Assembly (NCBI GenBank): GCA_965178125.1
Contig: OZ237743.1
Span: 372,001-436,000 of the forward strand
DNA: 64,000 bases
Origin: Bilabrum cf. latius
Taxonomy: Eukaryota
Direction: 5' to 3'
The notes under the pieces: model-generated
Database searches by the model: none
Seen by the model: only the letters and a program-made list of their open reading frames with translations
Told to the model about the DNA's origin: nothing
Position numbers and translations under genes: made by a program
In this document: positions 1 to 64,000 of the stretch, piece after piece
How positions within the stretch are numbered: the stretch's first letter is position 1
Layout: each line of letters starts with the position of its first letter

Positions 1-427
1 CTGGCTTGTTTCGGCGCACGTAAATAGGCCTTTCCTATTCTTGTAGGTGCCTTGCCAATTCGTTAAATTCATTTCCGTTGTCTATTTCTAGCCTCACGGT
101 GGGTTGCTAGACATTTCCCCGCATGAATATCTAGAGAGCTTTTTCATAGGTTTCTTTCTGGGTTTTCTTCAATAGCGGTTCTGCGTCTATTAATTTGGTG
201 TGTAAATCCACAGCAGTTAAAAGGTATTTATATCCTTGGTCGTTCGGCAATTGGAGTAAATCCATCTGAACGACTGCGTTTGGCTGCGGGACGTTCACCT
301 TGGGTCTGTTCTTGCCCTTGGGTTTCTTTGGGCGTTTCATTAAATTGCGGATTCTAGAGTCCTAGGGTATGTGAACCCCTTGGAGAACATATTGGAGAAC
401 ATTCGGGTATTCTTTCAGGATTTCCAT
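1..427 (-). CDS. Retroviral-type (rve, DDE) integrase, N-terminal part; runs off the window
   Basis: With TAG=Gln reads MEILKEY...MKRPKKP...QMDLLQLP..GYKYLLTAVD...LEIDNGNEF, colinear with the B integrase (QADLLFLP..GFKYVLSYVD..LKIDDGTEF). In-frame TAGs include 362 and 131. Confidence 0.85.
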
Positions 428-1023
428 TTACTATAAGGGTCGGTAGGGAAACCGTGGGAAAATCTTGGGAAATGGTGGGATACCTTGGGAAACACCAGGG
501 ACTTCTTTGGAAAAGGTGGGATTTCTTTGGATGCTGTATGAAATTGATTGGAAACCGAGGGGAAACCTTGGGAAAGTCTTGGGAACCTTCGCTTCGGAGA
601 AAGACCAGACGTTCCCTCGGCTCCCGTCTTGACTCTAGATGGAGACCGATGTAGAAACTCTTCAGTAAGTCTAAAATTGAGTTTTGCCCTGCGAAGTAGG
701 GACAAATTCGTTCCTTCGGCTCCCGTATCCCTCTAACAGCAAACACAGGGATGTTTTTGGGAGGCCGTTGGATTCTTCAAATTTCTTCTGACACTTTTAT
801 AAAAACATCTCTGTCATTGCTGTAGGAGAAATATAGGAGTAGTAATAAAAGATAAACTTTAAATTCCCCTACTTTGTAGGAGATAAAAAGTAGTCTGTTT
901 TATGAGACATGGACTATGAGACACGCTACGGAATTCTACTAGGAGACTAAAGAGTAGTAGAGAGGCGCGAAGCGTCTCCTCTATATTGCTGTGGAGCCCC
1001 GCTCATCACACTTGACCCCCCCC
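1..1023. mobile_element. Terminal part of endogenous virophage/Polinton-like element 'A' (UAG-recoded), nested in a gene of element B
   Basis: Carries an rve integrase and a repetitive non-coding end (CTTGGGAAA-type units ~450-590). Ends in a C8 run (1016-1023), the reverse complement of the G8 that starts element C, and truncates B ORF 1024-1254. Confidence 0.7.
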
Positions 1024-1254
1024 ATTCTTTCCTAAGTAAATTCTTCCATTACCGCCATCACTGGTAATGAATGGTACACCTTTTCCGTCAGCTTGACTGA
1101 AAGAAATTCCAGCATTGCTTGCCAAGTCTCCATTACCATCAAGTGTTGATATTAAATTAAAACGATTAGTATTTATAATACTATGACCTTGGCAATCTAA
1201 TTGTTTGGCTATATTTAAATAACCGATGGTTGAAAAGGGCATATTATCCGACAT
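1024..1254 (-). pseudogene. Fiber-like virion protein paralog, 3'-truncated by element A
   Basis: N-terminus MSDNMPFSTIGYL matches neighbour MSDNMPFSEIGYL. The frame runs into the C8/G8 terminus and stops 5 codons later. Confidence 0.6.
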
Positions 1255-1283
1255 ATTACAAGACTATAGATTATTTTTTTAAA

Positions 1284-2300
1284 TTAAGGTGGAGCCGATA
1301 TGGGGTCAAGTGGTGTGGGTGGTAAGTTGGCAGCGGTTATATTCCCCATAACTACTAAATTACCATTTGTTAAGTTCAGGCGGAATAAATTAAATTGACT
1401 TAACTTATCAGTTATGCGGATATGGTTATCATCATCACATTCAATGAAACATTTTATATCACCATTGTTCTGAATAGCAATTTGAGAACCGGCTTGAAAA
1501 GTTGTAGCATCAATAAAATTGGCATTTACTATATTATTATTGCCAGCATCATCACCAACAGTTAAAACTTGGGTTAGATTCTGAGGACTTCCACCTCCTC
1601 CCGATTGTGAATCAACATAAGCTTTTGTGGCTACATCCTGAGCATTGGTAGGATTCCCTATATTTACGATTGATTGACCTCCTCCGTCATTTCCTTGATT
1701 TAATACTTGGGTAAGATTCTTATTAGAAGCATTATCAACATATGATTTAGTTGCGGCATCCGTTGAATCTGAGGGTTGTGAGAGGTTTTTGATTTGCTGA
1801 TTTCCCGCATCGTTTCCAACGGTTAACACTTGGGATAGATTCTGAGAACTTCCTCCGCCACCCGATTGTGAATCAACATAAGCTTTTGTGGCTACATCTT
1901 GGTCATTAGTTGGGTCATTGACATCAGTTATTTTGTTATTTCCTGCCGAATTTCCAACGGCTAACACTTGGGTTAAATTTTGATTGGTTCCTCCGCTTCC
2001 ACCTTGTTGAGAATCTACATATGATTTAGTGGCAGCATCCTTAGGGTCTGTTGGTGAAGACACATTCTTTATTTGACCGTTCCAATGAAATTCTACACCG
2101 TCAGTATAATCACCACCGGTTCCTACATTTTTGGATTGTAGTTTAAGTAAGGAGTCTTCTTTAGCCGTTAAATTAAAAGCAAAATTATTACTTGAACTGC
2201 TTATTTCTATATCACCTTTAGTAGATGTATCTCCTTTCACTTCTAATTCTTTGCTTACAGTTAGATACCCTATCTCAGAAAAAGGCATATTATCAGACAT
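1284..2300 (-). CDS. Putative fiber/adhesin-like protein with internal repeats
   Basis: 338 aa; about four repeats of NLxQVLxxGNxAG...PT..xDxATKxYVD with Gly-rich linkers. Confidence 0.6.
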   Translation of the reverse strand: MSDNMPFSEIGYLTVSKELEVKGDTSTKGDIEISSSSNNFAFNLTAKEDSLLKLQSKNVGTGGDYTDGVEFHWNGQIKNVSSPTDPKDAATKSYVDSQQGGSGGTNQNLTQVLAVGNSAGNNKITDVNDPTNDQDVATKAYVDSQSGGGGSSQNLSQVLTVGNDAGNQQIKNLSQPSDSTDAATKSYVDNASNKNLTQVLNQGNDGGGQSIVNIGNPTNAQDVATKAYVDSQSGGGGSPQNLTQVLTVGDDAGNNNIVNANFIDATTFQAGSQIAIQNNGDIKCFIECDDDNHIRITDKLSQFNLFRLNLTNGNLVVMGNITAANLPPTPLDPISAPP

Positions 2301-2338
2301 ATTAATATGAAGTAGATTATTTTTCTAGTCCTTTTATA

Positions 2339-2605
2339 ATGATTGAAACTGTTTTATCTGGAATAGCCATCACTATGACTGGGATATATGCCTTCTATAA
2401 AATTATTAAGAAGGTAAAGAAATCTAATTGCTTGGTAGAAATGGCTGACGGCACAAAATACGAAATAGACTTTGATGATGTGTTGAAAACCCTGGAAAGT
2501 ATAGATGATGTAAAGGAGTTTTCAAAACAAGATATGGATAAAGTTAAGAAAGCCTTTAAATCCTCTGTTGATAAAGTGAAGTCCAAACGAAAAGTTGACC
2601 TCTAA
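2339..2605 (+). CDS. Small virophage protein with N-terminal hydrophobic segment
   Basis: 88 aa ATG..TAA, TCTA motif upstream. Confidence 0.55.
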   Translation: MIETVLSGIAITMTGIYAFYKIIKKVKKSNCLVEMADGTKYEIDFDDVLKTLESIDDVKEFSKQDMDKVKKAFKSSVDKVKSKRKVDL

Positions 2606-2891
2606 ATTATTATCTAATGGTTTTATAATAATGGTTATGAAAATTAAAAAGAAGACTTGTAGTCATAAAGGTAAATGTTCTTGTAATGGTAGCTCCAAGA
2701 AAATGAGAGGAGGCAAAAAAGAACCAACACACAACCAACTGATGAGCATATTCAACGACCTATTACAGAAAGAAAATGTTTTAGACAGATTCAAACGAAC
2801 AAATATTGAAGCTTTAGATAATGTTGATGAATTGTCTGCGAAGGAAAGTCGGGAAGAATACAAAGAAGCTCTCATAAGATTAAGATACATT

Positions 2892-3353
2892 TGATGCCAG
2901 AGTGTACGCGCAACCTAGTCTCGTTAACAATCAGACATGGCAAGACCTGACAAAGCTGTGCCTGTGCGCGACCCTTGACCGGACTGACCGGGGCTGGGAA
3001 GAGCACGTGCACTACTCCGCCGAGGAGGAGGGGGTTGGGAGGGTGGGCAAAAATTACCCAATCTCCGCCCCTCTCCTGAACACAGAGAGGGTATGCGCGT
3101 CATCGCAAGCAATCCGTTGGCTTGGTCGCACCTTCCCGGTCGCAACCGCCATCGGAACCCAACGAGACGTTCACGCGCTCCCACTCTGGCATCAACACCG
3201 AACCCCATCCGGCGTTAGGATCATGATGCCAGAGTGTACGCGCAACCTAGTCTCGTTAACAATCAGACATGGCAAGACCTGACAAAGCTGTGCCTGTGCG
3301 CGACCCTTGACCGGACTGACCGGGGCTGGGAAGAGCACGTGCACTACTCCGCC
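2892..3353 (-). repeat. Ngaro-1 B2-A2-B1 split-repeat block
   Basis: 130-bp B copies at 2892-3021 and 3224-3353; 174-bp A copy at 3050-3223 matches 8588-8761. Confidence 0.95.
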
Positions 3354-3393
3354 AAATCTTACCGCCATGTCTTGTACGCTGCGGCTGTGTGGC

Positions 3394-4480
3394 TCACTCC
3401 AAGTTCAGCCGCAGCGCGCTGGCCAGCACCCACACTGGCCTGTTCAAATCGAGGCTCCTGCCGCCGAGCTCCAGAGGAGGCAAACCTTCCCTGACGCCCC
3501 GCAAGTACACCTCGCATGCAGATGCCGACTTCCATCTGCCAAATCGCCTAATGACCTCGAAGGCGACCCCAGCACGGTCCAAACACATCACTGCCGCGAT
3601 GCGGATGGAATGTCCGTGCACCGCTCCTGCAACTTCTCGTGAGCAGAAGCTGCGGAGCGCCCGTACTACCTGCGCCTTGACGATCGGCTTCGTGTTCGCC
3701 ACGAAGACTGGCCCTGACGTGGGGCAGCTGAGCGCCAGCTACCGGGCGTAGTCTTCGTCTGCGCCTGCAGTTGGGGCGTGGCTCGCTGCTGCCCACGCCA
3801 CGAAGGCTCGCACGCCGCAGAACCTGCTGCCTGTGACTGCCCATCGTCCGGCTCTGCAATGGACTGCGATGGGCTCTGCGGCTTGGATGGAGAACTTGGC
3901 TGGGCCGTCGGCTTTGTGGAGGCCCAGGCGGATGGCAACACCATGGATGCGTCCGTCTCGCGTGATGAACTGCACTTGCTGCCATTGGAGGCCGGCTTGT
4001 CGTCTGGACGCACCGACGAGCTCTCCCAGCCGGAGGCCCCCACAGAAGCAGAGACAGACAGCTGTCCGAGCAGCCTACTCTGTTGTGCTGCAACCGGCTG
4101 TCGAGAAGCACCGTCGGATTGCGCGGAGTGGGGCTGAAGATCGACGCAACGGGTGCGCCGATGGCGATGCTTTGTGGTAGTACCGGAGGATGCTGTCGAG
4201 CTAGCTTGACCGTGGGACGCCGCACGCTCCTGTGGACTCGATGACGACTCGCTAGGCATTTCTGGTGTATGTAGCGATGGTGCCGCCACTGAGAGGCGAA
4301 CATTCCCCTAAGAAGACTGCGAATCTCGAGAGCGCTGCATTGAGCCTGAACGCGAAGAGTCTGCGAGCTGCTGGAAGATGCCCGTCCATGAAACTGCGGT
4401 CGATGTCGTACCACGTGAGGAAGTTGTCGAAGTGCCCCCACGCCGTGCGCAACCCACTGAGTCCAGAGTGGCCACCAGCG
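3394..4480 (-). CDS. Tyrosine recombinase (Ngaro-1); start uncertain
   Basis: ORF pieces 4252-4452, 3739-3975 and 3394-3702 share one frame and are joined at TAGs. Motifs HSIRIAA and FGRWKSASACEVY; ends TGA. Confidence 0.85.
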
Positions 4481-7400
4481 TGAAATGGTCGTGCTTGTAC
4501 AAGGTGTTCCAGATCGGCGTGGGACAGTCGACCTGATACACCGCGTCCAGGTGCGTGTATGCCTCCTGTGAGCCGCGGCTCAAAGCGTCCGCAACGACGT
4601 TGTCCTCGCCAGGAATGTGTTTCACGTGAATCTGCACATCTTGCGTTGTCTGCAGTACGAAGATAGGGCGAAGTAAGGCTGCCATGATGTGGCTCTTGGG
4701 TCTGCCGTAGCGTATCAGCTACACGGAAGCATCATTATCACACCACAAACGCACCACACGTGCACGCAGGTGCTGTCGCCAATGCGCCAGTGCCAACAAA
4801 CATGTTGCAAGTTCTGCCGCCGCTACATCCTTCGCCTCTAGGCGATGCGGCCAAGTGCCCTGGATGCCGGTGTGCGAAGTGATGTTGCCGTCCTTGTCGT
4901 GGAGAAGCAGCTCGGCGCCGTAGCCTGTCACCGACGCATCAGTGCGAAGGATGGGACAGTCAATGGTGCCCCGCATCGGAAAGCTGCGCCCGCCTTTGCG
5001 CTGGATAGCCACCTGGAATCCCTCGAGGATTTCCCCAACTGTGAAGCCACCCTTGGACACAAAGGAGGTGGGGACCCACACCTCACCTGGTCGTGACCGG
5101 CTGGCCTACTTGTGAAGGGCCCAGCCCTTGGCGTCATACAGGGGACGTAGAGCACCGCGCATACCATAAAGTGCGCCCGACAGGAAGGACAACTTGCCGA
5201 CCAAGGTCTCAAAGCTAGACAGCAGCATCCCCTTCGTCGTGAGTGCCTCGTGCAGTCTGCGCAGGACGTCGTTGGCCTTGTCCTTAGGGCACCGCACCTC
5301 GTGTTTGATCAAGTCGTAGGTGAGGCCCAAGTACTCGAACACCGGGGCTGGGGGCCCTTGCTTCAATGCTTTCGAGATGCTGACGGGGAAGTTTGTGGAG
5401 TCCAGCTGCCCCATGGCTCGAATTGCCCATGCATCGACTTCGTGATCTCCGCCGAGGCAGGCAAAGTCATCTACAAACACCTCATTTTCGACCTACCAAT
5501 GGCGGGACTAGTCTTGGGCCGTCTTGACATGTCCCGTTGTCGTGCTAGCGGCAGGCGGGGTGGACGTTGCTGACGAGTTCGCCTGGGGCGCCTGGTCCGT
5601 CGTGCTGGATTGGGCGTTGGCGTGCTGCTGCTTCCGGCGTCGTTGCTTCTGCTTGTGTCTCCGTCCGGGTCGCATGGCCCTGCCAATGGACTGCTCCTCG
5701 AGGGCTTGGGCCAAAGCCGAACTGATCGTAGTTGCGAAGGCGGGAGATGATGAGCTGCCCATAGAGAGCCTGAAATCTTGCACGATGCGCCCGTCGGGCA
5801 GCTTGATCAGGTTGTATTGGAGATCCTCCACTGCCACCGGCAGGACCCGAAAGTACGAGGAAATGTCGACGACGTATCCGCTGGCACGCTTGGGGCAGGA
5901 TCGAACTGCTGCGGCTGCCGAGCGCAGCACGTCCATGCTGCTCGTCTGCTGCACAGGCGTGGCTGCACTGTAGTCGATGGCCTTGTTCAGACCGGTACGC
6001 TGGCCGTTCACCTTGAGTGAGGAGTCCTGAAGGAACCGTAGCTTTGTCGAGTCCTTCTTGGGGATCACCAGCGGCCGGGCCCGGGCTGTGTCGAAATCTT
6101 TGGGTGACACGAAGTCACGCTCGCCAGCCCGCATGGAGCGCCCGATCTCGCAGGCGATCTCCCACTTTTCTTCCGGAGACAGCTTACGGTCCTTGTAGTC
6201 TAGATCGTGCTCTTTGGGCACCTCGTCCACGATGGCTAGGGGGCAACCATAGTTCAGTGCTGCCAGTACACGCTCGACTCGTGGGAGGGCTTTAAACTCG
6301 GCAAGGGACGGGGCCTTCCTCGGTGTGCGGCCGCCAAACAGAACCTCCCGCCGGGTCCGCAGTGTTGCAGTCTAGCGAGGCACCTTGTCGAAGTACTTGC
6401 GTGGCGTGAATGCCAGCGGGTCGTCGTGAACCTTCAGGTGGAGCCGCTCACGGTCCCACGTCGCAGCTGGAGCCTCCACGAATTCGCCGGGACATTCTCT
6501 GGTACGCTGGTGATCGTCCTTTCGCTGTATGAAGTCCTCGACGGAGGGTGCTGTCGTCCCTGCCCACTCATGGCTTGGATCCGGAGCTGGATATGCCCAG
6601 TCAACGAATGCTGGAGAGATGTCCGTCCTACCTGGCAGCCTCGTGGATGACGCCGTGGGCGGCCGCTGCGGTCGCTTAGGGCGCGCTAGGGCCACCAGGA
6701 CTGGGTGAAGCGCGGGCGTTGACGTGACAGGTGGTGTGGAAGCAGCACACGCGTCCGATGTGGTGGTAGTCTGCGTACGCCCCTGCGGCAGTGTTGGTGT
6801 TGGAGTGCTGGGCTGGCTCTGACGTGACGTACCTCGTGGGGGGGGGTCAGGTGAAGGCTCCTTGGACTTCCTGGTGGAACCCCCGTCCTGCCGGTCCGCA
6901 CGCTGGTGCTGGCCACCTTGCTGGCCTGCACCGCCACGTCCACGGCCTCGACGGTGTCGACCTCCGCCACGATCGGCACTGGGCTGGTCGCTGTCACCCC
7001 CGCTGCGCCTGGAGCCTCCACTGCCCCCGCCTCCACTGCCCCCGCGGGGGTCGAAGTGACGGGACAGTGCTGCTCGACGGGACGGCGCCTGCATGTCAGC
7101 CTGGACTCCCTGTAGCAGTCCGCGCACGAGGCCAGGTTCGCCTGATCTGCATGCCTCAGTGGCCCACGGATGCAGCAATTGTAGGAGACGCATGCAGTCG
7201 CCAGAAGAGCACGAAGGAATCTCATTCCCAACAAGGTCACGAATCTCAACGTCACAGCGTTCGCCTGTATGGCGCCAAGCATGGGAGGAGAGCATCTCAA
7301 AGGCTGAACTTCCGCGTGGTATCACACACACAGCGGCAAACACCACCTCTAGTCGGGACGCCGATGCAGATGATGCCCCGGAAGCACTAACCAAACGAAG

Positions 7401-8108
7401 AAAATCATTGCGAACCTGCCCCAGGGTTTTCCAATCGGGCACTAGTGATGCTGGACACGACCACGAGCTGCTGCCCTGCGGCAACCAGGACGGCAAGGGC
7501 GCCGTCGAATGCACGCAAGCAGCGCGCACGAGCACACAGCCTAAAGCAAAGGAAATAGCCGAGTAAATAGTGCATAGTAACTCGCTAGATGGCACCTACT
7601 TTTCTCGTCCGCCTGCAGCAGACGACTCCGAGTTGGACGCATCAAACTTCCCAAAACTGGCATTGCTCATCGGCAGAGCTGCATGAAGCCGGCTCGTGAA
7701 CGAGAAAATAGCCGATTCAATCTTGGCTCTCGTCACGGCCTGACCAAACAGGGCACGGGCCAGTTCTGCAGCGAAATCGCGGCCGCTAGCGTCCAAATGA
7801 AGCGCGTCAGCCTAGCAAAACCGCGGCATGAACGCGGATTGGCGAAAGATCGAGGTCAACGTTGCCAAGAAATCATCAGAAAACCAATTCTGCATTCGAA
7901 TTGCAGCGATTGAAGGTGCAGAGGCCTCACGCTACAAAATCTCCACTGGTTGCGAGCGAACGACCGCGGAGTCCACTGCCGTGCCTGCGCCCGGTGAAAC
8001 TGGGTCAATTGAAGACGCAGGCTGCGGTGAGGCAGAAGATGACACAGGAGGTTCACGGGGTGGCTGATGAGCGGGTGTAGCGTCGACCGGTGGCGGGGAT
8101 GAGTGCAT
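3588..8108 (-). CDS. Gag-like/RT/RNase H polyprotein (Ngaro-1), one frame under TAG=Gln
   Basis: All track fragments from 8279 to 3666 are one frame broken only by TAG. RT motifs KLRFLQD, VDISSYF, LSMGSSSSP, FVDD; RNase H motifs TDAS, AELA, CDN, NVVADALSR. First in-frame ATG 8108, frame open from 8591. Confidence 0.85.
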
Positions 8109-9348
8109 CGAGGCTGCTAGTCGGTGCGAGAAGTACCATTGCAATTCCACGTGGGCGGAGAGGTGCGACAGCAGCTCTTCCTGGCGCAGAGTCGGAATGC
8201 TGTGCCACAGCGCAAACAGGCGTAGATGCAGAATTGTCGCTGGGTCGGCCGTTCCCCGCAGCGTCGTGGAGTGCAACACTGCCCGTTGGAGATCCCCAGG
8301 AAGGCGGCCCCAGACCGCGTCAAGCTAGCGGCTGGTGCCCGGAGTCACGCCGGGGGAGTCGTAAGCCGGAGACACACGAGGAAGAAGAAGCTGAGGGCCT
8401 GCCGGGCCCGTTGACCGTGATGCTGCACTGCTGAGCGCCTCCGCGAGCACTGTCGGATCGCCGAAGTCCCGAGTGCCTGGCCTACCGGGGAGCCTGCCCG
8501 AGGCAGGTGGAGGTTGGTGCCGCGGGGGTGAAGACGTTGAGAAGTTGGGCTGTCCGCTGCGCTGGGTATCTGCTGCTGTCCCCGGGGAAAATTACCCAAT
8601 CTCCGCCCCTCTCCTGAACACAGAGAGGGTATGCGCGTCATCGCAAGCAATCCGTTGGCTTGGTCGCACCTTCCCGGTCGCAACCGCCATCGGAACCCAA
8701 CGAGACGTTCACGCGCTCCCACTCTGGCATCAACACCGAACCCCATCCGGCGTTAGGATCAGAAAGCGAGAAAGATAATTTGCTCAAAAATACAATAAGT
8801 GATTCTAATCAATCACGTAATGAACTGATGCGAATGTTGAAAGAAGTTCTGTCAATCTATAAGAAACCTTTAGAATCCACTTTTAAAGCCAGGCTTCGTG
8901 ATAAACTTAGGGTCTTAATGAGGAAACTAGAAGAAAAAGATGGTAGTTTTCCAGACAACCCGAATGGGGAGAGGGCAACACGTTTGGTTTTGGATATGTC
9001 ATACTTGATTAATAAGGTTTTAGAAGTAGGAAGAGACATAGATTTTGAGGAACTAGATGAAAGAACACTGAACGAACCTGACGACCGAGATGAATTTTCA
9101 ATCAGAAGAATTGAAAGAGAGCAAAGACTGAGAGAAAACCCAGATGATGACTTTGGAAGAGCATTGAATAGACTACAAGGCAGAGGCAAACCCAAATACA
9201 AGCCAAAAAATGCGATGAAGTCCAAAGTAATGAAAATTGCTTCTCAACTACAAAAGAAGCACGGCTACAACAAGTCCAAAGCCCTAAAACTAGCATACAA
9301 AGTTATGAAAGAATAATTTAATGAGCAATGTATCAATTACTGATTAAA

Positions 9349-9957
9349 TTATTTGAACCCCAAATATTCTTTAGCCCTTCTATCTAATTCCTTTATGAAC
9401 TTCTCTTCATTGTATTTGTCAATCCTCCGTTTCAATTTATTGTTATTGTTAATGAACTTCGTTAGGTTATCCATAGGCTTCCCCATCAATTTCAGTAGAC
9501 TCCGAAACCGTTTCAAGAGCTTGTAGAATTTGCCTTCTGAAAGCAACTCTTCCATTTCTTCTTTTAGTGTTTTGACATACTTAGATTTAGGTGGAAGACC
9601 TCCCATAAAGAAATTATTCGTTATCTCCATTGGTCTGTCTCCCTCATACAGGATGTATAAGTCTAACTTGATGGTTCCTTTTAGGTTGTTCTTAATCCAA
9701 TTCCTCTTTTTTACGATGTCGTTCAACTTGTTGAATTTCATTTCATTTGTTTTGAACTCACTGAAAAATATGTTTGGTGGTAGTAATTGAATGTATTTAA
9801 TTAAGGCACTGACAAAACTGGAGGGAGAACCTAACCAAACTTGATTAAAGTCTATGTCGGAGAAGTATTTCAAGCTAGGGTCAGTATAAGAACCGACTAT
9901 AAAGGAATCTTCAGGCTTTCCAAGACTAATTACTTCACGGATGTAAGTTAAATCCAT
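9349..9957 (-). CDS. Putative nucleotidyltransferase (Pol beta-like fold)
   Basis: IVGSY...FSDIDF (GS..DxD) motif and a later KLDL strand. Confidence 0.55.
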   Translation of the reverse strand: MDLTYIREVISLGKPEDSFIVGSYTDPSLKYFSDIDFNQVWLGSPSSFVSALIKYIQLLPPNIFFSEFKTNEMKFNKLNDIVKKRNWIKNNLKGTIKLDLYILYEGDRPMEITNNFFMGGLPPKSKYVKTLKEEMEELLSEGKFYKLLKRFRSLLKLMGKPMDNLTKFINNNNKLKRRIDKYNEEKFIKELDRRAKEYLGFK

Positions 9958-9984
9958 ATTATTATCTAACCTGATATAATAAAA

Positions 9985-10710
9985 ATGTTTTCATTAACCA
10001 AGACAAAAGATAATTTTCCTATCGCAACAGATGGCAAACAAAACATCTTTCTGAATCCAAGTGTAAGGAAGAGCGAGGATATAATTGAATCTGACAAGGA
10101 GCTAGAATTATTGCCGTCAAGTAAAGGACGGGATGTGATTTATTTGTTTGCCTGTTCTGGAGCTGGCAAGACCCACTTTTGCCGTTGCTTCTGTTATCAG
10201 TACAATAAGATGTACCCCAAGAATAAGATTATCCTATTCAGTGATTCAGGGGATAAAAGCGATTTCAAAGGAGTGAAGAATTTAAAAGCCATTCCAATTC
10301 ACGATATGGAAGCCGAGGAACTTAAAGCATTACCACCAACCACATTCAAAAATTGTTTGTGTCTGTATGACGATATAGACTCCATCATTGACAAAAAGTT
10401 AAAGGATGCCGTGTATTCTATTATGGCTAGAAGTTTAACGACAGGAAGACATCACGACACATCAATGCTAATAACTAGTCATATAGGAGCTTCCGGCAAT
10501 TTGACCAAAACGATATTGAACGAATGCCAAAAATTAATCCTTTTCCCGAATGCTAGTAGCCAAAACGAATATATAGCTACTAAATACGGAGGTTTGACCA
10601 AGGAGCAGACAAATGATTTCTTGAATAGAGAAATAGAGACCAGATGGATTTGCTTAAACCGTCATATGCCTCGTTATGTGTTGACACAATTTGAAGTCAT
10701 ACCAATTTAA
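9985..10710 (+). CDS. Genome-packaging ATPase (FtsK-HerA/A32-like)
   Basis: Walker A ACSGAGKT, Walker B CLYDDID, GRHH motif. Confidence 0.92.
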   Translation: MFSLTKTKDNFPIATDGKQNIFLNPSVRKSEDIIESDKELELLPSSKGRDVIYLFACSGAGKTHFCRCFCYQYNKMYPKNKIILFSDSGDKSDFKGVKNLKAIPIHDMEAEELKALPPTTFKNCLCLYDDIDSIIDKKLKDAVYSIMARSLTTGRHHDTSMLITSHIGASGNLTKTILNECQKLILFPNASSQNEYIATKYGGLTKEQTNDFLNREIETRWICLNRHMPRYVLTQFEVIPI

Positions 10711-10730
10711 AATTATTCTAAGCTTGTTTA

Positions 10731-11156
10731 ATGTCAATATCAGATAAAATTAAGGCAATATCCAAACAGATAAAATACTTTTGGTTTTATCCGCAATCAA
10801 AAACTAATATTGAATTAGTTCTAAACAATAATTCAAAATCAGGGAGTAAGCCAATTTTAAAAGAAGAGCTCAAGAATGAGGGTATCTCAGATTTAGTTCT
10901 TTTGACTGTTCATTATATCAATAAAACCAGTAAATTATTTCCTGAAAATGTGTATATAACATTGAATTTTTACAGACTTGAGAATAACAGGTTTTACAAA
11001 AATAATGAAATCATACCAGGCAAAGTATTTTTCAAGAAATCATTCTTAGAGAAAAAAGGCTTCAAGCTCAAATACTTGAAAAGGATAGTAAAAAAATTCT
11101 TCTTTGATGGTGTCAGAACTCCATTATTAAACTGGAAGTATTACTCAAGTTTATAA
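10731..11156 (+). CDS. Hypothetical virophage protein
   Basis: 141 aa ATG..TAA with upstream TCTA motif. Confidence 0.55.
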   Translation: MSISDKIKAISKQIKYFWFYPQSKTNIELVLNNNSKSGSKPILKEELKNEGISDLVLLTVHYINKTSKLFPENVYITLNFYRLENNRFYKNNEIIPGKVFFKKSFLEKKGFKLKYLKRIVKKFFFDGVRTPLLNWKYYSSL

Positions 11157-11732
11157 TCAGAATCCGTATTTCTCGTAAAACCAGAGGCAAATCATCTCAT
11201 CAGGTTTCAGCTGTCGTTTAAGACATTCATTTATGACCCATTGCTTAAACTCATCTATTGATTTATTCTCATATACAGCAAAAGCAACCGCCCAGCGACC
11301 GCAGGTGTTAATACCATTTTCTAACCTTTGATAGTCTGTCGTATTTACATTAATTGTATATCCTTCTCTTCTCAACTTATTCATTAAGTCCATAAGATAA
11401 GGTCTTTCTCTCAAATGACTTGTTATTGTGCCTTGATATTCGTCAAATTGTTCTTTTAAAGTGTCTTCACCATATGAATCACAAATATCAATCTCATATT
11501 CGGAGAGATGACGTAGGCATATCCAATGCCCAACAGAAGTATTTCCTTCCAGTTTAGAGGTATACAACATAAATGTGAAGTTTGGGAGAGCCCCAGAGTC
11601 AAATAATTGTTTGTGGTTCTTTACTTTTCTAATTTGATTATGCTTTATAACTTTGGCATATGGAAATAGGGTTTTGAGGTCATTTCCTGAAAGCATATAT
11701 TCCATTAAGCTTTTCATTTTAAGATTGTTCAT
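11157..11732 (-). CDS. Virion maturation cysteine protease (adenain/Ulp1-like)
   Basis: GHW...DSYG...YQ...TCGRW catalytic motifs. Confidence 0.9.
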   Translation of the reverse strand: MNNLKMKSLMEYMLSGNDLKTLFPYAKVIKHNQIRKVKNHKQLFDSGALPNFTFMLYTSKLEGNTSVGHWICLRHLSEYEIDICDSYGEDTLKEQFDEYQGTITSHLRERPYLMDLMNKLRREGYTINVNTTDYQRLENGINTCGRWAVAFAVYENKSIDEFKQWVINECLKRQLKPDEMICLWFYEKYGF

Positions 11733-11757
11733 TTTATATTATCTAACTTGATATAAT

Positions 11758-12828
11758 ATGAATTTTATGCCATTAACAACAGGTAAAAGTATTGATTCCA
11801 GTGATGAAGTATATGTTGATTTGGAATTGTATAACCACAGCGGGAGACCAATCCTTCAGAAGTTCACGAGGAATTATGATGTTCCAATTGTAGATAAGGC
11901 TAGACTTTATAAATTGAGTGTAGTAAGATTTTTAATTGATGCTTCATTGTTCCCAATTAGAATTGTTGAAACAACAAAACAAAACGATGTCAATGAGATG
12001 AAAGAATCTATTACTGTAGAATATGACGGAGAGAAACAAACCGTGAATTTAGAATGGGTTCCACAAGAAAATAGTGCTCCTGTCCCTTCTCAACTAAACC
12101 CTCAGGATATCAGAAGCAGTTATTATTATTTGTATGACTTCCAACACTACCTTAATATCTTAAATACTGCTTTATCAACTGCTTTCCAAAATTTATCTAG
12201 CACTCCACAAGGGGCAACAGCTCCGTTCTTTAGATTGAATATGAGCAGGAAAACCTTTGAATTGGTAGCCGACTCCAACTATTATGACGAATTCCAAGTC
12301 CAAGACCCAATTTATGTGTATGTGAACGAATATCTAGCCAACCTTTTAGATGGATTCAGTTTCATATATGGAGATGAAACCTCTCCCGATTATGCCCGAT
12401 TCATCATACAAGACACAAGCAATAATAAAGAAGATGATAATTTAGTTATGACAAGCTTGAATTCTGTTCTTGCCAATTACAATATGCTTAAAAGCCTTAT
12501 CATTACATCAAACTTATTGCCTTGTCAAGCTGAATTTATTAGCACCAACGGAGAATTTAACCAAGACACCACATCAGGAACAGGGAACCAAAACGAACAG
12601 TTATCAGTTATAACTGATTTCGTTGTTCCTGATGATTTTGTATCAGATGTTCGTAGATACGAATATTTACCAACTGCTCAATATAGATATGTGAGTATGT
12701 TAAGCGATAGCAAAATCCAAAACATTGACCTATCAATTTATGCCAGAGGTGAGTATGGGGAAATTTATCCTTTATATTTGAGAAGCGGAAGATTTAGCTC
12801 TATCAAACTATTATTCCAAAAAATCTAA
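11758..12828 (+). CDS. Minor capsid (penton) protein
   Basis: 356 aa beta-rich; YKLSVVRF, PTAQYRY and SIKLLFQK motifs typical of virophage pentons; lies next to protease and MCP. Confidence 0.8.
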   Translation: MNFMPLTTGKSIDSSDEVYVDLELYNHSGRPILQKFTRNYDVPIVDKARLYKLSVVRFLIDASLFPIRIVETTKQNDVNEMKESITVEYDGEKQTVNLEWVPQENSAPVPSQLNPQDIRSSYYYLYDFQHYLNILNTALSTAFQNLSSTPQGATAPFFRLNMSRKTFELVADSNYYDEFQVQDPIYVYVNEYLANLLDGFSFIYGDETSPDYARFIIQDTSNNKEDDNLVMTSLNSVLANYNMLKSLIITSNLLPCQAEFISTNGEFNQDTTSGTGNQNEQLSVITDFVVPDDFVSDVRRYEYLPTAQYRYVSMLSDSKIQNIDLSIYARGEYGEIYPLYLRSGRFSSIKLLFQKI

Positions 12829-13163
12829 TCCCTCAGGTTTAAATTGAATCGTTCAAGGTAATCATTAATTGATGCTTCTAATGTAGGCTTATTCCAAAGG
12901 ATATACCAAGACAAACTACCCGGAGATAAGAAGAACTTAATATTGTCCTTCTTATGTCTAGCTCTATAAGATTTTTTAACCTTTTCCCTGTCTTTCTTGT
13001 CTGGTAGGTAAAATTTAGACTCAGGATTATTGATGAGTGTATAATCTCGATAGCCCTCAGCTCCGAAATCAGAAGTATATATCTTTTCATTGTCGCTGTA
13101 AAAGGTAGCTCTGAATTTCTTTCTTACATTTAAGCTAGGTTCAAACTTAACTGATAAATTCAT
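12825..13163 (-). CDS. Small conserved viral protein (FG..GY.DY...YR.RH...S..ILW family)
   Basis: 112 aa; homologous to the element C gene at 59802-60086; apparently ends at TAG overlapping the penton TAA. Confidence 0.7.
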   Translation of the reverse strand: MNLSVKFEPSLNVRKKFRATFYSDNEKIYTSDFGAEGYRDYTLINNPESKFYLPDKKDREKVKKSYRARHKKDNIKFFLSPGSLSWYILWNKPTLEASINDYLERFNLNLRD

Positions 13164-13210
13164 TTTATTATAATCAATTAGAATAATAAAATGATTAAAC
13201 CTACTTTAAC

Positions 13211-15055
13211 TTATTGAAGCATTTTCATTAATTGGGCTTTGGTCATCTTGCTTGATGATTTTTTAGCGGCTGCTGTTTTACGAGGACGACCGGGTTTACG
13301 GTTTTTAGTTGCTGGTCTTCCTCTTTTCTTGCCACCAATTACGGGAGCACCACCGATTGTACCAAGCCCGACAGCATTCATTCCAGAAACTAAGCCTTTA
13401 GCATAAGGGTGTGGAACCATACTAGCGAGAGCCTTAACTGGTTTGGCTACTGCTTTAGCGGTGTTGTATACTTTCTTTCCGGTGTTGTAAGCCTTTCGTA
13501 AGAAAGAACCTACTTTCCTGAGGTTAAAGCCTCCAGACATATTAGCTTCAAATTCTACGGCATCAGCTTGGGGTAAGCTATTAGCTTGTAATACATCAGC
13601 TTCGTTGAAGAGAGGGCTGTAAAGTTGAGTTTGTGAGTTATTAGATATACACATCATACCATCATATACAACGATAGTGTGTAGTTCTAAGTTGTTCATT
13701 TGGACTTTACAGTTGTAATCTAATTTGAAGCTGAAGTTAAACTTCCCAGAAACACCAGGGGCTAATTCTTCATTGAGAGAAAGCTCACGGGTGGGCAAGA
13801 ATAACACAGAACCACAGCCTTGAGTGAACTTTTGGTTTCCTTGGTCGTCTTGGGTAAATGCGAAATACCTAGATGCGAATTCAGAGAAAGTCATATCTAA
13901 ACCAGCTTGAGAAGAGATTTCATAGAGCTGTTCTTGGGTAGCGGTTGATAAGATACCGGTTTTGTTTCCAATATTTACCACACATTGGGATATTTCAGGG
14001 TATCTGTCAGCTGGTCTTGTAATTGTTTGGTCTCTCTCTTTTAGGAATACGGCAAACATATGAGGCATACCCTTTAATTGGATAGTATTGGATTGGACTG
14101 TATGACTTCCGACATTTCCTGATACTCCAGATTGGATGTGTGGGTCTAAATCGTAGTAAGGATAGCAAGCTATAGGCTGACGAGGAATGGATAAAGGAGG
14201 AGTAGCATAAGCTACGAGTAATTCAACAGATTCCCAATCAACATTATTTACTTGGAAGGCAGGAGAACCAGCTACTGGGTTGTGCGACATTAAGAAGCTT
14301 TGAGGGTCAGGCATCCAGTTAAGTTCGATAGTCATTTGTTGAACATTTTCCAAGAAAGAAACATCATCAGATTCACCAGACCATAGAGCACCAGAGAATA
14401 GAGGTTCGCTTACATCGTATACTAATTGTCCGTTTTGGGCAGCCCCACCAGCAGGTAAAGCGGGATTGTATGAAGCCTCAGAACCTTGAGGAGCAACACC
14501 AGCAAAAGGACGGATACCAAAGGCACCTCTTCCCCTGCGATAACTATCACCTACACCGAGAACATTTAACGAAGCCAAGTCCTCATCAAAGTTAAGAGTA
14601 TTATCCACACGGGACACAGTGGTAGAGTTTACACCATCCCAAGTCTCTACAGAGTTTTTGGAACGAATGAATAAATCTAAGTTTTGGTTATTTTGGTTGC
14701 TTGTTTGAGAATCATTGATTCTGACATTACAGGATTGAATCAGACGATTGACTGGGTAAGATTGGATAGCATCACTTGCGTGAGTAAAAACACGGCGTCC
14801 ATTTACACCAGCACCGGCTTGTGCGGAAGCTTGAATTCTTAATCCATTAATACGGACTTCAATGCGACGAGACACTAAAGCACCGGATGGCACATTGATA
14901 GTAAATTGGGCATTGTTTAAACTGTTAGGACTTCCATTTGGTTTGATGGTAGTATAGGTCAATTCGGTAGGAGACCGATAGACGGCTAGAGAAGCTTCAG
15001 TTGGACGGATTCTTTGGTCTACAACTTGTACTTTGTTTACATTAGCTAGAGACAT
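13211..15055 (-). CDS. Virophage major capsid protein (double jelly-roll)
   Basis: 614 aa, beta-rich; TQEQLYEIS and LAPG motifs; MSGG followed by a basic C-terminal tail (likely protease-cleaved). Confidence 0.88.
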   Translation of the reverse strand: MSLANVNKVQVVDQRIRPTEASLAVYRSPTELTYTTIKPNGSPNSLNNAQFTINVPSGALVSRRIEVRINGLRIQASAQAGAGVNGRRVFTHASDAIQSYPVNRLIQSCNVRINDSQTSNQNNQNLDLFIRSKNSVETWDGVNSTTVSRVDNTLNFDEDLASLNVLGVGDSYRRGRGAFGIRPFAGVAPQGSEASYNPALPAGGAAQNGQLVYDVSEPLFSGALWSGESDDVSFLENVQQMTIELNWMPDPQSFLMSHNPVAGSPAFQVNNVDWESVELLVAYATPPLSIPRQPIACYPYYDLDPHIQSGVSGNVGSHTVQSNTIQLKGMPHMFAVFLKERDQTITRPADRYPEISQCVVNIGNKTGILSTATQEQLYEISSQAGLDMTFSEFASRYFAFTQDDQGNQKFTQGCGSVLFLPTRELSLNEELAPGVSGKFNFSFKLDYNCKVQMNNLELHTIVVYDGMMCISNNSQTQLYSPLFNEADVLQANSLPQADAVEFEANMSGGFNLRKVGSFLRKAYNTGKKVYNTAKAVAKPVKALASMVPHPYAKGLVSGMNAVGLGTIGGAPVIGGKKRGRPATKNRKPGRPRKTAAAKKSSSKMTKAQLMKMLQ

Positions 15056-15253
15056 TGATATAACAAGCTAGAGATTTTTATTTTTTGGCTTCTTAAAATC
15101 ATACCTTAGGGTAATTATGGGTTAATTTCCGATAATTTAAATTGAATTTAAACTATTTTTAAATAGTTTTTAATTATTTATTTCCCTTGGTGGCTCTTCG
15201 TAGAATTAAATTAAAATTCAAATTAATTAATTATTAATTCATTTAAATTCATT

Positions 15254-15790
15254 TCAATTATTATTTCCAGCTAGTGATTTTTTCTTCAATCTGTTTAATT
15301 TCATTTGTAATAATCGCTTATCCTTGTTCTTTTCATAGTATGCCTTTTGATATGCTAGTTCTTTGTATTTGTTGTTGATGTAATATTGCTTTTTGTATTG
15401 CTGTAGATGCTCTTTGTTTTCCATCTTCCATTCCTTTTGATTACGGGAAGGAATTCGTTTATTCACACACTCAATATTTTCCATTTGCTTAAATTTCTCT
15501 ATGTAGTACCGTTCTCTCTTGACTAGTGGTAGTCTAAAGCTGATTTTGTTTTTATCCAGTTCTATTTCTTCAATTAAACTTATTTCGGGTTCTCCTGTAT
15601 GCTGAAGTATTTCATAAGAGCTACAACAGCCTTTGCCTTCCGGATTCTGTAAATAGTTTTCATAGTTAGCCATATGAGAATACAATCTACCTTTTAAGCT
15701 GTTGGTGGTGCTTCCAATATACATTTTTTGTGGTGCCTTTGGTGAAAATAACTTGTAAATATATCCTTTGATATACTGATTAGATGTCAT
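15254..15790 (-). CDS. GIY-YIG endonuclease
   Basis: GYIYKL...YIGST...RL..H...RE.YYI motifs. Confidence 0.85.
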   Translation of the reverse strand: MTSNQYIKGYIYKLFSPKAPQKMYIGSTTNSLKGRLYSHMANYENYLQNPEGKGCCSSYEILQHTGEPEISLIEEIELDKNKISFRLPLVKRERYYIEKFKQMENIECVNKRIPSRNQKEWKMENKEHLQQYKKQYYINNKYKELAYQKAYYEKNKDKRLLQMKLNRLKKKSLAGNNN

Positions 15791-15845
15791 ATATAAAGCT
15801 TTAGAATAATTTTTATGAATTGCTCCCCTAGATATTAAACCCTAT

Positions 15846-16286
15846 TTATTTGATTAGAGGTATATTGAAGTCTTCTACAATGTGATTATCAATTTTACGA
15901 CTAGCTCCATTTAACAGAACTGAATACAATCTTGCTAATCCCCAAGACCTAGCAGATTGGTTGGGTCTGCTTCCGCTGGAGAAGTAAGCACCTTGACCTT
16001 TATTTATGATTCGGGCAAATCCTTCCGCTAGTTCTTTGAATCTCTTCTTTTTACCATTTGATAATATAAAGGCTAATTCTAAAGGCGATACATTGCCATA
16101 AATTGCTTTTATTTGTTTTGTATAGGATGATGGTTTGCTTTCAAAATTTGTTTTAGGTCGTTTCTCATTCGTTAGGAAGCTCAACAACTGTTTTTTAGTG
16201 TCCTCATAATTCAAACCTTCCGTGTATGTTCTGGGGATTCTTTTATAGGTATTAAATAGTTCAAGTAAATTTTCTTTCTTACTCAT
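15846..16286 (-). CDS. Conserved giant-virus-type hypothetical protein
   Basis: KGQGAYFSSGSRPNQSARSWGLARL motif, recalled from NCLDV proteins (not database-checked). Confidence 0.6.
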   Translation of the reverse strand: MSKKENLLELFNTYKRIPRTYTEGLNYEDTKKQLLSFLTNEKRPKTNFESKPSSYTKQIKAIYGNVSPLELAFILSNGKKKRFKELAEGFARIINKGQGAYFSSGSRPNQSARSWGLARLYSVLLNGASRKIDNHIVEDFNIPLIK

Positions 16287-16448
16287 ATTAATATATGGAC
16301 GATAAAAAAGATAGAAAGCTAATAGAAGAGTTCAAGCAACATATGAATAAATTGAAAGTGAAATTTGATTTAGTTAAGGTATCCGAAGGCATCTATAAAG
16401 CAAGAAAGCCTTTAGTATGTCATCGTTTTTAAAATCTGATGGTATATA

Positions 16449-17993
16449 ATGAATTTCAATAAACTGAAATCTCTTAAGTGTGATGAACTTAGGGGTATTT
16501 GTAAAATGCTGAAAATTAAAGGATACTCCAAAGCAAAAAAAGCTGACTTGATGAAAATGATTAAGAATGAACTAGAAGCAGAAACGAAAGGTGGAATTAA
16601 TTTATTCAAGGGTATTCGGGACGGAGTCAAAGCAATCGGAGATACATTAAAAGATGTATTCGGTCCTGACCTGAAGAACTTCAACCCATCTGTGAGAAAG
16701 TTATTGAGTAGGTATGGCGATAGTAAAATAAGGTCATTATCTATTGCTAGAACTCCAGTCAGTAAAACTTTACAAGGTGCTGTAAACTTTATTTCCAAGA
16801 ATGGATTAGAGAAGGCAAGACAAAAATATGCCTACGATGACCTCTACCATCTGGCTTTAGTCGTTGAATTAGAATCTGGAAAACGGTTGACCATAGAAAA
16901 GAATGAAATCGTAAGTATATCAGAAGGAGCACCAGCAACAAGTAGAACAGAATACAAACCTGTTAGATTAGTCTATAGTATGGGAGGATATACCTTAGAT
17001 AAAATGCTAAAAGCTACTCTTGACAAGGTGGGGCGAAGACGGTTTTTCTTTTATGATGCTTTCAACCAACGGGGAGGTGGGAACTGTCAACAATTCGTAA
17101 TGGATGTATTAAAGTCAAATGGGTTGCTTACGGAGCCATTAAAGAAGTTTATTTATCAAGATGCTACTGGAATCGGTAAAAGCTTGGGTTCAAGGTCTAG
17201 GGGTATTGCTAGAGTAGCCACAGATACAGCCGGATTTATTAGAAAGGCTATAGGCAGAGGGAAAAAAATGGAAGGTGGAAGACACGGACGAGGTCGCCAG
17301 AAGGTAAAAGATTTCTTTAAGGGCTTTAAATATGGCTTCAATGAATCCGCTTCCAAATTCGGAAGACCAATAGCTAAAACATTTAACAAGATAACAAAAG
17401 ACCCTTTCACTGGAGCATACTTGGAGCTTACCAAGAAATTAGAAGGTAGTGGAATGTTCAGGGACTTAATGAAAGATGTAATCAAACAAAATGAACTATT
17501 GCTTCCAATCAAAAATATAGTTGGGCATCATAAAGTAAATAAAGGTATTGATAGACTAACTGATAAGGTATTCGGAAAAGGTAAAGGAGATGAAACAACA
17601 GCACCAACAAAAGCAAAAAAGCTGACAACCGCACCAAAGGTTTCAAAACGATTAGATGAAATAAAAAGAGAAGCAAAACAACAAACAGAAGATATTAGAC
17701 AACAAGCAATCAACGATTTAAATGACTGGGGAATGTACTACAAGTCTATTGGCGACCCATATACTGATTTTGAAAAAGAATATGGGTCTGAACCATATGT
17801 ATCAGCGAGGGGGTTGAGAAGTTTTAGCAAGAGTTCAGGAAGGTCGTCATCTAGTATGGGACTTCCATCCTTCTCAAAACTAGCAAGAATTGGGTCTGCT
17901 TATATTATAAAAGATATGATAGGACTTGGGAAAGCATCTAAACTAACCAAGAAGGATTTAGCTCTGGCTAGAAAAATACGAGACTCACTCTAA
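16449..17993 (+). CDS. Virophage protein with N-terminal helix-extension-helix-like domain and permuted papain-like (H...NC) domain
   Basis: LKCDELRGICKMLKIKGYSK; LYHLAL...IEKN...YDAF...NCQQFV; basic GG/GxG-rich C-terminal half. Confidence 0.6.
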   Translation: MNFNKLKSLKCDELRGICKMLKIKGYSKAKKADLMKMIKNELEAETKGGINLFKGIRDGVKAIGDTLKDVFGPDLKNFNPSVRKLLSRYGDSKIRSLSIARTPVSKTLQGAVNFISKNGLEKARQKYAYDDLYHLALVVELESGKRLTIEKNEIVSISEGAPATSRTEYKPVRLVYSMGGYTLDKMLKATLDKVGRRRFFFYDAFNQRGGGNCQQFVMDVLKSNGLLTEPLKKFIYQDATGIGKSLGSRSRGIARVATDTAGFIRKAIGRGKKMEGGRHGRGRQKVKDFFKGFKYGFNESASKFGRPIAKTFNKITKDPFTGAYLELTKKLEGSGMFRDLMKDVIKQNELLLPIKNIVGHHKVNKGIDRLTDKVFGKGKGDETTAPTKAKKLTTAPKVSKRLDEIKREAKQQTEDIRQQAINDLNDWGMYYKSIGDPYTDFEKEYGSEPYVSARGLRSFSKSSGRSSSSMGLPSFSKLARIGSAYIIKDMIGLGKASKLTKKDLALARKIRDSL

Positions 17994-18026
17994 ATAATTA
18001 AATTATGGAAATAGACTATAATTTAA

Positions 18027-19160
18027 TTAATTTTCGTATTCCGGAGTTTCCTTTATATCAACTGGGAACAGTCCCGTGTTATTGTTTCTCTCTGGATACT
18101 TGGCTTGGAATTCCGTTCTTAATCGTTCCATTTTCCCCTTATCGTATTTCTTGATGAGTTCGCTCCAAGGCTCATAATTTCTATCTTTGCGGTTCTTGTA
18201 TTTGACTAAGTAATATATCTTGCCTTTGTGTTTGGCTTTGTCTTGGAACTCCACAGGTATAAACTTAGTTTGGGCTCCATCTGGTCTCTCATTTGGTTTT
18301 ACCTTTTGAAGCTCTGATTTATGATAAACGGCATTGTTAATGCCTTCTATTTTATATAACGGAGGAGCCCCAGGTTTAATTATGACGAAATCAACCTTTC
18401 TTGGCTTTGGGTCAAATCGTAAATCGCCAGCTCTGAATTTCCCGTGGAGCCTTTTACTTCCAATTATATCCTGCGGATAATCATAAGGAACTCTAACGAC
18501 ATCTCCTTTCTTTAATAATATACATCCCGATTTATCACACCTTGGAGGCTTCAATTTATTATTGGGCTTCTTGTTTTTGTTGCTTTCGTTGTATGCTTTA
18601 ATTAGGATTGGGATTAAATATGTCCATTCTGTATCTCTCTCCTTGTTATTTATCTCATTAGCATTTTGAACTATATAGATACCACGACCAATAATGTAAT
18701 TAAGGTATTCTGCGAGTGCTTGCTGTTTGCTTCTGCCTACTTTCCCGACTCGTAAATACGTGTTTTGCTTCTCAAAATACCGTTTCACTTCTCCTTTAAA
18801 TTCTGTGCCGTCATCAATTTTTAACATTGACGGTGGTTTTAATGGTTTTCTAATACCTAGTTTATTTCGTTTGGTTGTGCTTCTTGAGAATATCGTTTTG
18901 AATGCTTTCAATACCTCTTTGGTGGTTTTGGATTTTAGTGGGACAGCATCAGCTATTCTTGCTTCATCTACATATGATAACACATATTTAAAACCTTTAT
19001 CATCCGGTAAAAATAATAAATCGGCTTGAGCTGTATCATTTGGCGGTAGTATTGGCAGATGTCCTTCGTTGTCTCCTCTGGGTCTTTTTGGTGGTTTCAT
19101 CAGCTTGTCCACAAGCGAATTTTTAGTCAGTCCTAATGATTCTAAAACTTTTGAATTCAT
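18027..19160 (-). CDS. rve integrase with C-terminal chromodomain-like region
   Basis: QADLL, IDDGTEF and LAE give the DDE triad; YYLVKYK...YEPW tail. ATG at 19160. Confidence 0.88.
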   Translation of the reverse strand: MNSKVLESLGLTKNSLVDKLMKPPKRPRGDNEGHLPILPPNDTAQADLLFLPDDKGFKYVLSYVDEARIADAVPLKSKTTKEVLKAFKTIFSRSTTKRNKLGIRKPLKPPSMLKIDDGTEFKGEVKRYFEKQNTYLRVGKVGRSKQQALAEYLNYIIGRGIYIVQNANEINNKERDTEWTYLIPILIKAYNESNKNKKPNNKLKPPRCDKSGCILLKKGDVVRVPYDYPQDIIGSKRLHGKFRAGDLRFDPKPRKVDFVIIKPGAPPLYKIEGINNAVYHKSELQKVKPNERPDGAQTKFIPVEFQDKAKHKGKIYYLVKYKNRKDRNYEPWSELIKKYDKGKMERLRTEFQAKYPERNNNTGLFPVDIKETPEYEN

Positions 19161-19643
19161 TATAAACAACCAGATAAAATAATTAATAGCAACATCTGAC
19201 ACATAGTTCCCGTTTTGTGGTTCCATTGTTTGGTAGATGCTATCAGTTGGGAACACACCCTCCCACCTTGCTAGAATCCATTCACTAGCCGTGATTTTCG
19301 CCAAAAAAAAATGGAGCAGCTGCCCAGCACACCACCAGACACACAACACAGCCGACAAAACCTGTTCAAGTAGATGATTAAATTTTAACTTGAAATACTT
19401 TTATAGTGTGGTGTCGTGTTAAAGTGTCAAGAAATGAGAAGGAGACATCAGGAGAATCCATTTGATGGAGAGGCTCTCGCCCCTATCGGGACGATGACCC
19501 TCTCACTCGTAGATGGGAAGGTCGGAAGGAGAACCAGTAGATGGAACCACGAGAAGAAAAGCCGTAAGGCTTTACTTCTCTATCATTGGCGACAAGGAGT
19601 AGAGATTTATCTCTGCTCTGCCGTCAGCCGTCGGGGGGGGGGG

Positions 19644-19819
19644 AACGGCAAGTGCTTGTATCAGGCAGCTTGCTAGACCCGGGGCAAGCGGCCGAGGCAG
19701 GCGGGCATAGGGAATGCGCTGTGCTAGTGCGCCGGTCGGTAGCGCGAGAGGTGAACCGAAGGACCATTCATCGTGGCCTGACAGAAGGTATGCCGACGTG
19801 GTCGTGCCTGATGTCTTAA
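19644..19819 (+). pseudogene. 3' remnant of host LRR/ankyrin-like gene disrupted by virophage B
   Basis: ERQVLVSG...AAEAGGHRECAVLVRRSVAREVNRR aligns with the C-termini at ~42010-42195 and ~50690-50867. Confidence 0.85.
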
Positions 19820-20124
19820 TGCATTGTCTGAGTCAAGTAAGAATGTGTGTTCGCTAACATTCCCACGTCTTGAGAGTGGAACAAGTAATCCGGATGTTTT
19901 ACGATCAGATTCCAAAGAATCCGGGAAAGCATGCGTGCAAAAGCGGCTCTCATGGAGCGGTTTTGCTTGCGGGGTGTAATTCTTGACCCAACTATCACCA
20001 AAGAATACCCCATCCGCTGGTCGAGACCCATAGAACGAGCAAAAGGCCACCGGTTCACAACATACAACCACATGGTCTCTGGGTTTCAGTGCCACTGCGT
20101 GTTGCCGGGTCAGGCCAAAGCCTG

Positions 20125-23100
20125 TCAGGTGGCCTCCCTTTGCGCTAGCTAAGTGCTCGTTTGCCAAACAAGCTTGCCAGGCAGGTCTTCATCATCAGGT
20201 AAGTACACTCGGATGTACATCGTGTCAGTCACAGGAGACTTCACGAACCATCGGTTCAATCCACGTATGGCCTTGCAAGACTTGTGCCTGGACATAGGCT
20301 CCCCGCGAAGACCAGGCGTATCCTCCAGTGCTGCCCAGTGGGCCTTGAATGAGAAAGACTCAGGAGGATGGCGGAGATCGACAACGCTCTAACAGGAAGG
20401 GATCTGCACATTGAATGAAGAGAAGTGGCCTTTCTATTCTCCCGCCGACATCCACGGACAGTCATCGTACAGCTCCACAGCAGCCGCGATCTTGGGAGCT
20501 TCGGCCGGCTTGTCAGTTGTCGAGAGATAGCAGAGCCAGACGGACACCGTAGCGAATGCTTCAGATCGGAGGCCTCCTGGATTGCAATACACGTCACCGT
20601 TTCGCTGAGGAAATGCTGCTGTCGTGCTATGCTTCTGTTCCCGTGCGCGTGCTGTCGTACGGCCGCCAGCAGCAGCGCCTCCAGCACCAGTAGGCCAACC
20701 AGCAGCACGTTCAGCACCTCCAGCACCAGCACCAGCACCAGCACCAGCACCAGCACCAGCACCAGCACCAGCACCAGCACCAGCACCAGCACCAGCACCA
20801 GCACCAGCACCAGCACCAGCACCTGCAGACTACTCCATCTGCAAGTCACGAAACATGGCGTAGCTGAGCTCGACCGATACAATCACATCACGGGTCTATA
20901 AGTTCAGAACTTTCTACGCGTTGCTTCGTGTAGAAGAAGTCGGGAGCCTAGGCAGACGTCCACTGATCCGTTCAGATCTCGCCTCGCGTGAGTCGACGAG
21001 TTCAGTGCGCAACAATGGGCGATATTCCGAACCGAGCAGGCCGCCAGAGCGTCCCCTTGCTGCCATTGGGTGACGGTCTTCAATGGCGGGCTTCAGGTAC
21101 ATCCGAAATAGCGGTGCATTCTCCGCAGCTACACAAATTCCACCCACAAGCTTCTAGAAGCAGCCGCAATGGCATGTCCTTAACAAGTCGTGGCAGCCTT
21201 GCCGCCCTGTGCTGCTCCCGGTTCGTGGACAGTATGCGCATCGCTTTGGAAGGAGGGATCCGGTCGGAATCGCCCATCCATCCATGGACTCGATATTGCC
21301 AAGAATTATCTTGCGAGTGCGCCCGGTGCACGTTAGCCGGAGTCTATCTGGAGCTGGGGTGTCGTCTTTCTTCATTAAAGGTTTGATTGGGGCAGCTAGT
21401 TTAGCATCGCGAGCGTTCGCCAGCAGAAGGTTGCGAGCGGGACCGCTGCCGGCTCGAACAGTCTGCAGGGCAGAAGCCATGATCGAAAGGGCCCTAGCAA
21501 CCCTGGGGGCTGCAAACGATGTACCCTACGTAAAACGTGTCGGCCTGTCAACTGAGCACTCCGTGTCATCCACTGGATCCGGTGTAGCACATCCGCTGCC
21601 GCTGCACACTTCTGAAGGCTGAGGCGCCCTGGGCACAGTCGTGCATTTGAGCAACAGATCAGTTATGGACTCGCCGTGTGCGAACATATCGACGTAGTAT
21701 CCCCAATCTGAGAAGCCAGACATGGGAATCTCCTCTCCTGCTTCGGTACGCCGGCTCAAGGTCTGCACGGAGCCCACACAGAGTGGTGACCTAGAGTAGC
21801 ACGGGAGCCAAACGTCCACGCTCGGCCTGCTAGACATTCGTGAAGCAATCCGGGGTCGCTTAACTTGTCCAATGCCGCCATTACCGGCGGCGGCAGTCGC
21901 CACAAAACCGTAGCGCAACAGAATCTCGAAGGATCTATCCACTTCTTTCATAGCCAGACCGTGAGACTGCACTTTCTCTCCAATGGAGATCTAGACCACC
22001 CCGAGCACGGACTCCTCTCTATACGCGGACCCACGAGCGGCCCTGGTGACAGCCTGAATCCTCTGAGCCACCCTTTCGATCATTGCCAAGCCCCACCCAA
22101 TGACGGATGCACGCCGCTCGGGTGTCGATAGGCACAGTCTGCTCCAGCACGACCCACTACCAGCAGGTAGCTCCAACTGATGGCCTTCGGCAGCGTCGGT
22201 CTCACCTTCGCTGAATATCGCGATTGGAACCACAATGGACTGAGTACCCCTAGCTGCTTCAGTTGCCACCACAGTGCCGTGGCTGTCGCGTTTGTCTCTT
22301 GGCGTATACGCCTTGTTCTCTCGGCCCGGTGTGTTCCAGAGTAGTCCCTCAACATCTGGCTGCCTCATGGCTGCACCTCGTGCCACTCGACTCGTGGACC
22401 CTGGTACCACGTGCCCGCCCGCAATCGCGAAGATCTCTTCCTCCAGTCCAGTGAAGTCTCGGTTCAGCTAAAACTCATCATAGGAGTACACGACCGCCGT
22501 ATCCAGCACAAAAATCACCTGATTCAGCGCAAGTAGGCTTGAAGTAATGGGGAATTCGGTGGTTTCCTCACGAACGGCTTCATGTACACGCCACAGCGGA
22601 CTCATAAAGGGCTGGCCAGCTGCGCTGTGGGATGGACCTGCTGCAGTACGAGAATCGTGGGCAGGGTCAGCACCACCGGGTACAGTGCCACCGACTCTAC
22701 CGGTAGTACCAGCCGCCACAGACGATCCTATCCCAGCGGTCCGTCCACCCGTCAGTGGACTTACCTATCTATGCACGCCATCAAGCAATGGAACACTCCC
22801 AGCCTTCGATGATGTCGCTGTCTGAATCAGATTGGTCCCTGCCTCGCTGTCTTTGCCTACAACAGGCGTCGAGTTCGGTTCCAGCTGCGTGCTCCCGAGA
22901 CCAGAGCCGCTGCTGCACGGCGGCTCTGATGCGGTGCCGTTTGTACTCTCGGTCCCAACGGAGCATGCACAGCCAGAGCACGACTCCTCGCTGCCGCGCA
23001 GACCTGCCAGCTTCACGGGGTGGTCAGGGTAGTGCGCGCGCACCAGCCCGCTCTTCACGATGAGTGCCTGCACCGTGGATCCCACACACGCTGCCATGCC

Positions 23101-24198
23101 GATGGACGACGGCTGAGGGATGAAGGCCCCGCTGGACATGCTGGCCTTGCCCAGCTACTGGATGCCGCGCAGCACCTCTAGCACGGCGCCAAGGTCAGCT
23201 GCAGCCGGCTTGACGGACGCGAGCTGGAAGGCGAGCTTGCGCCATGCGGTGTGGGCGAAGCTCCGGGGAGCTCCATGCTGGTCGTTGCGATCCGGCCCGG
23301 GCACATAGCCGTTGATGTCGAGGTGCTGGATGTACTGCAGCCCGCCGTCCTGGGTCTCTGTGCCTCGGGCCAGTCGGTCGAGGTGGGCGGCGGCAGTAGC
23401 GAGGGCGGTCCTCTTGGCCTCTGCTGCCACAAGGCCCCACACCATCTCGGTGTCCGGGTGGCGGCTGCTGCTTGTCGCGAATGCCGAGGACTGCAGAGCG
23501 GCCTGCACCTGGCACAGGGGCTTGAGGACAGGGGCGGCGTTGCCCGGCAGGCTGGTCATGGCAGCGAGCTTGCGGGCGCATCCAGCCGCGAAGCTCTGCA
23601 GGCCGAGCAGGTGAGCGGATGCACCGCTCGAGGTGGCGGCGCCGTCCATGTGCTTGATGCCGTCGGCATCAGGAGTATCCGCGTGCTGCAGCTCATGCAA
23701 CGCTTCGATCAGCCCGCTCGCGGCGTCATGCATGGCTTTGCCGACGTCTCTCGGGTCCGTGTCCGTGACGAAGTCGACGAAGCGCTCCGCCGACAGCTCC
23801 TGTCCTTGATCCATCCAGTACATCATGTGCTTGCATTGATCATGCGCAGGCTGGGAGTCTGGCGCTGGAGGCGGATCGTGCTTGGATTTCCCCATTGTGA
23901 GAGGCTGCTGATTCTGTGTTCGCGCGGCGTTGGGGCCCGCATCGTCTGCGGTGAGAGCGAAGGCGGCGCAAGCATACGATGTATTACTTCATATGATCAG
24001 CGAGCTAGCGAAGGAAGCCAATGATCTCTCACTGGTGTCTGACGGCATTGCGTCGAGCTTGGGATCAATAACCGACGGAGACTTCTTGAGCTCGGTTGTC
24101 CGAGTCCTGCGGCGCACTCGGTGGGCTCTCGATGGCGAGTCACCCAGAGCTACTGGCAACAGCACTGTGAGCAGACAAATCGATGCCAGCGTGCGCAT
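20125..24198 (-). CDS. Secreted subtilisin-like (S8) serine peptidase, copy 1 (intron 23946-24032; ~1328 aa with TAG=Gln)
   Basis: Signal peptide MRTLASICLLTVLLPVALG; triad motifs VLDTAV, HGTVVA, AAGN, GTSFAAP. An 87-nt GTGAGA..CGCAG intron removes the only internal TGA seen. Confidence 0.85.
20722..20822 (+). repeat. (CACCAG)n microsatellite encoding a Gly-Ala linker in S8 copy 1
   Basis: About 16 perfect hexamer units. Confidence 0.95.
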
Positions 24199-24772
24199 GG
24201 TAGCTGGAAATGAGTGGTTCTACCGGTCGCATGCGTGATGCGTAGCGACCAACTCGGAATATTGCACCTTGACCAGACGCCGCGGCCGGGCCGAAGCAGA
24301 TGCCCGCGGCGCCATCTGCCGCAGCAGTCTTGTCTGTAGTGCCTCGTTGCCATAATTGTACCTCTTCCGGGGCTTCTTTTCTCCGTCCTTCATCCTAATG
24401 GTGCTTTCAACCGCTGGCAATCCGGTCCTGCACCATATCTCCTCCATCTCCTTTTGCTCTCCCCTCAACTTCCGCTCATCAACCACAAGACTTGATCATG
24501 CCGACAAGGACGTTCTCCGCCATCTCAACACCTGACAACGTGCATGGTATCTATTCCATGCACTCTCCAGAGTGTCCAGGAATCCACTCAGTTCCTGCCG
24601 CCCCCTCCTTGATCCTCTGCACTACCTACCTCATCCTGGGAATTGTTGCTACCCTAGATAACTCAATCAGCTCCAACTTCCAGTGTTTCTCGTCCCGTGG
24701 GGATCGTCCATCCACCTCCTGAAACCATCTGAAATCTGAAATCTGAAATCTGATTTAGGGTCAAGCATAACC

Positions 24773-27700
24773 GAACAATGGGTGCTGCACAAGACTTGAG
24801 ATGCCACGAAACCGCCATCTTCGAGGCCACGGAGTGATAGCACCCGGCTACACCTACGGCCCGGCACTGCACAGGGGCAGGAGAGGCATGTTTATGTGGA
24901 CCCACGTTGTGAGAGGACCGAAGAGCAGGCGCTTCCCACAGCATTTGACCTCCAGGAGGGCCAGGCGCTAGTAGGAGAATGCAACGAGACGCTACATGCA
25001 GGAACTCAGACGACTGCGAGTGAGTGCTTGCAAAGCACTTGGTGACCAAAAGCGGACCCAACACCAACACAGGGGACTGAAACAAGGGGACTACGGGCTG
25101 TCCCTTGTAACTATCGCCCTATCCCTTCTGATGATGGGACTCGTCATCCTCTGCATCGTTGGGACGTGCCCAAAGTTGAGTCAGTATCTTGACCCGAGGG
25201 AATGGCCCTTGGACTTGTATAGATCACCAGTGATACCAGTCACCTGGATTTTCGTCATGACGCCTGCACTGAGAAACCGGAGCAGGATTGGAGCCCTCGC
25301 GCTCATGTGGTACATGCTACCCACTGTGGAGGCGGCTAGTACGGCTGACCCACAGCCGCACGCAGGGGGCTGGGTGGACATCCTGAGAAGCATCCCCACG
25401 GAGGTCCTTCTCACACTAGTGGGGGTCCTTGTGATCTCTGCTGCGATGACTAGGTTGCATTCATTCACCCAGCGCGCCTATTGGTGGCTCGTAAGCGATG
25501 ACCTCCGGGAGGCAACGAGACTCTTTCTGCAGTCGTTCCAGTCGTGCAAGCGGAGCAAGCCGAAACCCAAACACGACGGAGTGACGTTCAAGGGAAACAA
25601 GGGCGCTGACACCAGCAGCACCTCGGCATCAGGAAGACGAGGCCGAGGCAGAGGTCGTGGACGGGGCTGGGGCCGTGGTCACTGGGGAGGACGAGGCAGG
25701 GGCCGCGGGCGGGGCACTGCCATGACCTAGACTACATAGACGGGCCAGACTGATCACCAGCGTGCCCCAATGCAACAGCAACTACCGGCTGCGGCTGCCA
25801 TTGACACACCCCCGGGAGCAACAGTGACTGCTCCGGAACAACCAGGTCGAGGCATGGTTCCTCAGACATTGCTCGGACGGTTCACTAACATGATCGGAGG
25901 TGGACCTGCGATGCAGCCTGCAGAAACTCGGTAGTAGACGACGGAACCACCGCAACAGACTGCAGCACTACCGCCAGGGGCACCAGCAGCGACGCAAGGA
26001 CTCGCCCTAACGCGGGCAACACAGGTCGACTTCCACATCCTCTCGCCTAACAACATGGACAAGAGGGCAGGTGATATAGAGGGCACCTGGGGAGTCGACA
26101 GTGCGAGGCTCAACCGATTCAAGCAGGGGCAACCAGTCGGAAAAGGGAACGCAGCCTCTATCCACATGACGGAGATCCCGCAGCGCACAAGACAAGCCAA
26201 CGGATACTGCCTGATAGATTCACTCCAGGCACTGGGGATCCACGTGGACTCGGAGTTCTTTAAGGCCATGGCACACATGCAAGGACTGTACGCCCGCCTG
26301 TGCCTCCCACAGGAGATCACCCGGACCTCTTTCTAGGAGACCGAGATCTCCAAAGAATGCCTTGCGGAGGCCATCTGGATCATGGAGGACCACCTGGTTT
26401 TCCCAGACACGGTGAACGAGTGGATTACTGCCCTGCTACGAGTCCGTATGAATATGAATACAACGGATGACCTCGTCGCTGAGCGAGTGCCGGCGGGAAC
26501 TCGCATCTGGAGGCAGGTCGGTGAGAATGCAGAGACGCACGGGAACAGGCTCATGGCTATCTCTGGAGGCAATAAGCGAGCCCTGATTAGGCTTTGTCTT
26601 GCCCTTCCTGTAGTGGCAGCTCTGTCAGTGTCGGTGTATGCGAGGAGGTCGGACATGGCCACGAGAGACTTCGATGCAGGGGCTCACGCAAGAGAAGAAG
26701 CAGCGGCGCTGGTGGCCGCAGCCCAGCGCCGCACTAGCGACCCCTTCAAGGCCCAAGTAGCCTGGTATATCCAACAGGCGGTGGCTACCTACACTGCAGA
26801 CGGAGTCTCGGTGGGAGAGCTACCTTGCTCGCTCTCCGTCACGCTCGCAGCAGAGATCACGAGGACGGCCATCATGAGCATCGCAATCCAAGGAGAGAAC
26901 TTCTCGCTACATCGCCACCTGCCCAGTTCGACTCAGACGATGGGATCAATCGGGGCGAGAGGATGTGTCAGGGTGGCAGGAGGGCACTACTCCGCAGTAC
27001 GACTAGCCGATCTACCGCTGAGTATGAGAATGGACTCGGGGCTACACGGTTTTTCATTTTCGTCCGGAAGCAAGTCCCTCCAGGAAACCCTGACGTCGAT
27101 CCCACACAGTGTGGCCGAGTGCCTCTGGAGTCCCGGCGGCGGAGGAACTGCGCTTCTGACTACTCCGTACGATGCATTTGAACCACTCGTGGTAGGCACG
27201 GGTAACCTCTTTGGGCCGCCAGAGCACTTAGGCTGGCAGGGATGCGCGTAGCTCCCCCTCGCCGTTCTAGCTGGCCTAGACCCCAGCTCCACCATCATGC
27301 ACACACTCCGCACCTATTTTGGCGAGGAAGGGGAAGGAATCCACGGGCTTAGCCTGCGAGGACTCACACTGTCAGTGATGGCCCTGGCACAGCAGCGAGG
27401 GGGTTCAGTGCGACTCCACCCAGCCGACAAAGAGGGGACCAGCCTTGCCAACTGGTGTGAGCGACTCAACTCGGACGCCACCGATGACCAAGCGATCCAG
27501 GGCACGATGAATATTGCCATCTCCCGCACCCACTGTGAGGTCTTCATCCCTACAGGAATCAATCCGCCGGGTGGACACGGGTCCCGGAGGCACGCCTGCC
27601 TGGTGCTGCGACCTGAGCAACGGGAGGAGGAAGGAGATGCGGATGCCAGAGTTGTGCGTACGCTGTCAACGAGAGGGGAACTGAACGAGGAACCGGTCAT

Positions 27701-30700
27701 GGTCCTATCAGTCCGCCCAGGAGACCAAAGGGAGGACGGAGTGTCCGGGGCGGAACTGCTTGGAGCTCTCCGGGTGATGCTTACGGATGAGCAGAGGACC
27801 GACAGGACCTGGATACCGGAGTGCTTCCCCTGGATCAATAACCGCAATGCGGTAGTGGGGGACCGAGAATCTGTGTGGTTAGTCGCCCCCGGGACAAGCA
27901 CGGCACATCAGCCACGAGGCGTCCAAGGTACTCGCGGGGGCTGGGATCAGATCAGGATCATGGACACGACCCCGCCCAAGTACGTCAGGATTGCAACCAA
28001 AAATCTGGGACGCAAAGGGAACCTCGAAGCGATGGAGGTTGCCCTTACGGAGACCAAGATGCCCGATGTGTTTGTAGGCACGGAGACACAGGATGCTAGA
28101 GGACGCTACATCACTGACGTCCCGGACCTGTACGCGATGGAGACGAGGGCAGGAAACGGAGCCCCACACGGGGTATGCGTCGCCGTCAAACGAGATTCAG
28201 GCCTCGTATTGAGACGGTGGGCAGACATGGGAGATGATGACCTGGATGCGCCGGACTGCCTCGTATGTGACGTCCTGCACCACGACCGACGCATGCTGAC
28301 GGTGATAGCCTGCTACAACCCACCGCAAGGGGCTGCCCTCGGGGCAGAGACAAGGGGCTCAGTACTGGGCAAGGCTTTCGTTGTCGATCCCCAGCTGACC
28401 CTTGGACAGCGACGGAGTCAAGGACCGGCAGGCAATTTCACCAGGGACCGACTTGTGGTTACCGGTGACTTCAACCCGACGTAGGCCCGGGACCAAGAGG
28501 GAGCTGGTCAGATGGACTGGTATCTGGAGAACGACATGGGCATGATCGACATGTACCGAGCACCTGCAGGGGGCGGGCCTACGCACAGAGGAGGCAACAC
28601 ACTGGATGCCATCTGCATCTCCACTTCTGCGCAGCTGCAGCTAGTGTCCAGTGAAGTGGCTCAAGAGCCAGGCACATATTCAGACCACACGGGGGTGATT
28701 GCAGACCTGCTGGTCACAGTCCCAGAAGTGGAGGACCCGGCAACGCGAGCAACTGCAGTCCCAGCAACAACGGAGCAGGACGATGACGCCCCCTTCAGGG
28801 CAGCGTACTCACGGGTGTCCGACATGCATGTGCAGCAAGAACGCCTGGTTTGGGACTATTACGTCAAGGAATTCGGGTAGGCTACAAGTGCAGTCCGCGA
28901 CATCACTCATTGTGTGCTCGACGCAATTCGCGACCTCAAAAGCTCGACGGGAACCTCGGCTGACCGAGAGGCTGCAGGGCAAGCGGTTACGCAGGCCGTG
29001 TCCTCCGTCAAACTGCTTCTGCAAGGATGTTTCACGGCAGCAGCCGAGACTGTTACAGGCCGACAAATGGCAAACACCGGCCAGGCCAGGCACGTGGAAG
29101 CGTCACGCAAGCGCCACCGCAGGACCTGGGCGGCACGGACGAGATGGGCTGAAACGTGGGGAAAAGCCCATGCCAGCCTCAAGGCCCTTATCGCGGGACC
29201 AACCACGGAACAAGCTCTTTCAGAGGCCAGAACATGCTTGGCTGCACATCGCCGAGCCAGCCTGCGCCTCGAAGGGCGACAGCGGGGGCTAGATGGACGG
29301 ATGCAGGCAACACTCTGGGGGAGCACAGAGGTGAACCAGTAGGCCCATGAGGGACAGGAGTACTGGACGATGCTCCTTGCCAACCTGGACCATGATCGAC
29401 GGGCTGTCTTCGAGACCACCGAGCGAGGGGCACGCAGGACGGGCCACGCACTGCGGAACATGCTGGGAACAGCAAGTCCGAGGGAAGCCCACCGATAGAT
29501 CGCTGATGCAATCTCTAGAAGGCAACGAGCTGCACCAGGACTGGAACCAATCACGAACCTAGGCGGAGAGGTGCTTACGGCCGTCGAGGATATCCTAGAG
29601 GCACACGCACAGCAGCTCTCTCACGCAGGTGGGAATGGAAGTGCGGATGTGGGCGGATTTATGGCCAGGATTGCGCCGCACATGCCCAGGGCAGCGACAC
29701 CGCTCAACCTATTCTGCAGGTCGAACGCAGAGGTGGATCAAGCACTGGACAAGCTCAAGCACAACAAAGCTGTGGGACCTGATGGGATCAGGGCGGAACT
29801 GCTGACCAAATGCTAGCCATGCTCTGAGGAGGACGGGTGTCTGCGGCGAAGTGACGCTCTGTTGGACCTCCTCAGGGCCATTTATAATCTCACACTCTTC
29901 TCGGGGATTCAGCCTGAGGCCTTTCAGGAGGGGTTCATGCGGCCGGTCTCCAAGCGCAAGCAGGGCACAGGAGTCACAGGAGTCGACGAATTCAGGCCAA
30001 TATGCTGGACCTCGGCTCTCTCGAAGGTCGTAAGCACCATCGCAAACCAGAAGGTCATGTGGTACTGCGAAAACCACGGACTCTTCGGCCAGGATTAGGC
30101 CGGATTTCGCATCGGCAAGAACTGCCAGCAGGCCTACTCAGCGGTGATGGAATGGATTACTCAACGAAGGGGTGCTGGAGGTTTTCTGGTATTCGTTGAC
30201 ATCAAAGGAGCATTTGACAGTTGCAAGTGGAACATCATCGAGGCCATCATGACGGAGCAAGGATGGGGACGCCAGACGGTCCGCTTTCTCATGGCCCGCA
30301 TGCAGGTGGCCATCCGCGTTCGAGACCCACTCACCAGGAGGGTCTCTACCAGAGTGCAGAAGACGGCGGGCACCCCCTAGGGCGAGATTCTGTCTCCCAC
30401 CATCTTCCTGGTACTGATGGGGGTTCTCCTGGAAACGCTGCGGAAAGAGAGGCTCCAGCACGGGCACCATCAAAGGATCGTGACCGACACCGGACGATAC
30501 GTTGAATGTGGACAAGTCGGGTACGCAGACGACTACGTGGCACTGACGTCGAACTGGAACGAAGCAGTGGCGGTCATGAAGCTAGTCAAGAGCCTGTTTG
30601 CACTTGCGGGCATGTAGCTGGGAATCAAGCCCCTGACAGCATCGGGCCAGGGAACCAAGACAGCGATCATGGCCTTTGGCTACGCTCGGGACTCAATTCC

Positions 30701-32648
30701 TGGGGACATGCCAGAGGGCGTCGCATGCAGAGCAGCGGACGCGGGAGAGACGGATGGGGAGTGGACCATTCCACTTGCCTCATCCTACCTGTACCTCGGT
30801 CTACTCATTTCGACCCAACCAGTACGGATCAGCCCAGATGAAGTAGCTGGGCTGACGCAGGCGAGAGACATCTGGGTAATTGATATGGCACCCCACGTAC
30901 GCAGGAGGATTGCGATGGCGTACCGGGCGGCCAGGGACATCACACGAGCGGCGGTGAACGGCAACTGGGCGGTCTCCCTGCACGCCCAGCTGCTCCATGC
31001 AGGAGCAATCACGAGTGCATTCTACGGAGCAGAGGCAGCGGCATGTGCAACAGGATGGGACACCTTGTCAGGATTAGGATATGGTTCCCAAGTTTTCTAC
31101 GGGATGGAACTGAACCTGGAAGTGCTCAAGATGCTGGACAAATTCCTGCTGGATACGCGCTGGATGATTGTCAGCGGATCGACACAGGTAAGGCCCTTCA
31201 CCATGGGCGGTCGATACGTGCCAAACCTTGCGATGGACACTGAGCTGCTGACGGCATCGGCAGCAGGGCGTGTTGCTACGGGCCTGCTGGACCTGATCGA
31301 GTGTCCCTCGAAGAAGGGCCTTGATGTTGCGGCCAGGTTCATCCACCAGGGCCGATTCCTGCAGGGACCACCAGTACAGACAGGCCCACTCGGGGCCGCG
31401 CTGGCACTGGGATTCAGGATCAAGATGGCAGGGGGGACCCACCGGATCGATGACGCGAAGGACTGGCTGGGATGCCAGGAGACTGCAAAAAAAGTCACAA
31501 AGTGGAGGAAATCCAAATCCGGAGCTGCTGACCGATCGTTCACAAGCCTGAGCCTGGGATGCTCGCACGATCCGGCACTGTCGGATTGGGACCGGGAGAG
31601 AGCTGCGCTCGGAGTGGTCATGCTTAACCGGTACGCAACGAAGGGACGGTATGCCTTCGGACCAGGAGCCATGCCAACAGCAGCGGTGGTGCAGGAATAC
31701 GGCCACCAAGGAAGACGAATTCTGCGCATCCGAGCTGGACAATACCCGCAACAGGGCACGCCCAACCTTCAAGTGATGGGCACCGCGGTAGAGCAGATGG
31801 AGCGGGCCGAGCATGACCATCATGCCGGAACGAGACCGTGGCAACCCGATGATGCGGATCAGAATAGAGGGAGGTCCCCTGCCTCCCTCCGGAAAGCATG
31901 GGCGAAGACAGCTCTCGCTCAGGACCCTTGGGACGAGAAGCTGGAGCGCACCAGCAGGGCCAAGCCAATCGTCGAAGACGCACTCACTCGGATAGAGCGT
32001 ACGATTGCGCGGTCATCGGAACGGACAGCTGTCAAGGAGCTGGCCAACCGAGTGGTGCAGGTGATCAGGAACCAGCTGCGCTAGCAGGAGTAGCTGACGT
32101 GCAGGCAGTGGATGCGAGGCGATGCGGCGGCTGCTCTTGCCGCCACGGCCACGCAAGAGCTGATAGCGGCAACCAATGCGAACGCTCGGCTACAGCGACG
32201 GATGTTTAAGCCCCACGGCTTGCTAAGGGACATAGAGAGGCAATGGGCCAAAGGCATGAGCGCGTGCATGCTAGCCTCTCTGAAGGATCGTGAGACGCAG
32301 AGACGGTCATGGAGGAGGAAATGGTGGGTCCCGGCAGGGGACCCTGATGTGGGACTGGACCGCGCTTTGTGCCGGGCACATGCTCCGCACCTGTATGCTT
32401 TCTCCTTGTGAAGGCATCAGGCTGAGGGCTTGTGGGGGACCACATTGATGGCGAATAAAGGGGACTCGGCGGTGTAGGCTGAGATTGGGGGGCCTCTGGC
32501 CTGAAAGGGTCGGGGGTCTTGTAGTCCTTGTTTGAGGACTCCTCTGGATTCAGGTGATCACTCAAACTCCTTCGGGGGCAACGGTGCATCTGGGTGCTTG
32601 TGGAATCTTTACCCAACAATGTATTTCTGTATTTCTGTATTTCAAGAC
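24773..32648 (+). mobile_element. APE-type non-LTR retrotransposon, apparently full length
   Basis: EEP endonuclease plus RT; 3' (GTATTTCT)3 tail at 32621-32643; candidate 9-bp TSD AGCATAACC at 24764-24772 and 32649-32657. Confidence 0.85.
24801..32411 (+). CDS. Single ~2536-aa ORF: TM segments, RG-rich region, OTU-like motif, APE endonuclease, RT
   Basis: One frame interrupted only by TAG. APE motifs ATKN, TETQ, CYNPP, GDFN, TLDAI, SDH; RT motifs GPDG, FRPI, QAGFR, DIKGAFD, PQGEILSP, YADD, YLG. Ends TGA. Confidence 0.88.
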
Positions 32649-32912
32649 AGCATAACCATGACGGTGGACTTTCGTCCGCAACCATACAGATGAAAGATTC
32701 ACCACTTCCATCTGCAGGTCCCATCCACTCCGTCTTCTCACCATCCATACAGACTTGCTCTATTGGTAATTCGAAGCGAAGGTTCGCGAAGATAGAGGGT
32801 TCTAAACGGAACTACGGCCGTTGATGCTCAGCTCAGTTGTGAGCAGAGCTATAGAGACGTACTTTGTTTCACAGTCTTTATATATAATTCGTTAAGAAAT
32901 TTAAAGTTGAAT

Positions 32913-35324
32913 ATGGAAGGTTTAGTAGCAGAAGTGCGTAGCGCTGGCCTGCAGGCTTTGCGGGACGCAGATGCGGCTACTCGCGAGTCAATCAATCAAG
33001 CCGTGAAAAGCGAGCAAATGGCCCCGCTCTTCGCGACAGACCCGTGCAATGCGCTTGTGCACTATTCCAGTACCAATATGGCGGAAGAGGCAGCGAAACA
33101 CCTCGCCGCAACAGCACTCGCAGCCCTTGGTACGGCTGCGCGCGACCAACTAGCCCCGATTTTTAGGTCGTTCTTCGACAGTGGCACGTCAAACTACGCC
33201 TCAGCGCGCATGACTTGGTGGCTTGCCTTCGGTTTTGCGGGAATGCTTCGTTCGCCTGAGAACGTCGACGTCTTCAGCGTGTGGACGGATGATGGTCTCC
33301 CGAGCCCCGCAGGCGCGGATTCGCCAGCACAAGAGTGCTTGGCATCGCTGTACGCTTCAGACCTGTACTCCAACTTGTTCGTACCTGACATTCCGAGCGG
33401 TCTTACAGCAAAATATCGGGCTGGACTCTTACAGCTGTCGCTGACGGCGCCGTCCGCGATCGAGGCGGCGACACTTGCAGCGGCGCAGACGTCCATTTTC
33501 AACCCGGCTCCCCACCAAGGCGAGCCAGCTCCGGCGGCTCCAGGCATACCGAACTTGCCTCAAGCAGATGCCGCAGCGGGTGGGGTCGGTCAACCCCCGG
33601 CAGGGATCGAGAACGTCGCCCCAGCGGCGGTGGCTGCGGCGGGAGTTGCCGGCGACCAACCTCAGGCGGCAGCACAACAGGGACCAGGGGAAGATCAGGC
33701 TCCGGAAGGGGCAGCAGCAGAAGATGCTGGAGACCCACCGCCCCCCCCGCCTGCATCGGGTGCGGGCATGAGCGCCGACGAGTTGATGCCGGACTCCCCG
33801 GCTGGCAGCCCTCTCGGCTCCGAGTAGCAAAGGGCATCTCTACTCCACTTCCTATAGGTTCACTTGTAGGCTATTACGCAAGGCGACCTCCAGACAGATC
33901 AAGTCGCCGACATTGCCACCGAACTCGGCCTGTTCAAGGGTCTGGGTACTATGGGCACCAACAGCACCGCGACTACGGTGATCTTGCTGTTGCGTCCATT
34001 GCTTCAGCACTGTGGTCACGAAGGCTCAGTGGACTTTTTCAGCGAAGCCCTACATCGGGTCGGAGACCATGTACGCAAGAGGCACAAGCTGCGCGAGGCC
34101 TGCATCTCAGCGGGTTTCCTCGCGGCGTTCAATGAAGTCGACGAGCCGAAAGCCGGCGACTAGCAGCAGCCAGCATCGGGGGCCCAGTCTAAGCCCGCCA
34201 AGATCCCGGCGTTCTCACCTGCCTCGCACGCTACGCGCGAGGAGATCCTCTCGGAACTGCGGAAGACCTCTCCTACAATGATGCAAGCAGCAAAACCGGA
34301 CGCTGCTCTCGCACAATTCGCCCAAACAAGCGCGGCGACCGGCCCAGTGGGAACTCAACTCCTCTCCGCGGCCCTAGGCGAAGAACTTATGGGGCTGCTC
34401 CCGACCGGGCTCCTGGATATTCTGGTGCGTACGCTGGCGAAGTTCTCGGGTAACTTGGTCAGCATCAAGACAACATCGGGGGCGACTGTGCGAGAGTGGA
34501 CCACTAGTTCAACTGTTTCAGCTCAACAGCTAAAATCATCAGCCCCGGCCACGCACACAGTGTTGGACCGAAACATCCGGGCACTTCACCGGGGCACAAC
34601 CGCTGTTCTCCAAGTGGTCAACAAATTGCGGGACCAAGCTGCAGCTGAGGGCCGACTGGCAGTTTCCGACGCACCTGAAGGAGACATTCGAGACCTCGTC
34701 CGGACTACAGTAGAAGTCTACGCTCGAGCAGAAGGCTCCAGCATCACGATGTCGGCCATTCCAGCAAAAGACGCCCAGGCCATCTTGGGACAGCTATAGC
34801 TCTGTCTCTTCAACGCCAACGCAGCGGCCGCATCCCTGCAGTAGCTAAGTGCGACCGTGAGGATCGCACTTAAAGAACGCGTCATGCGTATCATGTTCAC
34901 CGTTAATGTGGCTGCAAGTACTGGATTCTGGATCGACACCAGACATGTGAAGCGTACCGATTTTATCGAGCTGCTCACGGAATTTTCCGATCAGGCAGCA
35001 GCAGCGCTGTTTGGCCCGGACCATGCCCAATGGACTCAGATGTTGTCCTCAGGACAACAGGCGAGTACCAGGGATCATACTCGACGTGGAAATCGCAGCG
35101 CACCAGCCCAAGCGGGACGAGGCCGAGGTCAGGGCCGCGGTCAGGGCCGGGGTCGGGGCGGTAGAGGTCGAGGTCGAGGGCGAGGGCGAGGCCAAGGTCG
35201 CGGAGGCCACGGTCACCAAGCTGCGGACCGCGACTCCGATACCCATTCAGGCCAGCCCGGTGAAAAGCGGTCGCTAGATGACCGGGAAGGTTCCCCGGCG
35301 GCCAAAAAGACGCCCTCGTCCTGA
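32913..35324 (+). CDS. Ngaro-2 ORF1 (gag-like, ~803 aa)
   Basis: Track fragments 32907, 33951, 34278 and 34857 join through TAGs; C-terminal RG-rich tract; ends TGA. Confidence 0.75.
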
Positions 35325-38300
35325 CATGCAGCAGCTGGGCGCGCCAGCCCGGCAACTACAGGAGCCGGGGGCCTTTTGGGGTCTGATGTGATTGCTGGAG
35401 GAGCTGATTCCATCGCACAGGTTATGCATTCCTGGTCCCAATTCCCCACACGAGGCCCCGCTATCAAAGTGCTCTTTGACGCACTACTCGCTATGCCAGC
35501 TCCGCCTGAACAACCTAGGGTTTCAAAACCGGTCTCGCCACCAGAGGTTTCACACCGCCTGTCCGCCGCCCCCTCCCCGGCAGCCAGACGTACGTTGCTG
35601 TCCCAGTTAATCTTCCGGTCGCTCCCTCAAGGTGCGTAGCTGGCCAATACAAAAGATCGTCCCGCGCACAGCCTCTGCCCACTAGCCATGGCATCTACCC
35701 TGGCCTCTGCGGCACGTCAGGCGGCAGCGGCACGCAAGGATCAGCCCCCAGCGTGGGCAAGAGCATCACTACCAGAGGTTGGAGCTCGTGTCGGCTAGCC
35801 TTTTTCCTTCGGCTCATTCTCGGAGATTACTGGCTCAATCAGATAGAAAAATCAGGCGGCCACAGGGGCGGCGGCGCTGGCGGTGGAGACGGCAACTAGC
35901 ATAGAGGGAACTGTGCCGCGCAGATATAGAGAAGCTGATGATGTCGCTGCTGCTGCCGTTGAACAGAATGGCGCGGCCAGCAAGACGGTTGCACTGGGGT
36001 ACGCTGTGCCGCGTGATGCGCCTGAAGAAGCTGATGCTGTCGCTGCTGCTGCCGCTGGGCAGAGTGGCGCGGCCAGCAAGACGGTTGCACCGAGGCACGA
36101 TGTGCCGCGTGATGCGCCTGACGAAGCTGATGCTGTCGCTGCTGCTGCCGTTGGGCAGAGCAGCGCGGCCAGCAAGACGGTTGCTCCGGGGTACGCTGTG
36201 CCGCGTGATGCGCCTGACGAAGCTGATGCTGGCGCTGCTGCTGCCGTTGGGCAGAGCAGCGCGGCCAGCAAGAAGGTTGCTCCGGGGTACGCTGTGCCGC
36301 GTGATGCGCCTGAAGAAGCTGATGCTGTCGCTGCTGCTGCCGTTGGGCAGAGCAGCGCGGCCAGCAAGAAGGTTGATCCGGGGTACGCTGTGCCGCGTGA
36401 TGCGCCTGACGAAGCTGATGCTGTCGCTGCTGCTGCCGTTGGGCAGAGTGGCGCGGCCAGCAAGAAGGTTGCTCCGGGGTACGCTGTGCCGCGTGATGCG
36501 CCTGACGAAGCTGATGCTGTCGCTGCTGCTGCCGTTGGGCAGAGTGGCGCGGCCAGCAAGAAGGTTGCTCCGGGGTACGCTGTGCCGCGTGATGCGCCTG
36601 AAGAAGCTGATGCTGTCGCTGCTGCTGCCGTTGGGCAGAGCAGCGCGGCCAGCAAGAAGGTTGATCCGGGGTACGCTGTGCCGCGTGATGCGCCTGACGA
36701 AGCTGATGCTGTCGCTGCTGCTGCCGTTGGGCAAACTGGCGCGGCCAGCAAGGAGCTCCCGGCTACATCTCCAGGGCTCGAAGTACCGGAGGCCCACTTA
36801 CCGGCACCAGAAGCGAACTCTCACCCTCCCAACCTCCTTCGCACGGAAGATCTTCGCTAGTGTTGGACCACGCACCTCACCAGGTTGAGCTAGATTCGAA
36901 GGGTGGTTCGGGTGCAGGTCAACCCGCACGGCAAGCGACCGGCCCTGCACACGAACATCATTGCCATACATAGACTCCGATGCCCTAGTTGTAAACAACC
37001 CAAGAGCTGTATCGTGCTTTCAGCACTGTAGCAGCTTGTGGAGAAAGGTGTACCGCTTCAAGACTTCATTACCGCCCGACGACCAAGAGCACTAGCACAC
37101 CGATGGACCAGACACGCCCAACCCTCCGATGCTGTCGGTACCATGGTGTCAGACTTGTTGTCAGAAGGTGTAGCTCGCCATGTGCCGGCTGAGGGCCTCA
37201 TTGGGGAACCCCTGCGACATTTCATCGTCACGTCTAAGGACTACATCTTGAGCGAGAGCGGCCTTCGCAAGGAAGAAGCAGGCGACGGTAGGAAGCCACG
37301 GCTTGTCATGGACGGTCGGCCTCTCTCCGCTATATCCCAACGAGCTCCGTTCTCAATGGCGGGCATACATCATTTTGCTGCCAACCTTCAGTCCCGCAGC
37401 CACATGTTCAGCGTGGATATCAGCGCTGCGTACTACCACCTTCGCGTTGACCCTGCAGGCCAATATCTCTGCGCATTTCAGCACGCGGCAGGCCTCGCAG
37501 TGTACATACGGGCCCCTTTTGGCGCATCCATTCTCCCGGCCTGGTTCTAGTTCGTGGCTGCAGAGGTAGCAGCCCAGGCGCTTTGGCTAGCCGGGCTGGT
37601 AACAGCAGTTTTAGAGCCGTATCTGGACGACTTCGCGGGTGCCCACAGGTCAGCTTGGGGCAGCTAGCTTTTATGGCTTTGCACAATCTTGCTGCTACGG
37701 TTAGCGGGATTCGATATAAAGCTAGCAAAAGCGACCCCGCCGACAACAGGCCCCATGCGCCACCTAGGATGCGACCTCGCGACCACACCGACTGTTACAT
37801 GTACGCTGCCACCTGAAAAAGCCAGCCGGCTAGCGGACGCGCTGAATCTAGCATCAGAGGCAATGCACAGACGTTGGAGACTACCACGTCAATTCCTGCG
37901 CCGTCTTGCAGGTCTAGCACAGTCGTACGGGGGATTCGTCGAGGCAGCGCAACCATTCATGAGAGGCATGCACATCGCCGCAGCAGCGAGATAGAAACGC
38001 TTTCTATACGCTGGCGCTTACATGTTCTAGCTGGACCCCTTATGCCGTCGGGATTTCGTGGCATTGACGCAAATTTTCTGTGACGACAAGAAGCAGTTGA
38101 AGGATCAAGGTTCCGCCGTTTTGCGCGGCGCCGGTCGTTCCGGTAGCCGCGAGCCACACATACTGTGGGGAGCTTCGGACGCCTCCGATACACACGCAGC
38201 GTTTCTGCTGTTCGAGCGTACTCTTTACAAGGGAGAATTTCCTCCAGGTTGGACTTCAGGTCAAGGAGAATAGACCCAGGACAATTCCAGCACAGCGCGT

Positions 38301-38690
38301 GAGCTTCTCGCTATCTTCACCGGAGTCCGTTACCTGCTCAACCAGGACAGTACTGCAACAACTATATATTGGTTCTGCGACAGTGCACCAGCTTGCTTAG
38401 CTTGTGCCTCGTGGTCCTCCAGATCCTGGAGAATTGCTACGGTCCTGCAGAATTTGCATACTTTGCTAGATGGCAGGCTGTTTGTCCCAGTTTGGATACG
38501 CCGTAACCATCCGGTTATCGACCTAATTGACGCATTCGGCAAGGCAGACGTGCTCCGTCAGTCCCACGCGGAGACATAGCTTGCGTTTCCTGCTCGACTC
38601 ACATCGTCCAGCTGTGAAGTCTTAGACATCCCCCCTGCAGCCGCCCGCAGCACGGATGAAATCGAAAACCACGAGGGACATATTGGCTAA
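35325..38690 (+). CDS. Ngaro-2 RT/RNase H (same frame as ORF1; first ATG 35424)
   Basis: KPRLVMD, VDISAAYYH, APFGAS, YLDD; RNase H motifs SDAS, RELLAI, FCDS; ends TAA. Confidence 0.87.
35910..36752 (+). repeat. 96-bp coding minisatellite (~8-9 copies, 32 aa each)
   Basis: Unit GYAVPRDAPD/EEADAVAAAAVGQSS/GAASKKVAP. Confidence 0.95.
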
Positions 38691-39939
38691 GACCTACAAA
38701 TAGTTGTACGCATCAAGTTCCGCACCAGCAACCAGAGCTCACCAAGAGTCAGACGAAGCTTCGGCAGCGCGCGCCAGGGATGTTCGGCTAACGCCACCAG
38801 GTTTTAAATTCTCAAAACGATCTACGGCAACGCCCCGAGGTCTCATAGGATTACGTACCCTCCCATCTTTCTTGCTACCCGCCCCGGACGAGCTCTGGGT
38901 CGACATGTGCGCAGGGCGACGCCTTTCGGAAGGTGCACGGATGCTCGCCGCTATTCGCTCGCTCAGCACCATGCGATCATACGAACGCTATGCAGCGTAG
39001 TTCCTGCACTTTACTGAAGCCCATGGGTATCTGGCTTGTCCCCCGATTGCCCCTCGATTTTTAGCTCATCTTGTAACGACTAGAGACTACGTTGGTGGCA
39101 CCCTGCTGAGCGCATGGTGTGGTACTCGGTGGTGCCTACACGCTTTGGGCTGGGAGATCCCCGCTGGGGTTGCTCGAGATTGCAACGATTTGGCTAGAGG
39201 TATTGACTACATTGCCGGCGCGACAGGGGATCGTAAACGTAGGGCCTCCATCATCCCGGCTTCAGTCATCTTCAGAGCAGCGCGCAACACATACGACACG
39301 GGCACCCCACAGGAGATACTAGTTTTTGAAGCTTTCGTGTGGGGCATTTTTGGAGGAACCAGAGTGGCTTCAGAACTCCTTCCAGTCAACCAGCGAGACG
39401 TGCGAAAGGATCGCACTTCATCCGGAGACGTGTTCTCTTTTGCTCCTGTGCGAAAGACAACCGGAGCGCGCGACCGCCCGGCCGACGTGCGCCTTCCAGC
39501 GCAACCAGGAGCCACCATTGACTCCCACCCTTTAGATCCAGGCTTGTGGGCGGCACGCGCTACACCATTCTACGAGGTGGTTATGCGAACTATTGGTCAC
39601 ACATCGGGCCCAGCCAGTCCCAGATTCGTAGCTCCAGACTCGCGAGCTCCCGATCGACGGCTAAGCATCTATCTTTTTCGTAAAACAATGTCAGCACTTC
39701 TGCAGAAGGCAGCTGAACAGGAAGGAGAAGAATTTGACTCTTTTACAGCGCATTCAGTTCGACGCTCTGCCGCCACTCTGTTTGTAGACGCGGAGCTTGA
39801 TCTGAACGCCATTCGGCACCAACTAGGCTGGGCGCCTTCCAGCTCCATGCCATTTTATTACGCTGGTATTGCACGAAAGGCTCGAGATCGGGCAGTGCGC
39901 GCTGCGCTTTCGTCTAAGGTCCAAGGCGTGTCCCTCTAA
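38656..39939 (+). CDS. Tyrosine recombinase (Ngaro-2, ~427 aa)
   Basis: GTRVASEL, HSVRRSAA, LGWAPSSSMPFYY; two in-frame TAGs; ends TAA. Confidence 0.9.
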
Positions 39940-40576
39940 CCCGGAAGTGGGTATGGGCACGCCGTGATGGTGCACACGGAGTCACCCCGGGGCGACGGCT
40001 ACGCCTCGGACGGGACGGCCCCCAGATCCCCAAGATCCAGGGAACCGCGCCCCGGAGTGGCCCGTTTTCACCACTCACTCTGGGTGATACATGCGATTAG
40101 CTTTATCACTCTATGCGCGCGTCTCTATCAACCAGGCCAGGCACCGTACAGAATTGGTAATTCGAAGCGAAGGTTCGCGAAGATAGAGGGTTCTAAACGG
40201 AACTACGGCCGTTGATGCTCAGCTCAGTTGTGAGCAGAGCTATAGAGACGTACTTTGTTTCCCCACCCGCCCAATACACGGCTGCGGGGCTTCACTTTGG
40301 TCTAGTTTATTGCGTGTATTGATTACCCATTGCCCACCCGGGGGACGGCCCCCAGATCCCCAAGATCCAGGGAACCGCGCCCCGGAGTGGCCCGTTTTCA
40401 CCACTCACTCTGGGTGATACATGCGATTAGCTTTATCACTCTATGCGCGCGTCTCTATCAACCAGGCCAGGCACCGTACAGAATCTCCACGATGCAAACG
40501 ATTTGATTCTCCTTCTCAACCGGAAGCACCGAAATCTTTACATTTCTTGCCGCCGCTATCTACAGGCTTTGTTGGC

Positions 40577-42195
40577 ATGGTCGACTTCATGATACAAGAA
40601 TGGCCAAGATCTTATACATACGAGAGCCCGTACAGAAGCATCACCTCGATCGTGAGGCGGTTCGCTGTCTCAAGACATCTTGCTCATTTTACCCGAGAGG
40701 AGCCCGCTGCACCGCATGTCTGTTGAAAGTCAAGTTCCTATCTAAAACTAGAGTGCGCCTTGATTTGTCGCAGTTTTCATCTGACGGCATGCACGAGAGC
40801 CGTAGGGTAGGCAGGAACGATTTTGCTCCCGAGTGCGGATCGCTCCAGCAGTTGCTGAAGGCCATCAGGCAGGGGTACTCCAGCGCCACAATGCCTTCCG
40901 GATCGGGCCTGGGAGGCTTGGAGCAGCTGCTGGCGCTGCTGCCTTCGGATGGCATCCGGTTGAAGTCGCTGCGGCTGGTTGACGAGACGATCGATGTTCC
41001 GACAGCCAGGTTGCTTTGCGAGATGGTATGTTTGGACGTGGAGGGCCATGGCTTGTCTTGCTTGCATCTGAAGGACTGCATATGGAAGCCAGGCGCCATG
41101 GCAGCACTGGCTCCGTCGATGCTGCACTCGGGGAGGTCGAATCGCCTGGAAGCACTCCTATTGCAGAGCACTTCTGGCGAGCAATCGGTGAAAGGAGCCC
41201 CTCAGGATCTGTTCGAGTCGCTCGGGTAGGTGCTAGAAGACTCACGCTGCAGCTTAAATGCGCTGAGTCTGATGGGTATGCTCGGATGGAATCACCGATA
41301 TGGTCCGGTTCAAGGTGTGGACTGGACTTGCATGTATCGGCGCAATGCCTTGGTGGCCAGGGGCATGCTTAGAAACACAAGCATTCGGTATTTGTCGACT
41401 GGGGACTGCATAGTTGACACAGAGCAGCTGGTCGCGTGGGCCGATGCTCTGGCCAAGCATCGCTGGTTGCGGCAGCTTCTTGTGTCGTTTTACCCCGTGT
41501 CGCGTGAAGCCCTCATTGCGGTCGGTGAACCGGTGGCAAAGATCGTGCGTGAGAGCGTGAGCACCAGGCACCTGATGCTGTTCTATGACATGTATGAAAG
41601 ATGGTTGTCGGTGCCACCTCCGTTGGACCTGCTACGAGCTGCCATCAGGCAGAACAGAGCGCTGCTATCGATCTCCATCGGGACTGATGGAGGAGAGTAT
41701 CACCGTAATGAGGATGAACTTTGTGTGGAGCACGACAAGAATCTTGATGCCGTGGTGGCCAATCCCCGGATCGTGTTCTACGACTGGTGCACCATAAATA
41801 TGACGCACTTTAATGATAGCGTGGAAGTAGCCATGGTCCCTCGATTATAGCAGTACCAATCCAGACAGTCCAGGCTGTGGGCCCTGGTACGACATAGGAC
41901 CGCTGCGCAGGCTCACCAGGATGCGAGGCTAGTGTGGCGAGCTGCAGCAGAGGGCAGGCCCCTAGAGTTGGCGAAGCGACTGAGGCTGGGGGTGATGGCA
42001 GGTGGAGCTGAACAAGAGATGCTAGTTTCAGGTAGGCGGCTAAATGCGGTGCAAGCAGCGGAGGCAGGGGAGCACAGTGAGTGCGCTCTGCTAGTGCGCA
42101 GGTCAGTCGCACGAGAGTTGAACCGACGTGCGATTCGTTTTGCCAACGATGACACATCTGAAGAAGTATCCTCATGCAGCTGCATGTTGCTCTGA
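40577..42195 (+). CDS. RNI-like leucine-rich-repeat protein with ankyrin-like C-terminus, copy a (5' end and intron ~40718-40773 uncertain)
   Basis: Repeated LxxLxL motifs (LKSLRL, LSCLHL, LEALLL, LNALSL); C-terminal AAAEG..ELAKRL / AAEAGEHSECALL; joined across TAGs at 41227 and 41848. Confidence 0.65.
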
Positions 42196-43356
42196 GAACT
42201 TATACTACAGATCAGATTTGTTCCTTCAACCACACCCATTGGCTCATGTTTACGGCTGCTGCCGTCCCTTCTGGTTGGCAGCTACCAAAAAGAAACGTCC
42301 TTGCCCACGGTCTCGCGGACCCACTGGGCTTCACCCTGAACGACTGGTTCTTCACCAGTCCACCTGAATGCTATACCAGGTATTCATCTGACACTACGAA
42401 TGTACACACCACTTTCTCAATGCATGTCGACTGGCCTCGTCGCTTCAGGGCTTCTCGTTCCCGTTTAAGGTCCGTGTGCGCCGCACCCTGCATCGCCAGC
42501 TCGACACTATCCTCTCAGCTTACACGTACAGGTCATGGCTGACCTTCCATTCGTCCCGTCTACCCGCCCGCCTATTGGCATCTTCTGCGCGCTGCTGGCC
42601 ATGCAGCCCGCTGCCGCTTGCGTAGCCCTCGTGCCTGGCACCTGAAGCCCCTCTCTCCCGTTGTGTCCTCCCCTTGATACAACAGTCGTCGGCTGTGCTG
42701 GTGTCCCCTCGTGTTCCTCTTTGCCTCACCGGCGCCCACCTTGACTTCCGGAATCATCTCTGGTCTCCATTGCTTCAATCCTGATGTCCTAGTGCATATA
42801 CCAGCGCTTCTGCCGCGTAGCACCCGACTAGGTCGTAATTGAGCACGATTCATGCACACAACCAGAGAGTTGGAGATTTGTAGGTGTGGCCAACATGGTC
42901 TCTGAGATTGAGGTCTCGCGTTGGGCGTAGGACCCGCTCGGGGGGCAGGCACAGGTGCGGCGAAGCGAAGTAGCCAAGGGGCGAGCAGTGCAGGGAGGGT
43001 CGGCAAGGGTCGATAACCAGTGGGGATACCAGACGGGGCGGACATTTGGGTGATAGGGAGGATGCAATGGAGAGACACAGATCGAGCAGATTGAAGTGGA
43101 GCGTGTGGATGAGCGGTGGTCTGTCCTAACATGGTCCGGATCCAGAATGGCTCCAGATGGGATCCGATCGCCCGACCAAGCGCAGATTAAGGAAGTTGAG
43201 AAGTCACATTCAGACTCAAGCGTTGATTTAAGCTGCGTGCTATGCGGGCGCTAAGCGGCAATTTCCCGGAGTTCTTGCTCAACTGTCTCTTGCTAGAACC
43301 ATGGATCCAAGTGAGGTTTAGTAGAAGCAAAGGAATAATCGTACAGCCTTCACGGG

Positions 43357-46300
43357 TTAGGTCGGTCCAACCCCAGCCGGCGGCAGTTTGATGAGTGGGT
43401 CACCGAACCTCGGTCTGCCAGGCACCTCGGTGCTAGTCTGCCACAGTATCTTGATCGCAGTGTCATCGTGTTCAGATACATGCACCCGGATGTACATGGT
43501 GTCAGACACAGGCGACTTCACGAACCACCGCGCCTAGCCATGTGACGTCTTGCATGATCTGTACTTGGACATTGGCAGGCCAGTGGCATCTTCCAATGCT
43601 GCCCAGTGGGCCTGAATTGCAAAGGAAACTGGCCAAGCAGAAGGATCAGTGATACTGGAGCACTGAGGAATCTGCACGTTGATTGAAGCAAACCACCCTT
43701 TCTGCATTCCATCCAGCACCCACGGGCAGTCGTCGTATAGCTCAACGACAGCTGTGAGCTTCGACGCATGAGGTCTGGCTAGCCTGCCAGTGGTCGCAGT
43801 GTAGCAGAGCAAGACGGACACGGTTGTGAATGCTTTTGAACGAAGGCCTGCCGCATTGCACTTCGCCATGCTATTATCCAGAGCCAACGCTGCATTCACA
43901 CTGTGCGCTCGGCTGCCCGCTTCGGCACGAGGAGGTCCGCCTGCTGGACTCCTCAGAGCTGCACGGGCACGACGACCCGTCTGTACAGCCTGAAACATGC
44001 TGTAGCTGAGTTCAATGGCAACAAGCACATTGTGGTCCCGTATGTCTAGCAGCCGTTGGCCAGTGCTACGGGTGGGGGTGTCTGCCAACCTAGGCAGATG
44101 CTCGTCTCCTGGCTGTTCCCTGTCTTTGTGACGGAACTGAGTCTGCAGCTGCAGATGAAAGCCCCGAACTAGCGGGGTATCAGCACCAACACGGACTATC
44201 GCTGCCTTCGGCGCCGTGCCCCTCTTCAGATACATGCGAAGAATTGGTACTGCATCTTGACATCTACTCCCGCCCGCACCGGCGATCTCTTCAAAGCAGC
44301 GGCAATGACAAGTCTTGTATAACGGATGGCAGGCTTGCTGTCCCGTGGCGCGACCACCTGTGATTCGACCACCTGGTGGGCAATGGGAGCATGTCTAAGG
44401 CAACAAGGCGCCACCAGGGAGTCTCCATTGAGCCATTCGATCAACTTCGCCAAGAATCATCTTCTACAAGCCTGTTTGTCGGAGCCTTTCTGAAGCCGGA
44501 GTAGCATCATTCTTTTCCTTTGGAGCGATTGGCCCGTCCAATACAGCATCCAGAGCGTTTGCATCAAGCAAGCCTCGTATTTTGCTTCCGCGAACTCTGA
44601 TAGTCTACATGGCAGATGCCACGATGGTCAGAGCACGCGCAACCTTCGGGGCTGCAAACGAAGTTCCAGCACTGGAATCTCGTTGCCGCACGATGCTTAA
44701 CTCTTCTTGGTCGCATAATCCGCACCAGGCGCAGCGTGGCCCGGGCTGAGGCTACAAAGCAAGCTATGGGATTCCTTCGCCCGACGCAAGAATGTCGACT
44801 CGGTCCCCCCAGTTCGAGAAGTCAGACATAGGAATCCTTGCACGCGCGGCTGGAGGGTGCCCAAGAGCCACCACAGAGCCCACGCATATGGAAAATCTAG
44901 AGTGGCATGGGAGCCACACGCTCTCGCTTGGCCGACCAGGCTCTCGAGGGGTCATCCACGCGCCCCCTCTAAGCCTAATGCCGTCATTACCGGCGGCAGC
45001 AGTTGCTACGAACCCAAGACGCCGTAAGTGACCGAAAAATCTATCCACCTCTTTGATCGCTAGACCATGAGACTGCACTTGCTCGACTATGGAGATCTAC
45101 ACTACCCCAAGCAGGGACTCCTCTCTGTATGCGGACCCACGAGCGGCCCTGGTGACAGCCCGAATCCTCTGAGCCATCCTCTCGATCATTGCCAAGCCCC
45201 ATCCAATAAAAGATGCGCGCCGCTCAGGAGCTGGTGGCCATAGTCTACTCCAGCACGATACAGGTCCAGATGCAGCCGGTAGCTCCAACTGATGGCCACC
45301 GGCAGCCTGGGACCACCCTTTGCTGAGTATCGCGATTGGAACCACGATGGACTGAGTACCCCTCGCTGCTTCTGCTGCCACCATGGTGCCGTGCGTGTCA
45401 GTGATAGTGTGGGGCATGTACGCCTTGTTCTCTCGGCCAGCCGTGTTCCAGAGTCGTCCCTCAACATCTGGCTCCCTAATAGCTGCACCTCGTGCTACTC
45501 GACTCGTGGACCCTGGCTCCACGTGACCGCCCGCAATCGCGAAGATCTCTTCCTCCAGTCCAGTGAAGTCTCGGTTCATACGGAATTCATCGTAGGAGTA
45601 CACGACCGCCATATCCATTACAAAGACGACCTGGTTCTAGCCTAGTCCACGAAGAGAGAAGTCATCACCACCAGCGAGATTCGAGGCACCACCAGCACCA
45701 GCACCAGCACCAGCACCAGCACCAGCACCAGCACCAGCTGTACCACCAGCTGCGGCAGCAGCCTCAGAGCCCAGGCCTGGCCCAGCACTGGCAGTACCAC
45801 GATCACGTCCATAGGGTCCACTCCCATGGTAGAAAGGGTTGTTCACCGACTAGGCAATCGTGGCATCGGTGGCTCTAGTGCCATCACGACCACGGCTCGC
45901 TGCAGCAGCACCACCGGAAGCAGCGCCCCTCCTTGCACTAGATCCAGCACTACCCCTAGCTGCACCCTATTCCCCCTATTCACCCTCAGTGATTGCAGTA
46001 CAAGCCAATGATCCAACTGGATTATGCACGCCCTTAAGTACAGGAACTTGTCCCGCCGTAGATAATCCCGCGGTCTGCAGCAGCACTGTCCCTTCCGCGC
46101 CTCCTTCAGCCAGAAGAGGCGTTGAGTTCGGTCCTGACTGCGTGCTCTCCCTATCAGAGTTGCCGTGCAGCTGCGGCTCTGATACAGTGCCATTTGTACT
46201 CTCGGCCCCAACGGAGCAGTCGCAGCCAGAGCACGACTCCTCGCTGCCGCGCAGACCTGCCAGCTTCACGGGGTGGTCAGGGTAGTGCGCCCGCACCAGC

Positions 46301-47451
46301 CCGCTCTTCACGATGAGTACCTGCACCGTGGATCCCACACACGCTGCCATGCCGATGGACGACGGCTGTGGGATGAAGGCCCCGCTGGACATGCTGGCCT
46401 TGCCCAGCTGCTGGATGCCGCGCAGCACCTCTATCACAGCGCCAAGGTCAGCTGCAGCCGGCTTGGGGGACGCGAGCTGGTAGGCGAGCTTGTGCCATGC
46501 GGTGTGGGCGAAGCTCCGGGGAGCTCCATACTGGTCGTTGCGATCCGGCCCGGGCGCGTAGCCGTTGATGTCGAGGTGCTGGATGTACTGCAGCCCGCCG
46601 TCCTGGGTCTCTGTGCCTCGGGCCAGTCGGTCGAGGTGGGCGGCGGCAGTTGCGAGGGCGGTCCTCTTGGCCTCTGCTGCCACGAGGCCCCACACCATCT
46701 CGGTGTCCAGGTGGCGGCTGCTGCTTGTCGCGAATGCCGAGGACTGCAGAGCGGCCTGCACCTGGCACAGGGGCTTGAGGACAGGGGCGGCGTTGCCCGG
46801 CAGGCTGGTCATGGCTGCGAGCTTGCGGGCGCATCCAGCCGCGAAGCTCTGCAGGCCGAGCAGGTGAGCGGATGCACCGCTCGAGGTGGCGGCGCCGTCA
46901 GTGTGCTTGATGCCGATGATGCCAGGAGCACCCGCGTGCTGCAGCTCATGCAGCGCTTCGATCAGCCCGCTCGCGGCGTCGTGCATGGCCTTGCCGACCT
47001 CTCTCGGGTCCGTGTCCGTGACGAAGTCGACGAAGCGCTCCGCCGACAGCTCCTGTCCTTGATCCATCCAGTACATCATGTGCTTGCATTGATCATGCGC
47101 AGGCTGGGAGTCGGGCGCTGGAGGCGGATCGTGCTTGGATTTCCCCATTGTGAGAGGCTGCTGATTGTGGGTTCGCGCAGCGTTGGGGCCCGCATCGTCT
47201 GCGATGAGAGCGAAGTCGGCGCAAACATACGATGTATTACTTCATATGATCAGCGAGCTAGCAAAGGAAGCCAATAATCTCTCACTGGCGTCTGACGGCA
47301 TTGCGTCGAGCTTGGGATCAATAACCGACGGAGACTTCTTGAGCTCGGTTGTCCGAGTCCTGCGGCGCACTCGGTGGGCTCTCGATGGCGAGTCACCCAG
47401 AGCTAATGGCAACAGCACTGTGAGCAGACAAAGCGATGCCAGCGTGCGCAT
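43357..47451 (-). CDS. Secreted subtilisin-like (S8) peptidase, copy 2 (intron 47199-47285)
   Basis: VMDMAV, HGTMVA, AAGN, GTSFAAP; continuous frame with TAG=Gln; ends TAA. Confidence 0.85.
45689..45737 (+). repeat. (CACCAG)n Gly-Ala linker repeat in S8 copy 2
   Basis: About 8 units, upstream of the catalytic domain. Confidence 0.9.
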
Positions 47452-48266
47452 GGTAGCTGGAAATGAGTGGTTCTACCGGTCGCATGTGTGATGCGTAGCG
47501 ACCAACTCGGAATATTGCACCTTGACCGGAATGGCGTGCATGGCGCCATGAATATCGGATGATAAGCTTTTAGTTGTAATCATGGTCTATGCACATCGTA
47601 TGAAGGGCACGCATGGAGCCGAGGCATGCATGAGACCTGGGTGGAGGTGAATTCAGATACAAACGCAAAGATGCGATATATTGGGGAACGCTTGGGCTAC
47701 CTGTCCTTCTTCATGGTACGTAGGCAATCTGTGTTTGTTCTATATGTGCGTGTTCGAGTGTCGGTAAGAGCGAGCAGGCGCTATCACTGATTGCTCGAAG
47801 TCTGACCAGGACCCAAGCTGCTGGCAGGAGCAAGTGGGCCCGAAGATCTGCAGCCATGACAAGTGTTGGGGGATTGTATTGTATTAAGCTGATGTGATCG
47901 ATTGTATCGTGGTCCTCCAGCCAGTCGTACTCGTGTCCACTCTTTTGATACCCTCACGAGAACTTGGGCTGCTGCTTGCAGGATACACAATGCCAGCTGC
48001 GCACCTGGTATGAGCGAACACATCAAGCCGCCATCCTTGCACACGCAAGCCGGACCGCAGTACGGTCCCCCACCTGCTTCAGCCCAAGAGCCTCCGCCAG
48101 CTCGCCATCCGTCGTGGCAGCCAGCTCCCATACAGACCGCACATGCTGTTGCCGACACCGTGCTGCGGCATCCGCAAGTCCAAGCGCCCCCAGGAGATCG
48201 CAGGCAGACCCAGAGGGCATGCCAGCAGCAGCCGCAGCAGGCGCATGCTCATGCTCCTACCCGTCG

Positions 48267-48358
48267 CCCTTGCCCTTGCCCTTGCCCTTGCCCTTGCCCT
48301 TACCCTTGCCCTTGCCCTTGCCCTTGCCCTTGCCCTTGCCCTTGCCCTTGCCCTTGCC
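48267..48358 (+). repeat. (GCCCTT)n microsatellite
   Basis: About 15 units with one variant. Confidence 0.95.
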
Positions 48359-49256
48359 CATATGCTGGCTCTCGCCTGGCCCCTTGTCTCGATCCTCCGC
48401 GCTTTCCCCTCCAGCCAACCCTGACCCCTACGACCTGTCCGGCTTGCACAGAGACTTGACGGCCTTGCCCACCAGCGATAGCCCCGATAGGGACTCGCAG
48501 GCAGCGTGGCGGGAATCCAGGAGCCACCACTGCAGCTGCCGAGTCGACATGCCAAGGACAAGGGGCGACGAGGAAGAGACAGGGGTCGCACCCGTCCCAC
48601 TGCCACCAGCAGCACCTACACCTGAAGAGGCGCCTTCGCTGCATCCATCTTGCCCTGCAAGTGCCTCGCGAATCCCATGTGCAAGCGCTCTCGCTTCCTG
48701 CTCCGCCATGCCACCGCCACCAGGCACTGCCTCGGGCATGGCAAACACAACCATCGCCGATGCCAGTCGCAGCACATCGTTGCGAGAGGCGCCGCACAGG
48801 AGCTGTCCCAGCGGAACCATCTCCAGCAGTCCTGTGGCCGTGCCACCTGGCTTGCTTGATTGCCGCAGCCGTGAAGCCATCGCTGTTCCCCCCAGCATCC
48901 ACGGCGCTGCCTGCCTGCAGGAGCAGACGGGAGGACGGCGGCGTGCTTCCCATCGCAGCCGAAGCACCGCTGCCTGCCACCAGCCGGAGAGAAACGTCGC
49001 GCAGGACGTGTGTCCCCACCCCACACAGGCCCACAGCCGCCCATCACATGCTGCTGGTGACCTGATTATCGAGTTCTTCCGACTCCCGCCAGTGACTAGT
49101 AGACCCAGCTACCACGAACCATGACTCATGAAGCGCGCTGCACAGCCAAGTGGCAGCCCAAGCTTGACTCTCAGTCGGACTTTCGTGAGGCTCCGGATGA
49201 GCCAGTTCGTTTGTGTCAGAAACGAACTATTGCAGCAGGCTGCAGTTCTCGCCAAT

Positions 49257-50867
49257 ATGGTGCACTATATGATACAAGAATAGCGCATACCGGATGCCTA
49301 TCGCAGCCCGTACAGAAGCATCACCTCAATGGTGAGGAGCCAAGCAAGTTTCGCTGGTATCATCGCGCATCGCGTCTCGTCTCATACGCGGAGTAATAGT
49401 AAGTCTTGTACATGATAGTATTATATCAGCATGTATTTACTCAAGTCTCTGCAGGTTTCATCTGACGGCATGCACGAGAGCTACAGGGTAGGCAGGAACG
49501 ATTTTGCTCCCGAATGCACGTCGTTTTGGCATTTCCTGTGGGCGATCAGGCAGGGGTACTCCAGCGCCACAATGCCTTCTGGATCGGGCATGGCAGGCTT
49601 CAAGCAGCTGCTGGCACTGCTGCCCTCGGATGGCATCCGGTTGAAGTCGCTGCAGCTGGTTGACGAGACGATCGATGTTCCGACAGCCAGGTTGCTTTGC
49701 GAGATGGTATGTTTGGACGTGGAGGGTCATGGCTTGTCTTGCTTGCATCTGAAGGACTGCATGTGGAAGCCAGGCGCCATGGCAGCACTGGCTCCGTCGA
49801 TGCTGCACTCGGGGAGGTCGAATCGTCTGGATGCACTCCTCTTGCAGAGCACTACTGGCGAGCAATCGGTGAAAGGAGCCCCTCAGGATCTGTTCGAGTC
49901 GCTCGGGTAGGTGCTAGGAGACTCGCGGTGCAGCTTGTATGCGCTGAGTCTGGTGGGCATGCTCGGGTGGGACTCTTGGTCTGATACCACTGAAGGGCCA
50001 GCCTATGTTGGCCTGTATCGGCGGAATGCCCCGATAGCGAAGGGCATGCTGAGCAACAGAAGCATTCGGTATTTGTCGACTGGGGACTGCGTGGTGAACA
50101 CAGAGCAGCTGGTCGCGTGGGCCGATGCTCTGGCCAAGCATCGCTGGTTACGGCAACTGCTGATTTCCTTCCTGCCAAACTCGCCCCAAGAATTTGTCGC
50201 TTTCGGGGGTTCTGTAGCTAGGATTGTGCGCGAGAGCGTTAGCATCAGGCACATGATGCTATTTTACGACATTGAGCAATATTGGAGGCCTGAACTGCCA
50301 CCATTGGACCTGTTGCGGGCTGCAGTGAGGCAGAACAGGGCGCTGCTGTCGATGTCGATTGGATGGAATGGCAGTGAGTATCACAGAAGGCTTCAGTAGT
50401 TCAATCGTCAGCATAACATGAATTTGGAGGCGGTGGTGGCCAATCCCCGCATGGTGTTCTACGACTGGTGCACGTTAATCACTACCTACAAGAATGAGAA
50501 TGTCGAGCCAGTGATGTTGCCCCGGCTCCAGCAGTACCAATCCAGGCAGTCCAGGCTGTGGGCCTTGGTACAGCATAGGACAGCTGCGCAGGCTCACCGG
50601 GATGCGAGGCTAGTGTGGCGAGCTGCAGCAGAGGGCAGGCCTCTAGAGCTCGCGAAGCGACTGCGGCTCGGGGTGATGGCAGGTGGGGCAGAACGGAAAG
50701 GGCTCGTGTCAGGCAGATTATTAAACGCGACGCAAGCAGCGGAGGCAGGTGGGCACATGGAATGCGCTCTGCTGGTGCGCCGGTCAGTAGCGCGGGAGCT
50801 GAACCGACGGGCAGTGTATTTTGGCAAGTTGGGATGCGTGCCAGGGTGTTCGTGCCTGGTGCTTTGA
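49257..50867 (+). CDS. RNI-like LRR/ankyrin-like protein, copy b (5' structure uncertain; intron ending 49456)
   Basis: Paralog of copies a and c; joined across TAGs at 49908 and 50397. Confidence 0.65.
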
Positions 50868-51281
50868 GCTGCAGCTTTCTCCCAGAACCACGTTTACATA
50901 GCCACACAATAATGTGCAGCGCCATGGTGAGGACAGCAGATGTAAGTGCATCCCAGTGGGCAAGTGCAGCCGGACGGTCACTGCAACAAGGAAGTAGCCA
51001 ACGATGGCGAGCAAGAGGAACCCGGGGACCGGTTGAGGCAGGATTAAAAGGTATCGGATGCGTGGCGCGGTGAGTCGCGTGGGGAGGAAATAGACGATAG
51101 GATAGGATAATATTGCGGAGAGAATCGTTCACTTGGCAAGGTATGTGGATGGCAGGCGAGTCGCCAGAAGCAGAGACCCCACGGGCCCGGCAGGTACGGA
51201 TACCATGTAGATTGGATAGTCACCTGTGCAATCGCGCTTGGTAGCCAATGTACAAAGAAAGTTTGCCACTGCAAAGACCAG

Positions 51282-54200
51282 TCACGAGCTTTCAGGGACT
51301 TTAACACTGGTTTGCCAGACAAGCTTGCTCGGCAGGGACCAGGTGAAGTACCCACTCGGGGGACGCACGTGGATGTACATCTTGTCAGTCACAGGCGACT
51401 TCACGAACCACCGCGCCCTCTCTTCTGAAACCTTGCATGACCTATACTTGGACATCGGCGTCCCGCGCAAGCCAGGCGCATCCTCCAGCGGTGCCCAGTG
51501 AGCCTGAAATGAGAAGGTGACAGGCCAGGCAGCGGGATCAGCGATGAAGCTTGAGCAAGCAGGTATCTTCACGTTGATTGAAGCAAAGAAGCCTTTCTGC
51601 ACTCCATCCAGCACCCATGGGCAGTCGTCGTAGAGCTCCACCACGGCCTCAAAAGGACCGCCAACAGACAGAATAGCACTTGATGCGGGGTAGCAGAGCG
51701 AGACGGATACGGTGGTGAACGACTCTGTTCGAGAGTAAGCTGCATTGCATTGCACGTTGCCGCTTTGGTGCGGCTGCGCGGCTAATATGCTGTTCGGGTC
51801 GGCGCCATCGCGATCCCTATCTCCGTCCCCTCGAACAACTCCAGCAGCACCATCAGCACTAGCAGCACCACCTGCACCTTCAGTACTGGCAGTCGCCCCA
51901 GTAGCTGCACCATGAGCGACTCCACCAGAACTAGGAGCCCCGGCACCGAAACTCCCTTTTTCAGTGTGAGCAGGAGCAGGTGCTCCTTCAACGACGCCAC
52001 CACCGGTCTGCAAAGCTCGAAACATGTCGTAGCTAAGCTCAACGGCGACAAGCAAACCACCACTGTGTAGTCCTAGCACTCTCTAGGCGGTGATAGCTGA
52101 GGCAGAGGACGGGATCTAAGGCGTGTGCTCACCGTCCAATACGGCGACAACTCCAGTCTTTTCCAGCAAGTTAATGCGCAACTACGGGTGGCTACCCGGG
52201 TCATGCGAGCCATCGGTATCACCACGTCCGCCTCCAGTGACAGTGCTTGCACTCATTGCAACCGGCTCTAGCTGTATCTCAAGGCTCGGGCTGTTCTCTG
52301 CATCTCTACATTTTTTGGCTCGAAGTCGCTGAAAGCAGCCGCAGTGGCAAGTCTTGTACACGTTGTGACAGGCTTGCTATCCAGTGTCGCCATCAGACGC
52401 TGGACACTGCGAGCACTCCTACGGCAAAACTGCGTCAGCAGGGACACGCCACCGGTCCTGCTACTCCACTGCGCCAAGGATGATATTGGGATTGCCATCA
52501 ATGAGGGTTAGGCGGAGTCTCTCAGAAGCTGTCACCGTACGTGTAGCAGTAGGGTATGGCACTGGTAGAACCGCTTCCTCTAGTTCAGCATCTCGAGCGT
52601 TCGCATGAAGCAGGTGAATAGCCGGGCCACTGTCAGCTCGAAGGATTTGCAGGCCTGATGCCATGATTGTGAGGGCCCTGGCCACCTTTGGGGCTGCGTA
52701 TGAGGTTCCTCGGGACTGGCCTGTTCGAACTGCGACAGAGTATACGTCGTCCTCAACCGGATTTGGGTCAACACGCCCACCAGCACACCCGGGAGTAGGT
52801 GCACGTCCGTCGCTCTCCCGCGGGCATGTGCCGCTTTTTTCTAGTGCTATATCTGGAGTTGCTTCCTCATTCGCAAATATTGTCACTTCAGGGCCCCAGT
52901 TTGACATCCATGACATGCGAATTTCTCCGCGAGTGGTAGAGCGTGGATCGTACGCCTCAGCAGAACCGACACAAATGGTCGTGGACAAAACGCAAGGCGT
53001 TGTGACCCTCCCTTCCTCACGTGTCGCTCTTGGCGAGGCCGGAAGGGGGCTCCGAATGACTTGAAAGCCGTTGTTGCCTGCCGCAACAGACGCCACAAAA
53101 CCAAAGTCACGAAGTATATGCAGGGACCTGTCGTGCTCCTTGATCGCTGGGTCGCCAGCCTTTGTGTCGATCTCTACGGAGATTTGGACCACTCCAAGCA
53201 TGGACCCCTTTCTAAATGCGGACCCACGGGCGGCTTTGATGACGGCCTGAATGCGCTGTGCCATCCCCTCGACGACGGCCAAACCCCATCCGATAAATGT
53301 CTAGCGGCTGCCAGGCGGTGAGGAATCTGATGAGCCACACCGGGCTCCTACGTCAGGCTAATGGGGAAGAGTCAGCTGCATCTCGGTGCACTTTCCTATA
53401 GCATCCCACCTGTGACTGTCAATCTTGATCGGAACCACGATCGAATGGGTGCCTCTTGCTGCCTCGGTCGCCACCTTGGTCCCGTGGGTGTCTCTGATAT
53501 CATAGGGCATGTAGGCCTTGCCTTCGCGGCCAGGTACTGGCTTTGAGGATTCAGCAGGAACCGCATCTGGCTCCCTCATGGCTGCACCTCGTGCTACTCG
53601 ACTCGTGGACCCTGGCTCCACGTGACCGCCCGCAATCACGAAGATCTCTTCCTCCAGTCCAGTGAAGTCTCGGTTCAGCTGAAACTCCTCGTACGTGTAC
53701 ACGACCGCTTCGTCCAGCACAAAGACAACCTGGTACTGACTCATTGCGCTGACAACCTAGTCATCGATCTCACCTGCATCGGCAACATCGGTAGGATCCG
53801 TTTCGCCAGCATCGGCATCCTCACCGCCAGCAACAGCAGTAGCAGACGAAGCTGAAGCACCTGCATCAGCTGCTGCTGCAGCCGCTCCTCCAGCGCCAAC
53901 ATCGCTTGCAGCACGATCTCGTACTGGAGGATCGTCTAGGCGATAGAATGGGTTTACAATTGAGTACTCAGCTACGCCATCGCCTGCACCACTGCTTCGG
54001 TCGCCCGCTGAAGCAGCACCACCGGAGGCAGAACCTGTGCCTGCACCAGCATGACTGTCGGCTGAGGATGCTCCAGTCCCAGCCGAGCTGACAGGTGGCA
54101 CTGGCTTGTGCACGCCATCAAGCAATGGAACACTCCCAGCCTTTGATAGTTCTGAGGTCTGAACAAGCTCAACTCCAGTCACGCTGCTTTTGCCATTTGA

Positions 54201-55532
54201 AGAGACAGCTCGTGGTCTATGCTGCGACAAACTAGCTACGTCGTGCAGCTGCGAATGTGGCCGCACAGTTTCTACCGTACTAGCGGTTCTACCGGAGCAG
54301 TCACAGCCAGAGCACGACTCCTCGCTGCCGCGCAGACCTGCCAGCTTCACGGGGTGGTCAGGGTAGTGCGCCCGCACCAGCCCGCTCTTCACGATGAGTG
54401 CCTGCACCGTGGATCCCACACACGCTGCCATGCCGATGGACGACGGCTGCGGGATGAAGGCCCCGCTGGACATGCTGGCCTTGCCCAGCTGCTGGATGCC
54501 GCGCAGCACCTCTAGCACGGCGCCAAGGTCAGCTGCAGCCGGCTTGGGGGACGCGAGCTGGAAGGCGAGCTTGCGCCATGCGGTGTGGGCGAAGCTCCGG
54601 GGAGCTCCATGCTGGTCGTTGCGATCCGGTCCGGGCGCGTAGCCGTTGATGTCGAGGTGCTGGATGTACTGCAGCCCGCCGTCCTGGGTCTCTGTGCCTC
54701 GGGCCAGTCGGTCGAGGTGGGCGGCGGCAGTAGCGAGGGCGGTCCTCTTGGCCTCTGCTGCCACGAGGCCCCACACCGTCTCGGTGTCCGGGTGGCGGCT
54801 GCTGCTCGTCGCGAATGCCGAGGACTGCAGAACGGCCTGCACCTGGCACAGGGGCTTGAGGACAGGGGCGGCGTTGCCCGGCAGGCTGGTCATGGCAGCG
54901 AGCTTGCGGGCGCATCCAGCCGCGAAGCTCTGCAGGCCGAGCAGGTGAGCGGATGCACCGCTCGAGGTGGCGGCGCCGTCCGTGTGCTTGATGCCGTCGG
55001 CATCAGGATGATCCTTGTGCTGCAGCTCATGCAGCGCTTCGATCAGCCCGCTCGCGGCGTCGTGCATGGCTTTGCCGACCTCTCTCGGGTCCGTGTCCGT
55101 GACGAAGTCGACGAAGCGCTCCGCCGACAGCTCCTGTCCTTGATCCATCCAGTACATCATGTGCTTGCATTGATCATGCGCAGGCTGGGAGTCGGGCGCT
55201 GGAGGCGGATCGTGCTTGGATTTCCCCTTTGTGAGAGGCTGCTGATTGTGGGTTCCCGCGGCGTTGGGGCCCGCATCGTCTGCGATGAGAGCGAAGTCGG
55301 CACAAGCATACGATGTATTACTTCGTATGATCAGCGAGCTAGCAAAGGAGGCCAATGATCTCTCACTGGTGTCTGACGGCATTGCGTCGAGCTTGGGATC
55401 AATAACCGACGGAGACTTCTTGAGCTCGGTTGTCCGAGTCCTGCGGCGCACTCGGTGGGCTCTCGATGGTGAGTCACCCAGAGCTAATGGCAACAGCACT
55501 GTGAGCAGACAAAGCGATGCCAGCGTGCGCAT
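51282..55532 (-). CDS. Secreted subtilisin-like (S8) peptidase, copy 3 (intron 55280-55366)
   Basis: VLDEAV, HGTKVA, AAGN, GTSYAAP; fragments share one frame; ends TGA. Confidence 0.85.
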
Positions 55533-56154
55533 GGTAGCTGGAAATGAGTGGTTCTACCGGTCGCATGCGTGATGCGTAGCGACCAACTCGGAATATTGCA
55601 CCTTGACCAGACGCCGCGGCCGGGCCGAAGCAGAAGCCCGCGGCGCCATCTGCCGTAGCAGTCTTGTCTGCAGTGCCTTGTTGACATAATTGTACCTCTT
55701 TAGGGGCTTCCTTTCTCCGTCCCTCATCCTTACGGTGCTTTCAACCGCTGGCAATCCGGTCCTGCACCATATCTCCTCTATCTCCTTTTGCTCTCCCCTC
55801 AACTTCCGCTCATCAACCACAAGAGTTGATCATGCCGACAAGCATGTTCTCCGCCATCTCAGCACCTGACAACGTGCATGGTACTTATTCCATGCACTCT
55901 CCAGAGTGTCCAGGAATCCACTCAGTTCCTGCCGCCCCCTCCTTGATCCTCTGCACTACCTACCTCATCCTGGGAATTGTTGCTCCCTTGGATAACTCAG
56001 TCAGCTCTAACTTCCAGTGTTTCTCGTCCCGTGGGGATCGTCCATCCACCTCCTGAAACCATCTCCACGATGCAAACGATTTGATTCTCCTTCTCCACCG
56101 GAGGCACCGAAATCTTTACATTTCTTGCCGCCGCTATCTGCAGGCTTTGCTGGC

Positions 56155-57773
56155 ATGGTCGACTTCATTATACAAGAATGGCCAAGATCTTATACATATG
56201 AGAGCCCGTACAGAAGCATCACCTCGATCGTGAGGCGGTTCGCTGTCTCAAGACATCTTGCTCATTTTACCCGAGAGGAGCCCGCTGCACCGCATGTCTG
56301 TTGAAAGTCAAGTTCCTATCTAAAACTAGAGTGCGCCTTGATTTGTCGCAGTTTTCATCTGACGGCATGCACGAGAGCCGTAGGGTAGGCAGGAACGATT
56401 TTGCTCCCGAGTGCGGATCGCTCCAGCAGTTGCTGGAGGCCATCAGGCAGGGGTACTCCAGCGCCACAATGCCTTCCGGATCGGGCATGGCAGGCTTGAA
56501 GCAGCTGCTAGCGCTGCTGCCTTCGGATGGCATCCGGTTGAAGTCGCTGCGGCTGGTTGACGAGACGATCGATGTTCCGACAGCCAGGTTGCTTTGCGAG
56601 ATGGTATGTTTGGACGTGGAGGGCCATGGGTTGTCTTGCTTGCATCTGAAGGACTGCATGTGGAAGCCAGGCGCCATGGCAGCACTGGCTCCGTCGATGC
56701 TGCACTCGGGAAGGTCGAATCGTCTGGAAGCACTCCTATTGCAGAGCACTTCTGGCGAGCAATCGGTGAAAGCAGCCCCTCAGGATCTGTTCGAGTCGCT
56801 CGGGTAGGTGCTAGGAGACTGGCGCTGCAGCTTGTATGCGCTGAGCCTGGTGGGCATGCTCGGATGGAATCACCGATATGGTCCGGTTCAAGGTGTGGAC
56901 TGGACTTGCATGTATCGGCGCAATGCCTCGGTGGCCAGGGGCATGCTTAGAAACACAAGCATTCGGTATTTGTCGACTGGGGACTGCATAGTTGACACAG
57001 AGCAGCTGGTCGCGTGGGCCGATGCTCTGGCCAAGCATCGCTGGTTGCGGCAGCTTCTTGTGTCGTTTTACCCCGTGTCGCGTGAAGCCCTCATTGCGGT
57101 CGGTGAACCGGCGGCAAAGATCGTGCGTGAGAGCGTGAGCATCAGGCACCTGATGCTGTTCTATGACATGTGTGAAAGATGGTTGTCGGTGCCGCCTCCG
57201 TTGGACCTGCTACGAGCTGCCATCAGGCAGAACAGAGCGCTGCTATCGATCTCCATCGGGACTGATGGAGGAGAGTACAGCGGTAATGAGGATGAACTTG
57301 ATGTGGAGCACGACAAGAATCTTGATGCCGTGGTGGCCAATCCCCGGATCGTGTTCTACGACTGGTGCACCATAAATATGACGCACTTTAATGACAGCGT
57401 GGAAGTAGTCATGGTCCCTCGATTATAGCAGTACCAATCCAGACAGTCCAGGCTGTGGGCCCTGGTACAGCATAGGACCGCTGCGCAGGCTCACCGGGAT
57501 GCGAGGCTAGTGTGGCGAGCTGCAGCGGAGGGCAGGCCCCTAGAGTTGGCGAAGCGACTGAGGCTGGGGGTGATGGCAGGTGGAGCTGAACAAGAGATGC
57601 TAGTTTCAGGTAGGCGGCTAAATGCGGTGCAAGCAGCGGAGGCAGGGGAGCACAGTGAGTGCGCTCTGCTAGTGCGCAGGTCAGTCGCACGAGAGTTGAA
57701 CCGACGTGCGATTCGTTTTGCCAACGATGACACATCTGAAGAAGTATCCTCATGCAGCTGCATGTTGCTCTGA
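56155..57773 (+). CDS. RNI-like LRR/ankyrin-like protein, copy c
   Basis: Near-identical to copy a. Confidence 0.65.
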
Positions 57774-58839
57774 GAACTTAGACTACAGATCAGATTTGTT
57801 CCTTCAATCATACCCATTGGCTCATGTTTACGGCTGCTGCCGTCCCTTCTGGTTGGCAGCTACCAAAAAGAAAATATCCTTGCCCACGGTCTCGCGGACC
57901 CACTGGGCTTCACCCTGAACGGCTGGTTCTTCACCAGTCCACCTGAATGCTATACCCGGTATTCATCTGACACTACGAATGTACACACCACTTTCTCAAT
58001 GCATGTCGACTGGCCTCGTCGCTTCAGGGCTTCTCGTTCCCGTGTACTGCCCTAAGGTCCGTGTGCGCCGCACCCTGCATCGCCAGCTCGACACTATCCT
58101 CTCAGCTTACACGTACAGGTCATGGCTGACCTTCTATTCGTCCCGTCTACCCGCCCGCCTTTTGGCATCTTCTGCGCGCTGCTGGCCATGCAGCCCGCCG
58201 CCGCTTGCGTAGCCCTCGTGCCTGGCACCTGAAGCCCCTCTCTCCCGTTGTGTCCTCCCCTTGACACAACAGTCGTCGGCTGTGCTGGTGTCCCCTCGTG
58301 TTCCTCTTTGCCTCACCGCCGCCCACCTTGACTTCCGGAATCATCTCTGGTCTCCATCGCTTCAATCCTGATGTCCTAGTGCATATACCAGCGCTTCTGC
58401 CGGGGGGGGACAACAGGTGGTGGTAGGTACACCAAGCGTTTAGGACGAGGGCTACGCTACGCTCGCCCCTCCTTTAAAGGCATATTTAGCAACTCAAGTG
58501 TTTCCCCTATAAACCTAAATGATTTCACAGGGGGTTCCCCAAGAACCCCTATAGAACCCCTCTATGTACCCATTTTCAGATATAAAATTTACTCCTACGA
58601 AGTAGGGGTAAATTGAAGAATTCTAATATTTAACCCCCTTATAAACTCTAACAGCAAAGACAGAGATGTTTTAGTAAAGTAGGAAAAAATGAAGAAATTA
58701 ACCAAGTGTCCAAAATATCTCTGTGTTTGCTGTAGGAACGGAAGGATGAATTCCCAAGAGACCAAGAGACCAACCGAGGATTTCCCCAAGAGAACAAGGT
58801 ATTTTATCAAGAGACCGAGGTATGTTCCCAAGCGACAAA

Positions 58840-59620
58840 CCGATAAACCGACCGATGAACCGACCGATGAACCGACCAAGGATTTCCCAAGGATTTCCCA
58901 AGGATTTCCCAAGGATTTCCCAAGGATTTCCCAAGGATTTCCCAAGCGACTAAATTGTTCTCCGAAGCAACCAAACCGATTACCCAAGAGATGATACATT
59001 ATAAGGAAAACGAAAACGTATTTTAAGTCCCTTTGGAAAAGTCCCCCAAGATGCTCGGGCTTTGCCCTCCGCTCTTTTGATATCTTTTTCAAAGATTAAA
59101 ATTGAGAGATTTTACAGGTCAATTTTAAGAGACTTAGAAAGAATAAATATATTTTCCAATTAAAATTAAATGTTGTAATTCCTATGATGCCACCATAAAA
59201 ATTAAAAGGAAAACGAAAACGTATTTTAAGTCCCTTTCGAAAAGTCCCCAAAAAACTTGTCAATTTTACAGGTCAATTATAAGAGACTTAGAAAAAATAA
59301 ATTAAGTTCCCTATTAAAATTAAATGTTGTAATTCCTATGATGCCACCATAAAAATTAAAAGGAAAATAAAAAACAAATTATAATTGTTTTCCAATTAAA
59401 AACACAAAAATTGATTGAAAAATTTTGACAATATAGGATACAAAGAAATATTAAAATTAATTTTCCAAGATGCTCGGGCTTTGCCCTCCGCTCTTTTGAT
59501 ATCTTTTTCAAAGATTAAAAATAAATGTTGTAATTCCTATGATGCCACCATAAAAATTAAAAGGAAAATAAAAAACAAATTATAGAATATTAAAATTAAT
59601 TTTCCAAGGATTTCCCAAGA
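58840..59620. repeat. Repetitive terminal region (probable TIR) of element C
   Basis: (GATTTCCCAAG)x6 at ~58880-58946; ACCGATGAACCG repeats; ~45-55-bp direct repeats near 59165/59320/59522 and 59047/59466. Confidence 0.8.
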
Positions 59621-59801
59621 GATGATAATTTAAGCCATTCTATATCACTATAGTAAATGAACCCATTTTTAAAGGAGTTGATGATAGAGCATATTGTCAA
59701 GCAAATTAATCCACGTATTTGGAAAAAATTACACGAAAAACTAAAGGAATACAAGAAGCTCGGGCTTTGATATAAGTAGAAGACTATACTATAAAGTACT
59801 T

Positions 59802-60086
59802 ATGAAGCCACATACCTACGATTTTGAAAAGGTTGTTGAAAATTTTCAATTTAAAGCACCCTCAAGACGCAAGAATAAGAAGTATGATGTTTTTGACGAA
59901 AATGATGAATATATTACATCGTTTGGTGATAGGCGGTATTAGCAATTTTACGATAGAATAGGGTATTACAGCCATTTAAATCATTTAGATACGGACCGCC
60001 AATTTAGATACTTCAAACGACACGGTATCGAAGTAAAACCAAGAACCCCAAAGTTCTTCTCACATTTTTACCTTTGGAGTTCATAA
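59802..60086 (+). CDS. Small conserved viral protein (KKY...SFGDRRYQ...RH...LW)
   Basis: 94 aa with one in-frame TAG; homolog of 12825-13163. Confidence 0.7.
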
Positions 60087-60617
60087 ATGACACGTCAATA
60101 AATACACTAATTCATCAGGATTTAATGTATGTTTCTTACAAACCTTATCCACCCACTTTTTATACTAATCAGCGTTTTTTCCCCTATTCCAAAGACGAAC
60201 TATACAATGTCTCCCGCAGGTTGCTATATCCATTCCATCCGCCTAAAACTAATATGGGTTATAGTCAATCTTATACGGAGAATGATACATTAAATATATT
60301 AACTCAGGGTCTTCATAAAAACGTTTCCGCACGCTTTCACTCATTGTGTGCTATTGCCTATCAGGACGAATTCCATAACTGTCAAAGAAGTATATTGTTT
60401 TATTACGCTTAAATAAGCACACCCAGTGTCCAGAATTTATTTCTTCTTGGTATAGAATGATACAACAATTACAACGACTAAATAATCCATCAATACTATT
60501 GTACTATCCTAATTCTGTATATGGAACGATGTTTACCGACGTAGGAAGAAACCCCTTAATATTTGGTGGAGTTTGGAGGAGAACACGAATATCACTATCG
60601 CTAAGAGCATAATCCAT
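60081..60617 (-). CDS. Virion maturation cysteine protease (178 aa, TAG=Gln)
   Basis: GHWVCL...FDSYG...YQFQ...TCGRH; absent from the standard-code ORF track. Confidence 0.9.
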
Positions 60618-60807
60618 AGATTTATTATAGAATGATATATTGGGGGAGATAAAAGCATCTCTTAACCACTATTTAAGCGTAGAAGTATTTCTACAAAATC
60701 CGTTTTGGAATTTGTGGATAGCATAAAAGACAATCATTCAAAATAAGTTTTCAACAAAAAGACAAAACACTTTAGAAAAAAAAAAAACATATAGTAAATA
60801 CACTAAA

Positions 60808-61710
60808 ATGGCTCATTTTTCTTGGAAGGAAACTACAAAATCAACACCCATCGCATATGACACTCACGGAAAACGTATTTTATACACGGCGGAAAACACA
60901 GACAACCAATTTGGAGATGATAGTATGTCATTTTAGGATTTTCAAGTATCATCTCTTACAGGGAACAGATTTCCGCAGAGGAAAATGGATTTATTAGCAC
61001 GACACTTAATCAAACAGGTCGAACCCCTAGACGAAGACATCAAATATTTGTATGAAAAAGCATAGGAAAAGAAACATAAAGAGATTACATTAAAATAGGG
61101 TGAATTCCAATCACTACCAAATCCAAACGGAAGAGAGGTCATTTTTATCACCGCACCATCAGGCGCGGGTAAGTCTACTTGGGTTTCCAAATATGCTAAG
61201 AATTATCATAGAATGTTTCCGAACAGGAGAATTATTTTATTTTCTCGCGTATAGTAGGATAAAGTCTTAGATGAAGTGAAAGGACTGAAAAGGATTATTT
61301 TAAATGAGGAACTGGTGGTGAACCCGATTGATATTCATTAGGAATTAAGGGACGCCTTAGTAATCTTGGATGATATTGATACAATCAAAGATAAAAAATT
61401 AAGGGAAGCCCTCAATCATTTACAGGATGAAATATTATAGGTTGGAAGACATAGCAATACTTCTGTATTAATCACAAGTCATTTAAGTACCAACTATAAA
61501 AGTACCCGTATTATTCTTGCGGAAAGTACAAAATTCGTTATTTTTCCGTAGTGTTCATCCGCACATTCTCTAAGGTATTTGTTAAAGAATTATATAGGAC
61601 TTGAGAAACAAGAAATCTCTAAAGTCTTAAAAATGCCTTCCAGGTGGGTCTGTGTCCACAGGAATTACCCGAGGTATTTAATTGGAGAAAGGTAGGCTTA
61701 CCTTATGTAA
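60808..61710 (+). CDS. Genome-packaging ATPase (300 aa, TAG=Gln)
   Basis: TAPSGAGKST, LVILDDID, VGRHSN; several in-frame TAGs; ends TAA. Confidence 0.9.
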
Positions 61711-61739
61711 TTTTGGTCAAACTTTTTATAAAAGTTTCT

Positions 61740-61976
61740 TTAAATAATATTCTATTCTCGTATATACCGACTTGCTTGAGGTAAACTCATACCAGTCTAC
61801 TACATCACCATTTTTACAAGTTTATTGCGACGTTTCATTTTCTCAGAAACTTTTCGTTTGGGCTTTAAACCTTTTCCAACTTTAATATGATGGTTTTTAA
61901 CTCTATTTAAAGCGTCTTGTTCTTTCTATAGCGCGAGTTGTTTGGTTCTCTATATAATCCACTTATCAATATCCAT
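61740..61976 (-). CDS. Small basic protein (78 aa), putative core/DNA-binding
   Basis: GKG...RRNKLVKMVMQQTGMSLPQASRYIRE when TAG=Gln. Confidence 0.6.
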
Positions 61977-62041
61977 TATACTATACACAAACACTTTATT
62001 TTTTATTTTTTGGTCAAGCTTTTTATAAAAGCTTATAGTAA

Positions 62042-63223
62042 ATGAAAACTGCTAAAGTGAATGCTCTTATTCAGCAAGCCCTAGAGAGGGAACTTGACAA
62101 TGCTAAAATGTTAGATTTACAGGCAAGGGACGACGTAGATTTAGAAACAGAATATAGTGATTTTATAAGGAAAAGGGCAAAAATTGAACGATTAAAAGAA
62201 AGTGGAAGGTATGGAACTCCAGCGTAGAGAAAATAGGCAGACCAAAGCAACGAGGAAATCATATCTAAGTCAATATCTGGTATAATGAAAGGTATTATTG
62301 AGGGTAAAAATGTAAGTCCAGCAGTGAAAGCATTGAAGGATTTTGTTGGTAATATCAATATGTCTCCACAAATGAAGCAACAACTAGCCCGTCAATACGT
62401 AAATATTGAGAGATTTCAAAGGAAAGGCTACGAAGGACTGCAGAGAGTTCCAGCTGAAGACAGAAAACAACTCTTAGAATTAGGGAAAGTTATATAGGAG
62501 GCATCCGGACAACGAATACCGTAGGGAATGTTGGGAATTGATTAGTAGCCAACATCTTTACAAACACCTGCTCGAACAACAAGAAGAAACACGTTTTCCG
62601 CTCCAACACAAGTACAGCTTCCAGAAAAGGGTTCGATTGCGTATAAATAGTTATTGGAAAGAGCCAGAGAAAGAATACAACAAGACAGACCCTTAACTGA
62701 AAAACAACGAATAGCGTGGGATTTAGAATAGGGAAAGAACTTCTCACAAAGAACATCACAGGGACAGACAAATATGTTTTAGCATTTTCCAGAGGGTTCA
62801 AGTAGTAATGCGTCAAAAACATCAAAAGACTTAGATGCCATATTAGCCGCAGCGAGCAATGAAAGACCACTACCGCAAGGAAGCACTCCGGGGGCGTGGG
62901 ACCCAGAAACTGGTGAGTACTATGATATGCCGAGTAGGATAGAAATTGAGCAGGGAATTGGAAAACGTGCTACTAGACCTGTGTAGCGATTTACGGGGTT
63001 TAGTCCGCCCTATGGAATGTAGTAGCCTGATTTAGAAGACCCACCATCACGCGCAATGACTGTAGAAGAAAGTGGAAAACCAAAAAAGGGGAAAGGATTA
63101 CGAGGTGGAAAAAGGATTATCTATGATACAGCAATGAATGTAGCCAAGAAAGTAAAAGGAGCCGATAAAGATATTCATCATTAGGTTGCTATGGAACTAT
63201 TACATCTTTTAGGAAAAGATTGA
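62042..63223 (+). CDS. Hypothetical virophage protein (393 aa, more than 10 in-frame TAG)
   Basis: No TAA/TGA over 393 codons of AT-rich DNA; GKGLRGG motif near the C-terminus. Confidence 0.75.
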
Positions 63224-63288
63224 CCAAAACCTCTTATTTACATCTTTTGGCAACCTGATAAAAATTATTTCTGTGGATATACTATAAA

Positions 63289-63780
63289 ATGTCAGTTTCA
63301 AATCTTCTATCTAAGAACAGTCTAGACCTTATGTCTCAAACTATTACGTGTAATGTTGTGAGTAGCGACGCAATTAAAGTGTCCGCAATTACTAACTCTA
63401 CGGGAGCAGTCATAGGCAATCCAAGTATTGAATTCAAAGACGGAGAGCCTTATATGGAGTGGGGTGAAACTGTTCTACGGTTTGGAAAAAACGGAGCGTC
63501 TGCTGGTTGTCAGTTCAGTATGAGCGAAGAAGGAGAAAGATGCGATATTTCACTAGTTGGTTCATTCAAGACTTCTCAAGAGGGTGTTGTTGGGCTGAGT
63601 GAGGTTGCTGGAGCTACATTGGCTGACGCTTCTACCCCTATTAATACGTCAGCAGAGCGAAAGTTCAAGGGCGCTTTAGTGTATAATGGAAGCGACAACG
63701 ATGTCTATGTGGCGATTGGCAGTTCTTCTACATCTAGTTGGAAATCCTTAGTGTCAGGTTCACTTATTACACCATCTTAA
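63289..63780 (+). CDS. Hypothetical virion/fiber-like protein
   Basis: 163 aa, starts MSVSNLL, beta/Ser-Gly-rich. Confidence 0.55.
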   Translation: MSVSNLLSKNSLDLMSQTITCNVVSSDAIKVSAITNSTGAVIGNPSIEFKDGEPYMEWGETVLRFGKNGASAGCQFSMSEEGERCDISLVGSFKTSQEGVVGLSEVAGATLADASTPINTSAERKFKGALVYNGSDNDVYVAIGSSSTSSWKSLVSGSLITPS

Positions 63781-63836
63781 TTATACTTTAGAAAAGTAAT
63801 CAAACCCACCCCATAATTATAAACGTCTATAGTAAA

Positions 63837-64000
63837 ATGAGTTCTCCAGACCGATTTTACATTACCGCAAACATACGAAATAACGAAGATACTTTCCAAC
63901 CAGCGACCTATAGCGAAACCCGCAAGTAGCCATTATTAGATAAGGATGTTGGTGATTATACGATGTCAGTATTCCGGTTTTCCATAAGCACCAATTCAAT
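63837..64000 (+). CDS. Minor capsid (penton) protein, N-terminal part
   Basis: FYITANIRN...YSETRKQPLLD...DYTMSVFRF aligns with B penton YVDLELYN...PIVD...YKLSVVRF. Confidence 0.75.

What the first reader, a model, noticed from the sequence alone, without database searches (positions are those of the whole stretch)
1..64000. Host nuclear code reassigns UAG (only) to glutamine
Seen in sequence: (i) TAG sits at invariant Gln positions: RT P*GEILSP (30378) and *AGFR (30096), and the protease oxyanion Gln (60243). (ii) Paralogs swap TAG and CAG at the same codon: S8 23155 vs 46408/54489, S8 22468 vs copy 3 EFQLNRD, LRR 41848 vs 50529. (iii) Multi-kb ORFs are broken only by TAG, while TAA and TGA both end genes (TAA: 43357, 38688, 39937, 61708). 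This is not the common ciliate UAR=Gln code. Established: eukaryotic UAG-only reassignments are rare (e.g. Iotanema, some ciliates). Inference: this may be a further independent case in a GC-rich, virophage-bearing flagellate.
Basis: partly seen in the sequence, partly recalled or inferred. Interest (0 to 1): 0.95.

Follow-up and report, generated by a model that had tools for sequence, protein, structure and literature searches.

The report
UAG read as glutamine in a protist
In this stretch of a GC-rich eukaryotic genome the stop codon TAG behaves as an ordinary glutamine codon while TAA and TGA still end genes, a rare but already described kind of genetic code.

Summary

- **ORF lengths.** With TAG read as sense, the GC-rich part resolves into frames of 2536, 1620, 1512, 1263, 1256, 1104 and 853 aa. 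Reading TAA or TGA as sense gives a longest ORF of 631 or 621 aa.
- **Codon counts.** Eleven GC-rich ORFs (12,113 codons) hold 90 in-frame TAG and end in TGA (8) or TAA (3).
- **Amino acid.** A Codetta-like test on 18 TAG columns in three families picks Gln: log-odds Q 12.2, K 2.9, E -3.5. The same procedure recovers all 20 standard residues.
- **Invariant Gln.** All three columns that are at least 80% Gln in homologues are TAG here: two RT motifs and the protease Gln nine residues before the invariant Cys.
- **Selection.** Paralogues carrying 2-12 TAG each are under purifying selection, dN/dS 0.31-0.55.

Not testable here:
- tRNA-Gln(CUA)
- eRF1
- housekeeping genes
- RNA or peptides
- the organism's identity

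Whether this is a new lineage is therefore open.

The window also holds virophage-like elements of two kinds. One uses TAG for 44% of its Gln codons. The other has none.

The parts
24801..32411 (+). LINE-like retroelement ORF, 2536 aa, 18 in-frame TAG, ends TGA; RVT_1 domain at aa 1728-1940
30096..30098 (+). TAG at the RT column that is Gln in 156 of 162 aligned homologue domains
30378..30380 (+). TAG at the RT column (PxG) that is Gln in 155 of 158 aligned homologue domains
2892..8771 (-). GC-rich Ngaro-type retroelement inserted in virophage element 1. It has split direct repeats in the order A1-[ORFs]-B1A2B2. The pol ORF 3588-8450 carries 11 TAG and an RVT_3 match. The overlapping tyrosine-recombinase-like ORF 3394-4452 carries 4 TAG, with a Pfam match below cut-off.
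32763..39939 (+). DIRS/Ngaro-like retroelement with three ORFs. ORF1 32763-35324 has 7 TAG. ORF2 35376-38690 has 12 TAG, a weak RVT_1 match and ends TAA. ORF3 38527-39939 has 3 TAG, a Phage_integrase match and ends TAA.
20125..23895 (-). Subtilase-like paralogue 1, 1256 aa, 12 TAG, ends TGA
43357..47148 (-). Subtilase-like paralogue 2, 1263 aa, 11 TAG, ends TAA
51282..55820 (-). Subtilase-like paralogue 3, 1512 aa, 10 TAG, ends TGA (no Pfam hit itself; 63% identical to the others)
40600..42195 (+).
900..19400 (.). Virophage element 1, AT-rich and interrupted by the Ngaro insert. Genes: major capsid 13211-15055, penton-like 11758-12828, ATPase 9985-10710, protease 11157-11732, DUF5754 and DUF5824 genes. 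3789 codons with no in-frame TAG except the one at 12825-12827.
12825..12827 (-). The only TAG in an element-1 frame. It overlaps the TAA of the convergent gene, so it looks like a standard-code stop of the DUF5754 gene. Read as Gln it adds 20 residues.
58588..64000 (.). Virophage-like element 2, AT-rich, running off the window. Genes: DUF5754 gene 59802-60086, protease 60081-60737 (6 TAG), ATPase 60808-61710 (9 TAG, ends TAA), ORF 62042-63223 (13 TAG). TAG makes up 34 of 77 Gln codons.
60243..60245 (-). TAG at the protease column that is Gln in 25 of 25 homologues, nine residues before the invariant Cys. The same residue in element 1's protease is written with a standard Gln codon.
1..887 (-). 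End of a third virophage-like element. It holds the rve integrase ORF 2-427 (runs off the window, 4 TAG). The stretch 736-887 is an inverted match (71% over 154 nt) to 58588-58733.

Best explanation
The organism's cytoplasmic ribosomes read UAG as glutamine, and UAA and UGA remain the only terminators. This is the assignment of NCBI table 15.

Shown here:
- TAG sits inside long, intact, selected reading frames of host-like genes, retroelements and two virophage-like elements.
- TAG falls on glutamine positions of their homologues.

Inferred from other UAG-only lineages (Panek et al. 2017, PMC5304391, section 9 read):
- A tRNA-Gln with anticodon CUA decodes UAG. It would be one base away from tRNA-Gln(CUG), and CUA cannot pair with UAA.
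- eRF1 has lost affinity for UAG through changes in its N-terminal domain.
- Everything translated in this cell must then fit the code.

The retroelements and two virophage-like elements use TAG freely. A third virophage element has none and still looks written in the standard code.
For: 1. ORF structure. TAG=Q merges fragments into ORFs of 853-2536 aa. The TAA=Q and TGA=W controls do not: their longest ORFs are 631 and 621 aa.
2. Codon counts. Eleven GC-rich ORFs (12,113 codons) hold 90 TAG against 345 CAG and 147 CAA. Their terminal codons are TGA 8 and TAA 3.
3. Identity of the residue. 18 TAG columns were scored in RT (172 aligned domains from 150 hits), ATPase (44 hits) and protease (25 hits).
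   - Summed log-odds: Q 12.2, K 2.9, E -3.5, all others below -11.
   - The same procedure returns the right residue for all 20 standard amino acids.
   - All 3 of the 3 columns with at least 80% Gln in homologues are TAG in the window: 156/162, 155/158 and 25/25.
   - Solved R2 and LINE-1 structures show Q at both RT sites.
4. Closest relatives. The ATPase TAG at residue 211 is Q in 5 of the 11 nearest homologues printed (P0004-P0007, P0010); the other 6 have E. The TAG at residue 296 is Q in the nearest one.
5. Paralogues. The partner codon of a TAG is CAG, CAA or TAG in 28 of 71 pairings (39%). For CAG/CAA the figure is 71%, and for 11 other residue classes 1-6%. TAG is kept in two or three diverged copies at 4 columns.
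6. Selection. dN/dS is 0.40-0.45 for the subtilase-like copies (dS 0.58-0.71). It is 0.31-0.55 for the second family.
7. TAA and TGA terminate.
   - The ATPase ends at TAA two residues before the end of its nearest homologue.
   - The protease ends at TGA level with its homologues.
   - Element 2 holds 34 in-frame TAG and 32 CAA.
8. The DNA is real. 9 run rows from 4 studies hold the 10-kb stretch queried, 40000-49999.
Against: - The window holds no housekeeping gene, no tRNA, no eRF1, no RNA evidence and no peptide evidence.
- Most TAG-bearing ORFs belong to mobile elements.
- 15 of the 18 external TAG columns are not Gln-dominated. Examples are ATPase residue 211 (E 36/43), residue 248 (K 29/43) and residue 296 (G 35/41). 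The call for Gln rests heavily on three invariant columns plus the nearest relatives.
- TAG sites are less conserved than CAG/CAA sites, 39% against 71%.
- Virophage element 1 has no sense TAG. One of its genes seems to end in TAG.
- The last TAG of subtilase-like copy 1 lies 7 codons before its TGA and could be a stop.
- A minor terminating role of UAG is therefore not excluded.
Confidence: 0.88

Rival explanations
1. UAG is ambiguous. It is mostly read as Gln but also terminates in some contexts, as in codes with context-dependent stops.
For: - The DUF5754 gene of element 1 has a TAG exactly overlapping the convergent gene's TAA. With the TAG as stop the gene ends 3 residues after a shared motif, and its single detected homologue ends 7 residues after it. 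Read through, the gene runs 24 residues past the motif.
- The last TAG of subtilase-like copy 1 lies 7 codons before its TGA.
Against: - No ORF in the window needs a TAG stop.
- All 32 ORFs tallied end in TAA or TGA, although this is by construction of the ORFs.
- TAGs lie throughout genes, including residue 296 of the 300-residue ATPase, whose nearest homologue reads on.
- The element-1 case is better explained by an element written in the standard code.
Confidence: 0.06
2. UAG is a sense codon for another residue (Lys or Glu), or is read as a mixture of residues.
For: Many ATPase and protease TAG columns are dominated by E, K, D or G in distant homologues. Lys ranks second in the summed log-odds at 2.9.
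Against: - Gln leads Lys by 9.3 and Glu by 15.7 (natural-log odds).
- Three invariant Gln columns are TAG.
- Paralogue partners are Gln-like in 39% of pairings, against R 14% and E 7%.
- The nearest ATPase and protease relatives have Q at several TAG sites.
Confidence: 0.03
3. The TAGs are nonsense mutations (CAG to TAG) in decaying pseudogenes and dead transposons. The code is standard.
For: - CAG/TAG swaps between paralogues are single transitions.
- Much of the window is repetitive, mobile DNA.
Against: - 90 TAG stand against 0 TAA and 0 TGA in frames of up to 2546 codons. The off-frame rate predicts about 24 TAA+TGA per 1000 codons.
- No frameshifts are seen.
- dN/dS is 0.31-0.55 at dS up to 0.71.
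- TAG is conserved across diverged copies.
- AT-rich element 2 has 34 TAG and 32 CAA but no in-frame TAA.
Confidence: 0.01
4. UAG suppression is supplied by a mobile element or a giant virus, for example through a suppressor tRNA. It serves only those elements, and the host's own genes use the standard code.
For: - Most TAG-bearing ORFs are retroelements or virophage genes.
- Virophages with tRNA genes, including one reading an ochre stop codon, are on record (Paez-Espino et al. 2019, PMC6905037, passage seen).
Against: - No tRNA gene lies in the window.
- Two paralogue families without mobile-element hallmarks carry 2-12 TAG each and are under purifying selection.
- Retroelements of host-like GC content are translated in uninfected cells.
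- One virophage element lacks TAG altogether.
Confidence: 0.02

Closest known systems
UAG-only to Gln nuclear codes (NCBI table 15 assignment): the fornicate Iotanema spirale, the ciliate Protocruzia tuzeti and two phyllopharyngean ciliate lineages. Sources: Panek 2017, PMC5304391, abstract and section 9 read; McGowan 2024, PMC11687900, two Discussion passages seen.
   Same: UAG is Gln while UAA and UGA stay as stops, so the usual UAA/UAG coupling is broken.
   Different: The DNA here is GC-rich (about 59%) and laden with retrotransposons and endogenous virophages. From recall, that is unlike ciliate macronuclei. Only a transcriptome is reported for Iotanema. The organism is unidentified, so identity with or independence from these lineages is untested.
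UAR = Gln codes (NCBI table 6 type): many ciliates, hexamitin diplomonads, some Ulvophyceae, Streblomastix and Amoeboaphelidium (list taken from the PMC11687900 passage)
   Same: A stop codon is captured for glutamine.
   Different: TAA is never in frame here and ends 19 of the 32 ORFs tallied. Reading TAA as Gln does not lengthen real genes.
Endogenous mavirus-like virophages interrupted by Ngaro retrotransposons in Cafeteria burkhardae (Hackl 2021, PMC8547959, passages seen)
   Same: An AT-rich virophage lies in GC-rich host DNA and is interrupted by a GC-rich tyrosine-recombinase retroelement of about 6 kb with A1-[ORFs]-B1A2B2 repeats.
   Different: A term search of that paper found no mention of 'genetic code'. 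Here the retroelement and two of the three virophage-like elements are written with TAG as Gln.
Phages that read TAG as Gln ('genetic code 15', for example crAss-like phages; PMC9523058, abstract seen in the listing)
   Same: The same codon gets the same new meaning in a virus-like element.
   Different: The recoding here is not confined to the virus-like elements: host-like genes and retroelements carry TAG as well. In the phage case, the abstract seen says only that phages can use a code different from that of their bacterial hosts.

Membership tests
Nuclear code with UAG = Gln, UAA/UGA = stop (table 15 type) | In-frame UAG in intact, conserved, selected genes | tested here: met
   90 TAG in 11 GC-rich ORFs and 34 in element 2; dN/dS 0.31-0.55.
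Nuclear code with UAG = Gln, UAA/UGA = stop (table 15 type) | UAG aligns with Gln in homologues | tested here: met
   Log-odds Q 12.2, K 2.9 and E -3.5 over 18 columns. 3 of 3 invariant-Gln columns are TAG.
Nuclear code with UAG = Gln, UAA/UGA = stop (table 15 type) | UAA and UGA are not sense codons and end genes at homologous C-termini | tested here: met
   Terminal codons of 32 ORFs: TAA 19, TGA 13. ATPase and protease ends match their homologues. Controls. The gene set is small.
Nuclear code with UAG = Gln, UAA/UGA = stop (table 15 type) | Holds for housekeeping nuclear genes genome-wide | not testable with these tools
   No genome is held, and the window holds no housekeeping gene.
Nuclear code with UAG = Gln, UAA/UGA = stop (table 15 type) | tRNA-Gln with anticodon CUA | tested here: inconclusive
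   ARAGORN finds 0 tRNA genes and Rfam gives 0 matches in the 64 kb. The rest of the genome was not available.
Nuclear code with UAG = Gln, UAA/UGA = stop (table 15 type) | eRF1 N-domain changes that weaken UAG recognition | not testable with these tools
   The eRF1 gene is not in the window.
UAR = Gln code (table 6 type) | UAA also in frame at Gln positions | tested here: not met
   No in-frame TAA in 17,148 codons of the tallied ORFs. TAA=Q gives a longest ORF of only 631 aa.
Virophage (endogenous) | Double jelly-roll major capsid, penton, packaging ATPase and cysteine protease genes | tested here: met
   Element 1 has MCP_V20_C and Sputnik_MCP_1st, V18-19, an ATPase and a protease. In element 2 only the ATPase and protease lie inside the window.
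Ngaro (DIRS-order) retrotransposon | Split direct repeats A1-[ORFs]-B1A2B2, RT/RNase H, and a tyrosine recombinase instead of an rve integrase | tested here: met
   Repeats lie at 8588-8771 / 3050-3233 and 3224-3353 / 2892-3021. RVT_3 match. The Phage_integrase match scores 22.1 bits, below the 27.1 cut-off.

The most novel reading that the evidence does not exclude
This is an undescribed, non-ciliate, GC-rich eukaryotic lineage that changed UAG alone to glutamine. It was caught together with its parasites at different stages of adaptation:
- retrotransposons and two virophage-like elements fully written in the new code;
- one intact-looking virophage still written in the standard code, with no sense TAG and one probable TAG stop now read through.

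That would make it a natural system for asking whether a code change acts as a barrier to viruses and virophages, and how fast they cross it.
Probability: 0.3. Interest if true: 0.8.

Novelty: new member of a known kind. Interest (0 to 1): 0.62.

Why it matters
Nuclear codes in which UAG and UAA have different meanings are few. The passages seen name about eight lineages (PMC11687900):
- UAG = Gln: Iotanema, Protocruzia and two phyllopharyngean ciliate lineages.
- UAG = Leu: an uncultured rhizarian and a ciliate case reported in that paper.
- UAG = Ser: Scotinosphaera.
- UAA = Lys with UAG = Glu: one uncultured ciliate.

Each new case bears on how the UAA/UAG coupling is broken.

There is also a practical consequence. 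Any annotation of this genome under the standard code will shatter genes. In this window the standard code leaves 34% of element 2 in ORFs of at least 100 aa, against 83% with TAG as sense.

TAG-rich and TAG-free virophage elements sit side by side in one host. This gives a direct handle on the interplay between a code change and mobile elements or viruses.

Tried and rejected
- **Whole genome.** None is held for this window.
- **tRNA and Rfam scans.** Nothing found in the window.
- **Sequencing runs.** No RNA holder is listed. The four runs laid are contigs and probably DNA. They show presence only, with no evidence on transcription or editing. Part of the stretch has no cover in three runs.
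- **PDB sequence searches.** The protease gave only spurious WD40 repeat matches. The integrase fragment gave none. The subtilase-like domain gave none.
- **Protease in IMG/VR.** No relative found.
- **Subtilase-like copy 1 in the 5.8-billion protein set.** No hit at E <= 0.001 among 8000 candidates of near length. Other lengths were not searched.
- **ESM Atlas.** That question was dropped.
- **JGI metagenome scan with the RT piece.** One weak 24-residue match, so the organism does not seem to be there.
- **DUF5754 protein in IMG/VR.** No relative found. One weak homologue turned up among the 80 ATPase loci.
- **Exact look-ups.** Of 9 window proteins only the protease is in the collection, on one 12.8-kb ENA contig, already translated with Q at the TAG sites. 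That source carries no name, so it says nothing on whether the code is in print.
- **Nearest relatives.** Those of the RT, ATPase and protease are unnamed metagenome proteins. The only named ones are distant arthropod RTs at 24-26% identity.
- **Literature.** Six searches found no paper joining virophages or a GC-rich flagellate with UAG = Gln. The one joint hit concerns a plastid UGA = Trp (PMC12480563, passages seen). Subscription journals and supplements were not searched.
- **Coverage metric with TAA as sense.** Uninformative in AT-rich DNA: it saturates for all loci.

Full report
**What the window is**

The 64 kb fall into two compositional classes. About 58-60% GC covers 2.9-8.8 kb and 19.6-58.5 kb. 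About 30-44% GC covers 0-2.9, 8.8-19.4 and 58.6-64 kb.

The GC-rich DNA holds:
- a LINE-like element (24801-32411, RVT_1);
- a DIRS/Ngaro-like element with three ORFs (32763-39939; weak RVT_1, Phage_integrase);
- three copies of a subtilase-like gene (Peptidase_S8 in 2 of 3 copies);

The AT-rich DNA is virophage-like.
- Element 1 has a Sputnik/V20-type major capsid, a V18/19 penton-like protein, an ATPase, a protease, and DUF5754 and DUF5824 genes.
- Element 2 has a DUF5754 gene, a protease and an ATPase.
- The left 887 bases carry an rve integrase fragment.

**Checking the observation**

All 13 coordinates of the finding hold the stated codons.

| Code | ORFs of at least 250 aa | Longest |
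|---|---|---|
| Table 11 | 25 | 614 aa |
| TAG = Q | 42 | 2536 aa |
| TAA = Q control | 29 | 631 aa |
| TGA = W control | 67 | 621 aa |

With TAG as sense the longest ORFs are 2536, 1620, 1512, 1263, 1256, 1104 and 853 aa.

Eleven GC-rich ORFs hold 12,113 codons, with 90 TAG, 345 CAG and 147 CAA. They end in TGA (8) or TAA (3). In their off-frames TAA+TGA occur at 23.7 per 1000 codons. A 2546-codon frame without either would be expected to hold about 60. These are real coding frames, and TAG is the only 'stop' inside them.

**Which amino acid**

I translated with X at TAG to avoid bias and collected homologues:
- 150 representatives for a 500-residue RT piece;
- 44 for the element-2 ATPase;
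- 25 for the element-2 protease, leaving out P0048, which is the window's own protein.

Aligning the hits to the query gave 18 TAG columns with at least 5 residues. The summed log-odds are Q 12.2, K 2.9 and E -3.5, with the rest below -11.

As a control, the same procedure applied to each standard residue of the three queries returns that residue as best in all 20 cases.

The three families contain only three columns with at least 80% Gln. All three are TAG in the window:
- RT residue 166: 156/162;
- RT residue 260: 155/158;
- protease residue 165: 25/25.

Solved R2 and LINE-1 proteins show Q at both RT sites.

The protease Gln lies nine residues before the invariant Cys. It was not tested here. 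In element 1's own protease the homologous residue is written with a standard Gln codon.

Results that weaken the case:
- 15 of the 18 columns are not Gln-dominated. Several are dominated by E, K, D or G in distant homologues, for example ATPase 211 (E 36/43), 248 (K 29/43) and 296 (G 35/41).
- At ATPase 211, five of the 11 nearest homologues printed have Q and the other six have E. At 296 the nearest one has Q.
- The nearest protease relative has Q at 3 of the 5 alignable TAG sites.

**Paralogues and selection**

In X-masked alignments of the two gene families, the partner of a TAG is CAG, CAA or TAG in 28 of 71 pairings (39%). For CAG/CAA codons the figure is 71%, and for 11 other residue classes 1-6%. 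I left out the 96%-identical pair of the second family.

TAG is retained in two or three diverged copies at four columns.

TAG sites are thus Gln-like but sit at less constrained positions than CAG/CAA sites.

dN/dS is 0.40-0.45 among the subtilase-like copies (dS 0.58-0.71). It is 0.31-0.55 in the second family. Frames of 478-1512 codons survived this divergence with 2-12 TAG each and no frameshift.

That rules out the pseudogene reading. It also rules out low-efficiency readthrough of the retroviral kind, given 18 TAG in one ORF.

**UAA and UGA**

Neither occurs in frame in the 17,148 codons of the 32 ORFs tallied. These end in TAA (19) or TGA (13). The ends are partly by construction, but two are anchored.
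- The ATPase stops at TAA two residues before the end of its 57%-identical homologue.
- The protease stops at TGA level with its homologues.

In AT-rich element 2, TAG supplies 34 of 77 Gln codons while TAA is never in frame. The UAR=Gln code is therefore not met.

**Mechanism**

The step that is shown is that UAG is a sense codon with the properties of Gln. The rest is inferred from Panek et al. 2017 (PMC5304391, section 9 read). It comprises a tRNA-Gln(CUA), the only anticodon that reads UAG but not UAA, and a weakened UAG recognition by eRF1. The window has no tRNA gene and no Rfam match, so this is untested.

**The virophage contrast**

Element 1 has 3789 codons with 142 CAA/CAG and a single TAG. 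Element 2 has 34 TAG against 43 CAA/CAG (Fisher p = 2e-17).

The one TAG of element 1 (12825-12827, minus strand) overlaps the TAA of the convergent penton-like gene. Its position relative to a shared motif:
- with the TAG as stop, the DUF5754 gene ends 3 residues after the motif;
- its single detectable homologue ends 7 residues after the motif;
- read as Gln, the gene runs 24 residues past the motif (one homologue, E = 5e-4).

Among 80 IMG/VR relatives of the ATPase, TAG makes up 72 of 609 stops (12%). So 0-1 TAG stop in 15 genes is ordinary (P = 0.46).

None of the 80 shows the recoding signature. Element 2 goes from 34% to 83% ORF cover with TAG as sense, a gain of 0.49. The largest gain among the 80 is 0.12.

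Element 1 therefore looks like a standard-code virophage that happens to be readable in this host. Element 2 and the integrase-bearing fragment at the left end (4 TAG in 142 codons) are adapted to the host's code.

Element 1 is itself interrupted by a GC-rich Ngaro-type retroelement (2892-8771) with A1-[ORFs]-B1A2B2 repeats, whose ORFs use TAG. This is the arrangement Hackl et al. 2021 describe in Cafeteria (PMC8547959, passages seen).

**Comparison with what is known, and novelty**

Passages of McGowan et al. 2024 (PMC11687900) list UAG-only-to-Gln codes in Iotanema spirale, Protocruzia tuzeti and two phyllopharyngean ciliate lineages. The kind of code is therefore known.

Whether this organism is one of them or a new lineage cannot be told.
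- Run names are coded.
- The nearest relatives are unnamed metagenome proteins.
- The JGI metagenomes do not seem to hold the organism.

Six literature searches found no paper that links virophages or a GC-rich protist with UAG = Gln. Subscription journals and supplements were not covered.

One database protein (P0048, ENA, 12.8-kb contig) is the window's protease already translated with Q at the TAG sites. So an automatic gene caller picked a TAG=Q model for that contig. This is not evidence that the code is in print.

**Verdict**

- I file it as a new member of a known kind.
- The taxon, the independence of the event and the molecular machinery remain open.

Noticed in passing
window 900-19400 versus 58588-64000: Two virophage-like elements in one host differ sharply in TAG use. 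Element 1 has 1 TAG against 142 CAA/CAG. Element 2 has 34 TAG against 43 CAA/CAG (Fisher p = 2e-17). Element 1 looks written in the standard code and element 2 in the host's code.
   Followed up: yes
window 12825-12828: The TAG of the DUF5754 gene (minus strand) overlaps the TAA of the convergent penton-like gene. This is a compact convergent stop pair under the standard code. In this host the gene would gain 20 residues.
   Followed up: partly
window 2892-8771: A Ngaro-type retroelement (A1-[ORFs]-B1A2B2 repeats, RT/RNase H, weak tyrosine-recombinase match) is inserted inside a virophage element, as described for Cafeteria EMALEs.
   Followed up: partly
window 736-887 and 58588-58733: These two stretches are an inverted match (71% over 154 nt) next to short peptide-like tandem repeats. 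They are probably termini of two related integrase-bearing virophage-like elements that both run off the window.
   Followed up: partly
window 20125-23895 / 40600-42195, 43357-47148 / 49431-50867, 51282-55820 / 56301-57773: A subtilase-like gene and an unnamed gene each occur in three copies: 63-67% aa identity for the former, 78-96% for the latter. The subtilase-like proteins keep motifs that I read by eye as the catalytic Asp, His, Asn and Ser. They also carry dinucleotide-repeat-encoded Ala-Gly runs.
   Followed up: partly
P0048 (ENA contig of 12,842 bases): A protein identical to the window's protease from Met41 onwards stands in the public collection with Q at five TAG sites. A copy of element 2 therefore exists on a short metagenome contig, and an automatic gene caller chose a TAG=Q model for it.
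   Followed up: partly
window 40651-40774 and 49330-49455: Contigs of run X7 skip 122 bases with GT..AG ends and 124 bases with GG..AG ends, just upstream of or at the start of the unnamed paralogue genes. These may be introns if that run is RNA, but the run's kind is only a guess.
   Followed up: no
window 1006-1254 and 1284-2300: A truncated duplicate of the N-terminus of the repeat-rich fibre-like gene of element 1 lies just upstream of the full copy. The 86-nt stretches across the two start codons are 74% alike.
   Followed up: no

Follow-up and report, generated by a model that had tools for sequence, protein, structure and literature searches.

The window analysed here is a stretch of 64,000 nt from Bilabrum cf. 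latius (assembly GCA_965178125.1, contig OZ237743.1, positions 372,001-436,000 of the forward strand). Three elements, designated A, B and C, lie in it (Table 1), and one of them, B (1025-19643), is genuinely a virophage of the Sputnik type. The first-pass annotation had given B the range 1024-19643; the virophage is indeed there, but that range also includes a host retrotransposon (2891-8771), and base 1024 still belongs to A, as its final nucleotide. The B DNA analysed therefore consists of the low-GC parts 1025-2890 and 8772-19643, with a total of 12,738 nt. Sixteen tightly packed ATG-to-stop ORFs were counted in it under the standard code, in place of the approximately 14 genes first proposed. 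Summed by their coordinates, these ORFs span 11,601 nt or 91% of the DNA of B, and all 15 that are not truncated are intact.

Table 1. Features of the three elements and of the insert in B (window coordinates)
Feature	Position	Strand	Remarks
A, integrase, N-terminal part	2-427	-	Pfam rve, E 3.6e-10; runs off the left edge of the window
A, right terminal non-coding region	430-1024		ends ...TTGACCCCCCCC at 1024
B, left piece	1025-2890		4 ORFs, two fibre-like and two small
B, truncated fibre-like ORF	1006-1254	-	last 6 codons and stop inside the terminus of A
B, fibre-like ORF	1284-2300	-	internal repeats (D4-D6)
B, small ORF	2339-2605	+
B, small ORF	2631-2894	+
Ngaro/DIRS-type tyrosine-recombinase retrotransposon	2891-8771	-	5.9 kb, ~60% GC; host element
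B, right piece	8772-19226		12 intact ORFs, zero in-frame TAG
B, putative packaging ATPase	9985-10710	+	Walker A CSGAGKT; 36% identity to the ATPase-like ORF of C, E 2e-43
B, cysteine-protease-like ORF	11157-11732	-	27% identity to C ORF 60081-60737, E 3e-15
B, penton (minor capsid) protein	11758-12828	+	Pfam V18-19, E 1.8e-15; TAA stop 12826-12828
B, DUF5754 ORF	12825-13163	-	Pfam DUF5754, E 1.8e-7; TAG stop 12825-12827
B, major capsid protein (MCP)	13211-15055	-	Pfam MCP_V20_C, E 4.4e-25; Sputnik_MCP_1st, E 1e-14
B, accessory gene	15254-15790	-	GIY-YIG-like by eye
B, accessory gene	15846-16286	-	Pfam DUF5824
B, accessory gene, 514-aa ORF	16449-17993	+	Rho_N/SAP-like N-terminus (Pfam)
B, integrase	18027-19226	-	36% identity to the rve fragment of A, E 8e-23
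B, right terminal non-coding region	19227-19643		ends in a run of 11 G, then host DNA
C, recoded virophage	58403-64000		34 in-frame TAG over 6 ORFs, one of them protease-like and one ATPase-like; runs off the right edge of the window

The MCP of B scored 88.5 bits for MCP_V20_C (cut-off: 27) and 54.7 bits for Sputnik_MCP_1st, and matched Sputnik V20 (3j26) at E 2.9e-22 and the mavirus MCP at E 4.4e-8 when compared to the PDB. It has 1647 database relatives, the best of which is 43% identical and aligned end to end. The penton protein scored 57.1 bits (cut-off: 27). The sole Pfam match of the putative ATPase was weak (AAA_22, 0.0036, below cut-off), the integrase itself matched no Pfam family at E 0.01, and a Pfam search with the protease-like ORF gave no match, its GHW and TCGR (His and Cys) blocks aligning with those of the C ORF in a catalytic assignment made by eye. 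Homologues of the DUF5754, DUF5824 and 514-aa ORFs are found together on the IMG/VR contigs L068 and L006. In the left piece, a match to a 163-aa protein of C is weak (E 0.037), and the C protein runs 93 aa longer.

The insert that divides B carries the features by which Ngaro/DIRS elements are defined, i.e. RT/RNase H (ORF 3588-8108, minus strand; RVT_3 match of 27.8 bits, above cut-off), a tyrosine recombinase (ORF 3394-4389, minus strand; weak Phage_integrase match, 1.2e-4 and 22.3 bits, below the cut-off of 27.1) and split direct repeats (8588-8771 = 3050-3233, 98%; 3224-3353 = 2892-3021, 100%). On the minus strand these repeats are arranged as A1-[ORFs]-B1A2B2, the scheme quoted for Ngaro retrotransposons in PMC8547959. 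The ORFs of the insert hold 10 and 4 in-frame TAG codons, and its insertion point is the extreme 3' end of B ORF 2631-2894. At its left end B is cut within a gene (1006-1254) by the terminus of A; B was in place before this event and before the Ngaro insertion. The terminal region of A (439-887) resembles the left terminal region of C (58588-58950) in inverted orientation with 71-76% identity, and other copies of it end alike (loose ends at 989). On the right, the DNA aligns from ~19634-19644 on with paralogous flanks in the host (50682, 42020 and 57598), which places the junction of B with the host at ~19643, and the left boundary of C lies where host similarity to 41922-42815 stops, at 58402.

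It is extremely improbable that B is a contaminant or a free virophage misjoined to host DNA by the assembly. Beyond the junction of B with the host (19643) the listed contigs do extend by just 28 nt, where 31 nt are needed for a bridge. However, a host-coded Ngaro lies inside B, its right junction is bridged by contigs of two studies with 0 differences, and the A-B junction is bridged, again with 0 differences, by a contig of the second study (956-1629).

Host ORFs of 1256-2546 aa in this window stay open only if TAG is sense. Five high-GC host or retroelement ORFs contain 38 TAG, 41 CAA and 148 CAG in 5042 codons, the 6 ORFs of C contain 34, 32 and 11 in 1246 codons, and the integrase fragment of A contains 4, 6 and 3 in 142 codons. 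Judged by these reading frames, the genome uses TAG as sense. Its meaning is most likely Gln, which is the commonest partner of TAG in paralogue alignments (15 of 58 aligned cells, 12 of the 15 being CAG); the TAGs of A and C sit within conserved blocks opposite polar residues of B, with Gln at 3 of 15.

The 16 ORFs of B have 3851 sense codons, of which 123 are CAA and 23 CAG, with in-frame TAG, TAA and TGA all at zero. As a share of Gln-type codons, TAG amounts to 44% in C (34/77), 31% in A (4/13), 17% in the host (38/227) and 0 of 146 in B. At the rate of C, B should contain approximately 105 in-frame TAGs, and at the rate of the host approximately 29; the probability of finding none among 146 Gln-type codons is ~1e-37 at the C share and ~1e-12 at the host share. 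TAG and CAA are nearly equal in C, as expected for compositional equilibrium in AT-rich DNA, whereas in B they stand at 0 and 123. With 23 CAG codons in B and TAG read as Gln, zero TAG bounds neutral C-to-T change per CAG site at <~0.12 at 95%. Since the other two frames of these coding strands contain 166 TAGs, the absence of TAG from B is limited to the reading frame. The count of TAG, CAA and CAG suggested in the first-pass annotation thus upholds its central observation, that a virophage open under the standard code and without internal TAG lies beside recoded ones in a host that also uses sense TAG.

A rarely used codon could in principle produce the same pattern, if UAG were decoded by a scarce suppressor tRNA and B, expressed in a burst, shunned a slow codon. 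The modest TAG share of the host would agree with this; nevertheless we consider it very unlikely, as A and C use TAG for 31-44% of their Gln-type codons, the ATPase and protease included, and total absence over all codons of B is characteristic of a stop codon and not of a rare one. No tRNA gene was found in the 64-kb window.

The stop codons of B are TAA in 11 ORFs, TGA in 4 and TAG in 1, in agreement with the earlier remark that nearly all its genes end in TAA or TGA. Two of the TGA stops (1006-1008 and 2892-2894) come from foreign DNA at the junctions, so that UAA and UGA account for 13 of the 14 native stops. Both codons also serve as stops in A and C and hence still terminate in this host, from which it follows that 15 of the 16 B ORFs would be translated exactly as in the standard code. 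Reading TAG as Gln alters a single ORF, 12825-13163 on the minus strand, which becomes 12765-13163 and grows from 112 to 132 aa. As had been noticed, its TAG interlocks with the TAA of the penton gene in CTAA (12825-12828); read-through adds 20 aa, down to 12765, and creates a 64-nt overlap with the penton gene. The proposed comparison of C-termini was carried out, and 11 of 11 homologues of the DUF5754 protein end within ~3 residues of the terminus that TAG defines in B. The 20-aa extension is present in none of the 11, including one from an environmental assembly that is 81% identical to the B protein. A TAG stop at the family-typical C-terminus indicates that UAG was a stop codon when the genes of B took shape. 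Taken together, the lack of in-frame TAG and a TAG terminator at a conserved protein end identify B, by its coding, as a standard-code genome. There is no support for the suggestion that B shuns UAG terminators, because in three standard-code virophage contigs the ORFs that end in TAG number 0 of 16, 4 of 11 and 5 of 15, and the 1 of 16 in B falls inside this range.

The upstream regions also separate B from A and C. Of the 16 B genes, 13 have TCTA in the 35 nt that precede them (background: 0.164, P 2e-8), usually 14-20 nt ahead of the ATG, and none of the 7 A and C genes has it there; an ATAGTA-type motif precedes 4 of these 7 and none of the 16 B genes. Three other virophage contigs have TCTA upstream of only 3/16, 3/11 and 5/15 ORFs. 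In PMC8547959, TCTA is equated with the late promoter of CroV, and differing motifs are taken to mean differing giant viruses. The contrast seen here suggests that B and A/C may have different helper giant viruses. The AT-rich TCTA motifs, of the kind known as late promoters from CroV and mavirus, would drive the B genes, which would then be expressed only on infection by a giant virus of that promoter type; A and C, with another upstream motif, probably respond to another helper virus. With the motif contrast, code status can be linked to giant-virus partner in a way that is open to testing.

We favour the reading, at a probability of roughly 55%, that B is an endogenous Sputnik-type virophage of a UAG-stop lineage which entered a UAG-sense host later than A and C. 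Its lineage would have evolved with UAG as a stop codon and reached this host lineage late relative to the recoded elements. The nearest database relatives of B, called full-length under standard-type codes (MCP 43%, DUF5754 81%), agree with this, although the result is biased toward standard-code relatives, since database proteins are predicted with TAG as a stop and recoded relatives are fragmented and missed; a standard-code host of a B relative was not identified. Special adaptation would be unnecessary, as a standard-code genome is without in-frame UAG by definition, and the DUF5754 protein alone would differ from its form in a standard-code cell. The code barrier would then work in one direction: a UAG-sense host is open to standard-code virophages, and A and C, with 31-44% TAG among their Gln-type codons, could not leave such hosts. 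Default compatibility of a standard-code virophage with a UAG-sense host, and from it a one-way barrier, is the simplest reading of the locus.

The first-pass annotation had called B a recent immigrant. For this locus "recent" is doubtful, given that B predates the Ngaro and A-terminus events and that diverged B-like copies exist. B-like sequence which is 86-97% identical and rearranged, with a different gene order, occurs in the sequencing run of another organism, and the run of B itself contains a second B-like variant (C>T at 16955 and 16973 at about half depth; a joint of 17265 to 18318). Diverged copies and a second variant imply that the B lineage is established in this host group, and a longer stay there would mean that its zero TAG needs selection and not merely a short time. 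B might therefore be a generalist kept free of UAG by selection, shuttling with a broad-host-range TCTA-type giant virus between standard-code and UAG-sense protists; in-frame TAG, lethal in standard-code hosts, would be purged from it, and A and C would be locked to UAG-sense hosts and another helper virus. We regard this as possible but less likely. The diversification of B-type sequences alongside zero TAG in the one copy that was read, a promoter motif unlike that of A and C, the environmental source of the closest DUF5754 homologue and the single TAG stop are consistent with it. Yet a divergence of 3-14% is too small for significance, as approximately 1 TAG event is expected from 23 CAG codons. 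The single TAG stop is moreover ordinary among standard-code contigs, and its loss would be expected in a true generalist. No second host is known for B. If B is selected to be UAG-free, the locus would hold two stable viral answers to the code barrier, each with its own giant-virus partner, an outcome that we consider rather unlikely.

B could also be a dead-end passenger, integrated once by accident, never expressed or replicated here and too young for decay, in which case its code status would be uninformative on strategy. The copy at this locus is truncated on the left and has a retrotransposon in it, and among the genes recognised in the 12.7 kb of B that was read there was none for replication (primase, helicase or polymerase). 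The intact, densely coding ORFs argue against such a fate, as do the B-type variants, more than one within a run and diverged ones in the run of another organism, which imply repeated integration and hence replication in these hosts. Overall, this explanation appears improbable.

Stop-codon reassignment is a frequently proposed defence of a lineage against viruses and mobile DNA. By their codon usage, viruses of two genetic codes share one locus here, which would make it a natural test of the code-change-as-shield idea in a eukaryote. The lineages of A and C have fully adopted the UAG sense codon of the host, and expression in a standard-code cell would no longer be possible; B, whose coding is still that of the standard code, has integrated and persisted at what would be almost no cost, a 20-aa tail in one of 16 genes. 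This suggests an asymmetric barrier, in which standard-code viruses are not kept out and adapted ones are trapped inside.

A full-text literature search found no paper on recoded virophages or on virophages of differing code in one host. Phages with stop-codon usage unlike that of their hosts have reportedly been described by Ivanova et al. in 2014 and Borges et al. in 2022. As at this locus, virus and host or co-infecting viruses there use different codes, and the code acts as a barrier or regulator. Those phages are bacterial and usually bring suppressor tRNAs or release factors, whereas here the eukaryotic host is recoded and the non-recoded virus is the odd one out.

Cafeteria has the standard code. 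The EMALEs of Cafeteria burkhardae, as described in the available portion of PMC8547959, are like B in being AT-rich virophages in a GC-rich protist genome with several types adjoining, in having an rve integrase and TCTA in one type and other motifs in others, and in housing a GC-rich tyrosine-recombinase retrotransposon of ~6 kb with the same repeat scheme as the insert in B. That portion does not describe a code difference, while here the host, A and C read TAG as sense and B does not; the capsid of B also scores nearer to Sputnik V20 than to the mavirus MCP. In PMC6905037, an ochre-suppressor tRNA on a virophage contig is taken to hint that the host has reassigned a stop codon, which likewise ties a virophage to hosts of that kind. 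In the text available of that report the hint is a lone tRNA for UAA, and neither recoded coding sequences nor co-resident elements of differing code are reported. With Sputnik-type virophages B shares a V20 MCP and a V18/19 penton above the Pfam cut-offs, and a putative ATPase/protease module adjoins these genes in B. It differs from them in its integration into a eukaryotic chromosome with an rve-type integrase and TCTA motifs, and in that the 12.7 kb read showed no replication gene; this rve-family integrase, the host junction and the candidate TCTA late-promoter motif are the traits of integrating, mavirus/EMALE-like virophages.

Element B, one of three virophage pieces in the window beside A (cut by the left edge) and C (cut by the right edge), comprises 12,738 nt of DNA proper, 91% of which is coding. 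Its 16 counted ORFs, where the first-pass annotation had estimated about 14, hold no in-frame TAG in 3851 sense codons, in keeping with the earlier claim of over 3,500 codons open under the standard code, and use CAA and CAG 123 and 23 times. The same coding strands carry 166 off-frame TAGs; TAG is therefore missing in B only where it would be read. The usage of C (TAG 34, CAA 32 and CAG 11 in 1246 codons) would predict about 105 in-frame TAGs in B, and that of five host and retroelement ORFs (38, 41 and 148 in 5042 codons) about 29, which places their absence far beyond chance.

The GC content of the window is ~57-62%, with three low-GC islands (1 to ~3000, ~8800-19600 and ~58400-64000). With TAG taken as sense, the high-GC DNA yields ORFs of, for example, 1256, 1481, 1506 and 2546 aa, each containing 10-18 TAGs in frame, a set that includes subtilase-like and second-gene paralogues (three of each), a LINE-like reverse transcriptase and retroelements with a tyrosine recombinase; TGA serves as a stop in 5/5 of the host and retroelement ORFs counted. 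In alignments of host paralogues, Gln is the commonest partner of TAG (15 of 58 aligned cells, 12 of them CAG, which is one transition from TAG), followed by Arg (10 cells) and Glu (5). Because TAG faces Gln most often, we read the host as decoding TAG as sense, with Gln the most likely amino acid. A search for tRNA genes found none within the 64-kb window. The ORFs of C, among them a protease-like one and an ATPase, are open only if TAG is sense and end in TAA (four) or TGA (two). Mobile elements are very dense at 24771-39939.

Coordinates of features in the window
Feature	Position	Strand	Remarks
A	1-1024		Right end of a related element; rve integrase fragment with 4 TAG
Short GGGAAA-type repeats in A	439-585		Common to the C left terminal region
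C8 run	1017-1024		Exactly at A right end
B DNA proper	1025-2890, 8772-19643
ORF at B left end	1006-1254
338-aa fibre-like gene	1284-2300
ORF at Ngaro insertion point	2631-2894
Ngaro-type retrotransposon	2891-8771	minus	~60% GC; non-virophage
DUF5754 ORF	12825-13163	minus	112 aa
AT-rich palindrome	15203-15250		In the 200-nt gap between B MCP and GIY-YIG-like gene, the longest intergenic gap within B
G11 run	19633-19643		Exactly at B right end
LINE-type reverse transcriptase ORF	24771-32411	plus	2546 aa; 18 in-frame TAG
Second retroelement with tyrosine recombinase	32694-39939	plus	ORFs 32694-35324, 35325-38690, 38527-39939
Host segment of ~110-130 nt, four copies	19634-19762, 42020-42126, 50682-50810, 57598-57704		Conserved; the first copy adjoins B
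C	58403 to window end
G7-8 run	58403-58410		Exactly at C left end
C left terminal repeats	58998-59608		Tandem/dispersed direct repeats of ~50-330 nt, 72-100% identical

Judged by its proteins, B is a genuine virophage. Pfam searches identified the Sputnik V20 major capsid protein (MCP; two domains) and the V18/19 penton, and the MCP scores closer to Sputnik V20 than to the mavirus MCP, with 1647 relatives in a representative library (best identity 43%). The putative ATPase and the protease-like ORF of B are 36% and 27% identical to those of C, and its integrase is 36% identical to that of A. The range of 1024-19643 first assigned to B stands as virophage except for the Ngaro insertion, a retrotransposon: its RT/RNase H ORF has 10 TAGs and its tyrosine-recombinase ORF, with a Pfam score under the cut-off, has 4, and its split direct repeats follow the layout A1-[ORFs]-B1A2B2. 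It entered at the extreme 3' end of an ORF whose stop codon it now supplies. The left end of B also falls within a gene, of which the final six codons and stop are encoded by the A terminus; a weakly similar protein of C (E 0.037) extends 93 aa beyond. Since the A terminus is complete and the B gene is cut, B likely integrated first and the Ngaro and A-type elements later. The left arm that B lacks here, probably together with its replication gene, may lie beyond A, outside the window.

The terminal region of A, which reads ...TTGACCCCCCCC up to its last base at 1024, matches the left terminal region of C in inverted orientation, and a search for terminal inverted repeats found no match elsewhere in the window for the right terminal region of B. 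The left boundary of C is sharp, in that likeness of the host DNA to a paralogous stretch breaks off exactly at 58402. Homopolymer runs lie at three element ends; for C, the paralogous empty site at 42815 is without such a run, and the G11 of B may be partly host, as paralogues carry GGTGGGG. The conserved host segment adjoining B recurs 3' of every unit in the subtilase-like/second-gene paralogue array, and C sits ~700 nt from another copy; this repeated region may be favoured by virophage insertions.

The stops of B are, as first noted, nearly all TAA (11) or TGA (4, two of them supplied by foreign DNA at junctions). The single TAG ends the DUF5754 gene and interlocks with the TAA of the convergent penton gene in CTAA, just as the first-pass annotation described. 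Reading TAG as Gln alters only this ORF among those of B, adding 20 aa, in agreement with the length predicted earlier; the tail would be antisense of the penton 3' end. Against a large protein collection the DUF5754 protein had 11 homologues, one 81% identical, and none has anything similar to the 20-aa tail. As all 11 end within ~3 residues of the TAG-defined C-terminus, we infer that UAG acted as a terminator while the genes of B were shaped. In this host the protein would most likely carry the extra tail, the sole predicted cost of the code mismatch for B.

The first-pass annotation had also offered, as one of two readings, that B avoids UAG, which its stops do not show: TAG ends 0/16 ORFs in a standard-code virophage contig of 27% GC and 4/11 and 5/15 in two of 44-45% GC, beside which 1/16 in B at ~35% GC is unremarkable. 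Avoidance inferred from the near-exclusive TAA and TGA stops was accordingly rejected, and stop usage is uninformative on whether B is an immigrant or a generalist. C uses TAG about as often as CAA, as expected at the compositional equilibrium of AT-rich DNA under TAG=Gln, and B deviates from it maximally. With 23 CAG and no TAG, the neutral C-to-T change accumulated at each CAG site since the lineage of B became subject to this code is bounded at <~0.12 (95%), comparable in order of magnitude to the 3-14% by which B-type copies diverge. We favour, at a probability of roughly 0.55, the reading that B belongs to a standard-code lineage that would be compatible by default with a UAG-sense host, and that it came later than A and C, with its TAG drift still to come. 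The codon data fit equally well a generalist that replicates in standard-code hosts as well and is for that reason held TAG-free by selection; we consider this distinctly less probable, and the retained TAG stop argues mildly against a polished generalist. A dead-end passenger, selection on codon speed or an artefact share the small remainder. The original observation of a UAG-free virophage beside recoded ones thus stands, and its interpretation as immigrant or generalist is supported in part.

The two code states at the locus coincide with two promoter types. TCTA set in AT-rich sequence occurs in the 35 nt upstream of 13/16 B genes, mostly 14-20 nt before the ATG (background chance 0.164 per 35-nt stretch; P 2e-8), and of 0/7 A and C genes; in three unrelated virophage contigs it precedes 3/16, 3/11 and 5/15 ORFs. 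ATAGTA stands directly 5' of the ATG in 4/7 A and C genes (background 0.036; P 5e-5) and in 0/16 B genes. The motif of mavirus is TCTA, which corresponds to the late promoter of CroV, and EMALE types with other motifs may need other giant viruses, as described in PMC8547959. By the same logic, the differing motifs suggest that B and A/C are probably activated by different helper viruses.

Searches with the MCP and DUF5754 proteins found no close relative of B, and no match gave host or code information. The MCP gave one match at 41-43% identity in a word-index search, no close relatives in a 'shorter' search or, as a single protein, in IMG/VR, and no match in a phage collection; a four-sequence MCP alignment found one locus (26% identity) in IMG/VR and none in metagenome contigs. 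Scans with the DUF5754 alignments listed 80 loci each, and the best multi-gene relative among the loci listed was contig L086, with 6 common genes at 24-50% identity. DUF5754 homologues are frequent on giant-virus-sized contigs (many named GVMAG, among L002-L081), and they recur together with homologues of DUF5824 and a 514-aa ORF on small contigs (L068 and L006 among them). These three genes of B may be shared with giant viruses.

Eight public sequencing runs were listed, of which four (X1, X5, X6 and X7) were examined; no RNA run among those listed held B. B is identical (0 differences) in contigs of two studies. X5 record 10 bridges the A-B junction, and X1 record 6 and X5 record 13 bridge the right Ngaro junction; at the B-host and left Ngaro junctions the contigs listed extend just 28-30 nt beyond, the bridge threshold being 31 nt. 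The best B-holding run has a second variant at about half depth, with C>T at 16955 and 16973 (both third codon positions, among the differences listed inside B), and a joint connecting 17265 to 18318, and in a second-study contig the B right terminal region is flanked on both sides by unlike sequence. A third organism's run (2019) holds rearranged joints, two B-like MCP pieces (16 differences in 469 nt; 11 in 302 nt), two other B-like pieces (46 in 385 nt; 33 in 243 nt) and A-like pieces (42 in 311 nt). Such variants, rearrangements and diverged pieces across runs indicate that B-type elements are a small family established in the host group, not one stray insertion.

Contig depth in X1 is ~23 over the left piece of B (995-2918) and ~44-50 over the right (8736-19225), reflecting either a second copy of the right piece or a left arrangement found in just a fraction of the genomes. 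A joint (1282>2339) in X6, a run of another organism, shows a diverged B-like element with 20 other letters in place of the fibre-like gene. The first 86 nt and promoter of this gene repeat those of its neighbour (repeat D5), and it resembles a duplication or insertion particular to the lineage of B.

The most useful result is conceptual: a UAG-to-Gln host would be almost freely open to an AT-rich standard-code virophage, and adaptation to such a host would be a one-way street. Full-text literature searches returned no account of recoded virophages or of different-code virophages in one host; the nearest item was a single ochre-suppressor tRNA reported on one virophage contig (PMC6905037). The closest known system is that of Cafeteria, in which, as described by Hackl et al. 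(PMC8547959), the Ngaro layout occurs inside one in four endogenous virophages. Common to both are a GC-rich protist genome that houses adjacent AT-rich virophages of several types, a Ngaro element inside one virophage and type-specific promoter motifs, and what this locus adds to that picture is the genetic-code dimension.

What the first reader, a model, noticed from the sequence alone, without database searches (positions are those of the whole stretch)
58402..64000. Virophage whose core genes are recoded to the host's UAG=Gln code
The ATPase, protease, penton and other genes of element C (and the integrase of A) are intact only with TAG=Gln. No frameshifts or internal TAA/TGA were seen, which argues for adaptation rather than decay. 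Inference: a eukaryotic dsDNA virus lineage committed to a non-standard code, invisible to standard gene calling and restricted in host range. Its helper giant virus should also tolerate or use this code.
Basis: partly seen in the sequence, partly recalled or inferred. Interest (0 to 1): 0.9.

Follow-up and report, generated by a model that had tools for sequence, protein, structure and literature searches.

The report
Virophage that spells glutamine with TAG
A small virus of giant viruses, inserted in a microbial eukaryote that reads the stop codon TAG as glutamine, uses TAG as its commonest glutamine codon, which ties it to hosts with this unusual code.

Summary
From 58403 to the window's end lies a low-GC insertion. 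Its genes (Sputnik V9-like protease, packaging ATPase, start of a penton gene, four others) are open only if TAG is read as a residue. In 1260 codons there are 34 in-frame TAG, 0 TAA and 0 TGA.

One TAG sits at a glutamine that is invariant in 24 of 24 protease homologues. Two more match Gln in the closest full-length ATPase relative. The GC-rich host reads TAG the same way: 85 TAG in ten long ORFs, exchanging with CAG/CAA between paralogues.

Other copies in public runs differ mostly by synonymous changes, 14 to 4 in the ATPase. That points to selection, not decay. None of 135 environmental virophage loci has an in-frame TAG in core genes.

A second, Sputnik-like virophage in the same window has no TAG in 3739 codons. 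It also has a different motif before its genes.

There is precedent: integrated viruses of Streblomastix use their host's TAA/TAG=Gln code (PMC10120064). So this is a new member of a known kind. The rest of the element, its helper virus and its activity remain untested.

The parts
58403..59656 (.). Left terminal non-coding region of element C. It begins with a G run and holds 11-nt tandem repeats (58876-58952), 12-nt repeats (58836-58882) and about 110-nt and 56-nt direct repeats.
   Evidence: The host flank ends at 58402. Logan contigs start at 58403/58404. The stretch 58588-58733 is 71-76% alike, inverted, to 736-887 next to the integrase at the window start.
59657..59773 (+). Possible 38-aa ORF directly behind a TATAGTAAA motif.
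   Evidence: Read from the sequence; motif. No homologue was sought.
59802..60086 (+). 94-aa ORF with a DUF5754 domain, 1 in-frame TAG, TAA stop.
   Evidence: Pfam PF19058, 27.6 bits against a cut-off of 27.4. Codons.
60081..60617 (-). Clan CE cysteine protease, Sputnik V9-like. It is 178 aa from Met41 of the 218-aa ORF that reaches 60737. There are 5 TAG in this part and the stop is TGA. TAG codon 165 encodes the invariant Gln, 9 residues before the invariant Cys174.
   Evidence: 26 homologues. Alignment and TAG columns. Model pLDDT 83.7. Best viral fold match is Sputnik V9 (E 5e-17, TM 0.73/0.90). Adenain, Ulp1, poxvirus I7L and ASFV S273R appear in the PDB search.
60808..61710 (+). FtsK/HerA-type packaging ATPase, 300 aa, 9 in-frame TAG, TAA stop.
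   Evidence: 2976 homologues at E<=1e-3. It is 57% identical over its full length to P0178 and 36% identical to the ATPase of the Sputnik-like virophage B in the same window. Walker A is GAGKS.
61740..61994 (-). Small ORF (84 aa from GTG, 78 aa from ATG at 61976), 5 in-frame TAG, function unknown.
   Evidence: Listed differences in other copies are 8 synonymous to 1 non-synonymous.
62042..63223 (+). 393-aa Gln-rich ORF, 13 in-frame TAG, TGA stop, function unknown.
   Evidence: The only homologue is a 97% identical, full-length 393-aa protein on a 12,842-base contig.
63289..63780 (+). 163-aa ORF, no TAG (only 3 Gln codons), TAA stop. Possibly a fibre-like protein.
   Evidence: The only lead is weak: feature matches to phage tail-like clusters at 0.90-0.92, with recognition below the tool's threshold.
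63837..63998 (+). First 54 codons of the penton (minor capsid, V18/19-type) gene, 1 in-frame TAG. It runs off the window.
   Evidence: tblastn matches the N-termini of penton genes in L003 (E 3e-7 and 1e-5) and L039 (2e-5). A direct comparison with the penton of virophage B found nothing.
2..427 (-). N-terminal 142 codons of an rve integrase with 4 in-frame TAG. It belongs to a second, diverged C-type element whose end region is 439-about 1005.
   Evidence: Pfam rve. TAG places. TATAGTAAA lies directly before its ATG.
60790..60798 (+). One of 5 TATAGTAAA sites that lie 0-10 nt before start codons of C-type genes. The others are 427-435 (-), 59649-59657, 62034-62042 and 63828-63836. A promoter-like motif.
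   Evidence: 6 matches in the window against 0.14 expected; none of 100 shuffles reached 6. Upstream regions are shown. The sixth match (1525-1533, -) lies inside a gene of virophage B.

Best explanation
Element C (58403 to beyond 64000) is the left part of an integrated Sputnik-type virophage. Its lineage has evolved for a long time in hosts that decode UAG as glutamine.

Shown:
- The host ribosome reads its TAG codons as Gln, so its genes are intact.
- TAG has drifted to become its commonest Gln codon, even at a catalytic-site Gln of the maturation protease.
- TAA and TGA end its genes, and TAG never does.
- The proteins are still under purifying selection among the many copies in the host genome.

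Inferred, not shown:
- The element still forms particles with the help of a giant virus.
- It cannot be expressed properly in standard-code hosts.
- Its helper virus must likewise avoid or tolerate TAG.
For: 1. TAG only. There are 34 TAG, 0 TAA and 0 TGA in frame in 1260 codons. The off-frames hold all three stops in similar numbers. If 29 in-frame nonsense codons were drawn with TAG at 1/3, the chance that all are TAG is about 1e-14.

2. Meaning.
- Protease TAG165 falls in a column that is Q in 24 of 24 homologues. TAG129 is Q in the closest homologue, and TAG163 is Q in 6 of 24.
- ATPase TAG211 and TAG296 are Q in the closest full-length relative, P0178.
- The fold is clan CE protease, with best match Sputnik V9.
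- From my own knowledge of clan CE, a Gln a few residues before the catalytic Cys forms the oxyanion hole.

3. Host code.
- Ten long host ORFs (11,410 codons) carry 85 TAG and no TAA or TGA.
- In paralogue pairs a host TAG faces TAG 12 times, CAG/CAA 9 times and ten other codons 12 times.

4. Long history under this code. TAG is 44% of Gln codons in C against 15% in the host. CAG, the only one-step source of TAG among Gln codons, is rare in C (11).

5. Selection. The ATPase and protease are full length. Listed differences in other copies are 14 synonymous to 4 non-synonymous in the ATPase (P about 4e-6 if 25% of changes were synonymous) and 8 to 1 in the small reverse ORF. A sister copy keeps the protease 100% and the 393-aa protein 97% identical and full length.

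6. It is a virophage.
- The ATPase is 36% identical to that of the Sputnik-like virophage B.
- Relatives L001, L003, L020, L021 and L024 carry Sputnik-type MCP and penton genes beside the ATPase and protease.
- A penton N-terminus lies at the window end.

7. It is unusual. There is no in-frame TAG in 77,620 codons of core-gene matches in 135 environmental loci. In the metagenome set, 50 of 53 ATPase matches have no in-frame stop.
Against: - At the 9 TAG columns of the ATPase, Q is not the commonest residue among 54 homologues; E, D, K, L/I and G dominate. A BLOSUM62 ranking over 15 TAG columns gives E 1.04, Q 0.88 and K 0.75. Most columns therefore do not separate Gln from Glu or Lys. The CAA/CAG columns behave the same way, so the call for Gln rests on a few columns and on the host paralogues.
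- The sister copy's ATPase product (P0028, 156 aa, 87% identical) looks scrambled by small frameshifts, including in the Walker A motif, and ends early. This may be decay or assembly error.
- Only 40 of 132 differences were listed by read laying. They come from several contigs and were pooled.
- No contig listed bridges 58402/58403.
- The MCP gene, the right end and any target-site duplication are outside the window.
- No tRNA gene is found in the window, so the decoding tRNA is unseen.
Confidence: 0.8

Rival explanations
1. C is no longer a virus. It is a resident, vertically inherited family of endogenous elements (domesticated or transposon-like) that multiplies within the host genome. On this view TAG codons are only synonymous drift under the host's code, and nothing can be said about host range or a helper virus.
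For: Every sequence seen is integrated or lies in host-genome runs. The copies are many and variable. A neighbouring virophage has been hit by a retrotransposon, so this region collects dead insertions. One sister copy has a scrambled ATPase.
Against: Purifying selection acts on a packaging ATPase and on a maturation protease with an intact active site, which only matters if particles are made. The base composition stays at 34-40% GC against about 60% in the host. TAG is three times more frequent among Gln codons than in the host. A gene-start motif is conserved between two diverged elements.
Confidence: 0.15
2. C is a dead standard-code virophage whose TAGs are nonsense mutations (CAG to TAG decay).
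For: Under the standard code every larger gene is broken. C-to-T changes are common.
Against: The in-frame counts are 34 TAG against 0 TAA and 0 TGA, and no frameshifts are seen. One TAG lies at an invariant Gln. Differences between copies are mostly synonymous. The host reads TAG as sense anyway. CAG is too rare in such AT-rich virophages to supply 34 TAG: virophage B has 23 CAG in 3739 codons.
Confidence: 0.02
3. TAG in C encodes another residue, such as Glu or Lys, or is read through only in certain contexts.
For: The BLOSUM ranking puts E slightly above Q. Several ATPase TAG columns are E- or D-rich.
Against: One column is invariant Q in 24 of 24 homologues. Two TAGs match Q in the closest ATPase relative. 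Host TAG exchanges with CAG/CAA 9 times, and with GAG and AAG once each. TAG ends none of the 6 visible C genes or the 15 B genes.
Confidence: 0.03

Closest known systems
Sputnik-type virophages (Sputnik V9 protease, packaging ATPase, V18/19 penton, V20 capsid protein)
   Same: The protease fold and sequence match (34% identity to V9, TM 0.73/0.90). The ATPase family matches. A penton N-terminus is present. Relatives show the same clustering of ATPase, protease, penton and MCP genes.
   Different: Core genes carry in-frame TAG read as Gln; none of the 135 environmental loci examined does. The MCP of C is not visible. Two extra ORFs (393 and 163 aa) lie between the ATPase and the penton gene.
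Integrated virus elements of Streblomastix strix that use the host's TAA/TAG=Gln table (Bellas et al. 2023, PMC10120064; passages read)
   Same: An integrated small dsDNA virus of a protist whose genes follow the host's reassigned stop codon. The authors read this as a sign of long association.
   Different: Those are Metamonada-group MCPs allied to Trichomonas elements, with both TAA and TAG reassigned. Here the element is a Sputnik-type virophage with TAG alone reassigned, and TAA and TGA still end genes. That paper's supplements were not readable, so other cases may be listed there.
Mavirus and endogenous mavirus-like elements of Cafeteria (recalled; PMC10945749 seen only in a search listing)
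   Same: Integrated virophages with an rve integrase and terminal repeats, present in many copies in the host genome.
   Different: They use the standard code. Here an rve integrase with in-frame TAG is seen only on the second C-type element. The right end of element C itself is unseen.
Giant-virus genomes that are called better with alternative codes (PMC13524828; passages read)
   Same: They suggest that large dsDNA viruses of protists can match hosts with reassigned stop codons, code 15 among those tested.
   Different: That evidence comes from gene-calling scores on metagenome bins and does not mention virophages (0 occurrences). Here residue-level evidence exists and the host code is visible beside the element.
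Stop-codon-recoded bacteriophages (recalled; PMC10607447 seen only in a search listing)
   Same: Viral genes carry in-frame TAG read as a residue.
   Different: From recall, the phage code differs from the host's and is thought to be supported by the phage's own tRNA and to time late genes. Here the code equals the host's and no tRNA gene is present in the window.

Membership tests
Virophage, Sputnik type | FtsK/HerA-type DNA-packaging ATPase | tested here: met
   2976 homologues. 36% identity, E 2e-43, to the ATPase beside Sputnik-type MCP and penton genes in the same window. Pfam gives only weak AAA hits below their cut-offs.
Virophage, Sputnik type | Clan CE cysteine maturation protease (V9-like) | tested here: met
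   Best viral fold match is Sputnik V9, E 5e-17. His104, Gln165 and Cys174 are invariant.
Virophage, Sputnik type | Penton (minor capsid) protein V18/19 | tested here: inconclusive
   Only 54 codons lie in the window. They match penton N-termini in L003 and L039 (E 3e-7 to 2e-5). There is no Pfam hit and no match to B's penton.
Virophage, Sputnik type | Double jelly-roll major capsid protein (V20-like) | not testable with these tools
   The gene would lie beyond base 64000. No whole genome is held, and the tool for fetching encoding contigs is marked closed in its description and was not called.
Virophage, Sputnik type | Replication depends on a giant virus | not testable with these tools
   This needs culture work. 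No giant-virus sequence is in the window.
Nuclear code with TAG=Gln only (as NCBI table 15) | In-frame TAG in conserved genes, aligned with Gln | tested here: met
   Protease column 165 is Q in 24 of 24 homologues. ATPase positions 211 and 296 are Q in P0178. Host TAG faces CAG/CAA 9 times.
Nuclear code with TAG=Gln only (as NCBI table 15) | TAG is not used as a terminator; TAA and TGA are | tested here: met
   The 6 visible gene ends of C and the 15 of B are all TAA or TGA. Host long ORFs end in TGA or TAA and hold no in-frame TAA or TGA.
Nuclear code with TAG=Gln only (as NCBI table 15) | tRNA-Gln with anticodon CUA and an altered release factor | not testable with these tools
   No tRNA gene is in the window and no genome is held.

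The most novel reading that the evidence does not exclude
The window holds two virophage lineages in one host genome that differ in two respects.

- The C type is committed to TAG=Gln and carries TATAGTAAA directly before its start codons.
- The B type has no TAG at all, neither as sense codon nor as stop, and carries TTATCTAA-like motifs upstream of its genes.

The boldest reading is that they serve two different helper giant viruses. One helper would be recoded to the host's code and locked to this host lineage. The other would be code-neutral and able to move between hosts with different codes. The genetic code would then act as a measurable host-range barrier inside a three-partner system of host, giant virus and virophage.
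Probability: 0.2. Interest if true: 0.8.

Novelty: new member of a known kind. Interest (0 to 1): 0.6.

Why it matters
It has long been argued, mostly without data for eukaryotic DNA viruses, that a reassigned stop codon can fence viruses in or out.

Here one stretch of genome shows three things side by side:
- a host that reads TAG as Gln;
- a virophage lineage that has gone fully over to this code;
- another virophage that uses no TAG at all.

That gives a concrete system for asking how fast a virus adapts to a host's code and whether commitment narrows host range. It also bears on whether the helper giant viruses are recoded too.

On the practical side, standard gene callers break every larger gene of such elements. 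Virophage and giant-virus surveys that assume the standard code will therefore miss them or call them degraded.

Tried and rejected
- **Whole genome.** The rest of the element and other copies could therefore not be fetched.
- **Close relatives in IMG/VR.** No pattern match for the ATPase, and none confirmed for P0027.
- **Metagenome scan.** Whether P0027 (229 aa, cut short at both ends against its relatives) is truncated by in-frame TAG stays open.
- **Other collections.** The phage collection gave no match to the ATPase. PDB sequence searches gave only chance WD40 or P-loop hits for the protease and ATPase and nothing for the integrase.
- **PHROGs.** Only weak hits.
- **Protease of B.** C's protease does not match the ORF at 9349-9957. 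B's protease is probably 11157-11732, which hits the same places in the loci as C's protease.
- **RNA.** No RNA holder was listed among the sequencing runs. The one run guessed to be RNA is probably DNA, and it covers only the host flank and the first 500 bases of the element.
- **Junction.** No contig listed bridges 58402/58403.
- **Depths.** Unitig depths are not copy numbers and were not used as such.
- **393-aa ORF.** Only its sister copy was found.
- **163-aa ORF.** The Atlas hits are below the tool's recognition threshold.
- **Literature.** Four searches found no paper on a Sputnik-type virophage with TAG=Gln. Supplements were closed.
Full report
**Layout of the window.** The window is about 60% GC with three low-GC islands: 1-2891, about 8762-19640, and 58403 to the end.

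The GC-rich part carries very long ORFs that are open only if TAG is a sense codon. Examples are 2536 aa with 18 TAG, 1506 aa with 10 and 1481 aa with 10. These ORFs are:
- retroelement proteins (RVT_1, RVT_3/RNase H, tyrosine recombinases);
- a subtilase-like family with three copies;
- another family with three copies.

**The host reads TAG as Gln.** Ten long host ORFs (11,410 codons) hold 85 TAG, 333 CAG, 140 CAA and no in-frame TAA or TGA. Their stops are TGA or TAA.

I aligned the paralogues and kept only places where at least 60% of the ten flanking residues agree. There a TAG in one copy faces TAG 12 times, CAG 7 times, CAA twice, and twelve other codons once each. TAG is therefore Gln in the host. 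In this window TAA and TGA remain stops, which matches NCBI table 15.

**The observation.** Under table 11 the region 58-64 kb has no ORF above 165 aa. With TAG=Q it gives a compact gene set:

| Coordinates | Strand | Product | In-frame TAG |
|---|---|---|---|
| 59802-60086 | + | 94 aa, DUF5754 just above its Pfam cut-off | 1 |
| 60081-60737 | - | protease, 218-aa ORF; likely start Met41, as in homologues and in P0001 | 6 (5 after Met41) |
| 60808-61710 | + | ATPase, 300 aa | 9 |
| 61740-61994 | - | 84 aa | 5 |
| 62042-63223 | + | 393 aa | 13 |
| 63289-63780 | + | 163 aa | 0 |
| 63837-end | + | ORF that runs off the window | 1 |

Together these are 1260 codons with 34 TAG, 0 TAA and 0 TGA. The two other frames of six of these genes hold TAG 53, TAA 62 and TGA 66. 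All six visible gene ends are TAA or TGA.

The left border is sharp. The flank 58001-58402 is 96% identical to 42422-42815, and the two diverge after '...CTGCCG'. Contigs of public runs begin at 58403 and 58404. The first 1.25 kb of the element is non-coding and full of short tandem and longer direct repeats.

**What the genes are.**
- *Protease.* It has 26 homologues at E<=1e-3 among 45 candidates. I aligned 24 of them plus the self-copy P0001 and left out P0014, a 130-aa fragment. The model (pLDDT 83.7) matches Sputnik V9 best among viral structures (E 5e-17, 34% identity). Among solved structures it matches adenain, Ulp1, poxvirus I7L and ASFV S273R. This is a clan CE protease.
- *ATPase.* It has 2976 homologues at E<=1e-3 and 907 at E<=1e-30. 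It is 36% identical to the ATPase of the neighbouring Sputnik-like virophage.
- *Relatives.* Those fetched from metagenomes (L001, L003, L020, L021, L024) carry Sputnik-type MCP and penton genes next to the ATPase and protease.
- *Penton.* The 54 codons at the window end match the N-termini of penton genes in L003 and L039.

Element C is therefore a Sputnik-type virophage, although its MCP is out of sight.

**What TAG means in C.** The strongest single datum is protease codon 165. This TAG lies in a column that is Q in 24 of 24 homologues, nine residues before the invariant Cys174. From my own knowledge of clan CE, this is the oxyanion-hole Gln.
- TAG129 is Q in the closest homologue, and TAG163 is Q in 6 of 24.
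- In the ATPase, TAG211 and TAG296 are Q in P0178, the closest full-length relative (57% identity, one 1-residue gap). At position 296 the wider family has Gly.

The remaining ATPase TAG columns are variable and rich in E, D and K. A BLOSUM62 ranking over 15 TAG columns gives E 1.04, Q 0.88 and K 0.75, with the hydrophobic and aromatic residues far below. Most columns therefore do not separate Gln from Glu or Lys. The CAA/CAG columns of the same gene look the same. The call for Gln rests on the invariant column, the two matches in the closest relative, and the host paralogues.

**Adaptation or decay.** Four lines point to adaptation:
1. Only TAG occurs in frame, and no frameshift is seen.
2. 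TAG is 44% of Gln codons in C (34 TAG, 32 CAA, 11 CAG) against 15% in the host. A recent standard-code arrival could not reach this by CAG-to-TAG changes, because such AT-rich virophages have few CAG. Virophage B has 23 CAG in 3739 codons.
3. Copies diverge mainly by synonymous changes (details below).
4. A sister copy on a 12,842-base contig keeps the protease 100% identical over 178 aa and the 393-aa protein 97% identical and full length.

For point 3, six runs of two coded organisms in two studies hold most of the element. It is broken into many short contigs 90-100% alike. Classifying the 40 listed differences (of 132) gave these counts:

| Gene | Synonymous | Non-synonymous |
|---|---|---|
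| ATPase | 14 | 4 |
| Small reverse ORF (61740-61994) | 8 | 1 |
| 94-aa ORF | 1 | 2 |
| 393-aa ORF | 2 | 3 |

For the ATPase, P is about 4e-6 if a quarter of changes were synonymous. These differences are pooled from several contigs, so this is a rough test.

Against this, the same sister contig gives an ATPase product of 156 aa. It is 87% identical but scrambled in short stretches, including the Walker A motif. That is either a decaying copy or indel errors in that assembly.

**How unusual it is.** I fetched 143 environmental loci, and 135 gave core-gene matches. In their 77,620 codons matching ATPase, protease, MCP or penton there is no in-frame TAG; four loci have one TAA each. In the metagenome set alone, 50 of 53 ATPase matches have no in-frame stop. 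HSPs tend to break at stops, so heavily recoded relatives could be under-counted. The two closest relatives (P0178, P0027) could not be fetched.

**The second virophage.** The stretch 2892-8761 is a DIRS/Ngaro-like retrotransposon with a 1506-aa ORF carrying an RNase H-type domain (RVT_3) and a tyrosine recombinase. It has split direct repeats that are 100% identical: 2892-3021 = 3224-3353 and 3050-3223 = 8588-8761. The ORF 2631-2891 continues in frame at 8762 and runs to 9316. So 1006-2891 plus 8762-about 19640 is one Sputnik-like virophage (MCP V20 and penton V18/19 by Pfam) cut by the retrotransposon.

Its 15 ORFs (3739 codons, 146 Gln codons) have no TAG at all. Their stops are 11 TAA, 4 TGA and 0 TAG. 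If a fifth of virophage genes end in TAG, as in the fetched ATPase genes, 0 of 15 has P of about 0.035. This virophage is therefore compatible with both codes and has not drifted into TAG use.

**The integrase fragment.** The rve integrase at 2-427 has 4 TAG in 142 codons (Fisher P about 2e-6 against B). It carries the C-type motif before its ATG. It is followed by a stretch that is 71-76% alike, inverted, to C's left end. I read it as the right end of a second, diverged C-type element abutting B.

**Gene-start motifs.** TATAGTAAA occurs 6 times in the window against 0.14 expected. Five of the six sites lie 0-10 bases before start codons of C-type genes, the integrase among them. Other C genes have near-variants. 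B genes instead show TTATCTAA-like motifs 10-25 bases upstream. From recall, these resemble the TCTA late-promoter motif reported for mavirus and its giant virus. The difference suggests, but does not show, different helpers or different expression classes.

**Literature.** In the passages I read of PMC10120064, the authors report that integrated viral elements of Streblomastix strix use the host's TAA/TAG=Gln table, and they take this as a sign of long association. In the passages I read of PMC13524828, giant-virus genome bins are reported to be called better with alternative codes, code 15 among those tested. Virophages are not mentioned there.

Searches for virophage with genetic code, stop codon, UAG, glutamine and related terms found no report of a Sputnik-type virophage with TAG=Gln. 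Supplements were closed, so lists of hosts in the first paper may hold further cases. From recall, Maverick-type elements of ciliates are also written in the ciliate code.

**Verdict.** The phenomenon has precedent, so I rate it a new member of a known kind. What adds interest is the side-by-side contrast with a TAG-free virophage in the same genome.

Noticed in passing
window 1006-2891 + 8762-about 19640: A Sputnik-like virophage (MCP 13211-15055, penton 11758-12828, ATPase 9985-10710) with no TAG in 3739 codons and no TAG stop in 15 genes. It is compatible with both the standard code and the host's code.
   Followed up: partly
window 2892-8761: A DIRS/Ngaro-like retrotransposon (1506-aa ORF with an RNase H-type RVT_3 hit, plus a tyrosine recombinase, both with in-frame TAG). 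Its split direct repeats are 100% identical. It is inserted inside a virophage gene whose frame continues from 2891 to 8762.
   Followed up: yes
window 427-435, 59649-59657, 60790-60798, 62034-62042, 63828-63836; upstream regions of B genes: C-type genes carry TATAGTAAA right before the ATG. B-type genes carry TTATCTAA-like motifs 10-25 nt upstream. These may be different promoters and so may point to different helper viruses.
   Followed up: partly
window 58403-58409, about 1015-1022, 19633-19643: Runs of 7-11 G (or C on the other strand) sit at or near the borders of all three virophage insertions. Their meaning is unknown.
   Followed up: no
window 61708-61710: The TAA stop of C's ATPase aligns with the last residue, Gln, of three relatives (P0178, P0029, P0030 end in ...LQ or ...IQ). 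This may be a CAA-to-TAA change that shortened the protein by one residue. TAA still ends the gene.
   Followed up: partly
P0028 / P0001 / P0227 (one 12,842-base contig): A sister copy of element C. Its protease is identical and its 393-aa protein is 97% identical, but its ATPase product is scrambled and truncated at 156 aa. This is either decay or assembly indels.
   Followed up: partly
window 20125-23895, 43357-47148, 51282-55727; 40600-42195, 49431-50867, 56367-57773: Two host gene families with three copies each: subtilase-like proteins with GA-repeat inserts, and a family of about 470-530 aa with no Pfam hit. All have in-frame TAG, which made them useful for reading the host code.
   Followed up: partly
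window 24801-32411 and 35424-39939: A 2536-aa LINE-like ORF (RVT_1) and a second DIRS-like pair (a 1088-aa ORF plus a 427-aa tyrosine recombinase). The region is dense in mobile elements.
   Followed up: no
run X7 (coded organism C), window 58403-58905: A third coded organism holds only the first 500 bases of the element's end (3 other letters, 15 gap letters), plus host-flank-like pieces. Related terminal sequences may exist in another host.
   Followed up: no
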